60,094 bases of DNA from positions 997 to 61,090 of the forward strand of contig CAYNOU010000003.1 in assembly GCA_964398885.1 (NCBI GenBank). Reading direction: 5' to 3'. The notes below the pieces were generated by a model. That model worked only from the letters and a program-made list of their open reading frames with translations, was not told the origin of the DNA and did no database searches. Numbering within the stretch: the first letter of the stretch is position 1; each line of letters begins with the position of its first letter. This document shows, in pieces, positions 1 through 60,094 of the stretch. Made by a program: the position numbers and the translations under genes. This stretch comes from an uncultured Candidatus Cloacimonadota bacterium. Lineage in GTDB: Bacteria; Cloacimonadota; Cloacimonadia; JGIOTU-2.

Positions 1-1
1 A

Positions 2-835
2 AAAGGAAATATCAAGATGTTTGAACCTCCTTCTTTCCCCAAAATAAACAATATTGACACTTTTCCACCTGAAATTTCTGATATACTAACTGATTCCCAC
101 AAAACTCAGGGGGAAAAAATTATAAAATATATACTTATTCCGAACGAACCGGGTGATTATAAAATTCCTGAATTGACATTCTCTTACTTTGATCCAGAGC
201 AAAAACAGTATAAGAAAATATCAACTGAGATACTGAAGTTCAATGTGCAAGCGAGTAATAAAATAGTTGACAAGCAATATTATAGAACTCCCAAAGGGAT
301 TGATATTCAAGGATTAGATATTTGTTTTATTAGAACAGAAAATAGCATAGAAGATTTTTCCTTTGTTTTTCAACATTTTGTTTATTGGTTATTCGTATTT
401 ATTTCTTTGTTAAGTATTTTACTTGCTCATATATACCATTTAGAAAGAAAGAAGAGATTTCAAGATAGAGCGTATCTTATGAGAAGAATGGCAAACAGAA
501 TTCTACAAAAAGATATAGTAAAAGTTAAAAAGAGTATATCAGAGCAAAAAGTAGACAAATTTTTTGTGTTAGCTGAAAATGCTTTAAAAAATTATATCGC
601 AAATAAATTCAATATTTCATCAGGAAGCGCAAAGATAAGAGACATTATTGAGGTTCTCCATAATAAAGGTGCGGATAAAAGGCTTATCAATGATGTTAAA
701 AATTTTTTAGTTATGACAGACCAAGCTCGTTTTGGTGGAAGTAAATATAATGAAGAAAAAATCAGAGCAGAATTAACTAATCTGGATGATATAATTCACA
801 GAATTGGTAAAATGAAGTTTAGGAGAAATAAGTGA
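2..835 (+). CDS. batD: BatD-family protein, C-terminal part (5'-truncated by window)
   Basis: Frame open from window start. Contains YILIPNEPGDYKIPELTFSYFDP, typical of BatD, then one TM helix. Lies directly upstream of a BatE-like gene. Confidence 0.75.
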   Translation, partial: KGNIKMFEPPSFPKINNIDTFPPEISDILTDSHKTQGEKIIKYILIPNEPGDYKIPELTFSYFDPEQKQYKKISTEILKFNVQASNKIVDKQYYRTPKGIDIQGLDICFIRTENSIEDFSFVFQHFVYWLFVFISLLSILLAHIYHLERKKRFQDRAYLMRRMANRILQKDIVKVKKSISEQKVDKFFVLAENALKNYIANKFNISSGSAKIRDIIEVLHNKGADKRLINDVKNFLVMTDQARFGGSKYNEEKIRAELTNLDDIIHRIGKMKFRRNK

Positions 836-1575
836 AAAAGGTAATTTTGTTAATTATTTTATTTTTTATTAATTTGCAACTACTTGCCGGATATGACATT
901 TCAAAAGCTAACAACGCATATCAAAATCAGGAATATGAAAAAGCAAGAGATTCTTATGGAGAGTTGGTGAAAAAAGGGATAAAGAATTTTAATCTGTTCT
1001 ATAATTTAGGTAATATATATTTCAAACTTGAAGAGTTTGGATTAGCAAGATTATTCTATGAAAGAGCTGCAAAGTTTAGCCCTTTAGATAAAGACCTCAA
1101 TTTTAATTTGGAATTATTGAAATCAAGACTTAAAGATAAGGAAGAAACTAAAGAAACTTTTTTTTCGCATATTTTTAAAAAAATATATTACTTACTTTCA
1201 ATAAATATGCTTGCAATCTTTGTGTTAATATGTTTCATTTTAATAATGTTTACGATTGTACTGGTGATTTTAGCTAATAAATCGTCAACCAAAAAAGTCA
1301 TGAAAGTTTTTATGGTAGTTCTTTCAATCCTTTTTATGATATTTTTAATATTTACTGTTGCAAGATTGCACGAATTTCATAATAAGGATTTCGCAGTAAT
1401 TATTAATGAAACAGTTTTTGCATATAGTGGACCCAGTAAAGACTTTCAACAGGTTTTTACTATACATGAAGGACTAAAAGTTAGGATTGAAAAATTTGAT
1501 AAAGATTGGCTTTTGATAAAATTGCAGTCTGGGAATGGTGGATGGATTGAGAAAGAAAGAATAAAAATTATATAA
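832..1575 (+). CDS. batE: BatE-like TPR/SH3b membrane protein
   Basis: Signal peptide, TPR motif YNLGNIYFK, two TM helices, SH3b-like tail IHEGLKV...GWI. Confidence 0.75.
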   Translation: MKKVILLIILFFINLQLLAGYDISKANNAYQNQEYEKARDSYGELVKKGIKNFNLFYNLGNIYFKLEEFGLARLFYERAAKFSPLDKDLNFNLELLKSRLKDKEETKETFFSHIFKKIYYLLSINMLAIFVLICFILIMFTIVLVILANKSSTKKVMKVFMVVLSILFMIFLIFTVARLHEFHNKDFAVIINETVFAYSGPSKDFQQVFTIHEGLKVRIEKFDKDWLLIKLQSGNGGWIEKERIKII

Positions 1576-1589
1576 AATTTCATCTGAGT

Positions 1590-1605
1590 TCCCGACAAGT
1601 CGGGA
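1590..1605. repeat. Short GC-rich palindrome, TCCCGA family
   Basis: TCCCGAC-AA-GTCGGGA in an intergenic region. Confidence 0.85.
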
Positions 1606-1670
1606 TTCACATGTATGTTTCATCTCTAATCGTAAATAAATAGAGAATCTAAATATTAATGTAAATTGCT

Positions 1671-2915
1671 ATGCTTGTATTATCAATAGTTTTAGTTATA
1701 TTTATAATCTATGCCATTTTTGAATATCAGCGTCAACAAAGGTATAGAAAGAATATTCCATTAGTAATTCATGTAAATGGCACTCGTGGCAAATCAAGTG
1801 TTACAAGATTAATAGCAGCTGGTTTACAAGCAGGAAACATAAAAACAATTGCAAAAACAACAGGTTCCGCTCCAAGAATAATTTTGGAGAATGGAAATGA
1901 AATTCCTATTATCCGATATTTTGGACCAAATATTAAGGAACAATTAAAGATATTCAGATTTGCTTCTAAAAGAAATATAGATGCACTGGTTCTTGAATGT
2001 ATGGCAATTAATCCTGAATATCAATGGATAACTGAACAGAAGATAACCAAATCCGATATTGGGGTGATTACCAATATAAGACCTGATCATCTTGATGTGA
2101 TGGGACCAGGAATAAAAAATGTTGCATATTCAATATGTAATACATTACCTAAAAATGGAAAAGCTTTTACAAGTGAGCAAAAGCTATTTCCTATAATGAA
2201 AAAAGTTGCTGAGAAGCAAAATATTGATCTGCAATATGTGGAGAGTAATTATGTGTCTGATGAAGATATGAAAGGATTTCCATATATTGAACATAAAGAG
2301 AATGTGGCTTTGGCATGGGAAGTTTGTAACAGCTGTGGTGTTAAAAAGGAGATTGCTCTTAATGGTATGAAAAAAGTAAATCCTGATATTGGAGCTACAA
2401 AATTATTTTTGTTAAAGGATAAAACCAAGGAAATCTATTTTGCTCATTCTTTTGCTGCCAATGATCCTGAATCAACGAAGTTTGTTATGAATTACATAAA
2501 AAATATGGACATAGATATTGAATATACTGGAATTATATTAAATACTCGGGCTGACCGAATGTTTCGTTCAAAACAGTTGATTAAGATGCTTAGTGAAATT
2601 AAATTTAATATGCTTTATTTGATTGGCGAGGAAACTGCAAGAATACAATCCTATGCTTTAAAACACAAGATCTATTCAGATAAAATTTGTAATCTTGGCT
2701 GGATTGAAGGAGAAAATCTTATTAAACAAGTATTAAAAGTTAAATCACGAAAAATATTATTAATTGGAATTGGAAATATTGGAGGGAATGGCAGAATTAT
2801 AGTAAAATATTTCAGTGAAAAGCAAGGCAATAAGCCACAAGAACACACCCTTTCTCCGTCCCGATATAATCGGGACTGCGAAGCCCGCCTGCCAAGCCTT
2901 GGCGGGCAGGGGTGA
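1671..2915 (+). CDS. capB: Poly-gamma-glutamate synthase PgsB/CapB
   Basis: HVNGTRGKSSVTRL, AKTTG, LECMA, DHLDVMGP and FAANDP motifs. The last ~30 codons derive from repeat DNA. Confidence 0.93.
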   Translation: MLVLSIVLVIFIIYAIFEYQRQQRYRKNIPLVIHVNGTRGKSSVTRLIAAGLQAGNIKTIAKTTGSAPRIILENGNEIPIIRYFGPNIKEQLKIFRFASKRNIDALVLECMAINPEYQWITEQKITKSDIGVITNIRPDHLDVMGPGIKNVAYSICNTLPKNGKAFTSEQKLFPIMKKVAEKQNIDLQYVESNYVSDEDMKGFPYIEHKENVALAWEVCNSCGVKKEIALNGMKKVNPDIGATKLFLLKDKTKEIYFAHSFAANDPESTKFVMNYIKNMDIDIEYTGIILNTRADRMFRSKQLIKMLSEIKFNMLYLIGEETARIQSYALKHKIYSDKICNLGWIEGENLIKQVLKVKSRKILLIGIGNIGGNGRIIVKYFSEKQGNKPQEHTLSPSRYNRDCEARLPSLGGQG

Positions 2916-3003
2916 ACAAAAGAGCACAAAAGTAATTTTTGATTTTAGTGAATTTTCGTGTTAATTTGCTTGCCTTGCCGTAGTTCGACGAAGGCAGGTG
3001 GCT
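2833..3003. repeat. AGCCAC...GTGGCT composite element with three nested palindromic cassettes
   Basis: Outer inverted ends enclose GTCCCGATATAATCGGGAC (2858-2876), CCCGCCTGCCAAGCCTTGGCGGGCAGG (2884-2910) and a TGCCTT...AAGGCAGG cassette (~2969-2998). Confidence 0.7.
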
Positions 3004-3024
3004 GAAGTTCCTAAGGAGAACAAA

Positions 3025-3474
3025 ATGTTTGAAGTTTCAGTTGGTTTTGGGGTAATTATCAGTCTTTTCTTTTTAGAAACATTTGGTGTTGCAGCTGGCG
3101 GAATAGTTGTATGCGGTTATATTGCAATGTATCTGCATCAGCCGTGGACTATCTTTGCAACTTTACTGATCAGTTTTATTGTTTATGGAATTGTTAAATT
3201 GCTTGGTTCATTTATGTTTATTTATGGAAGAAGACGGATGGTGATTTCCGTTCTTCTTGGATTTATATTTGGATGGATTGCAAGAAGTTATGGCTTATTT
3301 TCGTCACTACCAGGTGATTATGCTGTTCAGGTTATTGGTTATATCATTCCGGGGTTAATTGCAAATTCAATGGACAGACAGGGAATTGTTCCAACTCTAA
3401 CTGTGATGGGTATCGCTGCAGTAATAGTAAGATTTATATTGATAATTGTTTTTGATGGGAAATTAATTGGGTAA
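3025..3474 (+). CDS. capC: Poly-gamma-glutamate biosynthesis protein PgsC/CapC
   Basis: GGIVVCGYIA, YGRRR and IGYIIPGLIAN motifs. AAGGAG RBS precedes ATG 3025. Confidence 0.92.
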   Translation: MFEVSVGFGVIISLFFLETFGVAAGGIVVCGYIAMYLHQPWTIFATLLISFIVYGIVKLLGSFMFIYGRRRMVISVLLGFIFGWIARSYGLFSSLPGDYAVQVIGYIIPGLIANSMDRQGIVPTLTVMGIAAVIVRFILIIVFDGKLIG

Positions 3475-3557
3475 TTAGAATACAAAGAACTTAAAGTATT
3501 TTACTTAATGGTTTTTAAGGATTCTTTAAAAATAGATATATTCTTTGTACCTTAGTG

Positions 3558-3575
3558 TCCCCGCGGACGCGGGGA
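3558..3575. repeat. Short palindrome TCCCCGCG-GA-CGCGGGGA
   Basis: Perfect 8-bp stem. Near-identical copy at 59603-59620. Confidence 0.8.
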
Positions 3576-3600
3576 TTGTGGTGTGAAAAAGAGGTGTAAA

Positions 3601-4716
3601 ATGTTTATTCCAAGTGCAAAATCTAAACTAAGTTTAATCATTCTTTTGCTCATAGCGATAATTCTTTTTATCTGGTCCTTCAAAAGTCGTGTATTTATTA
3701 AAGAAAAGTATTTTGAAGAAAAGCTTGCTGCTGCAAAATTAATGAAAGAATCTGAAGAAATAATCCGCAAATATCGGTTGAGTCAAAATATATTCATTGA
3801 TGAGCAGAATGACCCCAATAAGACAGCTTTAATTGGAGAGAAAGAAACTGAGATAACAACGGATAGGGGAAGTTTACTGGCAAAGCTAACAACACTAAAT
3901 CCGAATTTTGCTGCTGTAATAGTTGATTATTTTAAAAAGGCAAAATTGAAAAAGAGCGATTTGATTGCAATCAGTTGCACAGGTTCTATGCCTGCTTTAA
4001 ACATTGCAGTGATGAGTGCTGCTAAAGTATTGGATTTAGATCTAGTTATTATAAGCTCGGTTGGAGCCTCTATGTTTGGATCAACTGATCCTGATTTTAC
4101 CTGGTTGGATATTGAAACTCTACTTTATGATAAAGGTATATTTCCATACAAAAGTATTGCAGCTTCCCTCGGTGGTGGAAGAGATTTAGGAAGAGGATTA
4201 AGCAAACTCGGCAGAGATTTGATAATAAAAGCAATTAAAAGAAATAATATTCAATTGGTTAGAGAAAGTAGTCTTGAGAAAAATGTTGAAGAAAAAATGT
4301 CACTATTTTCAAACTATTCAAATAATGAGATTAAATTATATGTTAACATCGGTGGTGGATTATCCAGTCTTGGTGATGCAATAAATGGCAAACTTTTATC
4401 ACCTGGTTTGCATAGGTATATTTCCACAAAAAATATTCCAATCAAGGGGACTATGTTTTTATTCGCTGAAAAAGGGGTTCCCATTATTCATTTACTTGAT
4501 ATTCCTAAAATAGCCGAAATATATGACTTACCAATTGCACCAGTTCCTTTACCCGAACCTGGAATTGGAAAGGTTTTTGTGGAAGAACATTACAGTACAA
4601 CTGTTGCAGCAATTTCACTTGCTATTATGGTAATATTAATCTTAATTGTAATACTCTTTGACCACAAGCAACAACGATTTAAAGAAGAGGAAATTAATGT
4701 TTCCAATAAGGATTAA
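3601..4716 (+). CDS. pgsW: Poly-gamma-glutamate system protein (PgsW family)
   Basis: DPNKTALIG, ITTDRGSL, SMPALNIA, ISSVGASMFG and SLGGGRD motifs. Follows capB-capC. Confidence 0.85.
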   Translation: MFIPSAKSKLSLIILLLIAIILFIWSFKSRVFIKEKYFEEKLAAAKLMKESEEIIRKYRLSQNIFIDEQNDPNKTALIGEKETEITTDRGSLLAKLTTLNPNFAAVIVDYFKKAKLKKSDLIAISCTGSMPALNIAVMSAAKVLDLDLVIISSVGASMFGSTDPDFTWLDIETLLYDKGIFPYKSIAASLGGGRDLGRGLSKLGRDLIIKAIKRNNIQLVRESSLEKNVEEKMSLFSNYSNNEIKLYVNIGGGLSSLGDAINGKLLSPGLHRYISTKNIPIKGTMFLFAEKGVPIIHLLDIPKIAEIYDLPIAPVPLPEPGIGKVFVEEHYSTTVAAISLAIMVILILIVILFDHKQQRFKEEEINVSNKD

Positions 4717-4719
4717 TCT

Positions 4720-5616
4720 ATGAAAAATAAATTTATATTTATATTGATTTTTTGTATTCTAATGTTTGATGCTGTTCTTGCAAAGAATAATATTTCAAAA
4801 ATTAAATATGTAAGGACTACAAACGAATTTTCAATCTTCAATTCAAAAGCAAGTAAAATTATAAAATACTTTCTTATACTTCCAGAAGAAGAAATAAAGA
4901 TAAAAACTTCAAATATAGATAGTTTAAAAATATATTCAAGACTAATTTTAGAAGAAGATTACAAACTAAGTTATAAGTATCTATTCATTATCAATGGCGA
5001 AGAAAAGGAAGTTGAAAGGTCTGCCAGAGTTAGTGATGTATCCAGAGGATTGGCTGGTGAAAAAATTTCAACCTTTAATAAATATGTATTCAAATTTGAT
5101 AAAGATATCAATAATATTGTTATAAGAAATATTTCAAATCAGAAATTACTTATTAAGACTTGTGATAACACAATAAGAACAAAAAATATTGAAAATGAGT
5201 ATATTGCTATAAGTCCACAGAATAGTTATGATGTAAGAGTTTTGCTTATTAATGATAAAGAATATACATATTATATTCCAAAATCAAGAGAGATAAGATT
5301 ACTCCTTGAAGGTCCTGTTTTGTTAAAAATTATTAGTCGTTTAGTTTTTGATAATCCAATTGTGAAAAAATATAATTATAGGTTTGAATTGTATGACAAT
5401 GAAGAATTGCTAACCATTTTTCAGGAAGAAGCTCATAAATCTGCTAAAGCAGTTTTTGCAGATTATAAAGATAAGATACCTTCAACTGGTGATGTGAATA
5501 TTGTTAAGCTTTCTAAAGGAATACATCATATTACTATTAAGGATTGCGATGCAAATCGTGAGTTGATTTTCAGATTTTATATAAATAAATCTGCAGTGGG
5601 AGTGATAGAAGAATGA
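4720..5616 (+). CDS. Secreted/periplasmic hypothetical protein in the PGA operon
   Basis: Signal peptide, starts 3 nt after pgsW, appears to have two similar beta-rich halves. Confidence 0.7.
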   Translation: MKNKFIFILIFCILMFDAVLAKNNISKIKYVRTTNEFSIFNSKASKIIKYFLILPEEEIKIKTSNIDSLKIYSRLILEEDYKLSYKYLFIINGEEKEVERSARVSDVSRGLAGEKISTFNKYVFKFDKDINNIVIRNISNQKLLIKTCDNTIRTKNIENEYIAISPQNSYDVRVLLINDKEYTYYIPKSREIRLLLEGPVLLKIISRLVFDNPIVKKYNYRFELYDNEELLTIFQEEAHKSAKAVFADYKDKIPSTGDVNIVKLSKGIHHITIKDCDANRELIFRFYINKSAVGVIEE

Positions 5617-5638
5617 CAAATGGAATTCCTTCCTTCTC

Positions 5639-5682
5639 CGTTCCCAATCCCCAATTCAATTGGGGAGGGCGTTGGGAACGAG
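5639..5682. repeat. GTTCCCAA...TTGGGAAC REP-like hairpin with nested TCCCCAATTCAATTGGGGA
   Basis: Nested inverted repeats. Near-identical copy in reverse orientation at 36675-36717. Confidence 0.85.
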
Positions 5683-5707
5683 ACGCACGGAGTAGAATGG
5701 TAGAAGA

Positions 5708-6769
5708 ATGATAAAAAGAATTCTTTTCTTATTTTTTTTTATTGCAATATCTGAACCTTCCTTTGCAGAGTTCAACAATATTTCTCTGCTCAACAAAATT
5801 GAAATAGAAAATCATTACGACAGCAACATAATAAAACTTTCGTCAAAAAGCATTGATGATTTCAAACATTCCGTAAATCCTGCCAAATTCCATATTAACT
5901 CTGTGGATGATATTGTTACATCTGTTAGATACGAATTGGGAATTAAACACAGATTAATTACAGGACATACACAAATTGATAGGATAATTTTTAAGTATAA
6001 CAAATTTTGGAATAATAGCATAAAAAATTATCACTATTTTGGTGCAGAGCTAAAACAATATTTCAGCCGAAATTTTAATATTTCACTCAAATACCTTTAT
6101 TTTCCACATATTTATATAAACCATTATAATAGCCTACTTGACGATGAAAATATTTATAGAAGATTTTCATATTCAAAGAATATTTATCGTTCTGGTTTTA
6201 ATTTAAAATTGATAGATTTAATTCATTTTGGGTATCAATTTGAATATTCACAGAATTATTATAACAAATATTTTGGTGAATATAATTCGGATAATTTTAA
6301 GCATACCTTTTCTATCACATCTTTTCCTTATGAGAATCTTATATTAAAGTTTAGATACTCTTACGAACAATCGTCTGCAAAGCCAGATAAAGCTTATAAT
6401 GATATTACAGGTATGAACGAAATCAGAGACCCATCTTATGAATCTGATGTTTATTATGGGTCTATCACTATTCCAATAAGAACTTTTGATTTTGCAAAAG
6501 ATTTAAGATTATTTACATCACTTGAATTTGAGAATAGATTTTTTCAATCTCAATATTCACAAACTATAGACCCATATCATTCTGGGAGAAAGGATAACAT
6601 ATTCAGGTTTGAAACAAGTCTTATTTATCCTATATTTTACATTTTGGATTTAAAATGTTTTTACATGTATGAAACGAGAAATGTTTCTTCACCTGCTGGT
6701 AGTGATGTGGAAGATGAGAAGGAATATTCTGTGAAGAAAGTTGGGTGCTCAATTGGTATTAAGTTTTAA
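5708..6769 (+). CDS. Probable outer-membrane beta-barrel protein
   Basis: Signal peptide, alternating aromatic beta-strand pattern, C-terminal Phe (VGCSIGIKF). Confidence 0.65.
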   Translation: MIKRILFLFFFIAISEPSFAEFNNISLLNKIEIENHYDSNIIKLSSKSIDDFKHSVNPAKFHINSVDDIVTSVRYELGIKHRLITGHTQIDRIIFKYNKFWNNSIKNYHYFGAELKQYFSRNFNISLKYLYFPHIYINHYNSLLDDENIYRRFSYSKNIYRSGFNLKLIDLIHFGYQFEYSQNYYNKYFGEYNSDNFKHTFSITSFPYENLILKFRYSYEQSSAKPDKAYNDITGMNEIRDPSYESDVYYGSITIPIRTFDFAKDLRLFTSLEFENRFFQSQYSQTIDPYHSGRKDNIFRFETSLIYPIFYILDLKCFYMYETRNVSSPAGSDVEDEKEYSVKKVGCSIGIKF

Positions 6770-6966
6770 TGGATAGTCTCTCTATAGTTTGTTCGAGCAT
6801 AATAATCAATTCATAAATTATAAAAATTAAGTTCAGAATATATAGGTGAACTTGAAAAAGTTTGGGAATTCTTGACAGAAATTGAAGCAATTCTATCTTT
6901 AATAATTGAAATTGTAAAGTCATCATTTATTTATGTAATGATATTTTTAATAAGGAGATTAATAGT

Positions 6967-7743
6967 ATGGGAAGAAAACAGGATGCGATAACAGAAATAT
7001 TTAAGATATGTAAACAGAAAGGCAATTTTGTTTTCGATAATATGCTGGTAAAGCAAGTATGTAAAGAATATGGATTTGGGAATCCATTTGACGCAACAAA
7101 GCTTGACGATACTTCAAAATTTCCACAGATTTTGTTTGATGAAGACTATTTTATTTTGCATCTGGGGATGGGGAGACATAAGTTTGTTAAAGGAATAAAG
7201 AATGGTTTTCATTCTTTTGAAGAGATTGACAGCGATAATATCTTCGATTGGAAATATAGGAAAAGTATTCTAAATGAGTTTGATACAAGTGAATCAAATA
7301 TATTATCCGTAGCAAGCAACCAGAGGATAATACATGATTTCCTTTACGAAGATATAGTAGCCAGTCCAAAGGTTTACAACGCGAGACGGACAAAGATGAA
7401 TTTGTCCTATCGTGTTGCAGAAGAGGAAATTCAGGCACAGAATCTTCAAATGGAAATAGACTTAACGATGGAATTACGAGGAGTAATAACAATTTTTGAG
7501 GGGAAGAACGGTTTCCTTGAAGATTTTGCAGTTTATCAACTTTTTCATCCTTTCAAATATTACTCTGTGTTAAAGAGGAAAAAGAGATTGGATATAAAAA
7601 TGATTACAAGTTGCTACATCTTAAGAAAGAGGGATAAAGGCACTTCTGTCCTTAGGTTATACAATTACACCTTTGAGGACGAAAACGATATAAGTTCAAT
7701 AAAATTGTTGAAGAATGCTCAATATAATCTTATGAAGAGGTAG
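6967..7743 (+). CDS. Putative type II restriction endonuclease (PD-(D/E)XK-like)
   Basis: QMEID...IFEGKN motif. Adjacent to a DNA methyltransferase. AAGGAG RBS. Confidence 0.55.
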   Translation: MGRKQDAITEIFKICKQKGNFVFDNMLVKQVCKEYGFGNPFDATKLDDTSKFPQILFDEDYFILHLGMGRHKFVKGIKNGFHSFEEIDSDNIFDWKYRKSILNEFDTSESNILSVASNQRIIHDFLYEDIVASPKVYNARRTKMNLSYRVAEEEIQAQNLQMEIDLTMELRGVITIFEGKNGFLEDFAVYQLFHPFKYYSVLKRKKRLDIKMITSCYILRKRDKGTSVLRLYNYTFEDENDISSIKLLKNAQYNLMKR

Positions 7744-7747
7744 CAAA

Positions 7748-8632
7748 ATGAATAATAACTCTAATATAAAAAAATATTTAGATCAGGTATTTTTAGAGGA
7801 CATTATGAATCTCTTAAAAGAATTGCCTGACAAAAGTGTTGATATGATTAATGGGGACCCAGATTATAATGTTGGCATAAAGTATGGTTATAAGTCTTAT
7901 ACAAAAAGTTTTGATGAGTATATTGAATGGTATGTTGAGTTGGCAAAAGAATCTCTGAGAGTATTAAAAGATACAGGGAATATGTTTTTAATAAATTATC
8001 CTAAACAGAACGCTTATTTAAGGGTAAAATATTTGGATAAAGTATGCTATGAGGTCTCCGATTATGTCTGGGCATACAATACTAATGTTGGACACACCCC
8101 AAAGCGTTTTACAACAGCCCATAGAAGTATACTTCATTGTCGTAAAACAAAAAACAATAAATTTTACAAAGAGAATGTAGCAGTTCCTTATAAAAATCCT
8201 ACAGATAAACGAATCTTGAAGAATTTAGCAAACGGTTCTAAAGGCAGGATGCCATACGACTGGTTCTATTTTGATTTAGTTAAAAATGTCAGTAAAGAGA
8301 AAACCTTTCATGTTTGCCAGATTCCACAAAAGCTTTCTGAAATGTTAATCAAATCTTGCACAATGCACAATGATATTGTTTTGGTACTTTTTGGTGGAAG
8401 TGGTTCTGAAATTGAAATATGTAAGAGTCTTCATAGACAATACATTTCTGCTGAAATCGATGAAAAATATTATAAACTAATTCTTGATAGACTAAATAAA
8501 GGTGGTATTGAAGAGAAGTATAGATTAAAGACGAAAAAATATGAAGTTGAAAATATCAGTGCCCAACCTACTTTTCTTGAAAAACAAGCAAAATATTTAA
8601 TAGATAAGCGACACAAAGACAGAAATAAATAG
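7748..8632 (+). CDS. Site-specific N6-A/N4-C DNA methyltransferase (beta-class order)
   Basis: Motif IV-like DPDY near the N-terminus, then QIP..L..LI and motif I-like LFGGSGS near the C-terminus. Confidence 0.85.
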   Translation: MNNNSNIKKYLDQVFLEDIMNLLKELPDKSVDMINGDPDYNVGIKYGYKSYTKSFDEYIEWYVELAKESLRVLKDTGNMFLINYPKQNAYLRVKYLDKVCYEVSDYVWAYNTNVGHTPKRFTTAHRSILHCRKTKNNKFYKENVAVPYKNPTDKRILKNLANGSKGRMPYDWFYFDLVKNVSKEKTFHVCQIPQKLSEMLIKSCTMHNDIVLVLFGGSGSEIEICKSLHRQYISAEIDEKYYKLILDRLNKGGIEEKYRLKTKKYEVENISAQPTFLEKQAKYLIDKRHKDRNK

Positions 8633-8822
8633 AAAATTTTATTATGTAATACTACCTAAAGAGACTTAATTAACATCTTACTGTTGTACCAAACATCATT
8701 TAATAGACGTACAAAATAGTTACTACATTATGAAGAATATAAAATCCTATATTTACAAAAAACTTGACACATGAAAAATCTAAAAAAAAATAGAATAAAA
8801 TAAATCTACAAAAGGAGTTATC

Positions 8823-10382
8823 ATGAAACAAAACATTATTATTTTGTTATTGTTATTAAGCATTCCCATTTCATTATTTGGTGGAGAATTCTTAATATCA
8901 GGTGGAGCTTTTAGCCATACTTATCCAGTTGTCTCTTTTGGGCATGAAAATTATCAAGTTACATGGGTAGATAAAAGAACTGGCTCATATAATTATGGCT
9001 TTTGGGGTAGAATGATTGATTCAAATGGTAATCTTGTTGGGGAAGAGAATGAGATTGTTGGGTCATATAGTAATCTTTCATTTATGCCAGATATTGAAAC
9101 CGATGGCACAAATTATTTGTTTGCTTGGACAAGATATAGAAGTTCATCTGGACCTGGTGATGTTTATGGAATACTAATATCCCAGACAGGAACACCGATT
9201 GGAACAAAATTTCGTATCTCATTAGGAAATACAATTAATGCAAGTTTCCCGAATATTGCATGGGATGGAACAAATTATCTTGTTGTGTGGCAGTTAGGCT
9301 TCCCAAGTCAAGACCCAATTATTCAGGGACAATTCATATCTTCAACTGGACTGTTGGTTGGTAATAATTTTACAATCAGACCTTCCAGTATTCCTTCAAC
9401 CGCAAATCAAATATATCCTGCTGTTGCATTTAGTGGAACAAACTATTTAGTTGTCTGGGATGATGACAGAATCGATGGAGATGATAGAAATATATATGGA
9501 CAATTTGTTGGAACTGATGGTTCACTTATTGGTGACGGTTTCTCAATTTCAGTTGAAACAAATGACCAGATGTTAGTAGACCTTGCGTTTAGTGGCACAA
9601 ATTTTCTTGCTGTTTGGAAAGACGGCAGATATGATGTTTATGATGAATCAATTTTTGGACAACTAATCTCACCAGATGGAACATTAATAGGTGGTAACTT
9701 TGCAATTGGAGATACCTCTGTTGATGAAGAAAATTCATGGCCTTCAGTTGCATCCTCTGGAAATTCATTCCTTGTTTCCTGGGACCAAGCAATAACAGTA
9801 AAAGACGAAACACAACCCTCTTTTTCAAAAAGACTAATGATGCAGCAAGCTGGTGTTGAATATACCAGACCCACTATTTGGTGGGATGTTTATGCACAAA
9901 AAGTAAGTCTTACTGGTGATTTGATTGATAATAATATACCCATTTGCACAGAAGTATATCACCAATCTGATTCTTATATTGCATCTGATGGTGATGATTA
10001 TCTTGTTGTTTGGGATGACTCAAGAAATGGTAATCAATATTCTGTTATTTATGGTTCTATAGTTGCTGATTCAATTCAAGTTAGTATTACTGAAGAAGTA
10101 AATAACAATTCAATTGATATCTTTGCAGAACCAAATCCTGCTACTACTGAATTATCAATCAAATATAACCTTACTAAACAAGAGAATGTTGAATTAAACA
10201 TTTACAATATTAAAGGCGAAAAAATTAGAACAATTAATAATGGTTTCCAAAATGTTGGTTTTAACCAAATTCATTGGAATTTAAAGGATGATAACAACAA
10301 TATCGTCCCCAATGGTGTTTATCTTTATCAAGTAAAAACTCGTGATTATATAAAAACCAGTAAGATAGTTGTAATAAGATAA
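8823..10382 (+). CDS. Secreted repeat (beta-propeller-like) protein with T9SS-type CTD
   Basis: Signal peptide, repeated YLVVW.D.R...IYGQ...G units, CTD motifs PNP, IYNIKG, GVYLY, KIVVIR. Confidence 0.8.
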   Translation: MKQNIIILLLLLSIPISLFGGEFLISGGAFSHTYPVVSFGHENYQVTWVDKRTGSYNYGFWGRMIDSNGNLVGEENEIVGSYSNLSFMPDIETDGTNYLFAWTRYRSSSGPGDVYGILISQTGTPIGTKFRISLGNTINASFPNIAWDGTNYLVVWQLGFPSQDPIIQGQFISSTGLLVGNNFTIRPSSIPSTANQIYPAVAFSGTNYLVVWDDDRIDGDDRNIYGQFVGTDGSLIGDGFSISVETNDQMLVDLAFSGTNFLAVWKDGRYDVYDESIFGQLISPDGTLIGGNFAIGDTSVDEENSWPSVASSGNSFLVSWDQAITVKDETQPSFSKRLMMQQAGVEYTRPTIWWDVYAQKVSLTGDLIDNNIPICTEVYHQSDSYIASDGDDYLVVWDDSRNGNQYSVIYGSIVADSIQVSITEEVNNNSIDIFAEPNPATTELSIKYNLTKQENVELNIYNIKGEKIRTINNGFQNVGFNQIHWNLKDDNNNIVPNGVYLYQVKTRDYIKTSKIVVIR

Positions 10383-10453
10383 ATAAAGTCCTTTTAATAA
10401 AATAATGGCACATTGAAAATATTCTATGTGTCATTATTTTTATGCTTATAAAT

Positions 10454-11437
10454 ATGAAACAGACAGCTTTAGCATTATTCTCTGGTGGATTAGATAGTAT
10501 ATTAGCGGTAAGAATTATCCAAAAACTTGAAATAACGATTATCCCGGTTTGCTTTTCATCACCTTTTTTTGATTGTAAGAAAGCAGAGAAATCCGCAGAA
10601 ATGCTTGGATTGAAATCGCAAATCAGAGAATTGGGAGAGGAATATTTAAACATCATTAAAAATCCTAAATATGGATATGGAAAACACCTTAATCCCTGTA
10701 TTGACTGCCATGCATTTATGTATCATAAATTGGGTGAGATGATGCCAGAATTTAAAGCCAATTTTCTGATTTCTGGCGAGGTTTTAGGACAGCGACCAAA
10801 ATCACAATCCATTACTGGACTGAATACTGTCGCTAACCATAGTGGATATAAAGATTTTATTGTTAGACCTCTTTGCCAAAAACTTCTTCAAGATACAAAA
10901 CCTATTAGGGAAGGCTGGATTGACAAAGAGGAATTATATGATATTCAAGGTAAAAGTAGAAAAAGACAGATGGAATTGGTAAAAGAATTTAAAATTAGAG
11001 ATTATCCATCACCTGCAGGTGGTTGTTTGCTTACTGATAAAGGATATTGTAAAAGATTGCAGGATTTGATTGATTATGATATGTATGATTTAAGATTTAT
11101 CAAATTTTTAAATATTGGGCGACATTTCCGAATTTCAAAAAATACCAAACTCATATTAGGTCGCAAAAAAAGTGATAATGAAAAACTAAATAATTTTATT
11201 ACTGATGATTTAATAACTCTAGGAGCTGAAAATTTTCCGGGACCTCTTGGGGTGATAAATTGTAAAAAAGAGTTGAACATTGACGAAATTAAATTATCTG
11301 CCCAAATTCTCTTAAGGTATATAACAAAGATTAAAAGCAAAAGTAATGTGAGAATTAGCATGGGAAAAGTTCAGAATAAAGTAATAAAGGTAGAAAAGTT
11401 GCAATCTGGATTGGAGAAGAAATATTTGATAAATTAG
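10454..11437 (+). CDS. PP-loop tRNA thiouridylase-like protein (ThiI/MnmA-related)
   Basis: SGGLDS PP-loop, NPCIDCH, GEVLGQRP, PAGGCLLT and GRHFR motifs. Confidence 0.8.
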   Translation: MKQTALALFSGGLDSILAVRIIQKLEITIIPVCFSSPFFDCKKAEKSAEMLGLKSQIRELGEEYLNIIKNPKYGYGKHLNPCIDCHAFMYHKLGEMMPEFKANFLISGEVLGQRPKSQSITGLNTVANHSGYKDFIVRPLCQKLLQDTKPIREGWIDKEELYDIQGKSRKRQMELVKEFKIRDYPSPAGGCLLTDKGYCKRLQDLIDYDMYDLRFIKFLNIGRHFRISKNTKLILGRKKSDNEKLNNFITDDLITLGAENFPGPLGVINCKKELNIDEIKLSAQILLRYITKIKSKSNVRISMGKVQNKVIKVEKLQSGLEKKYLIN

Positions 11438-11543
11438 AATTTAAGGCTTGTAAAACTTTAGACCCTCATAAAAGAAGCGAATTTCTTGACAAATTTATTG
11501 CATATATTCAAGTTTTTATTAAAATTCTTAACAAGAAAGTCAA

Positions 11544-11855
11544 ATGCACATAGATGATATTATTGAAGCTATCCGAACTAATAGAATTCGGATTACTGAC
11601 CATGCTGATGAAGAAGCTCATGCTGATAATCTTACTTTTGAAGAAATTTTCTTTTCTGTAATCCAAGGAGAAATCATTGAGGATTATCCAAACGATAGAC
11701 CCTATCCAAGCTGTCTAATATTTGGTCAGAATTTCAGTGGAGAACCAATCCACAGTGTTTGGGCATATAATGAAGAAAATAAATGGACTGTATTAATTAC
11801 TGTTTATAGACCTGACCCAAACAGATGGATTAATTGGCGGGAAAGGAGAAAATAA
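11544..11855 (+). CDS. DUF4258-family protein (putative toxin)
   Basis: ITDHA, GEIIEDYP, PSCLIFG and ITVYRPD...W motifs. Confidence 0.8.
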   Translation: MHIDDIIEAIRTNRIRITDHADEEAHADNLTFEEIFFSVIQGEIIEDYPNDRPYPSCLIFGQNFSGEPIHSVWAYNEENKWTVLITVYRPDPNRWINWRERRK

Positions 11856-11856
11856 T

Positions 11857-12099
11857 ATGATGCCTTTTAATAAATGTCCTGTATGTGGTGGTGAATTGGT
11901 AGAGAGAGAGGTCGAGAAACTTGTCCGGGGTGGCAATAATATTGCTGTGATTAAAGTTAAGGCAGAGGTTTGCCTTCATTGTGGTGAACGCCTTTATTCC
12001 CAGGAAACGGTTAAGCAATTTGAAGAAATTAGAGCAAAATTAGAGCGACAAGAAGTAAAAAACTTTCAACTCTTAGGACAATCTTTCAAAGTAGCATAA
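11857..12099 (+). CDS. YgiT/MqsA-type zinc finger protein
   Basis: CPVC...CLHCGE zinc ribbon, coupled to the DUF4258 gene. Confidence 0.8.
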   Translation: MMPFNKCPVCGGELVEREVEKLVRGGNNIAVIKVKAEVCLHCGERLYSQETVKQFEEIRAKLERQEVKNFQLLGQSFKVA

Positions 12100-12135
12100 C
12101 AAAAATATTATACAAATGATTTACATTTTGTAATG

Positions 12136-12151
12136 TCCCGATATATCGGGA
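12136..12151. repeat. TCCCGA-family palindrome
   Basis: TCCCGAT-AT-ATCGGGA just downstream of the maf stop codon. Confidence 0.8.
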
Positions 12152-12166
12152 TCCTCATTTACCCCC

Positions 12167-12748
12167 TCAATCGGGGATGATTGATTTGCACATTTTATAA
12201 AATAGAGGAATTGGAAAACCCATTACATTAAAATAGCAACCTTCAATTTTATTTATAAACTGGCTTCCAAATCCTTGAATTCCATAAGCCCCTGCTTTGT
12301 CCATCGGTTCATTTGTATTTAAATATTCTTCTATATCAGGTTCTGAGATTTTGTTGAAACATATCTTTGTCCTTTCTATATCTGATATTTTATCCCTTCT
12401 TATACATATTGAAATACCACTTAATACAATATGACAATTCCCGGAAAGGTTTTGTAAAAATTTTTTAGCTTCTTTGCGATTTTTCGGTTTCCTTAATATT
12501 TTATTATCAATTAATACAATAGTATCAACGCCGATTACAAAAGAATCTGGATGTGTTTTAAAAACTTTGTCTGCTTTTTTCATTGAATAATGAAGGACAA
12601 AATCTTCAGGAGACATTCCATTTTCAACTTCCTCAATATCTGAAGATATTTGACGGAATTTAAGACCAATTTGATGGAGAAGAAATGCTCGTCTTGGAGA
12701 TTTTGAAGCCAGAATTATATCTTCGTTTCTTAATAAATTATGAAGCAT
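12167..12748 (-). CDS. maf: Maf-family nucleotide pyrophosphatase
   Basis: ILASKSPRR, DKAGAYGIQG and NVMGFP motifs. Confidence 0.93.
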   Translation of the reverse strand: MLHNLLRNEDIILASKSPRRAFLLHQIGLKFRQISSDIEEVENGMSPEDFVLHYSMKKADKVFKTHPDSFVIGVDTIVLIDNKILRKPKNRKEAKKFLQNLSGNCHIVLSGISICIRRDKISDIERTKICFNKISEPDIEEYLNTNEPMDKAGAYGIQGFGSQFINKIEGCYFNVMGFPIPLFYKMCKSIIPD

Positions 12749-12793
12749 TTATTATTATCTGGGTTTGTAACTAATTTACTAATTTACCAATTT

Positions 12794-12895
12794 ACCCCGT
12801 TAGATAATTTATAAGAAAATTTATAACTCTTTTTTATATCCACCAATTGGCTGATAGTATAATATTTATATAAAAACATAAATATCTAACGGGGT
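12794..12895. mobile_element. 102-bp MITE-like element
   Basis: Perfect 13-bp terminal inverted repeats ACCCCGTTAGATA / TATCTAACGGGGT around an AT-rich non-coding core, interrupting a TAATTTAC-type tandem array. Confidence 0.7.
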
Positions 12896-12913
12896 GAACT
12901 AATTCAACTAATT

Positions 12914-12943
12914 TCCGCCAAAGGCGGATCCGCCTTCGGCGGA
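12914..12943. repeat. 30-bp double hairpin, TCCGCC family
   Basis: TCCGCC-AAA-GGCGGA-TCCGCC-TTC-GGCGGA. Confidence 0.9.
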
Positions 12944-12951
12944 CAACCAGT

Positions 12952-14703
12952 TTAACCAATTAACTTATCTATAATTTCCTTTAGAGTCTTTTCTATTTCT
13001 TCAAAATTGCAAATTATCCTTTCTCCAGTTTTTCTAATTTTGAACTCAACCTTTTTATATTTGAAATTTTTCTGACCAACAATTATCTGGATTGGTATTC
13101 CAATCAAATCTGCTTCTTTGAATTTGATACCAGGGCTTACATCTCTGTCATCAAAAAGAATCTCAATATTAATATTTTGAATTTTTTGATAAAGGGTATC
13201 ACAAAATTTTGTTATCTTTTTATCTTCAGTGGTGAGATTTATCAATTCCACTTGATACGGAGCGATTGAAATAGGCCAGATAATGCCATCCTTGTCATAG
13301 TTTTGTTCAATTGCAGCAGCCATTGTGCGAGTAATTCCTATTCCGTAACAACCCATTTGATAGGGGATAGCATCTCCATTTTCCGCTGTATAAGTAGCAT
13401 TCATTGCTTTGCTGTATTTATCTCCGAGTTGGAATATTTGTCCCACTTCAATGCCACGAAAGGATGTCATAGGTTTGCCACACTTAGGACAGGGATCACC
13501 TTCTTTTGCAAGGATGAAATCAGAATATTCTGTAATATTTGCATCTCTTTCAAGGTTTACATTTTTGTAGTGATAATCTTTTTCATCAGCACCAGCAACC
13601 ATATTCCTCATTTCTTTTAGATTTATATCAGCATAAATTTGAATATTTTTTTTGCCAACTGGACCGACAAAGCCAGCAGTAGAACTTGTAAACCTTGCTA
13701 TTTCCTCTTCTGTAGCAAATTCCAATTCTGTAGATTTTTCGTCCTTCGTCCCGATTATATCGGGACTACGGAGAATGGATAAGAAATTTGCAACTTTTAC
13801 ATTGTTGATTTCTCTATCACCTCGTATTAGAATAGCGACAAATTTATCATTAGATTTATATATGATTGTTTTAAGAAGTTGTTTTTTATCAATCTTAAGA
13901 AATTTACTGACTTCATCTGCTGATTTCTTATTTGGAGTGTGAACTTTTTCAAGATTTTTCATTTCTTCGTTTGAATTATTTTTCAAAGGAGCAATTTTGC
14001 AATTTTCTCTTGTTGCCGCATATCCACATTTACAGTGCAACACCTCTGATTCACCAGTTTCAGCCAGAACCATAAATTCATGAGAAAGCGACCCCCCAAT
14101 TGGACCAACATCAGCTTCAACAGCAACAGTTTTTAAACCACATCTTTCAAAAATTCGTGTATAGGCTTTGTGCATTTCATCATAAGTTTTTAGCAAGCAT
14201 TCTTTATCCTTATGAAAACTATACGCATCCTTCATAATGAATTCACGAGCACGCATTACTCCAAAGCGAGGGCGGATTTCGTCACGAAACTTCGTCTGAA
14301 TTTGATATAAATTTATAGGTAATTCTTTATAAGATTTTATTTCGTTTTTTGCGAGAATAGTAATTACTTCCTCATGCGTGGGTCCAAGAGCGAATTCTCG
14401 GTTATGTCTATCTCTCATTCGCATCAATTCAGGTCCATAAACATCCCATCTACCAGATTGTTTCCATATTTCCTTTGGATGTAAAACTGGCATAAGTATC
14501 TCTTCACAACCAATCTTATTGAGTTCTTCTCTGACAATACTTTCAATTTTGTTTATAACTCTTTTTGTTAATGGTAAATAGGAGTATATTCCAGAACCCA
14601 ATTTCCTTAACATCCCACTGCGAATCATAAGTCTGTGACTGGGAATTTCAGCCTCTGCAGGAATCTCTTTAAGTGTAGGAATAAATGCTTTGGAAAATCG
14701 CAT
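12952..14703 (-). CDS. proS: Proline--tRNA ligase (bacterial type with editing domain)
   Basis: GPTHEE, FRDEIRPRFG, GIEVGQIFQLG and MGCYGIG motifs. GGAGG RBS precedes ATG 14703. Confidence 0.97.
   Translation of the reverse strand: MRFSKAFIPTLKEIPAEAEIPSHRLMIRSGMLRKLGSGIYSYLPLTKRVINKIESIVREELNKIGCEEILMPVLHPKEIWKQSGRWDVYGPELMRMRDRHNREFALGPTHEEVITILAKNEIKSYKELPINLYQIQTKFRDEIRPRFGVMRAREFIMKDAYSFHKDKECLLKTYDEMHKAYTRIFERCGLKTVAVEADVGPIGGSLSHEFMVLAETGESEVLHCKCGYAATRENCKIAPLKNNSNEEMKNLEKVHTPNKKSADEVSKFLKIDKKQLLKTIIYKSNDKFVAILIRGDREINNVKVANFLSILRSPDIIGTKDEKSTELEFATEEEIARFTSSTAGFVGPVGKKNIQIYADINLKEMRNMVAGADEKDYHYKNVNLERDANITEYSDFILAKEGDPCPKCGKPMTSFRGIEVGQIFQLGDKYSKAMNATYTAENGDAIPYQMGCYGIGITRTMAAAIEQNYDKDGIIWPISIAPYQVELINLTTEDKKITKFCDTLYQKIQNINIEILFDDRDVSPGIKFKEADLIGIPIQIIVGQKNFKYKKVEFKIRKTGERIICNFEEIEKTLKEIIDKLIG
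13744..13773. repeat. Palindromic cassette inside proS
   Basis: CTTC-GTCCCGATTATATCGGGAC-TACGGAG, matching the cassette at 2854-2883. Confidence 0.85.
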
Positions 14704-14919
14704 TAATGCCTCCAATTTAATATTATTAAACATAAATCATCCTAATTAAAATTGATGTCAAGAAATGCTCCATAAGAACAACTTAATTTCAACTTATAAT
14801 GAAATAATCTTGACGGTAAATTATTTTTCGAGAAATTTATCTTTAATCAATAAAATTCAATCTATCGAAAATCAAAATTGTCGTAGATAGAAAGACAAAT
14901 TTAAAGAAAAAAGGCACTT

Positions 14920-17900
14920 ATGAAGTATAAAATATTTACGATTTTGTTTTTACTTTTAGCCACTTCTCTATTTGCAAAAGAGATAGAAATATCAAGTGAT
15001 AAAAATATTTTACAACTAACAGGAAGTTTTACAATAAATAATTTTATTTCCAGAAAAGTTAAAGGAGTAGAATATACTCAATTAGAAATCCCTAACTGTA
15101 GTAAAGGTGGAAAGATAGGGGAAGCCGAACTACCTGTATATAGTAAACTTGTAACCTTGCCTGAAACTGGAAATTATGTTCCCAAAAACTTGAAATACGA
15201 TTTTAATGAAATCATACTTAACAAAAATATTGTGTTTGTGGGTTGGGAAGATAATAGACAAGTGAAGAATGACTATTACAATAAAAACGAATGGTTTCCC
15301 AAGGAGATTGTAACTATAAGCAAACCCTGTATAATGCGTGGTTATAGATTCTCACAAATTTCAATATCTGCTGTGCAATATAATCCTGCTATGAATAAAC
15401 TAAGAATACTTCGAGATATTAATGCAGAATTTGAAATTGATTATTCACAAGATGAAAATATCATAAAAAAGAGAAGAAAACTACCTTCCCAATCTTTTAC
15501 TAAGATTGCGGAAGAAAATATTTATGGAATAGAACAACCTAAAAGTAATGAGAAAGGAAGCTATTTATTTATCGCACCTGATAATTGTGTAACTACATTA
15601 CAACCACTTTTAAGATGGAAGGGAAAATTAGGATATAAAATAAAGCTTGCTACTATTTCAGAAACTGGCTCTACTAACGATTCAATTCGCGATTATCTGC
15701 AAAATGCTTATGATACCTGGGAAATTCCACCAGAATTTGTCCTTATTATAGGTGATGTAACAGGTGATATTGTTGTCCCTTCTTTTTATGTACAAGGTGG
15801 GCCATTTTCTCACTGGGATGTTACTGACCATCCTTATACCTTGTTACAAGGAGATGACTATTTTCCGGATATTTTTATTGGAAGAATTTCTGTGCAAACC
15901 TTTCCACAATTGCAGACAGTAATTAGTAAAATTATAAATTATGAGAGTAATCCTTATTTAGGCAAGAATTGGTTTAAAAAGGCTCTAATGATAAGTTTTG
16001 TTTATGATGGTCCCTTGGGTCAGATGTATTCTCATCGGGAAACGAAAATGGCGGTTAGAGAGAAATTATTGGATTTTGGTTATACAAAAGTTGATACATT
16101 TATTTATCCATACCAATCAGGACAAACTCAACTGGCAAATATGATTAATAATGGCTATTCTTTTATAAATTTTAGAGGATGTGGCGGTTATAATTATTGG
16201 GCACCTTGGTTTGGGGAGGATATATTTAATATTGATGATGTAAATAGTTTAAGCAATGGCTTTATGCTTCCAATGGTAACCAGTATAACCTGCGGTGGAG
16301 GCAATTTTGCAGCAGAGCATTTCCCTTCTTGCTTTGGTGAAACCTGGCTTATTGCGGGTTCACCTTCTCTCCCAAAAGGAGCAATTGGTTTTATCGGTCC
16401 CAGTGAACTTGATACTCAAACAGGATGGAATAATTGTAATGATTTGGGTATATATCAGGGAATAACACAGGAAAATCTCTTTCGTTGTGGAGAAATGCTC
16501 TTGCGAGGGAAAATGGAATTATATAATAATTTCCCTCACAACCATGCTTGGGGTGGACCTGAAGATTCTGACCAATTTTATTTTTATGTTTATAATTTGT
16601 TGGGTGACCCGGGACTTGCTATCTGGACAGATATACCCAAAGAAATTGATTTAGCATTCAATAGTGAAATCTTGCATGGGACAAATTATCTGGATGTTGA
16701 AGTTGAGACTGATGAGATTGAAAAGTCTGGATTTACAATTGCAATTACTAATGACGATAGCTTAATTACAACTGGAATTACAGGTGAAGATGGTCAGGCA
16801 AATGTTCCTGTAATTCTGCCAACAGGCAATTACTTGGTTACCGCTTCCAAATATGGATTTATACCGAAAACCGATACTTTGAATGTTATAGAAGGTGATA
16901 TTATTAGTTTATACAATTATTCATTTACAGACAATATAATTCATGGACAATTGGTAAATCTAAACACCACATTAAAAAATCTGGGAAACACTACTGCAAC
17001 GAATGTTCAAATAAAGTTAATATCTAATGATGAGTATATTCAGGTTATCTCCGATAGTGCCTTTACTGATTTCATTCCTGCTGACGATACATTTTCTTGT
17101 CATTTTCAAGTTCAGATAGGGGATGAGTGGGAAAATGGTTATGAAACTGAGCTATTATTGAATGTTAACTCTACTTTTGGTGAAGATGATTTCCTGATTC
17201 CAGTTGAAGTAAGTTCACCTGAGCTTGTTTTATCCGAATTCATTGTAAATAATCCTGATAGCTGTCTTATTCAGAATGAAACAGCAGAAGTCTATATCAC
17301 ACTTGTGAACTGTGGAAATTTTGATACTGGTAATTTCAATGCCAATTTAATCAGCTTGAATGATAAGACTGAAGTTATCAGTCCAAATAGTTCCTATACA
17401 AACATCGGTATTAATGGAACGGGCATTAATGAAAATCCATTTCAAATAACTGTAGCATATGTCGTTTCAGGAGAACTTGCTCAATTTAAATTAGAAATAT
17501 TGGATAATCATACTTTGCTCTAGGAACTTACTTTTAGCATTCCAATTGGAATAATAGATGATAACAGCCCGACATTTTGTGAATATGGCTATTATGCTAT
17601 TGAGAGCAGTGATATAGGTGCTTTTATTCCACCTGTTTATAATTGGATTGAGATTGACCCTCAATATGGTGGTAATGGGAATCTTATTGGAGCAGACTAT
17701 ACTACTTCTGATGGTTATATAAAGGTTATTGATTTGCCTTTCCAATTTCAATATTTTGGTAGATTTTACAATAATATCTCAGTTTGCTCCAATGGTTATC
17801 TATCAATGGGTGAAACAAATTTAGTATTTCAAAGGAATAGAACCATTCCTTCTGGAGTTGGACCCAAAGCTATGATTGCACCTTTCTGGGATGATTTAAC

Positions 17901-19878
17901 AGATGGGAATATGTATACCAACTATGATGCAGATAATCACTACTTTGTAATAGAATGGTCTGAGTGGAGCAATGTTTATAATCCTGAACTAAAGGAAACA
18001 TTTGAAGTTATTTTATATGACCCTGAATTTTACGCTACTGCATCAGGAGAAGGTGAAATACTTTTTCAATATAAAGAAATATACAATGTTGATCAGGAGG
18101 AAAATTATGCTACAGTAGGCATAGAAAACGAATCCCAGACTGATGGATTATTGTTAAGTTATGCTAATATTTGTTCGCCAACAGCACATCCTTTACAAAA
18201 TGAAACAGCCATATTATTCACAACCAAAGAAAGTCCTACCATTCCTTATTTAACTGCTGAGCCAGGAGCCGTAACTGTTTCCATTCCGTCAGGCACCTCC
18301 ATTAGCCAAAATATTTCTCTTGTAAATAATGGGGAACCCGGCTCTAGCTTGACTTATACAATCACTCTTTCACATTTCTTCAAAGGTTCGGGAGTCTTAG
18401 ATGGGAAAAGCGGAAAAAGTATTGAAAACGATTTCATCATCAGTGTTACAAATGAGTATATTCCTATTATGCCAATGGATATCAACTTTTATCTATATCA
18501 TAATAGTCCTGATAATGAGCCTGTCTATGGGGCAAAGATAGATTTTCCTCCAGGATTCTTTGTAAATAATTCAACAGATATTGGTCCATTAAGTTATAAT
18601 AATGAAACAGGTGATGGGGTGGAAGTAAGTTGGGGATTTGATAATGGTGAGGTTTTATCTGCGACAGGAGTTTATGGGTTTATTGTAAATGTTACCATTG
18701 ATGAAAGTCATACAGAACCAATTGAGTTGGATTGGTTCATACAGGGTGATGGCACTGGGGCAGAACCTCATACACAAAATGGAACAATTACTATAGCACC
18801 AACGAGTGATTCTTATCTCTGGTTAACATATCCTAATGGTGGAGAAAAGATGGTCTATGGTTTGGCAGATAGTATAAAATGGCAACATTATGGAGATATT
18901 GAAGAAGTCAATATAAAACTATCTTTTGATAATGGTTCTACATGGCAAATGTTAGCTGAAGAAGTTGCTAATACTGGATTTTATGAATTCATTGTTCCCG
19001 GCCCATTATCTGATGATTGCAAAGTCAAAATCAGTTCTATTGATGGGTCTGATTATGATATTTCTGATGATGTATTCCAAATTACTGCTTTAAATATTGA
19101 ATATCCAAATAATGGTGTAATAATGGTCTATAATACCCAGGATACTATAAAGTGGATAGATTGTGGCGGGATTGACAAAGTGAATATTGAGTTATCAAGA
19201 GATAATGGCTTTATCTGGGAGACGCTTGCCAGTGAGGTTGATAATACTGGTTTTTATGAATTTACTATAACTGGTCCTCCATCAGATGAATGCAAAATAA
19301 AAATAAGCAGTTTAGATGGCCAGATTTTTAATATCTCTTCTGGTTTATTTAGTATAGTTGATTCACCGATTTATTGGATAATTCCTAATCAAATAACTGG
19401 TTCAATTGCTGGAGAGCAAACCAAGGAGATAACCGTAACCATTTCAAGTGAAGGTTTACAAATTGGAACTTATCAAGCTTTTATTAAGATTACAACTAAT
19501 TTAGGTCAGATAGTTGATATACCAGTAACTTTAAATGTAATTGAATCAGATGTAGAGTACAAATCAAAACTTTTTCAGAACTATCCCAATCCCTTTAGTC
19601 ATTCAACAATAATATCTCTTAGTTTAGCCACCAGTCTTCGCTACGCTACGCCCCGGCAGGCAGAGAACGCACAAGTAACAATTTATAACATAAAAGGGCA
19701 ACTTATAAAAACTCTCATCCCAATCCCGATAAATCGGGATGACAAATTTCAAATGACAAATGTAATTTGGGATGGAAAAGATGAAAAGGGCAATCCTATA
19801 AGTTCAGGCTTATACTTTTATCAACTTAAAATTGGGAATAAAATAATTGATACAAAGAAATGTATTTTGTTAAAATAA
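14920..19878 (+). pseudogene. Gingipain-like C25 peptidase with T9SS-type CTD, interrupted by one in-frame TAG (17521-17523)
   Basis: Propeptide and C25 motifs (IIGD, GRIS, SITCG, YNLLGDP). The same frame continues open after the TAG (ELTFSIPIG...) through the 17734 ORF to the CTD. Confidence 0.8.
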
Positions 19879-19934
19879 TTATTGAGTAATAAGAGTTTAA
19901 CAATAATAGGTATATCACATAAAATCAAAAATAA

Positions 19935-19970
19935 TATTTCTTGACTAAAAGAACTAAATTTTAAGAAATA
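19935..19970 (+). promoter_or_regulatory. Duplicated promoter/operator-like site (copies at 21839-21876 and 30913-30948)
   Basis: TATTTCTT...AAGAAATA inverted repeat overlapping TTGACT, upstream of an AGGGAGG RBS in three paralogues. Confidence 0.55.
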
Positions 19971-19996
19971 ATTAAAAGAAAAAGGGAGGCTTATCA

Positions 19997-21838
19997 ATGA
20001 AAAAGAAAATATTATTCTTGTTTATTGTAATTATATTAATAGGTGCAAAGTTCTCTTTTGCAGAGACAAACATTGCTGTTAAAGATACAATTTATCCTCC
20101 ACCTAATAATTTTGATGCAGTAGAAGGTTGGTATTCTATTCATCTTAGTTGGAATGAACCATCTCAAGGAAATTATAACCTAATTGGTTACAATTTATAT
20201 CGTGAAGATATTGGATTATTATTCTTTTTAAATGACATAACTTATCGATATTATTTTTATAGCGATTATATGGTTTTTTTAGGAACAGAATATACATATT
20301 GGGTGACAGCAGTATATGAAGAAGGAGAGTCTGAACCATCGAATTCTGATTCAACAATACCTTGGACTAATATTTATTGGTGGGAGGATTTTGGGATAGA
20401 TTATCATTTAATGGGTTGGACCGAGGAACCGGATACTTCTAACTGGTATTGGTCACCTGGGTATGCTCGTTTCAACTGGTCACCTCCGGTAATAAACTTT
20501 GACCATTCCCTTATCTCACCTAAATTCATTATTCCTGAATTTTCAACAAGCTGGGAAATAACTTTTTCAATGTATGCCAATGACTATCCTGAAGACTCAG
20601 GTGAGGTTTTTGAGATTATTATTGTGCATGATTCCTTAGAAGATGTTATCTGGCATTGGGATATGGATGATAATGATGATTGGGGTAGTCCAGGTGGTAC
20701 AGATTTTGTATATGAGAGTATAAATCAGTATAATGGAGAATTATGCCAGTTCAAATTCCGAGCCTATGGTGATAGTACTTATAATATCAATTATTGGTAT
20801 ATTTATTCGATATCTTCATATATAGAACTCCAGCCAGACTATGGGGCTTTAGTCGGAAGTGTTACAGAAGGTCCGGGATTTCCCATTGAAGGTTTTGCTG
20901 TTCATGCTGAGGATATCGATTATGGAAGCATATATTATAATGTATTAACAGATGAGAATGGTGAATATGCAATCAACCCAATGTTACCCGGGATATATTA
21001 TGTTTTGTTTACGAAAGAAGGATATTCTAATTTTGAGACTATTTTGGAAATACCTCCAGGTGATACTATTACATTGGATCTTATTGGTTGTATAGATATT
21101 TTAACTGTAATCCCAGAATTTATTGATACAACAATTAATATATATGAAGTTTTTACTACTAACCTAACAGCTAAAAATAATGGGATAACACCATTTGATT
21201 GGTTTGCTTATATCAATTTTAATAAGGAATTAAATGAAGGTCCAAATTGTATTGAAACATTATCTCTAAAAGAAATGAATAAATTTATTTTTAATCCTAC
21301 TATTCCTTCAAAACACACTCATCAAGATTCTTCCTGGTTATTTATTTATCCAAGTTCTGGGACACTTGAACCAGGAGATAGTTCTCTCATTGAATTAACA
21401 TTTGATGGAACTGGTCAAACACAAGGAACAGTCTTAACAGCTGATATTATATTTACCTCTGATCCAGATATTGGCACAGTCATAATTCCAGTTACACTAA
21501 CTATCACAGAATCAGGTGTTGATGATGTTCCTGATATATCTACAAAATTAAATCATAACTTCCCTAATCCATTTAGTACTTCAACCACAATTGTATTTAA
21601 TTTAGCCACGAATTTACACGAAAATACACAAATAATCATTTATAATTTAAAAGGACAATTAGTGAAAATTTTGGAGTGTGGAGAGTCTCTCTCCACAAAA
21701 GCTACGGAGGCACTTTACTCTTTATCCTGGGATGGAAAAGATGAGAATGATAAGCCAGTAAGTTCGGGCATTTATTTCTATCAACTTAAAATTGAAGAGG
21801 AAATAATTGATACTAAGAAATGTCTTTTATTAAAATAA
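19997..21838 (+). CDS. Secreted FN3-like/adhesin-like/carboxypeptidase-regulatory-like protein with T9SS-type CTD (paralogue 1)
   Basis: Signal peptide, LSW..P...GYNLYR FN3 pattern, TDENGEY motif, CTD. Confidence 0.8.
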   Translation: MKKKILFLFIVIILIGAKFSFAETNIAVKDTIYPPPNNFDAVEGWYSIHLSWNEPSQGNYNLIGYNLYREDIGLLFFLNDITYRYYFYSDYMVFLGTEYTYWVTAVYEEGESEPSNSDSTIPWTNIYWWEDFGIDYHLMGWTEEPDTSNWYWSPGYARFNWSPPVINFDHSLISPKFIIPEFSTSWEITFSMYANDYPEDSGEVFEIIIVHDSLEDVIWHWDMDDNDDWGSPGGTDFVYESINQYNGELCQFKFRAYGDSTYNINYWYIYSISSYIELQPDYGALVGSVTEGPGFPIEGFAVHAEDIDYGSIYYNVLTDENGEYAINPMLPGIYYVLFTKEGYSNFETILEIPPGDTITLDLIGCIDILTVIPEFIDTTINIYEVFTTNLTAKNNGITPFDWFAYINFNKELNEGPNCIETLSLKEMNKFIFNPTIPSKHTHQDSSWLFIYPSSGTLEPGDSSLIELTFDGTGQTQGTVLTADIIFTSDPDIGTVIIPVTLTITESGVDDVPDISTKLNHNFPNPFSTSTTIVFNLATNLHENTQIIIYNLKGQLVKILECGESLSTKATEALYSLSWDGKDENDKPVSSGIYFYQLKIEEEIIDTKKCLLLK

Positions 21839-21898
21839 TATTTCTTGACTGTAAAACTTAAATTTTTTAAGAAATAATTAATACAAAAAGGGAGGCTT

Positions 21899-24469
21899 AT
21901 GATGAAAAGGAAAATATTATTCCTGTTTATTATAATTATATTAATAGGTTCAAAATTCTCTTTTGCTGAGACAAACATTGCTATTAAAGATACAATTTTT
22001 CCTCCACCTAATAATTTTGTTGCTCAAGGATGGGGATCATGTATCTTCCTAAGCTGGGACCCACCAGATCCTAGTGGATATAATCTCCTCGGATATAATC
22101 TCTATAGGGATGATATTGGGTATATAGGTTTTATTCCTATAGAGCCAAGAGTATTTATAGATGAGTTAGTCATCATAGGGGTAGAATATACTTATATGCT
22201 GACTGCATTATATGAAGAAGGTGAGTCAGATCCCGTAACAGCTTCAGCAACACCATATCTCTCATGTGGTTGGGAAGAAGATTTTGTTGTTGATTGGCAT
22301 TTAACAGGCTGGACAACAGATCCTGTGAGTCCTAATAATTGGGAATGGGATTCTGGTTACGAAGCAGCAAAATTAAACTGGTCACCCTCAGTACCCAATT
22401 ATGATATGTCTTTGATATCTCCACAATTTGTTTTACCTCAAGATTCAACTCATATATTTGATTTAACAATAAATATGTATATAGATGATTATAGTGCAGA
22501 TTCAAGCGAAGTGATGGAAATATGGATAATTCATGATGGACAGGAGACAATGATATTTGAGTGGGATTTGGATGAAAACGATGACTGGGGTTCTTCAGGT
22601 GGAACAGATTGGGTATATTCCGATATGGATCAATTCGCAGGGGAGACAATTCAATTGAAGTTCCGTTCACATGGTAGCGATACATTCAATTTTAATTACT
22701 GGTATATTTATATGGTATGGTTTGATTTCATATATATTCCTGATTATGGTGCATTGCAAGGAACAGTTACGGATGGTTCTGGTAATCCTCTTGAAAATGT
22801 TTCTGTGCATGCTGAAGACAATATAGGAGGAGTTCCATATTACAATGTTTTAACAAATGAAGCTGGTGAATATTCTATAGACACTATGATGACTGGAACA
22901 TATGATATTACTTTTGAATTAGAACACTATAATGTTATGGTTGAAGAAGATGTTGAAATTCTTCCTAATCAAACTACGACACTAAATATGATAATGACTG
23001 CACCTACAATGTCAATATATCCAACTTATATAGATACGAGTATGGTTCCAAATACCCTGCTTACAGTCTATCTGACAATTAGCAATGATGGTGATGGACC
23101 ATTACATTGGTTTGCGAATATTGTATTTCCAGAGTTATTGAAAAGAGATATCCAGAATTTCATAAATGTATCATTCCCCAAAGAAAAAATAAAATTAGAT
23201 AACACTCCAATTGATCGTCCAAGTTATGTAGAGGAATGTCCTTATCAAACAACTTCAAATTATCCCCCTACAAAGGATATCTTGGATTTATTATTTGCGT
23301 ATGATGTAGATACTCCTTCTGGAGGGATAGGTATAGCAGGAGCAGAATTTGGCAATGGATATTTCTTAGTATCAGAGTGGGGTCATTCAAGCAGGAATGT
23401 ATTCAAGTTTGATGTAAATGGCAACTATATTAGCAGTTGGGAACCGACATGGATACAAGGACCAACAGGCTTAAGAGATATGGCATTTGATGGAGAATAT
23501 TTCTATGGTTCAAATGCAGAAAATACGATATACTCGTTTGATGAAGATGGAAATCTACAAGGCACAATAAATTCACCAGCAGCAGTAAGATCAATTGCTT
23601 ATGATGAGGATAATGATGCATTCTGGGTAAATAACTGGAGTTCAGATTTAAAGCTTGTAGATAGGTCAGGTAATGTGCTTAATACTATATTCGCACCACC
23701 AAGTATGTATGGTTCAGCTTATGATAATATAACACCTGGTGGACCGTATCTCTGGATATTCACAGGCACTTCTACTGGAGCTGGATGTCAGGTAGAGCAA
23801 TATAACCTTAACACCTTAGCTCTTACAGGAGTAAGCCATAGTGTAAGTGGAGATTTTCCTGGCACAATAGCTGGTGGTTTGTTTGCATCAGGAGATATTG
23901 TACCTGGAAGATGGGTACTTGGAGGATTAGCTCAAGGTACACCTGATATCTTGTTCGGTTATGAGCTTGGTTATTGGCCACCTCCTCCACCTCCAATGCA
24001 AGGAATAATAGAAGCTGGACAAAGTTATGATTGGCCACTTAGAATGAATAGTGCTGGTCAAACACCAGGAACAATCTTAACAACTGATATTATATTTACA
24101 TCTGAACCAGATGTGGGCACAATTACTATTCCGGTTACACTTACTATAATAGGATCAGGTGTTGATGATGTTCCTGATATATCTACCAAATTAAACCAGA
24201 ACTATCCTAACCCTTTTAATTCTTCTACAATGATTTCTTTTAATTTAGCCACAAAATCACACGAAAAAGCACAAATAAAAATTTATAATATTAAAGGGCA
24301 GCTTGTAAAAACTTTTACACCAATGACAAATGACAAATGTCCAATGACTACAATTGAATGGGACGGCAAAGATGAAAATGGCAAACCAGTAAGTTCAGGT
24401 ATTTATTTTTATAGACTAAAGATAGGTGATAAAGTTATAGATACCAAAAGGTGTTTGCTTTTGAGATGA
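21899..24469 (+). CDS. Paralogue 2, with an extra ~240-aa propeller-like block
   Basis: Same signal peptide and domains as the 19997 gene, plus a GLRDMAFDG/SIAYD repeat block and CTD. Confidence 0.8.
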   Translation: MMKRKILFLFIIIILIGSKFSFAETNIAIKDTIFPPPNNFVAQGWGSCIFLSWDPPDPSGYNLLGYNLYRDDIGYIGFIPIEPRVFIDELVIIGVEYTYMLTALYEEGESDPVTASATPYLSCGWEEDFVVDWHLTGWTTDPVSPNNWEWDSGYEAAKLNWSPSVPNYDMSLISPQFVLPQDSTHIFDLTINMYIDDYSADSSEVMEIWIIHDGQETMIFEWDLDENDDWGSSGGTDWVYSDMDQFAGETIQLKFRSHGSDTFNFNYWYIYMVWFDFIYIPDYGALQGTVTDGSGNPLENVSVHAEDNIGGVPYYNVLTNEAGEYSIDTMMTGTYDITFELEHYNVMVEEDVEILPNQTTTLNMIMTAPTMSIYPTYIDTSMVPNTLLTVYLTISNDGDGPLHWFANIVFPELLKRDIQNFINVSFPKEKIKLDNTPIDRPSYVEECPYQTTSNYPPTKDILDLLFAYDVDTPSGGIGIAGAEFGNGYFLVSEWGHSSRNVFKFDVNGNYISSWEPTWIQGPTGLRDMAFDGEYFYGSNAENTIYSFDEDGNLQGTINSPAAVRSIAYDEDNDAFWVNNWSSDLKLVDRSGNVLNTIFAPPSMYGSAYDNITPGGPYLWIFTGTSTGAGCQVEQYNLNTLALTGVSHSVSGDFPGTIAGGLFASGDIVPGRWVLGGLAQGTPDILFGYELGYWPPPPPPMQGIIEAGQSYDWPLRMNSAGQTPGTILTTDIIFTSEPDVGTITIPVTLTIIGSGVDDVPDISTKLNQNYPNPFNSSTMISFNLATKSHEKAQIKIYNIKGQLVKTFTPMTNDKCPMTTIEWDGKDENGKPVSSGIYFYRLKIGDKVIDTKRCLLLR

Positions 24470-24531
24470 TAAAATATTACTAGGCACTTTCCCTGAAATG
24501 TCCATTTATAATTAAAGGATATTAGTAATAA

Positions 24532-27500
24532 GTGAACAATAAAACAAAATTACTTATCTTAATTGGCTTTGTATTTATCCTTTGTTTTTCAAATAATCTT
24601 TTTGGGGTTTTCAACTCACGGGAAGAGATTATTGAAAATTTTGATGATGGTGAAGTTGAACTGCTTTCTTATCCCGGAGAAGATGAAGACCCGGATGACT
24701 GGGCTTTGGACTCAACTATTACCTACAATAACTCACCATACTCACTTAAACTTTTCGGAAATACCTGGAAAATAGAAATGATTGAACCTACTGTAGTTGA
24801 TTCTGACGATGTCTGGCAAGTTTCTGCTTATGTACAAACACTGGGAGAAATTCAAGGTTTTGGTGTTATGGATTCTACCAATGTTTTGTTGTATTCTCTC
24901 GCTGGAACAGAGGAGCTAAATATTGAAGAATGGGTAACTGTGTATCAAGGTACTTTTCCATTACAGACCTGGAATATTTATCAACTTCCAATTGCAGATG
25001 ATTGGTTTGCATGGTTTGATTATTTGCCTTTAATTACTGGTATAATTTTCATAAATGATAGAGATGTGACTCCAACCGGAATAGTCTATTTTGATGAAAT
25101 CATAAATATAACAAATGATTTACCAATTCCTCCTCAAGTTGAAATAAGCTATACCATTGGAAAGATTTATAGAAATTCCAAAGGAAAGAGAAGTGTGGAT
25201 GTCCAATTTTACGGAGAGGTTTTTGACCCAGACAGCGATGAGCATCAGTTTTTCTGGAATTTCGGAGATGATTCAACAAGCACTGAACAAAACCCTTTCC
25301 ACACTTTTTTAGTTCAAGATGACCATCCTTACACTGTATTGTTAGAAGTTGTGGATGATACTGACTTATGGGGACAGGCGACTTGCCAGATTGAAGTTGA
25401 CCCTGGTCCTACTACTTTTCCCATAACAATGAATTTTATCGGCGATATTATGCTTGCAAGAGGTTATGAACAAACAATTATTCCTAATCAGGGAGTAGAG
25501 GCTATATTTGAACCTACTCTTTCTATACTGGGAGAGGCAGCTGATATTACAGTTGCTAATCTGGAGTGTCCTCTTACTACTTATAATGTGCATCATCCCA
25601 CAAAGCCTATCTATTTTAGAGGCTCTCCTGAAAATGTGGCTGGACTTGTCTATGCAGGGATTAATGTGGTGAATCTTGCCAATAACCACATTCTTGATTA
25701 TATGCTACATGGAATTCAGGAAACACAATCTGTTTTAGAAGAGAATTGTATTGCCTTTTCTGGTGCTGGTGCAAATTCTTACGAAGTATATTTGCCACTT
25801 TTCTACTCCAAATCTGGTATAAGTATTGCTTTACTCGCTTCAAGTGACAGAACAGGTCAATACAATAATTATCAACCATATCTGAATGCTGGTTATAATA
25901 AATCAGGCTTTGCTTATATGACACCATATTACATAACTCAACAAATAAATGCTATTGAGGATTATGCTGACCTTATAGTCGTAGAGATGCATGCAGGTAG
26001 TGAATATTCATTATCTCCAGGCAGTAATTATGATAAATCCGATGTGTTTGCAGGTTGGGACCCTGAAGATTTTAATGAAGATGAAGATTATACACCTCGT
26101 ATAGATATTCCTCATATGTGGGATATTGCAATCAGGCATTTTGCTATTGATTCAGGAGCAGATTTAGTTATCTGTCATCATCCACATATTATTCAAGGTT
26201 TTGAAGTATATAATGGAAAATTGATTGCTCATTCTTTGGGAAATTTTGCCTTTGACCTAAGCTATGCTGAAACTTTCCCATCAATGATTCTAAATGCAAA
26301 AATCAATGAAACGGGATTTTATGAATATTCAGTCACCCCAGTTTATATTGATGATTGGATTCCTGTTCCTGCACAGGGAGAGTTGGGCATTTATATTTTA
26401 GACTATCTTGCGAGACGCTCAAAAGATTTAGGAACTTATCTATATGTTGATAGAGAAAATATAACTGCAGACATTATATTGGATACAATTAATATGGAAA
26501 TAAATACAGAGATATATGAACAAGATTTTCAATTATATGAGGATGATGGTTTCTGGATATCAAAACCTATGTGTCTCCAAAAAGATGGAAGTATCTCTTC
26601 AATTAATTCTATTACTCCAGCAAACAATTGGGAATATCGTCTTGGCAGGGAAATAATCTGGTTTGGAAATTTTGAAGATGAAGGATGCTCACTCTGGAAT
26701 GTGAACAGTTCAGATGAATGGTATGATAGCACTGAAGTTTATGCCGGTAATCGCTCTCTTTGTCATAGACGCTATCCAGACTCTGGAGATAATATCATTA
26801 CGAATTTTGAGAAAAGAATAAAATGCTATTCAGACACAACAAGTTATTCTCTCTATGGTCATATTAAAACTCAGAATGGTGCAGAGGTGACTGTTGAAAT
26901 AAGGTATTATTATTCCAGATTTGGCTCCTACTATCTTGGTTCTGATGATATTGGAGAATGGATTAGCGGCGATTCTGAATGGACATTCTATCATAATGAA
27001 TTAACTCTTCCAACAAGCACACATTTTTTTGATATTCGTTTGAATAGCAACTGTCCTGATACTGGAGTAGCTTATTCCTGGTTTGACAATGTTGGCATTA
27101 TTGAATGGACAGCATGGCAGCCTGCTGATATGCCAGTGAATATCACAAATCCCAATGACTATTATTTTATTCAAATCAAGACAGATACACAAGAAGAATA
27201 TGCTTTTATCACATATACAGAGACGAATTATGGTGAAGGTCCTCATGTTTCAATTGAAGATAACCTTTTAAGTAAACAAACCAATGGTAGATTATATCAG
27301 AACTACCCCAATCCATTTAGTCCCCGATTTAATCGGGGATCAACCACAATCTCTTTTAATTTAGCCACCAGTCTTCGCTACGCTACGCCCCGGCAGGCGG
27401 AGAACGCACAAGTAACAATTTATAACATAAAAGGGCAACTTATAAAAACTCTCATCCCAATGACAAATGACCAATGTCCAATGACTAAAGTTGTTTGGGA

Positions 27501-27606
27501 TGGAAAAGACGATAATGGTAAATTTGTAAGTTCAGGGATTTATTTATATCAATTAAAATTAGATGATAAAGTTGTTGATACAAAGAAGTGTTTGCTTTTA
27601 AAATAG
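24532..27606 (+). CDS. CapA/PGA_cap metallophosphatase-family protein with PKD domain and T9SS-type CTD
   Basis: PKD motif WNFGD..STEQNP.H; CapA motifs GDIM, NLE, LANNH, HAGSEY, HHPH, SLGNF; CTD. Confidence 0.85.
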   Translation: MNNKTKLLILIGFVFILCFSNNLFGVFNSREEIIENFDDGEVELLSYPGEDEDPDDWALDSTITYNNSPYSLKLFGNTWKIEMIEPTVVDSDDVWQVSAYVQTLGEIQGFGVMDSTNVLLYSLAGTEELNIEEWVTVYQGTFPLQTWNIYQLPIADDWFAWFDYLPLITGIIFINDRDVTPTGIVYFDEIINITNDLPIPPQVEISYTIGKIYRNSKGKRSVDVQFYGEVFDPDSDEHQFFWNFGDDSTSTEQNPFHTFLVQDDHPYTVLLEVVDDTDLWGQATCQIEVDPGPTTFPITMNFIGDIMLARGYEQTIIPNQGVEAIFEPTLSILGEAADITVANLECPLTTYNVHHPTKPIYFRGSPENVAGLVYAGINVVNLANNHILDYMLHGIQETQSVLEENCIAFSGAGANSYEVYLPLFYSKSGISIALLASSDRTGQYNNYQPYLNAGYNKSGFAYMTPYYITQQINAIEDYADLIVVEMHAGSEYSLSPGSNYDKSDVFAGWDPEDFNEDEDYTPRIDIPHMWDIAIRHFAIDSGADLVICHHPHIIQGFEVYNGKLIAHSLGNFAFDLSYAETFPSMILNAKINETGFYEYSVTPVYIDDWIPVPAQGELGIYILDYLARRSKDLGTYLYVDRENITADIILDTINMEINTEIYEQDFQLYEDDGFWISKPMCLQKDGSISSINSITPANNWEYRLGREIIWFGNFEDEGCSLWNVNSSDEWYDSTEVYAGNRSLCHRRYPDSGDNIITNFEKRIKCYSDTTSYSLYGHIKTQNGAEVTVEIRYYYSRFGSYYLGSDDIGEWISGDSEWTFYHNELTLPTSTHFFDIRLNSNCPDTGVAYSWFDNVGIIEWTAWQPADMPVNITNPNDYYFIQIKTDTQEEYAFITYTETNYGEGPHVSIEDNLLSKQTNGRLYQNYPNPFSPRFNRGSTTISFNLATSLRYATPRQAENAQVTIYNIKGQLIKTLIPMTNDQCPMTKVVWDGKDDNGKFVSSGIYLYQLKLDDKVVDTKKCLLLK

Positions 27607-27652
27607 TAAAATATTAATGAATTTTAAGGAAAATAATTAGAGAGGAAATAAA

Positions 27653-28818
27653 ATGAAGAGAATATCTATTGTACCTTTAATTAGCATACTGTTATTATTT
27701 GTACCATTATTGGTAAATTTCATACATGCCGAACAATCATGGCAAGTTACAAATAAACATCGGGATATATGGGGACCTTGGGTAGAAACTCAATGGGGTC
27801 AGGAATATCCTTATAACATACTCTGTCCGCTTAATCCTTATGGAGGTCGCAGATGTATAGTAGGTCTTCTGCCTTTAGTAATAGCACAAATAATTAATTA
27901 CCATAAATACATTAATGATGCGAATTTTGATGATGATGACGATTATTATTCAAATCCTATCTACATTGATGATGACTATGAGATTTATGATTTTCCTTCC
28001 TTTCCAGAATTAAATGTATATCTTGACCAGATAAGAGATTATTATTCTAACAATAACTGTCTTACTGATACCTTGATAGCAGCTTTAAATTTTGCTTGTG
28101 GAGTATCTGTGGAACATCAATATGTTTTTGGTGGAGATATGTTCTAATAAATGCCTGTTCAGCTCTCTTAAATAAATTTGGGTATACTACAGCTAATTAT
28201 ACTCAGGCAATAAATTCAGGTTTTTATTCTGCTCTTTCTACAGATATGATGGAAGCTCGTCCAGCTATGCTGGGGATTTCAGGGTCAGATGGCGGTCATC
28301 TGGTTATTTGTGATGGCTATAACAGTGATGAAGATACTTACCATCTCAATTTTGGCTGGAATGGTGGCGGTGATGGATGGTATTCTCTACCTGCTGGAAT
28401 GCCTTTTGGATTTAATGTTATTAATGCAGCCATAATAAATATTGATAGCCCATCACAGGGTGCAAACGATACCCCTCATCAAGATTTCATTTTTCAGAAC
28501 TTCCCGAATCCATTCAGCAGTTCCACCACAGTTTCTTTTAATTTAGCCACCAGTCTTCGCTACGCTACGCCCCGGCAGGCGGAGAACGCACAAGTAACAA
28601 TTTATAACATAAAAGGGCAACTTATAAAAACTCTCATCCCAATGACAAATGACCAATGTCCAATGACTAAAGTTGTCTGGGATGGAAAGGATGAAAGCGG
28701 GAAACCAGTAGCTTCAGGTATTTATTTTTATAGATTATCCACCAGAGGTGAATCCGCCTCAGGCGGAAAATTAGGTGATAAAGTAATAGATACAAAGAAA
28801 TGTTTATTATTAAAGTAA
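27653..28818 (+). pseudogene. Peptidase C10 (streptopain)-like gene with CTD, frameshifted near 28110-28147
   Basis: First frame has QWGQEYPYN and AQIINYH. Second frame has GHLVICDGY, HLNFGW and the CTD. Confidence 0.8.
28738..28767. repeat. 30-bp TCCGCC-family cassette in frame in a CTD
   Basis: TCCACC-AGA-GGTGAA-TCCGCC-TCA-GGCGGA encodes STRGESASGG. Confidence 0.85.
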
Positions 28819-28863
28819 TGAAAAATGTCAAAACAATAATAATTTAAAAAGGAAGGAAGAAAA

Positions 28864-30855
28864 ATGGGGAAAAGAATTTTTATCATAATCAGTTTATTAT
28901 TTGCCACCGCTATCTCTTTTGCTGATACCCATATCCCTGGTGGAGATGTTAGTGGTATCTGGTCAATTAGTGGTAGTCCGTATTTTATTGATGATGAAAT
29001 AACTATCACTAATGATTCAACTCTTATTATTGGACCTGGAGTAGAAATTATTTTTACAGGACATTATAAATTCAGTATACAAGGTAGATTATTAGCTATA
29101 GGAGCAGAAAATGATACTATTTTGTTTACAGTTAACGACACAACTGGTTTTTCTAACATACAAGTATCAAATGGTGGCTGGCATGGGATTAGATTTGATA
29201 ATACCCCTGCTTCTAATGATTCTTCTAAAATTATGTACTGCAAAATAGAGTATGGTAAAGCTATAGGTAATGGCCATGATAGATATGGAGGTGCAATTTA
29301 TGTAAGAAATTTTTCTAAACTTCTTATTTTATCTAACAGAATAGAGAATAACCTCTCCAGCTTCTATGGTTGTGCAATTTACTGTCATTACTCTAGTCCA
29401 ATTATAGAAAATAATAATATAATCAATAACAATTCAGACTTTACTGGAGGAGGACTTTCTTTATGGTATTCTGATGCAATTGTAAAAGGGAATGTAATAA
29501 GTTATAATTATGGGAATGGAATTTGTACAACTCGTGATTCTCATCCAATTATAATAAATAATATAATTGACCATAATCATCATGCTGGTAACGGGATTGC
29601 ATGCTTTTCTAGCGCTGTGATAAAAAACAATACAATAAGTCATAACGATGGAACTGGGATTTACTGTGGATCCAGCAATATAATTATAGACAATAATGTA
29701 ATATATAACAATGATGGTTATTGTGGTGGAGGTATCCGCCTTTTAATGGGTGAAGATATTATAATTATTAAGAATACTATAGCCAATAATAATGCTGAGA
29801 TTTCTGGTGACGGTATTTATTGTGCAGGAACCAGCCCCAATATTATAAATAATATATTATGGAATAATATGTCTGAAAGTATTTACAATCAAGTATATAT
29901 TACTGATTATTATGATCTTGGTCAAGGTATTCTTTATGAAGCTGACCCAAATTTTTTCTATTCTGATATACAAGGAGGTATAGACGATTTTGTATTTGGA
30001 GGTAACACGAATTATGAGGGGGCATACGAAAACAATATAGATTCTGATCCCAAATTTGTTGATATAATCAATGGAGATTTTCATCTAAGTTGGACAAACT
30101 ACCCAATACTTGACTCAACAAAATCTCCCTGTATAGATGCAGGTGATCCAAATTTGCCATTTGACCCAGATGGAACAATTTCAGATATAGGTGCATTTTA
30201 TTTTGATCAAAGTATATTAGAACTAACTACTTTTATAGCAACTTATGTTGATGATAATATTCTCATCTGCTGGACTACAGCAACAGAGACAGGTGTTGTT
30301 GCTTTTAACATTTATCGTAATACAGAAGATGTTTATCAAACAGCAGATTGGATTAATGTTGATAGAATTCCTGGACATGGAACTACATCTGAACCGAATG
30401 AATATCAATTTGTTGATGATACTTTCGTGCCTGATACTATATATTATTATTGGCTTGAGGTGATAGGGTATTGGGGTGGAACTTATGTCTATGGTTCTAT
30501 TGTATATGTTCCTCCTGTGGATATGGATGAACATAGTTTATGTAACACTTTCTACCTTTCTCAGAACGCCCCCAATCCATTCAATACTTTAACCACAATT
30601 TCTTTTTCAACCACGAATTTACGTAACTCGTCCGCCAACTGGCGGAGATTACCACAGATAAAAATATATAATATCAAAGGTCAGCTTATAAAACAATTCA
30701 TAATTCATCCCGATTATAATCGGGAAAAAATTAATGAAGTTAGGTGGGATGGAAAAGATGAAAATGGCAAACCAATAAATTCAGGCATTTACTTCTATCA
30801 ACTTAAAATTGGGAATAACATAATAGATACTAAGAAATGTATATTTTTAAAATAA
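28864..30855 (+). CDS. Secreted right-handed parallel beta-helix protein with T9SS-type CTD
   Basis: Asn-rich I.NN.I..N...GGGI repeats, SPCIDAG, DIGAF, CTD. Confidence 0.85.
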   Translation: MGKRIFIIISLLFATAISFADTHIPGGDVSGIWSISGSPYFIDDEITITNDSTLIIGPGVEIIFTGHYKFSIQGRLLAIGAENDTILFTVNDTTGFSNIQVSNGGWHGIRFDNTPASNDSSKIMYCKIEYGKAIGNGHDRYGGAIYVRNFSKLLILSNRIENNLSSFYGCAIYCHYSSPIIENNNIINNNSDFTGGGLSLWYSDAIVKGNVISYNYGNGICTTRDSHPIIINNIIDHNHHAGNGIACFSSAVIKNNTISHNDGTGIYCGSSNIIIDNNVIYNNDGYCGGGIRLLMGEDIIIIKNTIANNNAEISGDGIYCAGTSPNIINNILWNNMSESIYNQVYITDYYDLGQGILYEADPNFFYSDIQGGIDDFVFGGNTNYEGAYENNIDSDPKFVDIINGDFHLSWTNYPILDSTKSPCIDAGDPNLPFDPDGTISDIGAFYFDQSILELTTFIATYVDDNILICWTTATETGVVAFNIYRNTEDVYQTADWINVDRIPGHGTTSEPNEYQFVDDTFVPDTIYYYWLEVIGYWGGTYVYGSIVYVPPVDMDEHSLCNTFYLSQNAPNPFNTLTTISFSTTNLRNSSANWRRLPQIKIYNIKGQLIKQFIIHPDYNREKINEVRWDGKDENGKPINSGIYFYQLKIGNNIIDTKKCIFLK

Positions 30856-30970
30856 TAATTTGAGTAATAGGAGTTTAACCTCAATAAGTATATCAAATAA
30901 AATCAAAAATAATATTTCTTGACTATAAAATCTAAATTTTAAGAAATAATTACAAGAAAAAGGGAGGCTT

Positions 30971-32806
30971 ATGATGAAAAGGAAAATATTATTCCTGTTT
31001 ATTATAATCATATTAATAGGCGCAAAATTCTCTTTTGCGGATATGAATATTGCTATTCAAGATACAGTTCTACCACCACCAAATGATTTTAATGCATCCG
31101 GAGAAAATGGTTGTGTTAATCTTAGTTGGGATGAACCATCTCAAGGAAATTATAACCTTATTGGATATTATCTATATCGGAGCGATCCTGGGAGATATGT
31201 ATATTTAGATAATACTCAAAATACATATTGTGATTATATGGTTTATACAGGAATTGAATATACATACTGGGCAACAGCAGTATATTCAGAAGGAGAATCA
31301 GTAAATTCTAATGTAGATACTGCTACATCATATATTCCTAGTTGTTTTTATGAAACATTTTATGAAGATTGGCATTTAACTGGGTGGAGAGCAGTTCCAT
31401 CAAGTCCGAATAATTGGGAATGGGATTCTGATTGTGAAGCAGCAAAATTAAACTGGTCACCATCAGTTACCAATTATGATATGTCACTCATTTCTCCAGA
31501 AATATGGATACCCTATGGAGCAACTTTCATTAGTTTAAATGTAAATATGTATATACATGATTATGCTACAGATTTTGGAGAAGTGATGGAAATATGGATT
31601 ATTAATGGGGGACAAGAAACTTTGATATTTGAATGGGATTTGGACTATAATGGTGATTGGGGTTCACCAGGTGGAACTATTTGGGAATATTGCGATATGT
31701 CTCAATATGAAGGTGAGACAATACAAATTAAATTCCGTTCACATGGAGGTGATACATATAATTTTAATTATTGGTATATTTATGATGTAACTGTTGGCTA
31801 TGCTTGGGTACCATCTTACTACGCTACATTGGTAGTAACAGCAACTGATAGTTCTGGTAATCCCGTAGAAGGTGTTACTGTTAATGCTGTAAGTACTCAA
31901 TGGGATTTGTATTATAATGCTTATACAAATGAAAATGGAGAATTCACAATTTTCCCAATGATACCTGGTGATTACTGGTTTACTTATTATATTAGTTATT
32001 TTTGTCCAATAGTAGAAGTGGTTAATATTCCATCATCCAGTACTTTAAATTTCGAGATGTCTTCTTTGTCTACAATGTCAATATCACCTACCTGTATAGA
32101 CACAATTATGGCTCCTGATGATAGTATTGTAGTATATCTAACAATACAAAATTACAGAGATGTACCTATACATTGGTTTGCGGATATTGTAAATTCTGAT
32201 TTGAATAATGCGAATAATACGGTTTTTATAAATACTTCAAACTCAAAAGATATAGAAATGAATTTGAAAAGAAAGGCAAGTAGTTCTTTCTATTCTAATG
32301 ATAGTTTATTTTGTCTTTCTACAACTACAACACATGGAATTATAGCACCGGGACAAAGTTTTGATTGGCGCCTACTGTTAGACACTACAGGACAAACACC
32401 TGGAACAGTATTAGAATTTGATGTTGTGTTTACATCTGATCCAAATGTTGGAACCATCATTGTCCCAGTTACAGTCACAATAATTGAAGAAGGGATTGAT
32501 GATATACCTGATATATCTACCAAATTAAACCAGAACTATCCCAACCCCTTTAGCACTTTCACCACAATTTCTTTTAATTTAACCGTCCCGATGATAATCG
32601 GGAAACAAACGCGAATAAATATTTATAACATTAAAGGTCAGCTTGTTAGATATTTCGCAATCCGCAATCCGCAATCCGAACTTACAAAGGTTGTCTGGGA
32701 TGGCAAAGATGAAAATGGTGATACAGTAAGTTCAGGCCTATATTTTTATCAATTAAAAATTGATAATAAAATAATAGATACAAAGAAATGCTTGATTTTG
32801 AGATAA
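30971..32806 (+). CDS. Paralogue 3 of the FN3/adhesin-like CTD protein
   Basis: Near-identical signal peptide and shared blocks (AAKLNWSPSV.NYDMSLISP) with the 21899 gene. Confidence 0.8.
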   Translation: MMKRKILFLFIIIILIGAKFSFADMNIAIQDTVLPPPNDFNASGENGCVNLSWDEPSQGNYNLIGYYLYRSDPGRYVYLDNTQNTYCDYMVYTGIEYTYWATAVYSEGESVNSNVDTATSYIPSCFYETFYEDWHLTGWRAVPSSPNNWEWDSDCEAAKLNWSPSVTNYDMSLISPEIWIPYGATFISLNVNMYIHDYATDFGEVMEIWIINGGQETLIFEWDLDYNGDWGSPGGTIWEYCDMSQYEGETIQIKFRSHGGDTYNFNYWYIYDVTVGYAWVPSYYATLVVTATDSSGNPVEGVTVNAVSTQWDLYYNAYTNENGEFTIFPMIPGDYWFTYYISYFCPIVEVVNIPSSSTLNFEMSSLSTMSISPTCIDTIMAPDDSIVVYLTIQNYRDVPIHWFADIVNSDLNNANNTVFINTSNSKDIEMNLKRKASSSFYSNDSLFCLSTTTTHGIIAPGQSFDWRLLLDTTGQTPGTVLEFDVVFTSDPNVGTIIVPVTVTIIEEGIDDIPDISTKLNQNYPNPFSTFTTISFNLTVPMIIGKQTRINIYNIKGQLVRYFAIRNPQSELTKVVWDGKDENGDTVSSGLYFYQLKIDNKIIDTKKCLILR

Positions 32807-32864
32807 AATAATAACTCAAAACTCAAAAATATAAAATATTTTAACAACAAACAATTTTCCCAAA

Positions 32865-34025
32865 ATGGAACGAATAATTTTACACATTGATATGGACGCC
32901 TTCTTTGCTGCGATTGAGCAAAGAGATAATCCAGAATTGAAAGGAAAACCTGTAATCGTTGGTGGTGGAGCAGAAAATAAAGGGGTTGTGAGCACTGCAT
33001 CTTATGAAGCAAGAAAATTTGGTGTCCATTCTGCAATGCCAATTTACCAGGCAAAACAACTTTGCCCTGCTGGAATATTCATAAAAGGAAATTATCATAA
33101 ATATGCGTTTGAATCAGTTAAAATTATAAATATTTGCCATACAATTGCACCTATTGTTGAGCCAGTAAGTGTTGATGAGGCTTTTCTAGATGTTAGTGGC
33201 GGTATTCCTTTTTTTAAATCTAAAAAACAAATTGCTGAAACATTACAGAATAAAATTTTACAGCAATTACATCTAACTTGTTCCATTGGAATTGCACCAA
33301 ATAAATTGTTAGCAAAGATTGCTAGTGAAATGAATAAACCTTCAGGAATAAAAATTATTGAAAATGATGAAGTTAAGCAACTATTAGATAATCTGCCAAT
33401 AGAAAAAATGTTTGGAATTGGTAAAAAGACTGCAATCATCTTAAAAAATTTTGGTGTATACTCTGCTGGAGATTTAGGAAGATTTCCAGAATCAATTCTC
33501 ATAAAAAAATTTGCTAAGGTTGGTAAACAATTGTCTCTTATGGGAAAAGGAATTGATAGTTCACCAGTTGTGCCTGTTTCTAAAATACCTAAACCAAAAT
33601 CAATTGGGAATGAAATAACTTTATCAAAAAATATTGGGAATAAGGAAAAATTACGCGGAGTTCTTTTACAACTTACACACAAAACTGCTTACCGTCTGCG
33701 AAGGAAACATGCATCTGCTCATACAATTACACTAAAAGTTAAATATGATAATTTTTCAGTAAATACTTTTAACCATACAGTTGAACAAGCAGTAAATTAT
33801 GATTCCGAAATCTACAAGATAGTTATTAACCTGTTTGATAAAATTAATCTTGGCTTTCACAAAATAAGACTCTTTGGTATCAGATTATCAAATATGGAAT
33901 TCGCCGATGACCCGATACAATTAGAAATTTTTTCAGTTTATAAGAAAAAGTTTGCTAATATTTCCTGGGCTGTAGATAAGTTGAAAAAAAAATATGGTGA
34001 GGAGATTATAAATATTGGAGAGTAG
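32865..34025 (+). CDS. dinB: DNA polymerase IV
   Basis: HIDMDAFFA, SYEARKFGV, SVDEAFLD and KIASEMNKP motifs. Confidence 0.95.
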   Translation: MERIILHIDMDAFFAAIEQRDNPELKGKPVIVGGGAENKGVVSTASYEARKFGVHSAMPIYQAKQLCPAGIFIKGNYHKYAFESVKIINICHTIAPIVEPVSVDEAFLDVSGGIPFFKSKKQIAETLQNKILQQLHLTCSIGIAPNKLLAKIASEMNKPSGIKIIENDEVKQLLDNLPIEKMFGIGKKTAIILKNFGVYSAGDLGRFPESILIKKFAKVGKQLSLMGKGIDSSPVVPVSKIPKPKSIGNEITLSKNIGNKEKLRGVLLQLTHKTAYRLRRKHASAHTITLKVKYDNFSVNTFNHTVEQAVNYDSEIYKIVINLFDKINLGFHKIRLFGIRLSNMEFADDPIQLEIFSVYKKKFANISWAVDKLKKKYGEEIINIGE

Positions 34026-34032
34026 AAAATGA

Positions 34033-34494
34033 TATTTGTTATTAGTTATTGGTTATTAAAAAATTAGGATGGGTAAGTATGAAAAAGAAGATTGTATCAT
34101 TTGAGGATTTGGATGTTTATAAATTAGCAGAGAGTCTAGGTGATATAATTTGGGAAATTGTCAGTAAGTGGGATAGTTTTACAAAAAATACTATAGGTTA
34201 TCAGATAGTTGAATCAGCAGATAGTATTGGTGCAAACATTGCTGAAGGTTTTGGAAGATTCTCTTTTAAAGAACGGAAACATTTTGCAATAATTGCTAGA
34301 GGTTCTCTATATGAAACTTCACATTGGCTTCGTAGAGCATATAAGCGAAGAGTATTAAAAAAGGATGAGATAAAAAAACTGAAAGAAATTATGGATGAGT
34401 TGAGACCAAGATTAAATGCTTATATAAAATCTATTGGAAAACAAAAAGCAACTCACATTACTAATTCCAAATAACAAATCACTAATAACAAATA
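34033..34494. repeat. 25-bp inverted repeats bracketing the four-helix-bundle gene
   Basis: 34033-34057 TATTTGTTATTAGTTATTGGTTATT is the reverse complement of 34470-34494 AATAACAAATCACTAATAACAAATA with 2 mismatches. Confidence 0.8.
34079..34474 (+). CDS. Four-helix-bundle protein (23S rRNA IVP/Avd-like family)
   Basis: FEDLDVYK, SIGANIAEGFGR and IARGSLYET motifs. Confidence 0.9.
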   Translation: MKKKIVSFEDLDVYKLAESLGDIIWEIVSKWDSFTKNTIGYQIVESADSIGANIAEGFGRFSFKERKHFAIIARGSLYETSHWLRRAYKRRVLKKDEIKKLKEIMDELRPRLNAYIKSIGKQKATHITNSK

Positions 34495-34500
34495 AGTTTT

Positions 34501-35517
34501 ATGTTTATTGACTACGCAAGGATTAAAGTAAACGGAGGGAAAGGCGGCAATGGCTGCTTGAGTTTCCGTCATGAAAAATATGTTCCATTTGGTGGACCTG
34601 ACGGTGGAGACGGTGGCAAAGGTGGAGATGTAATTCTAATTGGAGATAAGAATCTTAATACGCTTTTGAACTTTAAATATAATAAGCATTTCTCTGGCGG
34701 AAAAGCACAACATGGTCAAGGTTCTAATAAAACAGGTTATTCAGGTAAGGATAAAATATTAAGAGTGCCTTTGGGAACGGAAGTATTTGAGCTTAATGAA
34801 AATGGTAAACGAATTAGAAAATTAGTAGATATATCTTATGAAGGTAAAAAGATAATTTTAGCTAAAGGTGGAAAAGGAGGAAAAGGAAATGCAGCTTTTG
34901 CAACTCCAACAAATCAGGCTCCACGAAAATTTGAATCAGGGAAATTGGGTGAAGAAAAATATCTGGAATTAGTGCTTAAATTAATGGCAGATGTGGGCAT
35001 TGTCGGATTCCCCAATGCTGGCAAATCTACATTAATTAGTCATATTTCATCTGCTCATCCTAAAATAGCTGATTATGAGTTCACCACGCTTGAACCCTGC
35101 CTTGGGGTCGTGAAATTAAGTTCTTATCAGACATTTATTATAGCTGATATCCCCGGTATCATAGAAGGTGCTCATCAAGGAAAAGGGTTAGGTGACCAGT
35201 TCCTCCGTCATATTGAACGAACAAAAATTTTGCTGTTCTTAATAGATGTTACTTCAAAAAATATATTAAAAAAATTTGAAATTTTAAAAAATGAACTACA
35301 TCTTTATAATCAAAATCTTGATGAAAGAAAATTTTTGGTAGTATTGAATAAAGTTGACCTTTTATCCAATGATACGAAAAAAGAAAGAATAGATAACATA
35401 AGAAAGAATTTTTCAAAAGATATAAGAAAAAATATTATAGCCATTTCAGCTGTTACAGGTGAAAATATCTCAGCATTAAAAAATATAGTATATCAAATTC
35501 TGCAAGAAAGAGATTAG
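34501..35517 (+). CDS. obgE: GTPase ObgE/CgtA
   Basis: GGPDGGDGG, GFPNAGKST, DIPG and NKVD motifs. Confidence 0.97.
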   Translation: MFIDYARIKVNGGKGGNGCLSFRHEKYVPFGGPDGGDGGKGGDVILIGDKNLNTLLNFKYNKHFSGGKAQHGQGSNKTGYSGKDKILRVPLGTEVFELNENGKRIRKLVDISYEGKKIILAKGGKGGKGNAAFATPTNQAPRKFESGKLGEEKYLELVLKLMADVGIVGFPNAGKSTLISHISSAHPKIADYEFTTLEPCLGVVKLSSYQTFIIADIPGIIEGAHQGKGLGDQFLRHIERTKILLFLIDVTSKNILKKFEILKNELHLYNQNLDERKFLVVLNKVDLLSNDTKKERIDNIRKNFSKDIRKNIIAISAVTGENISALKNIVYQILQERD

Positions 35518-36606
35518 ATGGATAAAAAAGAATATCGTGATTGGTTAAAATTAGTTTCTATTAAAGGCTTAGGGCAGGGGAAAATTCGCAGACTTTTGAA
35601 GGTCTTTCATTCCCCACAAAAAATTTTTGAAGCCAACAAACATCAATTATCTGATTTAACTTTTCTTTCTGAAAATGCAGTTAATGAAATTTCAAAAAAT
35701 GAGAATGAGGAATTTATTGAGAATCAATTAAGATTGTTAGAAAAATACAATGTCAGGCTTATATCTATCACTGATGAAGAATATCCTGATTTGTTGAAAT
35801 TTATTTATACACCTCCAATTCTTCTGTATATCAAAGGCAAGATTTTACCGCGAGATAGCAGAGCTATTGCAATAGTGGGAACGCGCAAACCAACGAATTA
35901 CGGCAGAATTTCTGCCAGAAAAATCGGGGTAGAAATAGCAAAGACAGGATTTACTATTGTAAGCGGATTGGCTTATGGTATTGACGGTTGTGCTCATAAA
36001 GCAGCTCTTGATGCTGGTGGTAGAACTATTGCGGTTTGTGGGACTGGTTTAGATATTGTTTATCCAGCTGTGCATAGAGCCCTTGCAAAGGATATTATTC
36101 AATCCGGTGCTTTGATTTCAGAATTTCCCTTAGGAACCAAAATTGAAGCATGGAATTTTCCAACAAGAAATAGAATAATTAGTGGTATGTGTAAAGGTGC
36201 TCTGGTGATTGAAGGTAAAAAAACAAGTGGTGCTTTACTTACTGCAAAAATGGCATTAGAACAAAATCGTGATGTCTTTGCTTTACCTGGAAATATTAAC
36301 TCTCCTCAAAGTGAGGGTCCAAACTATTTGATAAAATTAGGTGCAAAAATTGTTACAGATGCTAAAGATATTTTAGAAGAATATCATATTAAGATGCAAG
36401 TTAAATCTGAAAAAATTACTCCAAAGATGACGAAAGAGGAGGGAGAAATTTATAAATTATTACAAAAAAATGATAGAAATCTTGGATTAGATGAGATGGT
36501 TGAACAGTCTGATTTTTCTCCTGCACAGTTATCTGCAATGCTACTGAATATGGAACTTAAAGGAATTATTAAAAGAGGTGCACAAAATAGATACTGGCTT
36601 ATGTAA
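35518..36606 (+). CDS. dprA: DNA-processing protein DprA
   Basis: AIVGTR, VSGLAYGID, FPTRNRIISG and SGALLTA motifs. Confidence 0.95.
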   Translation: MDKKEYRDWLKLVSIKGLGQGKIRRLLKVFHSPQKIFEANKHQLSDLTFLSENAVNEISKNENEEFIENQLRLLEKYNVRLISITDEEYPDLLKFIYTPPILLYIKGKILPRDSRAIAIVGTRKPTNYGRISARKIGVEIAKTGFTIVSGLAYGIDGCAHKAALDAGGRTIAVCGTGLDIVYPAVHRALAKDIIQSGALISEFPLGTKIEAWNFPTRNRIISGMCKGALVIEGKKTSGALLTAKMALEQNRDVFALPGNINSPQSEGPNYLIKLGAKIVTDAKDILEEYHIKMQVKSEKITPKMTKEEGEIYKLLQKNDRNLGLDEMVEQSDFSPAQLSAMLLNMELKGIIKRGAQNRYWLM

Positions 36607-36639
36607 GGCATTCGTAAATTTTCATATGAAAATACTTTC

Positions 36640-36789
36640 GCCACAAAGGCACAAAGACACAAAAAATATAAACTCTCATTCCCAAGCCCTCCCCAATTGA
36701 ATTGGGGATTGGGAATGCTTAATGCCATTTTCGTTCTCCTTTGCGTCCTGGCACCTCCCACGCTTCCGCTTGAATAATCGGGGACGGCT
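36640..36789. repeat. GCCACAAAG-type element containing a nested TTCCCAA REP and a TCCCCAATT palindrome
   Basis: Left arm GCCACAAAGGCACAAAGACACAAA, nested copy at 36675-36717, degenerate right arm CTTTGCGTCCTGGCACCT...GGCT. Confidence 0.65.
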
Positions 36790-36813
36790 TGAGTATTTCA
36801 TTCTATCTTAAAC

Positions 36814-36849
36814 AAAGAAGGCGACATCTCAAATCTCGCCTTCTTTTTT
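36814..36849. terminator. Probable bidirectional intrinsic terminator between dprA and groES
   Basis: AAAGAAGGCGA...TCGCCTTCTTT followed by a T run. Confidence 0.7.
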
Positions 36850-36874
36850 GGGAGTAAATATTATGTAATAGAAA

Positions 36875-37144
36875 TTACTTTATAATTCCCAAGAGGTCAG
36901 ACTTCTGAACAATAAGATATTTTGTTCCCTCAAGTTCAATTTCGGTTCCACCATATTTAGCATAAATAACCTTGTCACCTTCTTTGACAATTTTTTTAAG
37001 GTCTTCATCATTACCAACGGCAATAACCTTTCCAATCTGCGGTTTCTCTTTTGCAGTATCTGGAATGATGATATTTCCAACCTTTTTCTCTTCATTTTCT
37101 ATTGATTGAAGAAGAACCCTGTCATCAATAGGTTTAATTTTCAT
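36875..37144 (-). CDS. groES: Co-chaperonin GroES
   Basis: IKPIDDRV, IIIPDTAKEKPQ.GKVIAVG and YGGTE motifs. AGGAGG RBS. Confidence 0.96.
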   Translation of the reverse strand: MKIKPIDDRVLLQSIENEEKKVGNIIIPDTAKEKPQIGKVIAVGNDEDLKKIVKEGDKVIYAKYGGTEIELEGTKYLIVQKSDLLGIIK

Positions 37145-37240
37145 TTCATCCTCCTGTTGATTTTTTATAAAATATGATTTAAACTACTATTGAAATTTAT
37201 AGAAAATTTAAGTCTTGTATTGTTAATCGTCAAGAAATAT

Positions 37241-38167
37241 TTAATTTTTCTTAATTTTTTCTTGCTCTATTGTGGAGTTAATATAATTTATGAATTCTTT
37301 AGCATCCTTTCCTAAAGGACTTTCCGGGAAATTATTAAGAATCCTTTGCAATGTATTTTTTGCTCCGATGGACTCTTTTAGTCTGTAAAGGCATAATGCA
37401 TGATTGAAGAGAATCATATCCAGGTCCGGATAATCTGGATATTCAGTCTCAATTTGAGTTAATCTTTCTAATGCTTCAGTAAATTGATAGCGTTTATAAT
37501 ATAACATTGCAATTTTTGCTTGAATTTCTGGAATTTTCATAATTAATGTGTCTATAGGGCTGGCTTTCTCAATCCTTTTTAAAATAGAATTATATGTTTC
37601 TTCTGCTTTGTCATAGTTCCCTCGCCTTTTATAGACCTCTGCAAGTTGTTTATGAATGTCAATGCTATCAGGATGTAATTCAGCATTTTTAAGTAAGTTT
37701 GAAAAATAATTCTTATTATTTAGAATAAAGTTTGCTTTTCTAATGAATTGTTCCGCAGGGAGATAACCAATAATTCTATCAATTTCACCTGTCCCCGCGG
37801 TCCCCGATCCAACCCCCGATTTAATTGGGGGGGAGGGGACAGGATTAACAAAAATGGTGGTCGGAAAGCCAGATATATTGTAAGAATTGGTTATACTTTT
37901 GTTTTCGGGAAGACTTGAATTTATTTTTGTTGGAATTACATTATCATTTAAAAAGTTTATCACATTTGAATCTTGATAAGTTGTTTCTTCCAATTTTTTA
38001 CACCATCCGCACCTGTCTGAAGAGAAGTCTATCATAATTACTTTGTTTTCATTTTTTGCTTTCTCTATTGCCGCAGGAAATGAATCTGTCCATTGTAAAG
38101 AGTCCTGGGCTGAAAGTATAGTTGATAATAAGAATAGTATAACAATTATGAAAAGTATTTTTTGCAT
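37241..38167 (-). CDS. Exported thioredoxin-fold (CGWC) plus TPR protein
   Basis: Signal peptide, CGWC, GFPT cis-Pro loop, C-terminal TPRs. Confidence 0.85.
   Translation of the reverse strand: MQKILFIIVILFLLSTILSAQDSLQWTDSFPAAIEKAKNENKVIMIDFSSDRCGWCKKLEETTYQDSNVINFLNDNVIPTKINSSLPENKSITNSYNISGFPTTIFVNPVPSPPIKSGVGSGTAGTGEIDRIIGYLPAEQFIRKANFILNNKNYFSNLLKNAELHPDSIDIHKQLAEVYKRRGNYDKAEETYNSILKRIEKASPIDTLIMKIPEIQAKIAMLYYKRYQFTEALERLTQIETEYPDYPDLDMILFNHALCLYRLKESIGAKNTLQRILNNFPESPLGKDAKEFINYINSTIEQEKIKKN
37788..37843. repeat. 56-bp CCTGTCCCC...GGGGACAGG cassette inside the thioredoxin gene
   Basis: 9-bp terminal inverted repeats with nested CCCCCGATTTAATTGGGGG. Confidence 0.85.
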
Positions 38168-38235
38168 TTTATATTCCTAATTTTTTTGAATATTATTTTT
38201 GAACTTCTTATTTAATAAAAATTATTCTCTGTCAA

Positions 38236-38278
38236 TAAAAAGAGACCTTCAATCCGTTGGGTGACGGATTGAAGGTCT
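38236..38278 (-). terminator. Intrinsic terminator
   Basis: 15-bp perfect stem AGACCTTCAATCCGT/ACGGATTGAAGGTCT followed by a T run on the minus strand. Confidence 0.8.
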
Positions 38279-38298
38279 TGCTGTTGTGCCTCAAGTTT

Positions 38299-38502
38299 TC
38301 ATCTGATTATGACCATCTTTTTAACTTCACTATAATTTTTGGTTTTCAATTGATAGAAGTAAATGCCATTTCCAAGTTGCCTTCCATTCTCGTCTTTTCC
38401 ATCCCACGATATGGAGTTAAGCGACTCCCGTGAAGTCGCTTTACTCCTACGGGGTAGGCATGTCGCTTTTGCATTAATCCCTATAATATCGAGACGCTCC
38501 AA
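38299..38502 (-). pseudogene. Orphan C-terminal half of a T9SS-type CTD
   Basis: ISWDGKDENG..GIYFYQL..KKMVIIR preceded only by repeat-derived sequence. Confidence 0.7.
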
Positions 38503-38508
38503 AATTAT

Positions 38509-39585
38509 TTATGGCAAAAACTTCTCCGGGTCCATTGCCCTTCCATCTAATCTTACTTCGAAATGGACATGAGGTCCTGTTGTATTTCCTGTTAAACCAA
38601 TAGTTGCGATTTTCTCACCCTTTTTGACCTTATCACCTTTTTCTACAAAATTTTCATCATTATGAGCATAAACGGTCATAAGACTGTGGTCGTGTTTCAT
38701 AATAATGACATTGCCGTAACCTCTTTGCCAGCCTGTATATGCAACTTCACCGTCTAATACAGATTTTATCGGAGTTCCAACAGGAGCAGAGATATCCAGT
38801 CCTTTGTGAGGCTTGCCATCACGCATTCCAAATGGTGATGTGATTTTTCCATTGCAAGGCCAGATAAGGCCGTATCTCTTTAAATATTCAGACGGGATTT
38901 TGGGTCTGGTTTTAGTATATTTTTCCAAAGAACCTTTTTGTGGTTCTAATAAAAGCTTTTGACCTACAAAAATCTTATTTGAACTCAGATTATTATACTG
39001 TTTTAATTCATAAATTGAAAGATTATATTTTAACGCTATTCTATAGAGGTTCTCACCTTTTTTAACTGTATGATATTTAGGTTTTTCTGTGGGCTTTGGT
39101 TTCTTCTCTATGATTTCAGGTTTGATAATAGTTTTGCTAATAACTGTTTTGATTGGCACGGATTTCAGCCAGATTTTTTCTCCAGCTTTTATTGTATATG
39201 ATGTTAGTTGATTGAATTCCATTAATTCTACTAATGAAAGGTTATACATTTTGGAAATTCTGTACAATGTTTCACCTTTTTGAACAAGATAATAACCACA
39301 TTCAGGGATTTCTCTTTGAGTTACATAATATTGTTGTGAACTCTTTTTTTCAACAATGTATATTTTCTGTCCAACCAGGATTTTATCTGAAGTCAGATTA
39401 TTGATTCTTTTTAATGCTTCTACTGAAAGACCGTACTCTTTGCCGATAGAGTATAATGTATCTCCTTTTTTAACAATGTGGTATTTCTCGGATTTAGTAA
39501 TATATTTGGGACTTGGCGAGAAACCTGACAAGCCTAAAAGACAGAAGATAAGAACAAATTTAATAAGTGATTTTGAATGAATCAT
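38509..39585 (-). CDS. LysM (x3)-M23 peptidoglycan endopeptidase
   Basis: Three VKKG.TLY.I LysM repeats; HKGLD, YAH and HVHFE M23 motifs. Confidence 0.92.
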   Translation of the reverse strand: MIHSKSLIKFVLIFCLLGLSGFSPSPKYITKSEKYHIVKKGDTLYSIGKEYGLSVEALKRINNLTSDKILVGQKIYIVEKKSSQQYYVTQREIPECGYYLVQKGETLYRISKMYNLSLVELMEFNQLTSYTIKAGEKIWLKSVPIKTVISKTIIKPEIIEKKPKPTEKPKYHTVKKGENLYRIALKYNLSIYELKQYNNLSSNKIFVGQKLLLEPQKGSLEKYTKTRPKIPSEYLKRYGLIWPCNGKITSPFGMRDGKPHKGLDISAPVGTPIKSVLDGEVAYTGWQRGYGNVIIMKHDHSLMTVYAHNDENFVEKGDKVKKGEKIATIGLTGNTTGPHVHFEVRLDGRAMDPEKFLP

Positions 39586-39832
39586 AATCTATTGAATCAG
39601 GTATTTCTTGTAGTTCAACCTTATCAATTCTTGATGCTGGTGGTCCGATTTTTACCTGTTTTAAGAATCTTTCAACATTTTGTTCAGAGCCACTGGCAGC
39701 AATTTCAACATCGCCATTCCATAGGTTTTTTACATATCCTTTGATGTTCAACTTAAGAGCAAGTTCATAAGCAAAATAACGAAAGCAGACGCCTTGCACC
39801 CTGCCGGAAACCGTGATTTTGATTCTTTTCAT
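39560..39832 (-). CDS. acyP: Acylphosphatase
   Basis: GRVQGVCFR, GYVKN..GDVE and GPPAS motifs. Confidence 0.93.
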   Translation of the reverse strand: MKRIKITVSGRVQGVCFRYFAYELALKLNIKGYVKNLWNGDVEIAASGSEQNVERFLKQVKIGPPASRIDKVELQEIPDSIDYDSFKITY

Positions 39833-39856
39833 ATTTTAATAAGTTTTAGTAATTTT

Positions 39857-40000
39857 ATATGGAGTGCGAAAACGCGTCCCGACGAGTCGGGACAAACTTT
39901 TCGCTTGTGCTGATGCGCTGAAAGTTCGTTCCAATAAATTGGAACTCGTTTTCCGCCAGAGGCGGATCCGCCAAGCTTTTTGGCGGACAGCACTCCATAT
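39857..40000. repeat. TGGAGTGC...GCACTCCA composite REP-like element, copy 1
   Basis: 11-bp terminal inverted repeats; nested GTCCCGACGAGTCGGGAC, GTTCCAATAAATTGGAAC and a TCCGCC double hairpin. Confidence 0.85.
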
Positions 40001-42921
40001 CAAAAAATAATAATTTTCGGTCTAACAACTCCTGCACGAATCTGTGTATGTCCATTGATATATGCCAGTTTTCCGTTAGATTTTTTGAAAAACTCTCTAT
40101 ATTTCTCATTCATAGAAAAATCCCCGAAACCTTCAGTTAAAATAATCGGATATGGTATTTTTTCACTGCCAGTCAAGGCAACTCCTATCTCTTCTCCAAT
40201 AAATCTTACTAAATCTTTATTGTCAATAGATGGTGTAATAATTCCAGAGATTTCTGCTTCTGCTCCTTGTTTTAAAGTATCAAACCTAATTTTTTCAAAG
40301 CAAACAATAATCTTATTCTTATATTTCTCTTTTGAGAGTTCAAAAGAGATTCCTGAAAGAGAAAGTAATTCATTCGTTGCTTCACCGCCAAAACCGATAG
40401 TTCCATTCAAATTGCTTCCTTCATATTCTATTACTGCTGAGAGGTGCTTTTGTATAGAGATAACTTTGCCTGAGACAGCAGCAAATTTTTGATATGGCTC
40501 TTTTTTATAATGGATTGTAACAGTCCCTTTTTCTAAGTCAATATTAGTAATTGTACCTGTTGAAGGAGCAGGGACAAAAATTGCCTTTCCTCTCTCGTCT
40601 GACCTTGATGCAAGGGATTCATAAGCATTGACAAAATCGCCTTCTTTTTTCTTCAAATAGCCCTTAAGATGTTTTGGAGAAATACCCAATTTCTTAGATA
40701 CATTTACAGTAACAGGTTTTGTTGAGTAGTCTTGGATTTCTCGTAGAATTATTGTGCCTGCTTCAAAATTGATTTCTTCAACAATTCCGCGAATAGGTGA
40801 ACGATATATTGTTGTCTTTCCTGAAAAAGCAGCGGCTAAGCTGCTTGTGTGTGTATCTATGAGTTTTTGTCCAAAATTTATCTTATCCCCTTTTTTAACA
40901 AGGATACTTTGCCTCATTAGGTCAGGATTTAGGTCCAAATAATCCAGAGTGAAAACAGATAAGACATAAATTTTGGGCGGGTCATAACGATTTTCACCAA
41001 TCAATGTATCTGGCTGAACTTCATCTCCAACATTAACCATAATTTCGCCTTTATATGGCAAAGACCTTTTTATTGTATGTGTTCCATATTCAATATCTTT
41101 TTTCTCTAACATTTCCGCAAAACATTCGTTTAATTCTTCCTGTGAACTATCAAATTTGTAAAGATTCAATTCTTTATTCATTTTTTGGAATGATGTAAGC
41201 TCTTTTTTTCTTGTATCTATTAAAATCGGTAATTCAGAGGTAAGATTAATTTTTCTTTCAGAATTTTGTAGATAAAATCCTTTTTCTAATTCAATTTCTA
41301 TCTGATTTTTTTCATTGTTATCATTTGGAATAAGTTTTACTTCATTACTATTGATAGAGTATTTGATTTCATTTTCTTTATTTTTAATTGTAATTGATAG
41401 AACTTTTTGGCCTTCTTTCATCTTTTTATATATGGGTTTTATTACTAATGCGATTTTTTGATAGCATTCCTTTTGAAGTAGCGTGAGAGCGAGGTCTGGG
41501 TCTATATCACTCAGCTTTCCCAGATGAGGAGAGATAAAATGATTATCGCGCCAGATTTCTGTTATACCCTGAGGATTAAGTCCATCAATTACACAAATCA
41601 ATGCTTGTCGTATATTTGGAGAATTAGAAATAATTCCACCAGCGCCAATCATAATATTAATATCTTTTTGATGAAACTTTCGTTTATCATTCATTTTTTC
41701 AATATAAAAGATTTCTACAAACTTGTCAAAATCTCTTTCTTTTAGTTTATTTAAGAAGCCAATTTTTACTGTATTGAAGTGCATTTTCATATGATGCTTT
41801 TTTGCCATTCTTATTGCTTCACGAGCTGCTGAATGCTCAATAGCAAGCTGATAGTCATCTTTTGGAATATATGCAGGATAAAGCATTTTATTGCTTATGT
41901 AATTTCTTATATAGTTTTCTGACATCTCATTTGGTAACCATCGTTTGATATTTTCAAAACCGGTATCTGCCATAACATTTGAAATACTATAACTCATTCC
42001 ATAATTAGCACTAACTGTCCGATAGTATCTTCCTAAAATATTTGAAAAGATATCAGTTGTAGCTCCACCGATATCAACTGCCATAACATTCTGATTTAAT
42101 TTTTGACTAATAAGTTTTAATGCATTTATCACTCCTGAAGGTGTAGGAATAATATCATCTGCTACAAATTTTTTGACATCACCATAACCAGGTGCTTGCT
42201 CCATAACATTATCCATAAAGAGTTGATGAATTCTCTTTTGTGCTGGAGGTAGGTTTTCTTCCTTTAAAGTGGGTCTTAAATTTGGAACTATATGCAAATC
42301 AAATTGTTTAGAGAATAGTGATTTTATAAAAGATTGAGCATTTTTATTTCCAGCATATACTAATGGTATTTTTGTCTTCTCTCCAAATTTTGGTTTAGGA
42401 TTTGCTAAAGAGATTAACTCTCCCAATCTGACAATACTGCTAATATTTCCTCCATCAGTTCCACCTGAAAAAAGGATAATATCTGGGCGGAGAATTCTTA
42501 TCAACTGCATTTTCTCTATTGGAGAACGATTGTCATTTATTGCAAAAGTATCTAAGATAACTCCACCAGAGCCGAAAGCTGCACGCTTCGCACTACTTGC
42601 AGAATCAAACAGAGTTAAACCGAAAACTAAAATCTGCAGTCCACCGCCAGCACTGCTTGTGGTAAGATAAATTGTGTCATTCGGGAAATGTAATTCTTCA
42701 ATTGTCGCATTATCAGAAAGAATTTTTTGCGAAATATTTTCTTCTAATTTTTTAATAGAGTTATAAATTCCAATTTTTACATCCTCAACAGGTTTTTCAA
42801 CAGTCGTGGGAATATGTTCTAATCCTATAAGTTTATATTTATTATTTTGTTTTTGAAATAAGACTGCCTTTGTTGTGGTGCTACCAATGTCAGTTATTAG
42901 AATGTTCTTTTTATCAATCAT
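40000..42921 (-). CDS. GlmL/MutL-like (glutamate mutase L) actin-fold ATPase fused to an uncharacterised C-terminal region
   Basis: TDIGSTTTKA, SSAGGGL and VDIGGATTD motifs. C-terminal ~350 aa contains barrel-sandwich-like VNVGDEV/VKKGDKI units. AGGAG RBS precedes ATG 42921. Confidence 0.75.
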   Translation of the reverse strand: MIDKKNILITDIGSTTTKAVLFQKQNNKYKLIGLEHIPTTVEKPVEDVKIGIYNSIKKLEENISQKILSDNATIEELHFPNDTIYLTTSSAGGGLQILVFGLTLFDSASSAKRAAFGSGGVILDTFAINDNRSPIEKMQLIRILRPDIILFSGGTDGGNISSIVRLGELISLANPKPKFGEKTKIPLVYAGNKNAQSFIKSLFSKQFDLHIVPNLRPTLKEENLPPAQKRIHQLFMDNVMEQAPGYGDVKKFVADDIIPTPSGVINALKLISQKLNQNVMAVDIGGATTDIFSNILGRYYRTVSANYGMSYSISNVMADTGFENIKRWLPNEMSENYIRNYISNKMLYPAYIPKDDYQLAIEHSAAREAIRMAKKHHMKMHFNTVKIGFLNKLKERDFDKFVEIFYIEKMNDKRKFHQKDINIMIGAGGIISNSPNIRQALICVIDGLNPQGITEIWRDNHFISPHLGKLSDIDPDLALTLLQKECYQKIALVIKPIYKKMKEGQKVLSITIKNKENEIKYSINSNEVKLIPNDNNEKNQIEIELEKGFYLQNSERKINLTSELPILIDTRKKELTSFQKMNKELNLYKFDSSQEELNECFAEMLEKKDIEYGTHTIKRSLPYKGEIMVNVGDEVQPDTLIGENRYDPPKIYVLSVFTLDYLDLNPDLMRQSILVKKGDKINFGQKLIDTHTSSLAAAFSGKTTIYRSPIRGIVEEINFEAGTIILREIQDYSTKPVTVNVSKKLGISPKHLKGYLKKKEGDFVNAYESLASRSDERGKAIFVPAPSTGTITNIDLEKGTVTIHYKKEPYQKFAAVSGKVISIQKHLSAVIEYEGSNLNGTIGFGGEATNELLSLSGISFELSKEKYKNKIIVCFEKIRFDTLKQGAEAEISGIITPSIDNKDLVRFIGEEIGVALTGSEKIPYPIILTEGFGDFSMNEKYREFFKKSNGKLAYINGHTQIRAGVVRPKIIIF

Positions 42922-42955
42922 TTTTCTCCTCTGTATTTTTGATTTTAAGATTATT

Positions 42956-43117
42956 TTGGAGTGCGAAAACGAATCCCGTCCCCGATTCAATTGGGGATTC
43001 GGAATGAATTTTTCGTCTGTGCTGGTGTGCTGAAAGTTCGTCGTCCCAACCTATCAGGACTTCTCGTTTTCCGCCAGAGGCGGATCCGCCAAGCTTTTTG
43101 GCGGACAGCACTCCCAA
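42956..43117. repeat. TGGAGTGC composite element, copy 2
   Basis: Same scaffold as 39857-40000, with 52 bp identical (39945-39996 = 43063-43114). Confidence 0.85.
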
Positions 43118-43123
43118 CAAAAA

Positions 43124-44113
43124 TTACTCCTTTAACCCACTTGTAACAAAGCTTGATATGATTTGCCTTTGAGCAAAAAGGAATAATATCAAAAGTGGTG
43201 CAATTGAGAATGTAGAGGCAGACATAAGAAGTGCAGTATGTGATGATGACTCTTGTGCAAAGTAAGAAAGTCCAACCTGTAATACTCTTATGTTCTCGCT
43301 ACTGGTCATTACAAGTGGCCACATGAAGCTATTCCAACTACCAATTATTGAAAAGATTGCTGTCGTAGCCAGAATAGGTTTTGAAATTGGCAATATAATT
43401 TTCCAGAGTATTCCAAAACGAGAGCACCCATCAATAACAGCAGCATCAAACAGGTCTTTTGGAATAGTCTTAAATTGCTGTCGTAAAAGAAATATACTAA
43501 AAATATTTGCTACCCAGGGTACTATTAATGCCCAATAAGTGTTTATCCAGCCAATTTTTGTAAGGAGATAATAAGAAGGAATTAAATAGATAGGCTGAGG
43601 AACTATCATCATACTTATGAAAAGATAGAATATAAAATCTCTTCCCTTGAATCTCATTCGTGCAAAAGCATAAGCAGCAAGTGAAGAAGAAATTAGAACT
43701 CCTAACAATACACATAATGACACAAAAATTGTGTTAATGAAGTATCTTCCAAATGGCACCTTGCTAAAGGCTTCTGAAAAATTATTGAAATTAAATCTAA
43801 TCTTTCTTTCAAATGTCAGAGAAGAATTGGGCACTTTTACATAAGAGCGTTTAAATGTTTTTCCATCCTCACTATATATGTTAATTACTGAAAATTCTTT
43901 ATCCTGTGTGACAATTTTAGCTTTTTCTCTTTTCCCTTCATTATGATAATAGGTAACATTACTATAAGGAATAAATCCTACACTCCCACTGTTGATATCA
44001 GTCTGAGATTTCATCGCAGTAGACACCATCCATAAGAACGGCACAACCATAACAAGTCCGCACAGAATAAGTAAAAAGTATGTTATCGCTTTTCCTAAAA
44101 TTCTTTTAAACAT
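43124..44113 (-). CDS. Carbohydrate ABC transporter permease (MalG-type)
   Basis: EAA-like DAAVIDGCS motif, WNSFMWP, multiple TM helices. Confidence 0.92.
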   Translation of the reverse strand: MFKRILGKAITYFLLILCGLVMVVPFLWMVSTAMKSQTDINSGSVGFIPYSNVTYYHNEGKREKAKIVTQDKEFSVINIYSEDGKTFKRSYVKVPNSSLTFERKIRFNFNNFSEAFSKVPFGRYFINTIFVSLCVLLGVLISSSLAAYAFARMRFKGRDFIFYLFISMMIVPQPIYLIPSYYLLTKIGWINTYWALIVPWVANIFSIFLLRQQFKTIPKDLFDAAVIDGCSRFGILWKIILPISKPILATTAIFSIIGSWNSFMWPLVMTSSENIRVLQVGLSYFAQESSSHTALLMSASTFSIAPLLILFLFAQRQIISSFVTSGLKE

Positions 44114-44114
44114 A

Positions 44115-45059
44115 TTAATATTGAACTTTTTTTTCTAATCTTTTTTGAAGCATTGTTAATGCAAAAATTATGATAAACAGGACTAAAGCAATTGCACTTG
44201 CATAACTAAATTCTTGAGCATCAATTCCTTTTTCAAATATGTAGTAGACAATTACTTTTGTTGTACCAAGTGGACCGCCAACTGGTGGTCCTGTCATCAT
44301 ATATACTTGTGCGAACACTTGAAATGTTACAATTGTTGTCATTATTAAAACATAGAAAGTAGTAGGTGAGATAAGAGGGATAGTTATTTTGAAGAATTGT
44401 TTAATTTTGCTTGCACCGTCAATTTCTGCTGCTTCATAATATACTTCCGGGATATTCTGTAAGCCAGCAAGATATATTATTGTATTATATCCCAAACTTC
44501 GCCAAATACAAACTATAATTATAGCACAAAGTGCAAGTGAGGGTCCACCAAGAAAGGCAGGTATTTTTAGTCCCATAGCACCCAATAGTAAGGTAAATAT
44601 CCCTCTACTCTCAGAAAGCCATCCTAAGCCGTGAATACCAAAAAAGCCTAAAATATGATTCATTAAACCATTCTGGGGAGAAAAAATCAACTTCCAAACA
44701 ATTGAGATTGCTACCAAAGATGTAACAGTTGGAATAAAGTAAGATGTTCTAAATAATCCTGACAATTTTGTGGTACGATTCAACAGATTTGCGAATAACA
44801 AAGAAAGAATCAAAGTTATTGGAACTACAAATATGACTAAGTAAAATGTATTAGTCAACGATTGCCAAAATCCTGGATCCCTTAATAACTGAGAATAATT
44901 TATTAAGCCAATAAACTTTTCAGGACCTTTTATGGTCCACTTGAAGAAACTTAATATAAATGAGAGAATAATTGGAATTAAGCGGAATGCAATGATAATT
45001 ATTGCTGCTGGTAAAATATATAGATATGGAAATAAGTTTAAGTCTTTTTTGGGCTTCAT
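44115..45059 (-). CDS. Carbohydrate ABC transporter permease (MalF/UgpA-type)
   Basis: YLAGLQNIP..YYEAAEIDGA motif. Confidence 0.92.
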   Translation of the reverse strand: MKPKKDLNLFPYLYILPAAIIIIAFRLIPIILSFILSFFKWTIKGPEKFIGLINYSQLLRDPGFWQSLTNTFYLVIFVVPITLILSLLFANLLNRTTKLSGLFRTSYFIPTVTSLVAISIVWKLIFSPQNGLMNHILGFFGIHGLGWLSESRGIFTLLLGAMGLKIPAFLGGPSLALCAIIIVCIWRSLGYNTIIYLAGLQNIPEVYYEAAEIDGASKIKQFFKITIPLISPTTFYVLIMTTIVTFQVFAQVYMMTGPPVGGPLGTTKVIVYYIFEKGIDAQEFSYASAIALVLFIIIFALTMLQKRLEKKVQY

Positions 45060-45091
45060 AAATTACTTATTACAGATAATGATATTACATA

Positions 45092-45118
45092 CCCGCCTAC
45101 CAATCCTTTACGGGCAGG
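45092..45118. repeat. 27-bp CCCGCCT...GGGCAGG cassette
   Basis: 23/27 identical to 2884-2910. Confidence 0.7.
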
Positions 45119-45136
45119 TAATTTTTTCTAGATAAT

Positions 45137-45210
45137 TGGCTGGGGTGCAGGGATTCGAACCCCAATAGACAGATCCAGAGTCTGTTGTCTTACCATTAGA
45201 CGACACCCCA
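45137..45210 (-). tRNA. tRNA-Gln(CTG)
   Basis: Cloverleaf with ACAGA-CT-CTG-GA-TCTGT anticodon arm, GTTCGAATC T-loop, encoded CCA. Confidence 0.95.
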
Positions 45211-45248
45211 AAAGAAATGAAAAATATAAAATTAAAAATTACAAATTA

Positions 45249-45341
45249 TGGCGGAGAGGCAGGGATTCGAACCCTGGGTCCCAATTTCTCAGAACACACG
45301 CTTAGCAGGCGCGCACCTTAAGCCAACTCGGTCACCTCTCC
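45249..45341 (-). tRNA. tRNA-Ser(GCT)
   Basis: GGAGAGG acceptor stem, CT-GCT-AA loop, long variable arm, GCCA end. Confidence 0.95.
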
Positions 45342-45351
45342 TTAAAAAATC

Positions 45352-45426
45352 TGGCTGGGTCGGGAGGATTCGAACCTCCGAATACAGGGACCAAAACCCT
45401 GTGCCTTGCCGCTTGGCGACGACCCA
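45352..45426 (-). tRNA. tRNA-Gln(TTG)
   Basis: CAGGG-TT-TTG-GT-CCCTG anticodon arm, T-loop, CCA. Confidence 0.95.
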
Positions 45427-45452
45427 TAAAAATTATAAATTAAAAATTAAAA

Positions 45453-45537
45453 TGGCGGAGGATGAGGGATTCGAACCCCCAAGGGCATAGCCCATCCCGT
45501 TTCAAGCGGGACGCCTTACCATTAGGACTAATCCTCC
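45453..45537 (-). tRNA. tRNA-Ser(TGA)
   Basis: TCCCG-CT-TGA-AA-CGGGA anticodon arm, variable arm, GCCA end. Confidence 0.93.
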
Positions 45538-45684
45538 CATCTACAAATAAATTACTCTGAATACTTATTATATTGATATTTTTAAAAATACTTCTTTCAT
45601 ATGTCAACTAATTTATAAAAATTTAGTTCCAATTCTTTTTTTATTGACATTAATAACATAAACAAAAAAATTTCACACAAAATT

Positions 45685-46536
45685 ATGAAAAATATTGGCA
45701 TTTTTTATAACCCATTAAATTATAAAGATGGGGCTTATCTTAATGAAAAGATTTTTGCTCTAAAAAAGCAAAATTTAAATGTATTTCTTTTAGCCCGACA
45801 ACATAGAACTGAACTGGATTCTGTGAAGTATGTTGATAAATTTACCAGGAATATTATTGACCTATTAATAGTATTCGGAGGTGATGGAACTATGTTAATG
45901 GCAGCGAAATTGGTAATTGAAGAAAACATACCTATTATAGGATTTAATCTTGGAAAACTTGGCTTCCTTTCTGAATGTAAAAAAGATGAATTTGATTCGG
46001 TCATCAATAGTATTGTTAATAATGATTATGCTATTGAAAAAAGACTTGCACTTTTTTGCCATTTAAAAAAGGAGAAAAGTTATAAGTATTATGCAATTAA
46101 TGATTGTGTTATTTATAGGGGTGAATACCCAAAATTAATTAATATTGAAGTGTACAAAGATAACGAATTCGTTTATATGATTCGTGCTGATGGCGTAATC
46201 GTTGCTACTCCAAATGGATCAACTGCATATTCGCTATCAGCCGGTGGGCCTATTGTTTATCCTGAGAGTGATGTGATAGTTTTAACACCAATTAATCCTC
46301 ACAATCTTTTTCTTAGACCGATTGTATTTCCAGCTTGCTCAAAATTAAATATTGTTTTAAAAGATAATATAGTTGGAGTCCATCTTAATATAGATGGAAA
46401 AGACATAAATAATATAACTGCTAATAATAATATTCATATAGAAAAATCATCATTTTATCCAAAATTTATAAAGCTACCAAACAAAAACTTCTGCAAGATT
46501 TTACGGGAGAAATTTACCTCAAAGAATAAATTCTAA
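45685..46536 (+). CDS. nadK: NAD kinase
   Basis: GGDGT, GKLGFL, ND and ATPNGSTAYSLSAGGP motifs. Confidence 0.95.
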   Translation: MKNIGIFYNPLNYKDGAYLNEKIFALKKQNLNVFLLARQHRTELDSVKYVDKFTRNIIDLLIVFGGDGTMLMAAKLVIEENIPIIGFNLGKLGFLSECKKDEFDSVINSIVNNDYAIEKRLALFCHLKKEKSYKYYAINDCVIYRGEYPKLINIEVYKDNEFVYMIRADGVIVATPNGSTAYSLSAGGPIVYPESDVIVLTPINPHNLFLRPIVFPACSKLNIVLKDNIVGVHLNIDGKDINNITANNNIHIEKSSFYPKFIKLPNKNFCKILREKFTSKNKF

Positions 46537-46538
46537 TT

Positions 46539-47141
46539 ATGTATTCAAACAAAAAAAGATTCGCTACAGCTGATTTTGACCCTAAAACATTCGTAACAGT
46601 TCCAAATATTATTACTATGGTTCGTCTTATTATATTGCCTTTCATACTTATTTTACTTAACAAAGGATATGATATTTGGGCGGTTGCTCTGATTATTTTT
46701 TGTGGTTTTACTGATGTCCTTGATGGTTTTCTTGCAAAAGTCCTAAATCAAGCTACTGCAGTTGGCAAAATTCTTGACCCTGTTGTTGACAAGATTTTTT
46801 ATCTTACTATTTTAGTCTTTCTAATGTTTGAAAGAGATTTTCCTTTATTTGCATTCATAATTATTGTTGTTCTTGAGATATTCATTCTTGCCGGTGGCTA
46901 TATATTAATATCAAAATACAAAATTGTTCCAAGCTCTAATATTTCTGGGAAATTTGCAGTTTGCCTAATCAGTCTTTCAATTTTTCTTTATATTACAAAT
47001 ATAAAGTTTTTTAAAATAAATGTTATATTTGAGTTATCTTTACAACAAATTATTCTAATATTAAGTATTATAATACTATTTTTTGCAACAGTAATTTATG
47101 GACTTATCGCAAAAGCAGAAATTAAAAAAATCAAAAAATAG
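46539..47141 (+). CDS. CDP-alcohol phosphatidyltransferase (PgsA-like)
   Basis: PNIIT.VR and TDVLDG..A..LN..T..G..LDPVVDK motif. Confidence 0.9.
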   Translation: MYSNKKRFATADFDPKTFVTVPNIITMVRLIILPFILILLNKGYDIWAVALIIFCGFTDVLDGFLAKVLNQATAVGKILDPVVDKIFYLTILVFLMFERDFPLFAFIIIVVLEIFILAGGYILISKYKIVPSSNISGKFAVCLISLSIFLYITNIKFFKINVIFELSLQQIILILSIIILFFATVIYGLIAKAEIKKIKK

Positions 47142-47176
47142 ATGACTGATATTTTTGAGTTGTCTTAATCGGAGGT

Positions 47177-48127
47177 ATGTATATGGCTTCGTTATACATC
47201 ACAAGAAGAATAAGGGCTCTTCTAATTTTTGTTGTAATTATGGCTTCTTTGATTATTGCATTTAGTAGATCTAAAATTCTTAAAGCCTTTTTTAAGCCTG
47301 AAAAAACTACTATAGCAAGTGCACCTGAAGAAGCTACAGAGCAATTCGGAAGTTATAAATATTATACTAAATTTGATATAAGGTATATTACAAAAGATAT
47401 AATTCAAAAAGATAATGAGGTAAGTAAAATTCTTGATAATACTAACTTTAATGAAATATATTCTAAATCAACAAAAAATAATAACATTACTAAAATTATA
47501 CAACTCCCTATTGATAGTTATAGAAATGTAATGAATAATCTTAAGCAATTACCTGATTTGGAATTTGCTGAATTGAAAAAATCTGAAGAAACTGCTTCAA
47601 TTGAGCAGTTAAGAAAGAGATTACAAGAAGAAGAGAATAACAAAAAACAGATTAGAATTGAACAGTATATAAATGAAGAAAAGCGATGGGAAGATTTAAA
47701 GAAAAAAGATGATATTATCGCTTCTCTGAATAATGAAATAATTGAAAAAGAAAAAAGTCAGAAGTATGTTTTAGCAAAAATTGATATTTCTAAAATCTTA
47801 TCAGGAGATGTTGGGATTGCTAAATCACTAAAAATTTTCGGAATCACTTTTATTGAATCTTTTGTATTTATCACCATCGGGCTTTTTGTATGTTATCTAA
47901 TAATAATTGGATTAACAAGGCTTTTTGTTATTCTTGGTATAAAAACTAGATCTGGGTCTTCATCAAGATATGGACGATACGGGGGATACGGAAGTAGTTC
48001 TTATGGGTATGGTGATTATAATTATGGTTATGGTGAGAAACGAATAAAGAGAAAATATATAAGAAAACCAAAGCAGAAGGATAAAAATTCAGAATCTGAT
48101 GAAAGTAATAAAACAGATTCCAAATAG
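47177..48127 (+). CDS. Membrane-anchored coiled-coil protein (DUF4349-like) with a Tyr/Gly-rich tail
   Basis: N-terminal TM helix, coiled coil, C-terminal TM helix, YG-rich tail. GGAGG RBS. Confidence 0.6.
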   Translation: MYMASLYITRRIRALLIFVVIMASLIIAFSRSKILKAFFKPEKTTIASAPEEATEQFGSYKYYTKFDIRYITKDIIQKDNEVSKILDNTNFNEIYSKSTKNNNITKIIQLPIDSYRNVMNNLKQLPDLEFAELKKSEETASIEQLRKRLQEEENNKKQIRIEQYINEEKRWEDLKKKDDIIASLNNEIIEKEKSQKYVLAKIDISKILSGDVGIAKSLKIFGITFIESFVFITIGLFVCYLIIIGLTRLFVILGIKTRSGSSSRYGRYGGYGSSSYGYGDYNYGYGEKRIKRKYIRKPKQKDKNSESDESNKTDSK

Positions 48128-48139
48128 ATAAATTAAATT

Positions 48140-48376
48140 ATGCTATCATACTGGCTACTATGGATTGTTTTGGGACTTATTCTTATTTTTATTGAAATTT
48201 TTACTCATAAATTTATCTTCTTTAGTATTGGACTTTCAGCAATTATTACTGGAATATTTAATATTTTAGGGATGGAAAAATTTATTATTTTGTTAATAGT
48301 TTTTTTGTTGCTAACAGTTTTTAATATTCTTTTCCTAAGAAAAATTGTTTCAAAATATCTCATCAAGCATAAATGA
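48140..48376 (+). CDS. Small membrane protein resembling the NfeD N-terminus (no OB fold)
   Basis: W...GLIL..IE.FT..F.F..IG pattern; ends after three TM helices. Confidence 0.55.
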   Translation: MLSYWLLWIVLGLILIFIEIFTHKFIFFSIGLSAIITGIFNILGMEKFIILLIVFLLLTVFNILFLRKIVSKYLIKHK

Positions 48377-48419
48377 TTATGATTTTATTTAAATTGTTTA
48401 CAAAGATTTTCGGTCTCGG

Positions 48420-48449
48420 CCAGTCTTGGCTAGGCCAAGCCTAGACAGG
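48420..48449. repeat. 30-bp CCAGTCTT...CAGG cassette, intergenic copy
   Basis: 23/30 identical to in-frame CTD inserts at 19631, 27368 and 28550. Confidence 0.65.
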
Positions 48450-48522
48450 CGCCCAGACGGAAAGGATAAAAATTTTTAGCTAATATCTTATTTTAAATTA
48501 TATTGTTAATGGAAGGAGTGTA

Positions 48523-48780
48523 ATGCCAGAGCATAAATCTTGTGAGAAAAGACTTAGATCTGATGCGAAAAAGAGAGATAAAAACAGATATGTTAAGAAA
48601 ACAATTAAAACATTTGTGAAAAAGCTAAAAAACGCCAGCAGTAAAGAAGAGATAGAAAAGATGTTACCTGAAGTCTATTCAGTATTAGACAAGGCTGTTA
48701 AAAAAGGTGTGATTCACAAAAACAGTGCTGCTCGTCGCAAATCTCGTTTAGCAAATTTCGCAAATAAGTTTATGGATTAA
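48523..48780 (+). CDS. rpsT: 30S ribosomal protein S20
   Basis: LDKAVKKGVIHKNSAARRKSRL motif. AAGGAG RBS. Confidence 0.96.
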   Translation: MPEHKSCEKRLRSDAKKRDKNRYVKKTIKTFVKKLKNASSKEEIEKMLPEVYSVLDKAVKKGVIHKNSAARRKSRLANFANKFMD

Positions 48781-48828
48781 ATTCATATCTTGAAAATTAT
48801 ATTTATCTTTTGAAATTAATTCTACATT

Positions 48829-51800
48829 TTGAGAACTAAATTATCTGCTTTAATAGTATTTATTCTTTTATTTGTATTTACTACAAATGTAAGTGCAGAT
48901 AAAAATCCAATAGCAATTTTAGAATCAAATTTTGACTTTCTTATTCTGCAATTTGATTTAGGTGAATATCAAATTGACCATTTTAATAATTTTACTGTCA
49001 TAAAAGGAGCACATTTTTCATATAACTACAAAGAAGGTGCAGCAAAACTTCCTGAATTAAGTTTTATTATTGGAATTCCATCTAAAGGGAATATATCATT
49101 CAAAACATTTGATAAGAAAACTTCAAAAATTCCTCTTAAAAATCCTATATTACCGTATCCAGAATATGTTCAAGAAATTGGGGAAAAAACTTGTCATATG
49201 ATTTATAAGATTCAACCAGACATATATTATAACTCACTTTCACCAAGAGATATTGATTTAACCGAACCGTATATCTGGAGAAACCAAAGAGTTGTTAAGC
49301 TAATAATTCATCCTTTTCGGGCTGAGAATAACCAGTTTATTATAACATCAGAATTTAGGATAAGAATAGATTTTGGAGGAAGTGGTCGCATAAAATCAGA
49401 ATTTAAGGATAAGAATTTTGAAAATGTTTTTAAAAACACAATTATTAATTTTGATATTGCAAAAAATTGGTCAATTACTCGCAAAAGAGATATTCCTGAT
49501 AATCCCTTTTCTCACGCTGATAGATGGTTTAAAATACCAATAACGCAAGATGGAATTTATAAGATAACCAAGCAAGAATTAAAAAATGCAGGCATTGATG
49601 TTGATAATTTAAATCCGGAAACAATAAGAATTTTTAATGGCGGAGGTTGCTCATTAGATAGAGATAGTTATACAGGACCATCAGATTTAGATTCAATCCC
49701 AATTTTTTTATCTGATACTGATGATGGATTTCCAATATACTTCTATGCTCGCGATACTGACGGAATTGAAATGAATAGAGAGTATTCCCAATATTATAAT
49801 CCTTATACTCCTACAAATATATATTGGCTTACATATAACACTGATTTGGGTATTAAAAAAAATATTCCATCAGAACCTAAAACTACTTTACAAAACAGAA
49901 GTTCTAAAGAAACCCTAAATATTTATCATTATAAAGAACATCTTGAAGAGGAAAAGATAAGATCAGAACCTAATGGGCTAAAATGGTTTTGGTATAATTT
50001 TTCAGGAACTGGAAGTAATATAAAAAGTATTGAATTTTCAGTTTCAAACCTAATTCAAAATGAAAATCAAGAGATTAGGTTGAAATTTAATACAAGCCCA
50101 AGTTCGGGTTATATCAACTTTAAACTTAATAATGAAGAGATTACATCTTCTTCGACTGGGGGTGGTTCTATTATTTTCAGTGGTAATTTTTTACAAAATG
50201 GAAATAATATTTTAGATATTTATTATTCCGGATCGAAAAGTCTATATTTTGACTACTATAACATAGAATATGATAAAAATTTATCTATGGTAAATAATAG
50301 AGTGGCATTTCCTCTACCTGAAATTAATACTACTTATGAAGTTGAAATTAGCAATGTCCTGAATAATGAATTACAGATTTTTAAAGTTTATGATTTTGAT
50401 AATGTAGAGAGAATTGATAGCTTATATTTTGAAAGTAATAAAGTATATTTTACAGATTCCATAAATAATATTGATATAAAATATTTTGCTGTTTGTCAGG
50501 GTGGATACTTATCACCTTCTCAGATTATTGAAAAGTATAAGCCGGAAGTATATTATTCATATAACGAGAATGGTCAAATAATTGGAGAAGATAAGTCTTG
50601 TTATTTGCGAGATAACATAGAACTTGCAAATACAGATCTTATTATTATCTGTCCTGAAGAATTTTATGAAAAATTAAAAGAATTAGCTAACTTTCATAGT
50701 GAAATTGATAGCATGACTGTTCTGGTTACAAAATTAGATGATGTCTATGATGAATTTTCATGGGGCTTACCTGATGTAGTTGCAATTAGATACTTTTTAC
50801 ATTATGCATTTGACTATTATGGGGCGGATTCTAGGCATAATGTTTCTTATGTAATTTTAGCAGGAGATGGCACAAATGATTTTAGAAAGTATGAAGCCAT
50901 AACTGGTGATAAAAATAAAATTCTCCCCTTTATCAAAGGAACTACTCCATTGGATGATAATTATGTGTGTTTCAGTTCAAGTAATCCAGAAATGATGATT
51001 GGAAGAATTCCTTGTCAAACACAAACGGAATTAGAAATAGTTATTGATAAAATAGTTAACTATACAACAAGTCCTAATTATGGTTTTTGGAGAAGTCGTG
51101 TAATGATTTCTGCAGATGACTTTCTTAAAGATGGTCACCACTACGAGACAGGGAATACTTACAATGCTGAGATTTTATCTTCATTAATAGAAAACAATAT
51201 TGAGCTTATTAAGATTTACGGGATTGATTACCCACTTGATGAATTTCGCAATAGGCCAGAAGCAAATGAAGCTATAATTAAGACTATAAATAATGGGGTT
51301 GGAATATTCGTTTATCTCGGTCATGGAGGTTACGATCTCCTTGGAGACGAAGATTATTTTCGTTCCAGTGATATCTCAAAACTTAATAATTCTGATATGC
51401 TCCCATTTTTCTATGCTGGTTCATGTAATGTTGGTCATTTTGATTCTAATACTTTTGAATCAATGGCTGAAAAGATGCTTCTTGCTAAAAACAGGGGAAC
51501 AATTGCTTCATATGCATCTTCTCGCGGAGGTGGCTTTGGTGATTACGAAGATATCATTTCAGAATTAGTTAATAAGCCAGATGAAGGAATAAGAATCGGT
51601 GAAGCTATAATTACATACACTTTTAATCAAATGTATAACCTTTTTGGGGATCCAGCCGTTAGATTGGTTATACCTCCGAGGGCTGGAAATCTAAAAATTC
51701 CAGAAAGTTATCCAGACTCTCTAAAAGCAAGACAAACAGCTAACATAATTGGTAATATAAATAACCCAGATAATCAGTATGAGCAAATCTTCGCAGTTAC

Positions 51801-52731
51801 TTATGATACGGATTATTCAACCACTTATCTTTATGAAGATGAAGTGGAAGATGTTTGGGTTTGGTTTGATATTGTATTTACTACAAAGGGCAAACCAATA
51901 TTCAAAGGTCCAATTTCATGTTCTCAAGATTCATTCTCTCTTCATTTCATCGTTCCAGATGATATTTATGGAGGTTCTAAAGGTCATATTCTTGCATATG
52001 CGGTTAATACTGATAAAACAAAAGATATTCTTATGTCATATCACAAGCAGTCCAGTCCTAACAATCATAATTTGATTATAAATGGATATAGTGATGCAGT
52101 AAATGACGGTCCTCCTCTAATTAATATCTGGCTTGATAGAGAAGAGTTTAAAAACGGTGATTATGTTTCAGCAACGCCAACACTCTTTGCAAACATTTCC
52201 GATTCTAACGGAATAAATATTACAAATTATCCTGGGCATAGGATTCTTCTTACAATTGATGGTTATTGCGAAGAAAACATAACAGATTATTTTGTATACA
52301 ATGCTGATTCTTACACAGACGGAGCAATTGAGTATAAAATAAACAATTTAAGTGTAGGTAGTCATCAACTGAAATTAGAATTATTTGATAATTTTAATGA
52401 GGGTGCCAATAAAGAGATAAGTTTTAAGATAAAAGAAACCACTAATATAAAAGTCAGCAAAGTTCTCAATTATCCAAATCCGATGAAAAATCTTACCTAT
52501 TTCACATTTTATTTGGATGGAGATGCGGTAGTGGATATTGAGGTCTTTACTATCTCAGGCAAGAAGATAAAGACGATTAGTGATAAAATATGCCAGCCTG
52601 GATATAATCAAATTTTTTGGGATGGAAAAGATAATGAGGGGGATTCTCCTGCAAGTGGTGTGTATTTCTATAAAATCATTCTTAATTCTAAAAGAGTTAA
52701 TAATGTTTATAAACTGATAATATCACATTAA
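48829..52731 (+). CDS. porU: PorU-like T9SS sortase (C25 family) with CTD
   Basis: DGIYKI, VYDEFSWG.PD..AIR, YLGHGG (His), GSCNVG (Cys), SDSNGIN and VLNYPNP motifs. The TTG start is uncertain. Confidence 0.8.
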   Translation: MRTKLSALIVFILLFVFTTNVSADKNPIAILESNFDFLILQFDLGEYQIDHFNNFTVIKGAHFSYNYKEGAAKLPELSFIIGIPSKGNISFKTFDKKTSKIPLKNPILPYPEYVQEIGEKTCHMIYKIQPDIYYNSLSPRDIDLTEPYIWRNQRVVKLIIHPFRAENNQFIITSEFRIRIDFGGSGRIKSEFKDKNFENVFKNTIINFDIAKNWSITRKRDIPDNPFSHADRWFKIPITQDGIYKITKQELKNAGIDVDNLNPETIRIFNGGGCSLDRDSYTGPSDLDSIPIFLSDTDDGFPIYFYARDTDGIEMNREYSQYYNPYTPTNIYWLTYNTDLGIKKNIPSEPKTTLQNRSSKETLNIYHYKEHLEEEKIRSEPNGLKWFWYNFSGTGSNIKSIEFSVSNLIQNENQEIRLKFNTSPSSGYINFKLNNEEITSSSTGGGSIIFSGNFLQNGNNILDIYYSGSKSLYFDYYNIEYDKNLSMVNNRVAFPLPEINTTYEVEISNVLNNELQIFKVYDFDNVERIDSLYFESNKVYFTDSINNIDIKYFAVCQGGYLSPSQIIEKYKPEVYYSYNENGQIIGEDKSCYLRDNIELANTDLIIICPEEFYEKLKELANFHSEIDSMTVLVTKLDDVYDEFSWGLPDVVAIRYFLHYAFDYYGADSRHNVSYVILAGDGTNDFRKYEAITGDKNKILPFIKGTTPLDDNYVCFSSSNPEMMIGRIPCQTQTELEIVIDKIVNYTTSPNYGFWRSRVMISADDFLKDGHHYETGNTYNAEILSSLIENNIELIKIYGIDYPLDEFRNRPEANEAIIKTINNGVGIFVYLGHGGYDLLGDEDYFRSSDISKLNNSDMLPFFYAGSCNVGHFDSNTFESMAEKMLLAKNRGTIASYASSRGGGFGDYEDIISELVNKPDEGIRIGEAIITYTFNQMYNLFGDPAVRLVIPPRAGNLKIPESYPDSLKARQTANIIGNINNPDNQYEQIFAVTYDTDYSTTYLYEDEVEDVWVWFDIVFTTKGKPIFKGPISCSQDSFSLHFIVPDDIYGGSKGHILAYAVNTDKTKDILMSYHKQSSPNNHNLIINGYSDAVNDGPPLINIWLDREEFKNGDYVSATPTLFANISDSNGINITNYPGHRILLTIDGYCEENITDYFVYNADSYTDGAIEYKINNLSVGSHQLKLELFDNFNEGANKEISFKIKETTNIKVSKVLNYPNPMKNLTYFTFYLDGDAVVDIEVFTISGKKIKTISDKICQPGYNQIFWDGKDNEGDSPASGVYFYKIILNSKRVNNVYKLIISH

Positions 52732-52994
52732 ATTTAAATAAAAAATTAAAAAATTAATAAAAAATTTGACAAGAGAATTAAGATTGTGTTAACTTGTCTT
52801 TAATAAATTGGATTAGCAAGGCATTCTAAGTAATTAGGTATTATGCTTAACAGCATAAGAAATTGTTAATGTCTTAGATAGGAAAATGCCTATATGGCAG
52901 AATTATTAAAATGCTAACTTACAAATTAGGATTTTCAGATAAAAATTTTGTCTGAAATGTTTATATTAACAATCTAATATTAAAGGAGAAAACA

Positions 52995-55865
52995 ATGAAA
53001 AAGAAACTTTGCTTTCTAACAATTCTGTTACTAATTTTCTCAGTTTCTCTTAGCTGGGCTATTGTAAAACAAGCTACTGTGCCTACAAACAAAACGGAGA
53101 GCACCCTTCCAAAAATCATAAATTCAGAAAGTCATCCCGTCATTCCCGAAGGCACTGTATTAAGATCAATCAAACATCATCAAGTAGCTCCAATTGACGA
53201 TGAATATGTGAATACCCGTTCAGATAAAGGTGGTGTTGAAACTGTATGGGCTGAAAATTTTGAAACTGAGGACGCATTTTGGTATTACACAGGTGCGGCT
53301 TACATAGTTACTCTTACTCCCGCCGACGAAATTGCCACAAGATTTACTCCATTCCATAATGGTACACTTGATGGAACCTGGATATACTTTTATGGTGGCG
53401 ATGCTACTGAAGTAACTATTAGTGTTTATGACAAGGATGCTAGCGGGTTGCCAGGAACGGTGCTTGGCTCACTTGATGTAGACCCTGGTGCTGGAAATAC
53501 AATAGATTTGTCCTCTTTAGGAATTACACTTACTAGTATGGAAGATTTCTTTATATCTGTTAAGATTAGTACCGGTTCTGACCTTAATGTGATTTGTGAT
53601 GATGGCTCAGGAACCGCTGCGCGTTCATTTAGTAATAGTGGTACTGGATGGATATCCGAAGCTCCTTATGAATGGTGCATTGATGCAATAGTTACTTGGA
53701 CTGACTCATGGACAACTGGAACTGGCAACTGGCAATATATTGAAAATGATACTATTCCTCACAGCCCCACACATTGCTGGTGGATTGATGAAGGGGTAGG
53801 CTATACCAATGACCCATTGGTTTCCCCGACTTTCCATCTTATACCAGGATATAATCTATACTTTATCAGTATGTGGATTAATATTGAATTTCCAAGAACA
53901 GTAGCCCCTACGGGTTATATTGATGAAACTTACAGACTGTGGATTGTAGATACAGATGCACCACTTGTTGATTATTGGCATATAGATGACCTGAATGCTT
54001 ATGAAGGTAATTCCTGGTGGTGTGGACTTGAAGACCCCACCTGGGCTGGTGGCTGGGGTTATGGTAATAATTGGAATCAATGGATTGAGACCCCTGACTT
54101 AGATTTATCCACATCCAGTCCAATTTCCCTTGATTTTATCCAACGCTATGATGTAGAGTTGGATTACGATTATTGTTATGTTGAAATTTCTACTGATAAT
54201 TGGGCTTCACAAACTACTCTTGCTACATATAATGGAACTAATAATACCTGGACTGCAGAGCAGATAGACCTTAGTAGTTATGCTAACGAAAATGTAAAAA
54301 TAAGGTTCCGCTTTATCTCTGATTCTGGCTGGTCTGATGAAGATGGTGATGATACTGAAGGTGCCTGGTTCATAGATAATGTTGTAATATCAGATGGCTC
54401 CACTACTTTCTTTGAAGATAATGCAGACGCTCAACAAAACTTCCTGGTAAATCCCGGCAATTTACCATGGGAAGCACTCTTCTATGATTATGATAGAGAC
54501 TATCCTGCTCCTTCCTGTGGTTGGGAATTAATTGATAAAGATTATATTTTCAATGGCACATGTAATGTTACAGACTATGCTGATAAAGACATCAAACTTA
54601 AGGTAACTGTGTCCACAGACGATAGCACCTATGCCTTTGGTGCAGGCTTCTATGTTGATGATATAGATATCACAGGAATCTCTCTTCCTGAAGTTGATAT
54701 GGCTTGTGATTTCACGCTTGTCCCATATCCATCAACTGTAGGGCTTGATATTAAATCAGATTTAACACCTAAAGTCATTATAAGTCAAAGAGGTTATGGA
54801 AGTTCAGCAGCTAACATACGTATTGATGTAGAAGATACAGGATTTGAACCTCCATTATTTGATTATTATGCACAAAATGCAGGTCCTTTAGGAATGGGTG
54901 AATACGGTCTATTTGATCTAACGAGAAATCCGGGCTATACCCCAGTAGAAGGGACTTATGATTATGTAGCCTGGGTAGAAGCAGCAGGAGATACCGTACC
55001 TGACAACGACTATGCTCCCCCAATGACTGTACAAATCTATCCCGCAGGTGAATATGAACTTGGATATAATAGCAGAGTAGCAGGTCTGTACTATTATCCT
55101 TATATATCAGGAGCATTAACCCATTATACCCCATTTAGTGATGGAATAGTTTCAGGTCCACAACAATTAAGCGGCGTAAGATGGCTCGCATATTATCGTG
55201 GTGGCGAACCAGGAGATTCTGGTGCTTTAACATTTGATGTATATGATGCCATTGATGACACCACATTTGGAGATCTTCTTCATCATGAAGAGATCACTTT
55301 CTCTGCCACAAAATTTGAATGGACATCAATTCCATTTAGTGAATCTGTAACGGTTGATGGGGATTTCTTTATTCTAGTAACAGGTGTGTGGCCTGAAGCA
55401 GGAACTAGTCCAGATAGTTTGGTGTATTTTATGCTCTGTGATAATAATACAGCAGATCTTCTTGGCGAAAGTTATTATGCTGGACATTCTTTCGATTATG
55501 ATCCGGAGACGGGAGAAATGTCTGAGCTCGAAAATGATTTATACTGGAATGCTTTACTGAATATAGAAATAGGTGTTGACCCAGGTCAGGAACCTGAAGT
55601 AGCAACAACTTACCTTAATCAGAACTTCCCGAACCCAGTAACTTCAAATACAAATATCTCATTCAACCTAAAAGCAAATTCTGATGTTAAAATTTCAGTT
55701 TATAACATTAAAGGTCAGTTAGTTGAGACATTGGTAGATAATAAAATGGAGAAAGGACCTCATACTCTTACTTGGAATAACAAATCTCTTTCTAATGGAA
55801 TCTATTTCCTCAGATTAGAGACTAAAGAAACTACAATTACAAAGAAGATGGTTATTCTGCGATAA
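52995..55865 (+). CDS. Large secreted acidic protein with adhesin/immune-inhibitor-like beta-sandwich domains and T9SS-type CTD
   Basis: Signal peptide, YDYCYVEIS and IRFRFISD...WFIDNV motifs, CTD. AAGGAG RBS. Confidence 0.8.
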   Translation: MKKKLCFLTILLLIFSVSLSWAIVKQATVPTNKTESTLPKIINSESHPVIPEGTVLRSIKHHQVAPIDDEYVNTRSDKGGVETVWAENFETEDAFWYYTGAAYIVTLTPADEIATRFTPFHNGTLDGTWIYFYGGDATEVTISVYDKDASGLPGTVLGSLDVDPGAGNTIDLSSLGITLTSMEDFFISVKISTGSDLNVICDDGSGTAARSFSNSGTGWISEAPYEWCIDAIVTWTDSWTTGTGNWQYIENDTIPHSPTHCWWIDEGVGYTNDPLVSPTFHLIPGYNLYFISMWINIEFPRTVAPTGYIDETYRLWIVDTDAPLVDYWHIDDLNAYEGNSWWCGLEDPTWAGGWGYGNNWNQWIETPDLDLSTSSPISLDFIQRYDVELDYDYCYVEISTDNWASQTTLATYNGTNNTWTAEQIDLSSYANENVKIRFRFISDSGWSDEDGDDTEGAWFIDNVVISDGSTTFFEDNADAQQNFLVNPGNLPWEALFYDYDRDYPAPSCGWELIDKDYIFNGTCNVTDYADKDIKLKVTVSTDDSTYAFGAGFYVDDIDITGISLPEVDMACDFTLVPYPSTVGLDIKSDLTPKVIISQRGYGSSAANIRIDVEDTGFEPPLFDYYAQNAGPLGMGEYGLFDLTRNPGYTPVEGTYDYVAWVEAAGDTVPDNDYAPPMTVQIYPAGEYELGYNSRVAGLYYYPYISGALTHYTPFSDGIVSGPQQLSGVRWLAYYRGGEPGDSGALTFDVYDAIDDTTFGDLLHHEEITFSATKFEWTSIPFSESVTVDGDFFILVTGVWPEAGTSPDSLVYFMLCDNNTADLLGESYYAGHSFDYDPETGEMSELENDLYWNALLNIEIGVDPGQEPEVATTYLNQNFPNPVTSNTNISFNLKANSDVKISVYNIKGQLVETLVDNKMEKGPHTLTWNNKSLSNGIYFLRLETKETTITKKMVILR

Positions 55866-55879
55866 TCATCATTCAATTT

Positions 55880-55920
55880 AAGCCCTATCCCGATAAATCG
55901 GGATGGGGCTTTTATTTTTT
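55880..55920 (+). terminator. Intrinsic terminator whose stem includes the TCCCGA palindrome
   Basis: AAGCCCT-ATCCCGATAAATCGGGAT-GGGGCTT followed by a T-rich tract. Confidence 0.8.
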
Positions 55921-55939
55921 GGCATTATAAAAAAATTGT

Positions 55940-57823
55940 ATGACGAAAAAAGTAAAACAATCACTTAAAATCCAACCAATAATTTATTTATTTTCTCTCT
56001 TAATTTTTACTAATCCATTTTTCATAACAAAAAAATACCTTTTATTTTTTCCATATAGACTTTTAGTACTTCAAATTCTAATTTTGGTTATTTGCATTCT
56101 TTTTTTTCTTTCACCCAAATATAAATTTAATAAAAAGAAATATCTCCCATTCTTGATTATTGGCATATATCTTTTTTATAATGTTATTAGAGCTATTTTT
56201 TCAATCCGCCAGATGGCGGATTATAGTTTAGATGTTTTAATATATTTAATCCCTTCAATAATCCTATTTTTTATTATCTCGCAAATTAAAATTAATAAAA
56301 ATGAAAGAAGTTTAATTGCAGGTTCATTTGTTTCCAGTTTTCTTCTTTCAATCATTCCGGGATATTTTCTTCAATCACAGACTGTTGTTTGTTTTTCTCG
56401 TCTTAGTCTAAATTGGGCAAATCCTAATTATTATGCGAGTTATCTCTTAATTACTATCGGTTTTACTATCTATTTATGGAAATTATATTCAAATAAGAAT
56501 GCTAAAAAAAACTGGATAAAATATTTTTCTCTTTTATCATTAATTTTAATTATTGTATTTTTATTCTGGACACAATCGCGTGGAGGTCTCCTTGCTTTTT
56601 TATTAGTGATGACTATTTTTGTATTAGCATACAGTATAAAAGGGTCAAAATTTAAACTTCTTACAACTTTAGTAATTATACTATTAATATTATTCATAGG
56701 ATTATTTTATACTTTTCAAAAAATTCGTCCAGCCACAATTACTTTTAGAGAAAGGATTTATAAATCAACTTTTGATTATATAAAAGATTTCTGGTTGTTT
56801 GGCAGTGGTCTTGGTTCTTTTGCGCATTATTTTCCAAAGTATAGGCAAAGTGATTACAAATTGATAGGACAAGAAGATATTATTACACATACTCACAATG
56901 AATTTATGGAACAATGGGCTGAAACCGGTATAATAGGACTACTACTTTTTTTAGGATTTATTATTGTAATAATATTAGAAGCTATAAAGAAAATTTCAAT
57001 ATTTGAAGCGGAAAGGAAATATTTTATCGGTGCATGCTTGCTATCCTTTCTGCTTTTTATTACTCATAATCTCTTTACCATTACCATGCGACTATCTCCA
57101 TTACAAATCTATTTTTATATTCTTGCAGGCTTAATTTTTGCTAATTATGAGGAAATAAATATTAAAATAAATAGAACGAATAAAAAGAAATATATTCTAT
57201 TCATTCTTATCCCTTTGTTTCTATGGTTAATCTCAATAAATATAAGAAATATAACGGGATTGGGTTATTTTCAGAAATCAAAAGAGATATTTGATATTTC
57301 TAAATTTAGACTATCAACTTCTATCAAATATGCTGAAAAAGCAGAAAAATATATTCCTCATAATGCTGCTTTGCTTTATCATCTTGGTTATTCTTATAAT
57401 TATAAAAAGGATTATAAAAAGTCCATTGAGTTTTTCAATCGTTTGCTTAAGATATCACCTTATTACCCACAAGCTCATTTCTGGAAAGGTTATATTTATT
57501 CTTTGAACAATAATTGGAATAAAGCTATAAATGAATATAAAGATGAGTTAAAATATGACCAATATCCTAAAGTATACTTTAATCTTGCGATAGCTTATTA
57601 TTATAGTAATGATGAAAAATCATCTATTAGTTATTTACAAAAATATGTAGAAAAAATTGTTGAAAAAATAGAGAAAAATCTTGTTTTAGACAGAGAAAGG
57701 ATTTTATCTCAAGAGAAAAGGAACCTTAATTTTGCTTTTGAAAATCTAAAAAAATACTACATTGACAAAGATAAAGATAAAATTTCAGAGTTAGAACAGA
57801 TTAAAAAAATTCTGTCCCCGTAA
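55940..57823 (+). CDS. O-antigen ligase (WaaL/Wzy_C)-family protein with C-terminal TPRs
   Basis: NPN..ASYL, TQSRGG, FGSGLGSF and HTHNE...AETGIIG motifs; TPRs. Confidence 0.85.
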   Translation: MTKKVKQSLKIQPIIYLFSLLIFTNPFFITKKYLLFFPYRLLVLQILILVICILFFLSPKYKFNKKKYLPFLIIGIYLFYNVIRAIFSIRQMADYSLDVLIYLIPSIILFFIISQIKINKNERSLIAGSFVSSFLLSIIPGYFLQSQTVVCFSRLSLNWANPNYYASYLLITIGFTIYLWKLYSNKNAKKNWIKYFSLLSLILIIVFLFWTQSRGGLLAFLLVMTIFVLAYSIKGSKFKLLTTLVIILLILFIGLFYTFQKIRPATITFRERIYKSTFDYIKDFWLFGSGLGSFAHYFPKYRQSDYKLIGQEDIITHTHNEFMEQWAETGIIGLLLFLGFIIVIILEAIKKISIFEAERKYFIGACLLSFLLFITHNLFTITMRLSPLQIYFYILAGLIFANYEEINIKINRTNKKKYILFILIPLFLWLISINIRNITGLGYFQKSKEIFDISKFRLSTSIKYAEKAEKYIPHNAALLYHLGYSYNYKKDYKKSIEFFNRLLKISPYYPQAHFWKGYIYSLNNNWNKAINEYKDELKYDQYPKVYFNLAIAYYYSNDEKSSISYLQKYVEKIVEKIEKNLVLDRERILSQEKRNLNFAFENLKKYYIDKDKDKISELEQIKKILSP

Positions 57824-57941
57824 AAATTAATAACATCATTTTTAAAGAACTGTAATGAGATAAATTTTTTTCTTTACTACGAAAATTGTTTAACACTTAA
57901 ATGGTTAAAATATTACTTATCAATAAATATCTAAGGGTAGG

Positions 57942-59582
57942 ATGAAATCAAAATACAGAGAACTTATAAAAGAAGTTACAGAAAGATACCCGGAAAGAAA
58001 AAAAGAGTTCTTGTCTGGTTCTTCCAACATTGTCAAAAGGCTTTATACACCTGAGGATACTGAGGAAGTAGATTTTGAATCTGATATTGGCTATCCCGGC
58101 TTGTATCCTTATACTCGTGGTGTTCAACCAACAATGTATAGAGGCCGCCTTTGGACAATGCGTCAGTATGCCGGTTTTGGAAATGCTGAGGAATCTAACA
58201 AAAGATATAAATATCTGCTTTCACAGGGTCAAACTGGGCTTTCTATAGCATTCGACCTTTGCACTCAAATTGGATATGATTCTGACCATTCAATGAGCAG
58301 AGGTGAGGTCGGTAAAGTCGGCGTAGCTATTGATTCGCTTGCAGATATGGAAACACTTTTTGATGGAATTCCTTTGGACAGGATTTCAACTTCAATGACA
58401 ATTAATTCAACCGCAGCAATACTTTTAGCTATGTATATAGCAGTGGCAGAAAAACAAGGGGTGTCAAAAGAAAAACTGAAAGGTACTATTCAAAATGATA
58501 TTCTAAAAGAATATATTGCAAGAGGGACATATATTTTTTCACCGAAACCATCAATGCGTTTGATTACAGATATTTTTAAGTATTGCTCGGAAAATATTCC
58601 GCTTTGGAATACCATATCCGTCTCAGGCTATCATATTCGTGAAGCTGGCTCAACTGCTGCTCAAGAAGTTGCATTTACTCTTGCAGATGGAATCGCTTAT
58701 GTAGAAGCTGCAATAAAGGTTGGGTTGAATGTAGATGATTTTGCACCAAGAGTTTCATTCTTTTTTAATTCTCATAACGACTTATTTGAAGAGGTTGCAA
58801 AATTTAGAGCTGCAAGAAGATTGTGGGCAAAGATTATGAAACAAAGATTTAATGCGAAGAATCCAAAATCAATGAAAATGAGATTTCATACTCAAACTGG
58901 AGGCTCAACTTTAACGGCTCAACAGCCTGACAATAATATTGCTCGTGTCACAATTCAAACACTTGCAGCAGTTCTTGGAGGAATGCAATCTCTGCATACA
59001 AATTCAAGAGATGAAGCATTAGCTCTTCCAAGCGAAGATTCAGTTAGAATTGCTCTTAGAACACAACAGATTGTTGCTTATGAAAGTGGCGTTTGCAATA
59101 CAATTGACCCATTAGCAGGTTCTTATTTTATAGAAAGTACAACAAATCAGATTGAAGAGAAAGCAATGGAATACATTTCTCAAATTGATGAACTGGGCGG
59201 AATGGTTGAAGCTATTGAGAAAGGATATGTGCAAAAACAGATTCAAGATAGTGCTTACAAATATCAGAAACAAATAGAGAATGAAGAAAGAATTATTGTA
59301 GGACTTAATAAATTTGTCACAGAAGAGGAGCCGCGCAGAAACCTTTTGAAAGTTGATGAATCAGTTGAGAGATTACAAGTTGAGAAATTGAAAAAAATCA
59401 AACAAGAAAGAGATAATCATAAAGTAGAAATGGCACTAAAAAAGATTAGAGAGACTGCAAAATCCTCTGATAATTTGATGCCTGTAATTTTTGAAGCTGT
59501 TAAAGTATACGCTACTTTAGGTGAGATATGTGATGTTTTGCGTGAGGAATTTGGAGAATATGAAGAACAGCTTGTGCTGTAA
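57942..59582 (+). CDS. Methylmalonyl-CoA mutase, substrate-binding subunit
   Basis: RQYAGF (Tyr) and KEYIARG (Arg) specificity residues; [14 protein letters not shown] and SLHTN motifs. Confidence 0.92.
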
Positions 59583-59587
59583 ATTTA

Positions 59588-59715
59588 GCCACAAAGACTC
59601 AATCCCCGCGGACGTGGGGACACAAAGGGTTAATACAAATTTTATTTGCTGTAAAAATTTGTTTGTTGACAGAGGAAATGATTTTATATTCTTGGTGCCT
59701 TAGTGCCTTTGTGGC
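59588..59715. repeat. 128-bp GCCACAAAG...CTTTGTGGC element with nested TCCCCGCGGACGTGGGGA
   Basis: 9-bp terminal inverted repeats; nested palindrome at 59603-59620. Confidence 0.8.
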
Positions 59716-59726
59716 AGAAAGCTAAT

Positions 59727-60094
59727 ATGGAAAAGAAAATAAGAATTTTAATTGCAAAACCTGGCTTAGATGGACACGATAGGGGAGCAAAATTTGTTGC
59801 CCGTGCCCTTCGCGATGCTGGTTATGAAATTATCTATACCGGTATTAGACAAACACCAGAACAAATAGTTAATGCTGCAATTCAAGAAGACGTTGACTTT
59901 TTAGGAATGAGTATTCTATCTGGCGCTCATAAAGTCCTCTTTTCTAAAGTAATGAAACTTCTTAAAGAGAAAGGTGCAGAGGACATAATTGTGTTTGGCG
60001 GCGGAGTTATTCCTGAGGATGATATTCCTTATCTGAAAGATATTGGAGTTAAAGCAATCTTTACCCCAGGCACCAAATCAAAAGAAATTATTGA
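59727..60094 (+). CDS. Methylmalonyl-CoA mutase cobalamin-binding subunit (3'-truncated by window)
   Basis: Translated by hand as [22 protein letters not shown]..., with the DxHxxG B12 motif. Not in the ORF track. Confidence 0.93.

Follow-up and report, generated by a model that had tools for sequence, protein, structure and literature searches.

Cassettes in the window

The window, i.e., the whole stretch of 60,094 nt that was analyzed, comes from the genome of an uncultured Candidatus Cloacimonadota bacterium (GCA_964398885.1; CAYNOU010000003.1:997-61090), termed G000 below (2.56 Mb, 33% GC). In this AT-rich genome, GC-rich palindromes of 16 to 30 bases number in the hundreds. An earlier note on the window had described nested cassettes of four classes, a (TCCCGA..TCGGGA), b (TCCGCC..GGCGGA), c, and d, and all 29 of the positions (29/29) hold the sequences given there, some as variants. 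The features are listed by window coordinate, with the strand in brackets where one is assigned; CTD is a type IX secretion (T9SS) C-terminal domain. Comparison genomes G001 and G002 are congeneric relatives, and the congener used for empty and filled sites has ~90% identity.

1590..1605: TCCCGAcaagTCGGGA cassette, within a 40-nt insertion (1578-1617) that is missing from G002 and has one possible 7-nt direct repeat
2823..3014: composite GCCAC..GTGGC element, 192 nt, between pgsB and capC (fold z = -4.6); contains cassettes at 2858-2876 (class a), 2884-2910 (class c), and ~2968-2997
3558..3575: class d cassette, TCCCCGCGgaCGCGGGGA; in roughly this position, G002 carries CCCGATATCATCGGG
5636..5680: REP hairpin GTTCCCAA..TTGGGAAC (fold z = -6.0), with a TCCCCAATtcaATTGGGGA cassette (5648-5666) in its loop
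12136..12151: TCCCGATatATCGGGA cassette, matching the TCCCGA motif; G002 differs at the site
12768..12914: MITE-like repeat of ~145 nt with inverted ends CCCCGTTAGATA..TATCTAACGGGG; copies at G000:C39 and in several relatives; in G002 it holds an additional 30-nt insert
12914..12943: tandem double TCCGCC..GGCGGA cassette; not in G002
13737..13778 (minus): 42-nt in-frame insertion in the ProRS editing domain, a two-tier hairpin round GTCCCGATtatATCGGGAC; absent from G002 and G001
19631..19661 (plus): class c 31-mer in the CTD of gene A, reading SLRYATPRQA (translation, CTD profile)
19723..19740 (plus): ATCCCGATaaATCGGGAT in the CTD of gene A, reading IPINRD (translation, CTD profile)
27321..27339 (plus): TCCCCGATttaATCGGGGA in the CTD of gene D, reading PRFNRG after NPFS; identical in G001
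27368..27398 (plus): class c 31-mer in the CTD of gene D; net 21-nt difference in G002
28550..28580 (plus): class c 31-mer in the CTD of gene E (sequence and translation)
28738..28767 (plus): double cassette TCCACC..GGTGA + TCCGCC..GGCGGA in the CTD of gene E, reading STRGESASGG; a clean 30-nt insertion, its first unit degenerate
30631..30646 (plus): TCCGCCaactGGCGGA in the CTD of gene F, reading SANWR (TCCGCC motif match, translation)
30708..30725 (plus): TCCCGATtataATCGGGA in the CTD of gene F, reading HPDYNRE (TCCCGA motif match, translation)
32586..32603 (plus): TCCCGATgataATCGGGA in the CTD of gene G, reading VPMIIGK (translation)
36627..36797: 171-nt composite repeat, CATTCCCAAGC..TTGGGAATG enclosing TCCCCAATtgaATTGGGGA (36690-36708); not in G002; 16 genome copies span at least 60% of its length
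37813..37831 (minus): CCCCCGATttaATTGGGGG within a thioredoxin/TPR gene (37241..38167); G002 has the cassette too
39860..40005: TGGAGTGC..GCACTCCA scaffold (~5 copies) with nested cassettes at 39876, 39928 (variant GTTCCAATAAATTGGAAC), and 39952-39987; present in G002 with different inserts
42957..43113: second TGGAGTGC..GCACTCCA scaffold copy, with cassettes at 42979 (containing a G.T mismatch) and 43070-43105; G002 lacks the 35-nt double TCCGCC cassette but has a 25-nt insert of its own
45092..45118: class c hairpin beside a tRNA cluster; decayed copy in G002
48420..48450: CCAGTC..GACAGGC hairpin enclosing TTGGCTAGGCCAAG, an inner 14 nt that G002 lacks
55887..55904 (plus): ATCCCGATaaATCGGGAT within an AGCCC..GGGCT stem and ahead of a T run; 22 nt past the stop of gene 52995..55865
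56205..56220 (plus): TCCGCCagatGGCGGA within a Wzy_C/TPR gene (55940..57823); decayed copy in G002
59603..59620: TCCCCGCGgaCGTGGGGA, class d; G002 has the cassette too

Four tRNAs were the sole matches in the window to Rfam 15 at the gathering score.

Anatomy, abundance, and distribution

The elements form three tiers: classical REP hairpins, tiny TCC...GGA palindromes, and composite repeats. REP hairpins are ~20 to 28 nt, and each family borders its own RAYT-type Y1/HUH gene; GTTCCCAA..TTGGGAAC and the like, previously taken for larger scaffolds, are ordinary REPs of this kind, and the stem at 5636..5680 also borders the RAYT gene C76. The tiny cassettes are perfect palindromes of 16 to 19 nt that all start with TCC and finish with GGA, with stems TCCCGAT, TCCGCC, TCCCCAAT, TCCCCGCG, and TCCACC and with variable, A/T-rich loops; tandem doublets are frequent. 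The composite repeats, of 100 to 190 nt, have the other tiers nested within them. In the TCCCGAT family, the conserved unit ends at T-CCCGAT..ATCGGG-A, and any loop and its reverse complement occur at roughly equal frequency. Flanks of the tiny cassettes carry ~0.1 to 0.3 bit of information past the first base (T...A flanks only), and no tetra- or pentanucleotide is conserved on their 5' side. Class c did not survive as one family: the sequences at 2884, 45092, and 48420 are hairpins, and those at 19631, 27368, and 28550 are identical copies of a single non-palindromic 31-mer (fold z = 0.54) in three paralogous domains.

Classes a, b, and d are far above chance. The pattern TCCCGA-N2-8-TCGGGA matches the window 9 times versus 0.01 on average over 100 dinucleotide shuffles, and TCCGCC-N2-8-GGCGGA matches 7 times versus 0.00. 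Genome-wide copies number 235 (class a), 78 (class b), and 27 (class d) versus 0 in each of two third-order Markov genomes, and the reversed, non-complemented class a control pattern has no match across all 31 genomes. The whole 2.56 Mb holds 347 CCCGA..TCGGG hairpins and 1254 GC-rich perfect hairpins. As bare words, the “scaffold” 8-mers are not enriched (64 versus 50 and 35); the same words, taken as hairpins, are dispersed repeats. A preference for structured DNA, as proposed in the earlier note, is evident for the TCCCCAAT family, in which 53% of copies lie within a perfect outer stem of at least 6 (4% in controls), but not for all families pooled (just 13%).

Copy numbers differ sharply among relatives. 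There are 162 TCCCGAT copies in G000, 191 in G001, 106 in G002, 87 in G006, 1 in G005, and none in G008, with 0 to 4 in other classes; TCCGCC copies number 74 in G000, 77 in G005, and 116 in G019. That all this is an artifact of assembling or binning a metagenome-assembled genome has a practically negligible probability. The draft genome, in 126 contigs, has masked stretches, and De Bruijn contigs of public runs stop at cassettes, but the contigs from three of four public runs (X1, X4, and X7) begin inside the ProRS cassette at 13746 and extend into the gene. The same cassettes, moreover, occupy orthologous sites of the independently assembled G002 (37813, 55887, 56205, and 59603) and G001 (2858, 27321, and 55887), five other genomes hold copies by the hundreds, and completeness is 97.7% with 0.34% contamination.

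Empty and filled sites

Empty and filled alleles, expected of mobile cassettes, were seen as insertion/deletion polymorphism between congeners. Relative to G002 and G001, sites at 5648, 12914, 13737-13778, 28738, 43071, and 48426 are filled in the window only, and sites at 24338, 32558, 32588, and 42965 are filled in G002 only. Across 598 kb aligned to G002, a GC palindrome is present in 108 of 219 indel clusters of at least 9 nt; an outgroup sets the direction (gain versus loss) for some sites only, namely, ProRS, 28738, 2884, and 5648. Copies insert without recognizable target duplication, none being consistent among the 23 small events listed, and frequently substitute a few bases; many events resemble a swap of 1 to 8 target bases rather than a clean insertion.

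The nesting proposed earlier is upheld by two three-state loci. At 2823-3014, G002 has 10 nt only and G001 has the element with its class a cassette, without the 27-nt and 30-nt cassettes; at 5648, G002 lacks the inner cassette and G001 lacks the entire hairpin. In G002, TCCCCGAT sits in the loop of a TCCCCAAT hairpin, and in the orthologue of gene G, the loop that holds the window's cassette is filled instead, within coding sequence, by a class c cassette with a TCCGCC cassette nested in it. One CTD carries a 23-residue insert made of multiple cassettes.

Landing sites are mainly intergenic, which is also what selected structural signals arising in place (terminators, RNA-stability elements, or protein-binding sites) would give. 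The hairpin at 55887 is terminator-like and among the few cassettes with a T run, and G002 and G001 keep its pairing through pair-preserving changes on both arms. We nevertheless disfavor such an origin as very unlikely. A T run on either strand accompanies 6 of 293 cassettes outside long ORFs versus 288 of 3000 random intergenic 17-mers, which leaves 55887 exceptional and excludes intrinsic terminators as a description of the cassettes, and those between convergent genes are not enriched. Identical stems occur as 15- to 42-nt blocks absent from orthologous sites, coding DNA included, and copies in genes decay by point mutation, as at 56205 in G002.

In-frame insertions in protein genes

Tiny cassettes lie in ORFs of at least 200 codons in 92 of 385 cases (24%), and within genes, persisting insertions are only multiple-of-three and stop-free. 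The earlier claim that many cassettes are translated stands for 11 in real coding sequence of the window, 1 in ProRS and 10 in T9SS CTDs. The cassettes at 2858 and 2884 are in a reading frame only because CAA stands here where a relative has a stop codon, and those at 42979 and 39952 are probably outside true genes. Relative to G002, 16 of 46 coding indel clusters of at least 9 nt contain a GC palindrome, and all 16 (16/16) are multiples of three; with the ORF judged in the insert-free allele, an unbiased test, 9 of 10 insertions are in frame (7 of 7 at a stricter cut). The in-frame peptide loops of the earlier note hold at the level of reading frames, and in-frame cassettes in coding DNA are predicted from translation to read as added peptide loops.

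Inserts of this kind could also go untranslated, being excised from RNA or bypassed by the ribosome like the Magnusiomyces mitochondrial byp elements, and PMC8811140 describes a yeast mitochondrial genome in which GC clusters within coding regions are bypassed in translation. We consider this extremely improbable here: bypass or excision would permit any length, whereas the coding insertions keep to multiples of three in the counts above, and cassettes bring no stop codon into the ORFs called. The cassettes thus do not behave like byp elements.

The ProRS gene (12952..14733, minus strand; family from domain assignment) faces its insertion with a gap in a solved ProRS structure, opposite query residues 319 to 332. 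Cassettes were found in 32 of 149 C-terminal T9SS CTDs, gathered at 5 positions of the domain profile; their density per kb is 0.37 in CTDs, 0.022 in other ORF interiors, and 0.48 outside long ORFs. Accumulation in CTD loops is therefore near intergenic density, and occurrence in housekeeping enzymes is sporadic, with in-frame cassettes in ProRS, LysRS, DnaG, PcrA, RecJ, HypF, IOR-alpha, Nnr, and Alr. A structure model places the cassette peptides between strands and at a hairpin tip; that of 28738, for which the matched sites in G002 and G001 are empty and 7 of 8 aligned CTDs lack the insertion, would sit at the tip of the final beta hairpin of the gene E CTD. Permissiveness of the secretion domain would stem from its role as no more than a removable sorting signal. 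Recurrence at the same CTD site could reflect gene conversion between paralogues rather than repeated insertion.

Y1/HUH genes

As the earlier note stated, no mobilizing enzyme is evident in the window; Y1/HUH genes lie elsewhere in the genome, where a profile search found 12 PF01797 matches (Y1/HUH transposase-like genes). Five score 86.5 to 122.7 bits on NCBIfam NF047646 (REP-associated tyrosine transposase), above the RAYT cutoff of 80, and 3 further genes score 56 to 66 bits. Four are IS200-like, one of them at 70 bits on NF033573; these are diverged single copies, each with its own flanking hairpins. Each RAYT orthogroup retains its own flanking palindrome in G000 to G003, the hairpins being CGTCAGGGA, WTTACCAAGC, GTTCC[C/A]AAAC, TGGTTCA.., and GTGCCCGGG, with GTAG-like and CGTC-like tags on two flank families (C15 and C8 flanks). 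Genome searches found no IS110, TnpB, or reverse transcriptase.

The Y1 flanks and the orthologue counts across relatives link no enzyme to the tiny TCC...GGA cassettes. None of the 12 Y1 genes has them as immediate conserved flanks of a RAYT or IS200-like gene, and a hand estimate of ~11 tiny cassettes in the ~12 kb flanking these genes equals the ordinary intergenic density. RAYT counts and IS200-like orthologues fail to follow cassette counts: G005 has 10 RAYT matches and an IS200-like orthologue, yet a single TCCCGAT copy, and G019, with its abundant TCCGCC copies, has no IS200-like match.

Relation to known systems

The cassettes are a lineage-specific, unusually small, protein-invading variant whose nearest analogues are REP/RAYT systems, Rickettsia palindromic elements (RPEs), cyanobacterial SDRs, and yeast mitochondrial GC clusters. 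They share with REP/RAYT systems dispersed GC-rich hairpins at high copy number, the absence of target duplication, and Y1/HUH genes above the RAYT cutoff with their own palindrome on both sides. PMC3733652 gives REPs as 20 to 40 nt, with GTAG and CGTC families. The tiny cassettes differ in their length of 16 to 19 nt, perfect symmetry, and frequency in ORFs, and are therefore not REPs in the sense of extragenic imperfect palindromes with a GTAG/CGTC tag; nor do they flank RAYT genes, whose immediate conserved flanks are the larger hairpins and not TCC...GGA. The occurrence of at least 8 RAYT-like genes in a single 2.6-Mb genome is a further difference.

Mitochondrial GC clusters of yeast and other fungi, along with hairpin-forming organelle repeats, are likewise short GC-rich palindromes of an AT-rich genome, mainly intergenic, in families with common terminal bases. 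PMC8811140 and PMC2800124 report polymorphic in-frame var1 insertions, clusters that merge and shuffle, and terminal AG/TAG repeats taken as target duplications. According to PMC8811140, they are a precedent for units that the earlier note considered unlike known ones in their small size and nesting. They are organellar, whereas the present lineage is free-living and bacterial, with TCC...GGA ends, no duplication, and Y1/HUH genes. RPEs, which PMC2229807 puts at 105 to 146 bp and in 19 reading frames, including gmk, are similar in being palindromic repeats tolerated in frame within conserved protein genes; the cassettes here are 16 to 42 nt, belong to another phylum, have no sequence likeness to RPEs, and are prominently nested.

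IS200/IS605 elements have hairpin-dependent, single-stranded chemistry without target duplication (as summarized in PMC3116915), which would fit the cassettes; four IS200-like genes are present. As non-autonomous elements of this type the cassettes were rejected, given the uninformative flanks, without a conserved 5' tetra- or pentanucleotide, and the genome searches that found no TnpB; as MITEs, given that the whole cassette is an inverted repeat and that the small events listed show no consistent duplication.

The SDRs of Elhai et al. (2008) are reportedly ~21 to 27 nt, seemingly mobile, and inserted in other repeats and palindromes, a further precedent for small nested units. Lineage and sequences differ, and translation in protein loops at such a frequency is not known of SDRs. 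According to PMC5861425, SDR5 inserts at HIP1, and SDRs are also cited in PMC3116915. The cassettes behave as GC-cluster/SDR-like ultra-small mobile palindromes, a class that is functional and not a homology family. Among the papers searched, none tying Cloacimonadota to such repeats was found, the listed titles and abstracts on co-occurrence seeming to concern CRISPR or to be unrelated.

Proposed mechanism and significance

We postulate, as the probable explanation, that very small, non-autonomous DNA elements able to form hairpins make up the cassette families, which are gained and lost between species of a Cloacimonadota genus and moved in trans by Y1/HUH enzymes. The elements would travel as single-stranded hairpins handled by at least one of the 12 Y1/HUH enzymes, and recombination among copies and among paralogous domains would spread and reshuffle them. 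Counting against this explanation are the Y1 flanks and the copy-number comparisons described above, the uninformative 5' flanks of the cassettes, and the many replacement-like events.

Copying might instead have proceeded without any transposase, by template switching or microhomology-mediated repair via the TCC/GGA ends, plus gene conversion between paralogous domains and repeat copies, although we hold this to be unlikely. Otherwise unrelated tiny families all have TCC...GGA ends, the insertion style (no duplication, few target bases replaced) is of the expected kind, the junctions of several empty alleles include TCC or GGA (C42:8203, C47:6622, C37:23959, and C3:25336), the same CTD site is occupied in many paralogues, and a cognate enzyme was not found. 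The two TGGAGTGC scaffolds of the window share one 36-nt double cassette that is missing from both copies in G002, which fits conversion. However, junction microhomology was seen in a handful of events only, insertions occur in unique genes, e.g., that for ProRS, without a paralogous donor context, and some genera show family-specific bursts of 100 to 200 copies that sister genera lack altogether, a pattern more easily explained by a family-specific trans-acting factor.

Movement in trans of hairpin elements remains our preferred reading. More tentatively, and with somewhat less than even confidence, the TCC...GGA palindromes, at 16 to 19 nt, may form a class of their own as the smallest bacterial mobile DNA known. 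They would spread with no transposase linked to the element, through microhomology-guided copying or through a single-strand hairpin enzyme, of the host or acting in trans, whose targeting is relaxed. If so, they would be a bacterial counterpart of the mitochondrial GC clusters and a main source of protein-length change in the lineage (16 of 46 coding indels of at least 9 nt), continually remodeling loops in a fifth of type IX secretion signals and reaching into aminoacyl-tRNA synthetases and replication proteins.

The question of how ultra-short palindromic repeats move dates back to their discovery in yeast mitochondria and cyanobacteria. Three features make the lineage a tractable bacterial case: its numerous families, which have burst independently among sequenced relatives; its clean empty and filled sites; and its shortlist of 12 candidate Y1/HUH genes. 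Selfish hairpins would here be a steady source of new peptide loops, at about one-third of the longer coding indels between two congeners, with a bearing on the origin of protein insertions. In practice, the cassettes interrupt short-read assemblies, can give rise to spurious ORFs and N-terminal extensions, and lower domain scores, several CTDs falling under the Pfam cutoff where cassettes weaken the domain match.

Abundance and families of the palindromic cassettes

The cassettes are real, abundant, and lineage specific. All 29 places at which they had been reported in the window contain the GC-rich palindromes claimed or near variants of them; the window is C3:997-61090 of a draft genome (G000) of 2.56 Mb in 126 contigs with 33% G+C, 97.7% completeness, and 0.34% contamination. 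Palindrome counts, which the earlier note had proposed to compare with a composition-matched null, are far in excess of it in both the window and the whole genome. The window has nine matches to TCCCGA-N2-8-TCGGGA, where 100 dinucleotide shuffles average 0.01, and seven to TCCGCC-N2-8-GGCGGA, where shuffles give 0.00; the genome holds 235 copies of class a (TCCCGA..TCGGGA), 78 of class b (TCCGCC..GGCGGA), and 27 of class d, another cassette type, with 0 in two third-order Markov genomes. A blind scan recovered 1254 perfect GC-rich hairpins, whose commonest 5′ arms are TCCCGAT, TCCGCC, CTTGGC, TCCCCAAT, CTAGGC, CTCGGC, and TCCCCGCG.

The conserved unit of the main family ends exactly at T-CCCGAT-(2-5 nt)-ATCGGG-A, and its loops are about as frequent as their reverse complements; copies therefore lie in both orientations. 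TCC...GGA ends are common to all of the tiny families (perfect palindromes of 16 to 19 nt). Class c (CC..CAGG 27- to 31-mers), proposed as a single cassette type, proved not to be uniform: three members are hairpins, while the identical 31-mers at 19631, 27368, and 28550, located in three paralogous domains, fold no better than shuffles (z = 0.54). Some 20-mers, e.g., CTTGGCTAGGCCAAGCCTAG (window 48426 and G000:C40:15128-15147), contain two interleaved and mutually exclusive hairpins, CTTGGC/GCCAAG and CTAGGC/GCCTAG.

The TCCCGAT and TCCGCC families expand independently of each other over the 31 related genomes compared. Within the genus, the five genomes carry 162, 191, 106, 38, and 69 TCCCGAT copies; among sister genera, one has 87, another 1, and a further one 0, and other classes have 0 to 4. 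TCCGCC copies number 74 in G000, 77 in G005, and 116 in G019 (both related genomes).

Assembly artefact is excluded, as cassettes are shared with separately assembled genomes and contigs from three public runs continue from a cassette into the prolyl-tRNA synthetase (ProRS) gene. Logan contigs stop at the cassettes with no bridging, because their 31-mers are repeated, and the pieces listed cover the ProRS insert at its right-hand junction only. A role as terminators is disfavored: of 293 cassettes lying outside long open reading frames (ORFs), just 6 are accompanied by a T run, compared to 288 of 3000 random intergenic sites, and convergent spacers are not enriched in cassettes. The exception is 55887, which looks like part of a terminator, with pairing preserved through changes in both arms in two relatives. 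Rfam families matched at gathering score are limited to tRNAs.

Gain, loss, and nesting between relatives

The window was aligned with G002 (same genus, ∼90% identity, mostly syntenic) and G001 (∼80%), and these alignments yielded the empty and filled alleles that the earlier note had suggested looking for. The pgsB-capC junction has 10 nt in G002, holds a 145-nt GCCAC..GTGGC element carrying one TCCCGAT cassette in G001, and in the window holds the G001-type element with extra 27-nt and 30-nt cassettes. Site 5648 also has three states: nothing in G001, a plain hairpin (GTTCCCAAC..GTTGGGAAC) in G002, and the addition of TCCCCAATTCAATTGGGGA in the loop in the window. G002 is without the inner 14-mer at 48426 and the 35-nt double TCCGCC cassette at 43071; in the scaffold (the larger repeat) around the latter, a 25-nt insert private to G002 lies at a distance of 100 nt. 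Conversely, G002 has cassettes absent from the window at 24338, 32558, 32588, and 42965, and one G002-only cassette is a TCCGCC palindrome nested within a class c cassette inside coding sequence.

On a genome scale, ∼800 kb of G002 was compared, of which 598 kb aligned to G000. Indels were scored as net-length clusters, since a count of BLAST gaps broke single events apart and produced spurious lengths not divisible by three. A GC-rich palindrome is present in 108 of the 219 clusters with a net length of at least 9 nt and conserved flanks. The duplicated target bases anticipated at filled sites did not materialize: 23 small events between G000 and G002 have no consistent target duplication or target motif, and small events often substitute 1 to 8 bases. 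The proposed insertion into hairpins holds for the TCCCCAAT family, 53% of which lies in a perfect outer stem of at least 6, but over all families the proportion is only 13% (of 385 tiny cassettes, versus 4% of matched random sites).

Several further differences were seen in these alignments. At 2815-2915 the TAA codon of G001 is CAA in the window, and the pgsB-like gene therefore continues for 30 codons inside the composite repeat; in G002, where the repeat is absent, the gene overlaps the capC start instead (ATGTTTGA). A repeat of ∼130 to 150 nt bounded by TGGAGTGC..GCACTCC has two direct copies (39860-40005 and 42957-43113) on either side of a 996-residue MutL-family (PF13941) gene; its core is conserved in G002, and three fixed positions are occupied by different cassettes. 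Within the tRNA cluster at 45140-45537, G002 (contig C24) carries 490 extra nt at 45346; this stretch includes masked bases, a second copy of a tRNA end, and a small ORF resembling, by eye only, a GIY-YIG nuclease. A 30-nt insert accompanied by a direct repeat, TATGGC, is present in G002 at 45247.

Cassettes within proteins

The window at 1-11500 and 17700-33000 places poly-gamma-glutamate genes (a PgsB-like Mur ligase, a CapC-like gene, and a PGA_cap domain in the gene at 24532..27606) beside a C25 peptidase gene and an array of seven paralogues that encode type IX secretion (T9SS) cargo. The seven paralogues, at 17.7 to 33 kb, terminate in T9SS C-terminal domains (CTDs; Por_Secre_tail, FlgD_ig), and in translated alignment the CTD cassettes are insertions in some paralogues that are missing from others.

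Predicted peptides inserted by cassettes in CTDs
PRFNRG: after NPFS
STRGESASGG: within YFYRL|KLGD
IPINRD, SANWR, HPDYNRE, and VPMIIGK: further inserts

Genome-wide, 149 proteins have a C-terminal T9SS domain and 32 of these contain cassette motifs; the 59 CTD inserts of at least four residues are concentrated at five sites along the domain profile. One CTD carries a 23-residue insert, made up of several cassettes adjoining and inside one another. In a predicted CTD model (mean pLDDT of 65, a modest confidence; used only for placing inserts between strands), one cassette peptide falls between strands 1 and 2, and the other sits at the apex of the final hairpin. Cassette density per kb is 0.37 in CTDs, 0.022 in other ORF interiors, and 0.48 outside long ORFs, and the sorting domain therefore tolerates cassettes almost like noncoding DNA. 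The T9SS CTD profile is matched by 154 of 2249 called proteins (∼7%).

In one peptidase C10 gene with a T9SS CTD, a frameshift that differs from G002 by a single base, near 28140, leaves two overlapping ORFs (27653..28147 and 28096..28818). A cassette was considered as the cause, but none is present there; the split therefore reflects pseudogenization or else an error in the sequence.

ORF interiors other than the sorting domains contain 41 strict cassettes. The ProRS editing domain contains a 42-nt two-tier hairpin (a 14-residue insert) that is absent from G001 and G002, and a solved ProRS shows a gap opposite the insert (residues 319 to 332); the nearest named ProRS records (84% and 69% identity) are from Candidatus Cloacimonadota metagenome assemblies. 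Other hosts are LysRS, DnaG primase, PcrA, RecJ, HypF, indolepyruvate oxidoreductase alpha, Nnr, a GlmS-like protein, and alanine racemase.

Selection for the reading frame is clear. Between G000 and G002, 45 of 46 coding indel clusters, and all 16 that bear palindromes, are multiples of three. With frame judged in the genome lacking the insert, palindromic insertions are in frame in 9 of 10 cases, and in 7 of 7 with at least 100 open codons on each side. The CTD paralogues, ProRS, and these indel frames support the proposal that cassettes enter proteins in frame, and the frame bias argues against ribosomal bypassing or RNA excision of the inserts.

Candidate enzymes and mechanism

The earlier note saw no mobilizing enzyme in the window, and there is none, but the genome has 12 Y1_Tnp matches: 5 REP-associated tyrosine transposases (RAYTs) above the NCBIfam cutoff, 3 below it, and 4 IS200-like genes. 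A search for HUH or reverse transcriptase genes flanked by the cassette motifs, as had been suggested, finds RAYTs flanked by larger palindromes rather than by tiny cassettes. Every RAYT has its own palindrome on both sides, retained in the orthologues of the related genomes G001 to G003.

Palindrome families flanking RAYT genes
TCGTCAGGGA..TCCCTGACGA
(C)WTTACCAAGC..GCTTGGTAAWG
GTTCC(C/A)AAAC..
TGGTTCAATTT.. and TGGTTCAGGTA..
GTGCCCGGGGATG..
CCGAACC..GGTTCGG, GTAG-tagged

The GTTCCCAA..TTGGGAAC scaffold of the earlier note is among the RAYT flanks, which makes it the REP that belongs to one RAYT. Two RAYT genes adjoin tandem arrays of units bearing their own REPs (arrays at G000:C11:14402-14700 and G000:C15:14872-15300; e.g., repeated ...attaccaagccccaatatatcctc...), and parts of these arrays are given as masked N in the assembly.

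TCC...GGA cassettes are cognate flanks at none of the 12 Y1 genes, and RAYT orthogroups in G001 to G004 and G006 showed no link to tiny cassettes. Across the 31 genomes RAYT counts do not track cassette counts, nor does the IS200-like orthologue profile follow them. The IS200-like genes are flanked by other hairpins, one of which has a nested TCCGTC cassette. The draft genome yielded no IS110, TnpB, or reverse transcriptase families, a weak negative because draft assemblies often miss multicopy insertion sequences.

Copying of the tiny cassettes through their TCC/GGA ends, by template switching or gene conversion, is a serious alternative to transposition: it would account for the ends common to the tiny families, the missing target duplication, the replaced target bases, and the absence of a cognate enzyme, but it explains family-specific bursts less well. 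For transposition of the cassettes, the chemistry is one that we infer.

Comparison with known systems

The larger hairpins have the membership features of the REP/RAYT kind and belong to it. The tiny cassettes work like REPs, MITEs, and IS200/IS605 derivatives yet do not qualify as any of these. Cyanobacterial small dispersed repeats are among the functionally nearest cases. Yeast mitochondrial GC clusters are another, described in PMC8811140 as in frame in var1, with shared termini, merging and shuffling, and an unsettled mechanism, as are sponge mitochondrial hairpin repeats (PMC2800124). Rickettsia palindromic elements, in frame in 19 genes, are functionally near but measure 105 to 146 bp (PMC2229807). 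The cyanobacterial repeats are cited in PMC5861425 and PMC3116915. Judged by titles and abstracts, none of the papers listed for Cloacimonadota with palindrome, REP, or MITE repeats describes this system; the co-occurrence matches listed apparently concern CRISPR or are unrelated. Read from its sequence, G000 is a REP/RAYT-rich genome additionally bearing ultrasmall TCC...GGA palindromes that nest and are predicted to encode parts of secretion signals and of housekeeping enzymes.

Intergenic cassette clusters also create spurious ORFs of 70 to 130 codons genome-wide (e.g., C20:2419-2469 and C41:11326-11376 of G000) and false N-terminal extensions, e.g., MLKTMFNPPDVSGGK... ahead of signal peptides, both of which would mislead automatic annotation.

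Follow-up and report, generated by a model that had tools for sequence, protein, structure and literature searches.

A 42-nucleotide palindromic repeat inserted in frame in the editing domain of a Cloacimonadota prolyl-tRNA synthetase

The prolyl-tRNA synthetase (ProRS) gene, proS, of an uncultured Cloacimonadota bacterium carries a unit of a dispersed palindromic repeat within the part that encodes the editing domain. The insertion is real, recent and exactly delimited; its repeat family can be assigned, and both the reading frame and the conserved residues of the domain are intact. How did it come to be there? We think it probable that a selfish hairpin was inserted in proS, is translated and persists as a tolerated passenger. 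A non-coding, mobile hairpin of 42 nucleotides (nt), similar to the repetitive extragenic palindromes (REPs) and bearing GTAG on the 5' side of an 8-bp stem, would have entered proS without duplicating its target site. This would have happened after the split from the closest known relatives, with the frame preserved, and the unit would now be read as 14 extra residues in a turn of the INS editing domain. Most likely the insert is neutral or slightly harmful and has no new function; it may come at some cost to editing or to the handling of tRNA. The kind of event is already described, and proS and the Cloacimonadota are a new host gene and a new phylum for it.

The stretch of DNA analysed here (the window, 60,094 nt) corresponds to G000:C3:997-61090, and a window coordinate equals the C3 coordinate minus 996. 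Genome G000 is a metagenome assembly of 2.56 Mb in 126 contigs, with 33% GC and 97.7% completeness. On the minus strand of the window, at 12952..14733, lies a 593-aa open reading frame, proS, encoding a bacterial-type ProRS with an INS editing domain. Among PDB sequences the product matches 5znj with 572 bits, and also 5ucm and 2j3l; Foldseek comparison with 2j3l, 5znj, 8w8j and 5ucm gives TM scores of 0.83-0.92, and for 2j3l, 8w8j and 5ucm alone the range is 0.86-0.92. The precomputed Pfam set (PF00587, PF04073 and PF03129) comprises the class II core, a YbaK-like editing domain and an anticodon-binding domain. The INS domain, as delimited by the Pfam tRNA_edit match, occupies window 13552..13938 (G000:C3:14548-14934, minus strand) and scores 78.9 bits over profile positions 1-118 of 123. 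proS is the one strong ProRS match in G000, and its INS domain is the sole PF04073 (tRNA_edit) domain of this 97.7%-complete genome; selection to keep both activities is therefore to be expected.

Alignment of the proS DNA with four orthologues leaves a clean gap of 42 nt. Together with contigs bearing the filled and the empty site, it places the in-frame repeat unit at 13738..13779 on the minus strand (TCCATTCTCCGTAGTCCCGATATAATCGGGACGAAGGACGAA on the coding strand). The insertion is exactly 42 nt long, with a sliding ambiguity of 1 nt, and codes for 14 residues, S319-E332 (SILRSPDIIGTKDE). The original prediction had marked 13735..13785 as a repeat-derived segment contributing about 14-15 residues; the in-frame repeat and the residue count stand, but the limits contract to those given here. 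Within the unit is an inner hairpin (13748..13766, minus strand) with an 8-bp stem, GTCCCGAT/ATCGGGAC, and a 3-nt loop; on the coding strand the GTAG tag lies 5' of it, at 13767-13770. As had been noticed at the outset, this 19-nt core is repeated elsewhere in the window: the 19-mer GTCCCGATATAATCGGGAC occurs exactly at 2858-2876 (+) and at 13748-13766 (-). Even with up to three mismatches it was found in none of 100 dinucleotide-preserving shuffles. G000 as a whole has 12 exact copies and, at up to two mismatches, 60 strand-hits (reversed control, 0). The copy at 2858 has just the hairpin core in common with the proS unit; its flanks assign the unit there, at 2853..2883 on the minus strand (nhmmer C3:3849-3879), to a sister subfamily of the form CTTCGCAG-hairpin-CGGAGAA. 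A second GC-rich hairpin comes after it, at 2884-2910.

ProRS proteins from all 17 related genomes lack the insert. In each of these orthologues KVANFL is followed by 3-4 residues and then by (L/F)(D/E)(F/L)A(T/S), compared with 17-18 intervening residues here. They include two proteins from the same genus. When BLASTP counts the gap, amino acid identity is 90% for that of G002 and 84% for that of G001; the corresponding figures in the genome search are 93% and 86%. We also searched residues 230-420 against 5.8 billion proteins, obtained 327 hits, and aligned 60 of the best 120, chosen across the identity range. None of the 60 has the insert, and the connection again measures 3-4 residues; the nearest among them, P0002 (573 aa), reads FL-NAT-ELEFATEEEIARFTSS. 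The expectation that only a few residues normally separate these INS blocks is thus borne out in 17/17 orthologues and 60/60 other ProRS, and no palindrome-free protein in either set has a loop of equal length.

Does the empty site still exist in nature? Parts of the stretch are contained in 24 public sequencing runs, four of which (X1, X7, X12 and X13) were compared as Logan contigs. A 580-nt contig of X12 (a cold-seep metagenome) passes from 13733 to 13780 through four other letters, a net difference of -42 nt; it differs from the window at 20 places over 554 nt. X13 comes from sediment, and its metagenome yields a contig of 10,568 nt in which 13727 is linked to 13780 through 10 letters. Here too the net difference is -42 nt, and 427 nt of this contig differ from the window at 18 places. 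Among the flank differences listed, 14/20 in X13 and 5/12 in X12 are synonymous. It follows from these two junctions that the empty allele is in circulation among relatives whose flanks are about 96-98% identical. X12 reads L-N-A-T-E across the junction, as in P0002, and the K after the insert is therefore host-coded. No empty-site joint was seen in the contigs of X1 or X7, a kind of contig that drops rare variants. On these comparisons the insertion appears to postdate the split of this lineage from its closest known relatives.

The inserted DNA matches a repeat family over all 42 nt, and the nearest copy is one substitution away. Allowing up to seven substitutions, G000 contains 17 copies of the 42-mer with common end points and differing flanks. 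The general form is (T/C)CC(A/G)TTCTCCGTAG-TCCCGATnnnATCGGGA-CGAAGG(A/G)TGAA, a bulged hairpin made of the 8-bp inner stem and a weaker outer stem; the copies are dispersed and mostly lie outside genes. In all 17, GTAG abuts the 5' side of the inner stem and lies inside the 42 nt, and in sister subfamilies GCAG takes its place. Among contigs representing one genome per species, an exact 31-nt pattern of the repeat matched at 28 places, and 25 of these belong to Cloacimonadota MAGs. Flanks were complete for 27 copies, and in these 42 columns are conserved and the 20 columns on either side are not; the pattern fixes 28 of the 42 columns by construction, and it is the remaining inner columns and the sharp ends that are informative. 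The 42-mer folds as RNA at -18.3 kcal/mol (z -3.6), a stability reached by 0/200 shuffles, and as DNA at -10.8 kcal/mol (z -3.9). Rfam holds no family for the unit or for the proS region, the sole hit being a chance miRNA match (E 0.56).

The family is confined to a small group of genomes among those searched. The pattern CCGTAGTCCCGATNNNATCGGGACGAAGG, at up to two mismatches, has 18 hits in G000 itself; 21, 23, 7 and 12 in the same-genus genomes G001, G002, G003 and G004; and 15 in G006, of the sister genus. A search of 35 further relatives found no hit, and the reversed control had none in any genome. G001, G002 and G006 thus have the repeat family, yet their proS site is empty. The bare core, CCCGA[TA]N2-5[AT]TCGGG, is far more frequent: it occurs 280 times in the 2.56 Mb, 38 of these deep in stop-free frames of at least 200 codons, although for two or more of the 38 the true start codon probably lies downstream.

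A second insertion of the same length, specific to G000, lies in a Peptidase_MA_2 gene (G000:C48:2786-3775), which is exactly 42 nt longer than its counterparts in G002 and G001, in frame. Here the unit has the orientation opposite to the proS copy and codes for SSFVPIESGLQRTG; its target was the loop of an older hairpin, TCCCGATATATCGGGA, which in relatives codes for YPDISG. The boundaries are ambiguous by at most 1 nt in both events, so there is no target-site duplication. A MITE of DDE transposons would be flanked by such a duplication, and the two filled/empty comparisons show none. Many copies of the unit are located in loops of other hairpins. Hairpin-loop targeting was considered for proS and found no support: the empty sites of G002 and G001 fold at -0.4 kcal/mol against about -3 kcal/mol for shuffles, and those of G006 and G021 gave inconsistent results.

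Repeat-derived residues occur in other housekeeping proteins as well. Trigger factor has 19 of them; G002 has them too, G001 has a degenerate form, and G006, G014 and G021 lack them. This insert has been kept since before the G000/G002 split, which shows that such loops can persist. LysRS has three residues with a hairpin, also common to G002. PBP2 has 24 repeat residues, compared with 12 in G002 and none in four others, and its repeat DNA includes a 30-nt unit without a hairpin inside the loop of another hairpin. Several further candidates did not hold. The copies at C72, C103, C73 and C44, in long stop-to-stop frames, were not counted as intragenic, since they lie upstream of the likely starts of pth, der, guaA and another gene. 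The frame at the C5 copy, considered as rpoN, has only a weak partial Sigma54_DBD match and a weak GIY-YIG match and is thus left unclassified. A tRNA-like fragment beside the C20 copy was called as a tRNA by neither ARAGORN nor Rfam.

What does the insert do to the protein? An AlphaFold2 model built from a 61-row alignment has a mean pLDDT of 90.8, and only residues 1-7 and 324-332 have values under 50. The helix at 311-321 comes before the insert and the strand at 337-339 after it, and the INS fold is confident on both sides. Modelling had been proposed as a check on whether the insert occupies a surface loop; in the prediction it forms a loop of low confidence, whereas the helix and the strand that it connects are both predicted confidently. 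The 14 residues, which would be translated as part of the enzyme, are thus modelled as lengthening the 3-4-residue helix-to-strand turn into a disordered loop. This loop is probably solvent-exposed and harmless, low pLDDT being only a proxy. The connection varies by no more than one residue among the 60 homologues, so it is not a usual site of insertion or deletion.

Could the insert instead have been co-opted, so that the loop or the mRNA hairpin now modulates, for example, editing, the binding of tRNA, the stability of the mRNA or the speed of translation? That hairpin is stable (-18.3 kcal/mol, equalled in none of the 200 shuffles), and the older insert in trigger factor has been retained since before G000 and G002 separated. 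The proS insert, however, is very young, being absent in relatives 96-98% identical in the flanks, and at one substitution from its nearest copy it shows no sign of adaptation. The same 42-nt unit is found in unrelated genes and in spacers, and the loop that it encodes is modelled as disordered. We consider co-option highly unlikely.

Another reading, to which we give very little credence, is a decaying INS domain, with editing disabled by the insertion in a cell that copes. It is true that the insert interrupts the only tRNA_edit match midway, at a turn nearly invariant in length across 60 homologues. But the gene is still open, the INS fold is modelled with high confidence on both sides, and the PF04073 search of G000 found no other YbaK/ProXp-type domain that could replace INS. 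Moreover, the invariant INS residues are all intact in the insert-bearing protein: T266, K288, G305, D306, A340, G354, G357, P358, D369 and H388. K288 aligns with residue 287 of 5ucm_A, the P. aeruginosa enzyme, which by hand count is position 279 once a lead of 8 residues is subtracted. The K279A mutant of E. coli ProRS is the standard editing-defective mutant, according to the available text of PMC3973320. K288 would then be the editing lysine, provided that the E. coli and P. aeruginosa numbering is equal, as we assume.

One might suspect that the repeat was wrongly threaded into proS when the genome bin was assembled. The genome is indeed a metagenome assembly of 126 contigs, and De Bruijn contigs break at the repeat. 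Yet in X1, possibly the source sample, one separate Logan contig spans the left junction (13400-13771) and another the right one (13746-14100), both with zero differences; the two junctions are therefore present in reads assembled apart from the genome bin. X7, a different sample, crosses the right junction without a difference (13746-14100), its left-side contig stopping at 13670. The identical insert-bearing 593-aa protein is on record from five contigs, and a gain of one exact unit length, in frame, is not expected of a misassembly. An artefact is accordingly very hard to credit.

The reading frame across the unit deserves closer attention. The proS gene stays open because the unit is 3 x 14 nt long and contains no stop in the inserted orientation and frame. 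The proS copy is open in 4/6 reading frames, and over the 17 copies 68/102 frames are open. One frame is closed in every copy (0/17 open) by the TAG of GTAG; the other frames are open in 10 to 17 of the 17. In AT-rich yeast mitochondria, GC-rich 'byp' hairpins within genes are skipped by the ribosome. Such skipping of the 42 nt is the least credible alternative here, for although the setting is similar (a GC-rich hairpin unit within genes of a 33% GC genome), skipping is needless given a stop-free unit of 3n length in the proS frame, the TTA before the insert has no matching landing codon (the sequence at its end and beyond is GAA AAA TCT), and among the cases examined no intragenic copy lies in the frame that stops in all 17 copies.

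We return to the reading that we favor, a selfish hairpin carried by proS as a passenger, and to the question of what moved it. IS200/IS605-type elements transpose as single strands by 'peel and paste'. A Y1 (HUH) transposase, either a RAYT or one of IS200 type, would have moved the unit as single-stranded DNA. We infer such an enzyme from the form of the element and the missing target duplication, the link between the genes and the unit being weak, and hold this step tentatively as a real possibility. Enzymes of the right class are encoded: G000 has 12 PF01797 (Y1_Tnp) matches and encodes IS200-type TnpA. With the NCBIfam model NF047646 for REP-associated tyrosine transposases, or RAYTs (cut-off 80), three ORFs score 109.3, 88.0 and 85.4 bits and a fourth 65.4. 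Two RAYT genes lie between direct duplications with TCCCGAT-AA/AT-ATCGGGA hairpins; these hairpins have the same TCCCGAT/ATCGGGA stem but lack GTAG. No transposase gene lies inside or adjoins the unit. Of the 12 Y1 genes, 3 have a hairpin core no farther than 300 nt away against 1.25 expected, given 280 cores, which is not significant (P about 0.12). Nor do the distributions of two RAYT types match that of the unit. The L045-type RAYT occurs in 10/11 genomes of a genus in which the unit was not detected; the L046 type is found only in G000 and G001 (98% identity), though G002 and G006 carry the unit.

How does the element compare with known intragenic palindromes? REPs tagged with GTAG or CGTC are described by Di Nocera et al. 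(2013; PMC3733652), who note intragenic copies; in supplementary file 3 of that paper, as available, the hosts of in-frame REPs include the beta subunit of glycyl-tRNA synthetase in X. oryzae and E. litoralis. Like the GTAG-tagged REPs in the accessible text of PMC3733652, the present unit is a short, dispersed palindrome with GTAG beside the stem, mostly extragenic, in a genome encoding RAYTs and with some copies in frame in known genes. Unlike the REPs described there, it has its GTAG internal to a 42-nt bulged unit with two stems, not terminal, and the RAYTs here are only candidates for the cognate enzyme. The string 'Cloacimon' has 0 occurrences in the paper, and 'prolyl' 0 in its supplements, in the versions available. 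In the literature accessible to us, repetitive extragenic palindromes of Cloacimonadota receive only incidental mentions.

The palindromic elements of Rickettsia (RPEs) are the classic in-frame palindromes (Ogata et al. 2000, as cited in the review PMC10969869, available in part), and those of R. japonica are present in PheRS beta and IleRS, according to the accessible part of PMC3767692. Like RPEs as portrayed in these sources, the present unit is a palindromic repeat in frame in unrelated housekeeping genes, aminoacyl-tRNA synthetases included, and would be read as a peptide compatible with the fold; in G000 the genes with in-frame repeats encode ProRS, Peptidase_MA_2, trigger factor, LysRS and PBP2. 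The two differ in that RPEs measure about 100-150 bp and reside in obligate intracellular Rickettsia, whereas a 42-nt unit in a free-living sediment bacterium is at issue here, a comparison of size and host and not of sequence. There is a likeness, too, to the IS200/IS605 elements and the RAYT/TnpA-REP system as outlined in PMC3479197, PMC8266576 and PMC6006769, so far as their text was available: hairpin DNA and encoded Y1 HUH enzymes. The unit also resembles IS200/IS605 elements in having no terminal inverted-repeat or target-duplication signature; unlike them, it has a transposase gene neither inside nor beside it.

These observations matter in several ways. An essential tRNA synthetase encoded by a single gene can apparently absorb 14 residues of selfish DNA even in its proofreading domain, at a turn of nearly invariant length. 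Intragenic palindromes, known from Rickettsia and some Proteobacteria, are extended to free-living Cloacimonadota. The filled and empty sites fix the unit at 42 nt in each of two independent events; for REP-like elements, the spread of which is debated, limits of this kind are seldom available. The natural pair of alleles with and without the loop is a ready test of what the INS domain tolerates.

By a rough estimate, coding sequence would make up about nine tenths of this genome. Has the repeat family evolved to be 'codon-neutral', colonizing coding sequence with units of 3n length (42 nt, and 30 nt in the PBP2 form) that are mostly free of stops? We regard this as rather doubtful. As part of the same doubtful reading, the family might be currently active in the G000 lineage, with two genome-specific intragenic insertions whose empty sites still exist in nature. 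If it were correct, the family would be mutagenizing essential enzymes in nature by the insertion of loops, and would offer a rare base-by-base view of REP-type transposition, with precise limits, no target duplication and frequent landing in hairpin loops.

Two further observations concern protein termini and tags. In MeaB, repeat-coded residues stand in place of the C-terminal tail. In addition, eight secretion-tag motifs read NPFNP-D(I/K/E)IG-TT or NPFNP-RFNRG-ST where others have NPFNP(T/S/E)TTI, as a result of either separate events or paralogy.

The dispersed 42-nt hairpin unit also lies in frame within a Peptidase_MA_2 gene of the source genome (C48:2786-3775), a second exact insertion that is specific to this genome. 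This copy is oriented opposite to the one in proS and sits within the loop of an older hairpin, TCCCGATATATCGGGA, which at this locus encodes YPDISG in the same-genus relatives G002 and G001.

Repeat-derived residues occur in several other proteins. In trigger factor (C40:19150-20529), 19 repeat-coded residues are inserted between the N and C domains. G002 shares this insert and G001 has it in degenerate form, but the orthologues of G006 (sister genus) and of the related genomes G014 and G021 lack it; the insertion is thus an older one that has been retained through speciation. In PBP2 (C29:21123-23165), nested hairpins, among them a hairpin-less 30-nt unit, encode 24 extra residues, compared with 12 in G002 and none in four other relatives. 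The LysRS gene (C1:92905-94431) contains a hairpin encoding PDTIG, shared with G002 only, which lengthens its protein by three residues. The product of the MeaB GTPase gene (C18:10128-11156) finishes with repeat-derived residues, SPNSPFVPISSGLRRTGISG; the tails in G002 and four other relatives are short and unrelated to these.

The window has another copy of the 19-nt core found in proS; this copy and an additional GC-rich hairpin, GCCCGCCTGCCAAGCCTTGGCGGGCAGG, lie within 2853-2912. An open frame of 416 codons (1665-2912) takes its final 20 or so codons and its stop from this core copy and hairpin, and therefore the C-terminal tail of its protein seems to be repeat-coded. Elsewhere, a unit copy (C20:23425-23477) adjoins a stretch resembling a tRNA acceptor and D-arm, GTAGTTCAGTTGGTTAGAGC, at which neither ARAGORN nor Rfam called a tRNA.

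Among contigs from one genome per species, the exact 31-nt pattern derived from the unit has one match each under the labels Roizmanbacteria, Bacteroidales and Neomarinimicrobiota. One of these matches (L106) has the full unit, nested within a related element; the other two (L099 and L105) share only the inner part of the unit. Either these contigs are misbinned or the hairpin has spread more widely.

A RAYT-type (REP-associated tyrosine transposase) gene is 98% identical between the source genome (C40:15214-15714) and G001 (C202:6123-6623), whereas ProRS of the same pair is only 84-86% identical. None of the remaining 39 relatives searched yielded this gene. The pattern suggests that it was transferred recently or is under very strong constraint.

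Eight type-IX-like secretion tags in the source genome, which may have arisen by independent insertions or as paralogues of a single one, read NPFNP-D(I/K/E)IG-TT or NPFNP-RFNRG-ST. The reading after NPFNP is altered because a CCCGAT..ATCGGG hairpin directly follows the NPFNP codons; the remaining tags have no such hairpin. Hairpin-bearing tags lie on C43, C38, C24, C17, C45, C50, C90 and C52, and also at 27318-27337 of the window.

Follow-up and report, generated by a model that had tools for sequence, protein, structure and literature searches.

Cyanobacterial STRRs are short tandem arrays of 7-nt units, with several unit sequences per genome, and are mainly intergenic. Type A C-terminal domains (CTDs) of T9SS cargo are removed by PorU in Bacteroidota. 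Rickettsia RPEs are, in the sections of PMC10969869 drawn on here, dispersed palindromic repeats of about 100-150 bp that lie in frame in many unrelated intact genes, encode a conserved peptide and are translated at sites tolerated by the fold. GTAG/CGTC intragenic REPs are small stem-loops rich in GC, extragenic for the most part and in some copies wholly within ORFs, for which the parts of Di Nocera et al. 2013 (PMC3733652) used here suggest neutral placement in linkers and loops and report varied host genes, many of replication and repair, and no secretion tag. For type A CTDs, the relevant sections of Lauber et al. 2024 (PMC10994853) state that the conserved motifs specify the fold while the binding pocket is plastic and, in Flavobacterium, that the CTD contact surface is unconserved. 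A literature search on T9SS CTDs with palindromic elements, or on T9SS with heptanucleotide repeats, found no paper, and among the papers listed by a search on palindromic repeats in Cloacimonadota none dealt, by title and start of abstract, with CTD inserts.

The locus considered here lies in a window of 60,094 nucleotides from an uncultured salt-marsh bacterium of the phylum Cloacimonadota, and comprises seven tandem genes that each end in a T9SS type-A-like CTD (ORF stops at 19878, 21838, 24469, 27606, 28818, 30855 and 32806). A codon alignment of the ORFs and a list of hairpins bore out what the first-pass annotation had read there: all seven CTDs share the scaffold NYPNPF, T.ISF, IYNIKGQL, WDGKD and DTKKC, each variable peptide that it had named lies where it had placed it, and the reading frame is kept through the inserts, the CTD-bearing ORFs being intact. 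GC-rich palindromes (CCCGAT..ATCGGG, TCCGCC..GGCGGA) and 7-nt tandem arrays supply the code for these peptides, and Tandem Repeats Finder detects arrays of period 7 in five of the seven CTDs. We define four loops, L1 after PNPF, L2 after T.ISF, L3 between GQLVK and WDGKD, and L4 at the tip of the last beta-hairpin.

All seven CTDs are on the plus strand. CTD 1 (19576..19878), the tail of a C25-peptidase gene, carries in L2 a GC-rich module encoding SLRYATPRQ (19633-19669) and in L3 both the hairpin ATCCCGATAAATCGGGAT (19723-19740, read as IPINRD) and an ATGACAA array of 3.4 units (19739-19762). CTD 2 (21554..21838) has in L3 the hairpin TGTGGAGAGTCTCTCTCCACA (21677-21697, ECGESLST), and CTD 3 (24197..24469), without a hairpin insert, has there an AATGACA array of 3.9 units (24322-24348, PMTNDKCPMT). 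CTD 4 (27298..27606) ends a PGA_cap/PKD protein and bears the hairpin TCCCCGATTTAATCGGGGA in L1 (27321-27339, PRFNRG), the SLRYATPRQ module in L2 (27370-27406) and a CCAATGA array of 4.1 units in L3 (27457-27485). The tail of a frameshifted C10-peptidase gene, CTD 5 (28495..28818), holds the third copy of this 37-nt module in L2 (28552-28588; the three start at 19633, 27370 and 28552), a heptamer array in L3 (28639-28667) and a double hairpin in L4 (28737-28768, STRGESASGG). CTD 6 (30562..30855), on a beta-helix protein, has TCCGCCAACTGGCGGA in L2 (30631-30646, SANWRR) and TCCCGATTATAATCGGGA in L3 (30708-30725, HPDYNRE), and CTD 7 (32531..32806) has TCCCGATGATAATCGGGA in L2 (32586-32603, VPMIIG) and a perfect CGCAATC array of 3.3 units in L3 (32656-32678, AIRNPQSE). 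Between positions 14900 and 33000 all seven GC-rich perfect hairpins lie in CTDs and none in passenger DNA, in agreement with the earlier statement that the passengers lack such inserts.

These domains resemble T9SS type A CTDs (TIGR04183 / PF18962) in their C-terminal position, their PNPF, GQLV and K..LLL motifs, their predicted beta-sandwich and the presence of SprA and PorU homologues, but differ in having a host in Cloacimonadota rather than Bacteroidota and loops expanded by repeat modules. Four of the seven exceed the TIGR04183 cut-off of 23 bits (35.0, 35.8, 28.8 and 29.7), two score just under it (22.3 and 22.0) and the CTD of ORF 24532-27603 is unlisted. It is the three CTDs carrying the SLRYATPRQ insert that fail; insert-swollen CTDs fall under the cut-off (three of seven here), so T9SS cargo is under-counted in such genomes. 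PF13860 (FlgD_ig) passes in six CTDs and PF18962 in one. Two AlphaFold2 models of CTDs (mean pLDDT 76.8 and 72.2, six long strands each) gave as best Foldseek matches PorZ 5m11 (E 9e-5) and PorU 6za2 (TMq 0.66), and also matched the translocon-bound CTDs 8glk_D and 8gl6_D; the predicted fold is the seven-stranded beta-sandwich of a T9SS type A CTD. A SprA homologue (585.8 bits, cut-off 200) and a PorU-type T9SS sortase homologue (48829..52728, plus strand; 571 bits, cut-off 420) both exceed curated cut-offs, which makes a cleaved tag plausible, cleavage in this phylum being assumed.

We then considered the whole genome, using genes predicted with a crude in-house caller (2128 genes, coding fraction 86%) and a MAFFT-based CTD profile of 109 positions seeded with the window's own CTDs; a profile rebuilt from hmmalign output had inflated to 155 positions and was replaced. 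Counts of 10-mers over the CTDs had no discriminating power, AT-rich words being common throughout, and blastn-short of the CTDs against the genome recovered mainly paralogous CTDs. Hairpins with a CCCGAT stem occur in 246 copies against 1.16 expected, which, with their enrichment in CTDs, rules out chance. GC-rich perfect hairpins reach 2.35/kb in intergenic DNA and 1.00/kb in CTD DNA (46 sites in 45,966 bp), against 0.157/kb in passenger domains, 0.123/kb in the last 300 nt of non-CTD genes and about 0.16-0.17/kb in other coding DNA, a 6.0-fold excess of CTDs over all other coding DNA (p=3e-20) among sites that lie in paralogues and are not independent. The CCCGA..TCGGG hairpin has 263 intergenic copies and 24 CTD sites, against 66 sites in 2.16 Mb of other coding DNA (17-fold, p=5e-20). 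Period-7 arrays are enriched 30-fold in CTDs relative to other coding DNA and arrays of other periods only 1.5-fold, while two AT-rich control hairpins are without enrichment (0.6-fold). The first-pass annotation had staked its idea on cassette density in CTDs exceeding that of other coding DNA genome-wide, and the idea survived these three comparisons; relative to the last 300 nt of non-CTD genes the density is 8-19 times higher. As the CTD copies are paralogues and their site counts therefore non-independent, we also compared manually grouped classes, for which the enrichment is 7.8-fold in the CCCGA family (p=6e-7) and 2.7-fold for all hairpins (p=7e-5).

Of the 153 CTDs, 39 bear one or more perfect hairpins and 52 a perfect module. 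The GGAGAG..CTCTCC hairpin (ECGESLST) has nine genome copies, six in CTDs and none intergenic, and is thus a feature of the CTD family and not a dispersed repeat; the proposal that CTDs collect repeats holds for the palindromes dispersed genome-wide but not for this one. Like RPEs, the CCCGA palindromes are dispersed and lie in frame within intact ORFs. The modules here are set apart by size (14-30 nt), by being read in any frame and by their 6- to 17-fold concentration in one domain family, in which they occupy four fixed loops.

Within the 153 CTDs, the four loops account for 37% of the DNA and hold all 47 hairpins (L3 26, L1 10, L4 6, L2 5), and 24 of 25 heptamer arrays fall in L3, so that the inserts do sit at fixed loops as had been claimed. 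Mapping them on a CTD structure, also proposed at that stage, places them in the predicted models between strands, in stretches of low pLDDT. The palindrome TCCCCGATTTAATCGGGGA gives PRFNRG when read in L1 and VPDLIGD when read in L3, and TCCGCCAGCTGGCGGA is translated as LRQLAD, VRQLAD, SASWRT or QSASWRM in L2 or L3; one palindrome in several frames and loops means that insertion happened repeatedly. Sorting by hand according to loop and sequence yields about 21 classes. An outer GTG..CAC stem holds a GAGAG..CTCTC core in one CTD (o386) and TCCGCCAGCTGGCGGA in another (o6235), a cassette-like replacement.

The reading that we favour, at a probability of roughly 0.6, is that the loops of a probably cleaved tag that has only to fold tolerate and retain repeat modules, which gene conversion then spreads. 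The genome is rich in short non-coding modules, for the most part GC-rich palindromes 14-30 nt long or tandem arrays of 7-nt units, and a process copying them among intergenic sites would occasionally hit genes too. Across nearly all coding DNA the insertions would be lost, and the survivors would be those in the four CTD loops, which are likely to be nearly unconstrained because the domain need only fold, enter a plastic translocon pocket and be cut. As stop codons are rare in every frame of the palindromes, an insertion just adds 5-10 translated residues. Purifying selection on the frame may keep a module legible after its arrival in a CTD, and gene conversion among about 150 paralogous CTDs, with breakpoints at or near the loops, could hand it on. 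We infer the disposability of the tag as the source of this tolerance, and likewise the part played by the modules in recombination and their mechanism of insertion. On this account the secretion tag shelters selfish DNA within genes by tolerating it, a discarded sorting domain serving as habitat for short repeats, and its four loops offer a natural map of which stretches of the T9SS signal are free to vary, a help in the engineering of such tags.

Several observations fit the tolerant-tag reading poorly. Passengers, many of which are also loop-bearing beta-sandwiches, hold merely four CCCGA hairpins in 306 kb; the GGAGAG..CTCTCC hairpin lacks an intergenic source; the density of heptamers in L3 exceeds that of intergenic DNA, which is unexpected for a pure sink; no transposase is tied to the CCCGAT hairpins; and the best PorV-like match (147.5 bits) is under its cut-off of 250, cleavage and secretion being assumed. 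The class counts depend on the manual grouping, and the densities on the crude caller and the window-seeded profile. The earlier note had left it open whether the CTD is a neutral sink or is being diversified by the elements; the evidence leans to the sink.

An unlikely alternative is that duplication and gene conversion within this 150-member family made many copies of a few old insertions, and that CTD loops admit or attract inserts no more readily than loops elsewhere in coding DNA. It would account for the same insert at the same place in many CTDs (NPD[IKE]IGT in six, CGESLST in at least six, PMTNDQCPMT in six) and for clear mosaicism: CTDs 1, 4 and 5 share 100% identity around IYNIKGQL and 63-86% in the adjoining segments, CTD parts are swapped between orthologues, and other genes are followed by orphan 3' halves of CTDs. 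One such half (38301..38508, minus strand, profile positions 48-104) follows immediately on the stop codon of an unrelated gene whose called end is 38512 and starts with L3-type hairpin modules AAGCGAC..GTCGCTT; we read it as a recombination remnant. The CTDs are mosaics, which counts for the favoured reading too, much of their variability coming also from gene conversion between paralogues; loops acting as recombination junctions would explain fast mosaic tags beside slowly evolving passengers. Kinship alone, however, fits poorly with the 21 or so classes, with one palindrome in different frames and loops, with different hairpin families occupying one loop, with an enrichment still significant at class level and with an effect that scales with the intergenic repeat load of each genome. 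Other genera carry inserts in the same CTD loops, a recurrence that speaks for the tolerant-tag reading. In a genome of another genus (G006), the hairpin density of CTDs is 0.70/kb and that of coding DNA 0.11 (p=6e-4), and period-7 arrays number 10 in 31 CTDs against one in 115 kb (p=1e-10); the weaker effect in genus g4 is in line with its lower intergenic load (0.51/kb).

The heptamer-coded loop L3 is the least expected part of the finding. Its arrays, upstream of the conserved WDGKD..K..LLL strands, reach 3.6/kb (about 1.05 classes per kb) against 0.20/kb in intergenic DNA, and form about seven sequence classes common to paralogues and other genera; unlike STRRs, they are densest in coding DNA and are translated, with a period of seven residues (for example KIQNSKF-KINEV). 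They look like sequences that arose or were kept in situ rather than landed as cassettes, so that of the first-pass view of heptamers as collected cassettes the enrichment in CTDs stood but the origin looks different. Slower decay under protein-level selection is our proposed explanation for their excess over intergenic DNA. A protein loop whose code is a 7-nt tandem repeat preserved in several genera is an unusual origin of coding sequence from DNA-level repeats. It is quite unlikely, in our estimate, that L3 is a dedicated DNA-level site of exchange and slippage, its heptamer arrays and hairpin modules forming junctions where cargo genes trade distal halves of the tag and maybe switch it off by slippage of one unit; if so, about 150 T9SS cargoes could be re-sorted or silenced singly with their passenger domains untouched.

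Adaptive diversification, in which the loops would be varied to tune carrier or shuttle recognition, cleavage timing or cargo destination, is not supported and seems to us distinctly improbable. Variation is at fixed positions, with L2, L3 and L4 probably at one pole of the sandwich, as judged from strand topology. CTDs also evolve faster than passengers: among orthologues of gene 24532-27606 the passengers (920 aa aligned, 0 gaps) are 89-91% identical and the CTDs 71%, with 1-3 gaps, a contrast that also supports the tolerant-tag reading. Inserts are kept across species of one genus, the PRFNRG hairpin being present in the three same-genus genomes and absent from nine more distant orthologues, and the SLRYATPRQ module among these orthologues is found in this genome only. 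Against this, the same DNA read in different frames gives unrelated peptides, so that selection is not on a peptide; perfect modules occur in only a third or so of the CTDs (52 of 153, as above); degenerate copies exist, such as ATCCCGATAAATAAGGAT in the orthologue L003; and for Flavobacterium the sections of PMC10994853 cited above describe an unconserved contact surface and a plastic pocket.

Phase-variable secretion, in which one slipped unit of an L3 array would shift the last 50 or so residues and turn export off, is likewise not supported and very improbable. The 30-fold enrichment, the near restriction to L3, the perfect arrays (CGCAATC x3.3, GCAAAAG x2.9) and the differing unit sequences at the same loop, which fit turnover within arrays, would all suit it, as would the comparison of CTD 1 with CTD 4, where a 16-nt hairpin is followed by a stretch 7 nt shorter (net +9 nt, counted on the codon alignment). 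The arrays have only 3-5 units, however, and the length of L3 is constant within each array class and across genera. Among 27 partial CTD hits none is a plain frameshift at L3; most sit where a contig ends, those farther inside comprise orphan 3' halves, a duplicated gene end (C62) and a frameshift (C48), and split CTDs were ruled out as a sign of phase variation, the only frameshifted one (C48) breaking outside L3. In contigs of four sequencing runs, which break inside CTDs or jump between paralogous ones, no one-unit heptamer variants were seen and the sole indels listed are of 1-2 nt at 24230-24232 in one low-depth contig, an outcome that bears neither way on slippage. A function of the hairpins as nucleic acid in cargo mRNA or DNA (3' stabilisation, pausing or binding sites) has a similarly slight chance, given that the perfect stems of the 47 coding cases, and the RNA or DNA roles proposed for REPs elsewhere in the parts of Di Nocera 2013 (PMC3733652) used here, stand against four different places, occupancy of just a quarter of CTDs, common degenerate copies and 3' ends of other genes without hairpin excess (0.123/kb).

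As to REPs, a GTAG/CTAC tag lies within 6 nt of the CCCGA stem in just 23 of 263 intergenic and 4 of 24 CTD copies, and no Y1-like gene flanked on both sides by CCCGAT hairpins was found; these comparisons gave no RAYT link for the hairpins. There are 12 Y1_Tnp matches, of which the four classified score 50.6-70.2 bits on the IS200 model (two pass its cut-off of 55, two are just under) and 23-31 bits or nothing on REP_Tyr_transpos (cut-off 80). The flanks of these four genes carry CCCAC..GTGGG hairpins, and those of several weaker Y1-like genes carry private ones.

The window, positions 997-61090 of contig C3 in G000, a draft genome of 2.56 Mb and 33% GC, carries at 14920-32806 an array of seven genes, all on one strand and each with about 100 homologous C-terminal residues. 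The passengers, i.e. the rest of these cargo proteins, are unlike one another (C25 peptidase, CarboxypepD_reg/fn3, PGA_cap/PKD, C10 peptidase and beta-helix), and the tails look like type A sorting domains of the T9SS, judging by profile matches, AlphaFold2 folds and the presence of SprA and PorU in the genome. Using TIGR04183 (cut-off 23 bits), four of the seven C-terminal domains (CTDs 1 to 7, numbered 5' to 3') scored above the cut-off, two scored 22.3 and 22.0 bits and one was not listed; the array CTDs also match PF13860 and PF18962. AlphaFold2 models of two CTDs are small beta-sandwiches (mean pLDDT 76.8 and 72.2) and the closest solved structures are PorZ, PorU and translocon-bound CTDs. 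The genome encodes homologues of SprA (585.8 bits) and of the PorU sortase (window 48829-52728; 571 bits), both over their cut-offs, and a PorV-like protein that scores under its own. The three CTDs with the SLRYATPRQ insert in loop L2 are those at 22.3 bits, 22.0 bits or without a TIGR04183 score, and standard annotation would overlook them as T9SS cargo. Gene 14920-19878 consists of a C25-peptidase ORF and a CTD-bearing ORF that share a frame and are split only by an in-frame TAG at 17521-17523 (…HTLL*ELTF…); it is either a single cargo gene encoding 1650 residues and carrying a nonsense codon, or an artefact of assembly. The C10-family peptidase gene (27653-28818) breaks into two frames that overlap near 28096-28147; its Pfam match covers profile positions 1-103 in the first ORF and 113-194 in the next, and its CTD is intact.

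The first-pass annotation had described repeat-derived peptides at four positions of these CTDs, here termed loops L1 (after PNPF), L2 (after T.ISF), L3 (between GQLVK and WDGKD) and L4 (the tip of the last beta-hairpin). Codon alignment located every one of them where it had been reported. The sequence of these peptides is non-random: GC-rich palindromes, perfect or nearly so and set in a 33% GC genome, encode eight of them (PRFNRG by TCCCCGATTTAATCGGGGA, SANWRR by TCCGCCAACTGGCGGA and STRGESASGG by a double hairpin, among others), and tandem arrays of a 7-nt unit (ATGACAA, AATGACA, CCAATGA twice and CGCAATC) make up the L3 loop in five of the seven CTDs. Passengers had been described as free of such inserts, and indeed all seven GC-rich perfect hairpins at 14900-33000 lie in CTDs and none in passenger DNA.

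For the whole genome, gene prediction by a simple caller based on codon usage gave 2128 genes (86% coding), and 153 C-terminal CTDs were found with a profile seeded from those of the window. Perfect hairpins (stem of at least 6 bp, at least 4 G/C in the seed, loop of at most 8 nt) numbered 1234, with densities of 2.35/kb in intergenic DNA, 1.00 in CTD DNA, 0.157 in passengers, 0.242 and 0.123 in the first and final 300 nt of non-CTD genes and 0.162 in other coding DNA. Counted as sites among paralogous CTDs, hairpins are 6.0x denser in CTDs than in all other coding DNA (p=3e-20), rising to 10x for stems of at least 7 bp; the CCCGA..TCGGG family has 24 sites in CTDs versus 66 in other coding DNA (17x, p=5e-20) and two AT-rich control hairpins stand at 0.6x. 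The proposal that cassettes are denser in CTDs than in other coding DNA therefore holds genome-wide. Period-7 arrays (Tandem Repeats Finder, at least 2.8 copies) number 25 in CTDs (0.544/kb) versus 39 in 2.16 Mb of other coding DNA (0.018/kb), an enrichment of 30x (p=2e-25), with 0.201/kb in intergenic DNA; all other periods pooled are enriched just 1.5x.

Within the aligned CTDs, 39 of 153 carry a total of 47 hairpins, all of them in the four loop regions (26 in L3, 10 in L1, 6 in L4, after FY.L, and 5 in L2), which represent 37% of CTD DNA. Heptamer arrays fall in L3 in 24 of 25 cases, this heptamer-coded loop being the most unexpected element, and 52 of the 153 CTDs contain at least one perfect module. 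In the AlphaFold2 models the inserts are predicted to sit between strands, where pLDDT is lowest, and a 10-residue L4 insert would just extend the final beta-hairpin; the order of the strands would place L2, L3 and L4 at the pole of the sandwich distal to the passenger.

As CTDs are paralogues, raw site counts exaggerate the number of events, and spread of the inserts by kinship alone is the best of the alternatives, although we consider it improbable, as three results point to repeated insertion. Firstly, single palindromes are translated in more than one frame and loop: one yields PRFNRG in L1 and VPDLIGD in L3, another SPIYSGT or QPPIYSGV, and TCCGCCAGCTGGCGGA LRQLAD, VRQLAD, SASWRT or QSASWRM. 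Secondly, the same loop hosts different hairpin families. Thirdly, when only classes are counted (about 21 loop-plus-sequence classes, grouped manually), enrichment is 7.8x for the CCCGA family (p=6e-7), 2.7x for all hairpins (p=7e-5) and 8.4x for heptamers (about 7 classes, p=4e-5).

Orthologues of gene 24532-27606 are direct evidence on presence and absence of inserts: their passengers align over 920 residues with zero gaps and 89-91% identity, and their CTDs show 71% identity and 1-3 gaps. The PRFNRG hairpin is present in three genomes of the same genus and in none of nine more distant orthologues, the 37-nt SLRYATPRQ module of L2 is limited to this genome among the orthologues, one orthologue has two L3 hairpins and another (L004) has ATCCCGA x4 at the position of CCAATGA x4 here. 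A sample of 446 kb around CTD matches in ten relatives shows inserts in the same loops. In G006, a relative of another genus with 31 CTDs, hairpins reach 0.70/kb in the CTDs versus 0.11 in coding DNA (p=6e-4) and period-7 arrays number 10 in CTDs versus 1 in 115 kb (p=1e-10); in the seven genomes of genus g4, where the intergenic hairpin load is lower (0.51/kb), the effect is weaker (p=0.01 for stems of at least 7 bp, p=0.006 for period-7 arrays), and two further families gave just 7 CTDs, below a testable number. The L3 peptide class KIQN[SL]K[FL]KI, from AAAATTC-type heptamers, occurs in more than one genus. Among 232 genomes of the phylum, 5 from two genera have the exact L1 junction of NPF[NS] and then CCCGAT-NNN-ATCGGG (the reversed control pattern gave 0 matches), and the CCCGAT-NNN-ATCGGG family is therefore young and confined to one lineage.

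Four kinds of observation indicate that recombination, at the loops or close to them, contributes to the variation of the tags. CTDs 1, 4 and 5 are 100% identical in the IYNIKGQL segment with flanks at 63-86%, and other pairs have only first or only last segments in common; orphan 3' halves exist, for example at window 38301-38508, starting at L3-type modules behind an unrelated gene; at C62:15261-15651 the CTD end of a cargo gene is present twice, across a stack of hairpin modules; and in one CTD pair the inner hairpin core is swapped for another with the outer stem retained. Elsewhere in the genome, an intergenic repeat stack at C44:20400-20500 holds a SLRYATPRQ-type module together with TTAGCCACC, the codons found ahead of it in CTDs, and a tandem array of a unit of about 31 nt (GGCGAAGCGTAGCGAAGACGGATTTAGTCTC-like), kin to the L2 module and broken by a run of N, lies at C97:2391-4330.

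The reading that we favour, with a probability of about 0.6, is that a process spreading modules among intergenic sites would sometimes drop them into coding DNA, and that CTD loops would retain such inserts since a CTD serves as a signal by its fold only and is probably cleaved. In Flavobacterium, conserved type A motifs dictate the fold, the contact surface is weakly conserved and the pocket is plastic (Lauber et al. 2024, PMC10994853). Hairpin density in the loops (2.8/kb, or about 1.26 classes/kb) is near or under the intergenic value, which fits a sink, one of two options in the first-pass annotation; the other, adaptive diversification of the loops, appears unlikely. That earlier interpretation is largely right. 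Two results do not agree with a pure sink: the beta-sandwich domains of passengers are nearly module-free, and heptamer arrays reach a higher density in L3 than between genes. A possible cause of the L3 excess is that periodicity decays more slowly where selection acts at the protein level with AT-biased codons; the arrays may also be born preferentially in place. Phase-variable secretion through heptamer slippage is very doubtful, no L3 frameshift having been found in the genome itself; assembled contigs of public sequencing runs break off within the CTDs. A function of the modules at the RNA or DNA level is equally hard to credit.

In-frame palindromic repeats are already known. Rickettsia RPEs resemble the CTD modules in this respect, with no secretion-tag hotspot mentioned in the relevant parts of PMC10969869, as do the intragenic REPs of several species (Di Nocera 2013, PMC3733652), for which the corresponding main-text passages mention none either; full-text literature searches found no paper linking T9SS with palindromic elements or heptanucleotides. 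A GTAG/CTAC tag is present on just 23 of 263 intergenic CCCGA..TCGGG copies. Four Y1 transposases were classified, two over the IS200 cut-off (55 bits) and two slightly under, all four below the RAYT model cut-off; CCCAC..GTGGG hairpins lie in their flanks and CCCGAT hairpins do not. Weak PF01797 matches mark small Y1-transposase-like genes of about 180-220 aa at C30:15192-15755, C8:18230-18712, C15:14225-14869 and C11:13866-14402, each of which has its own private long hairpin on both sides, a layout that matches RAYT/REP-type cassettes.
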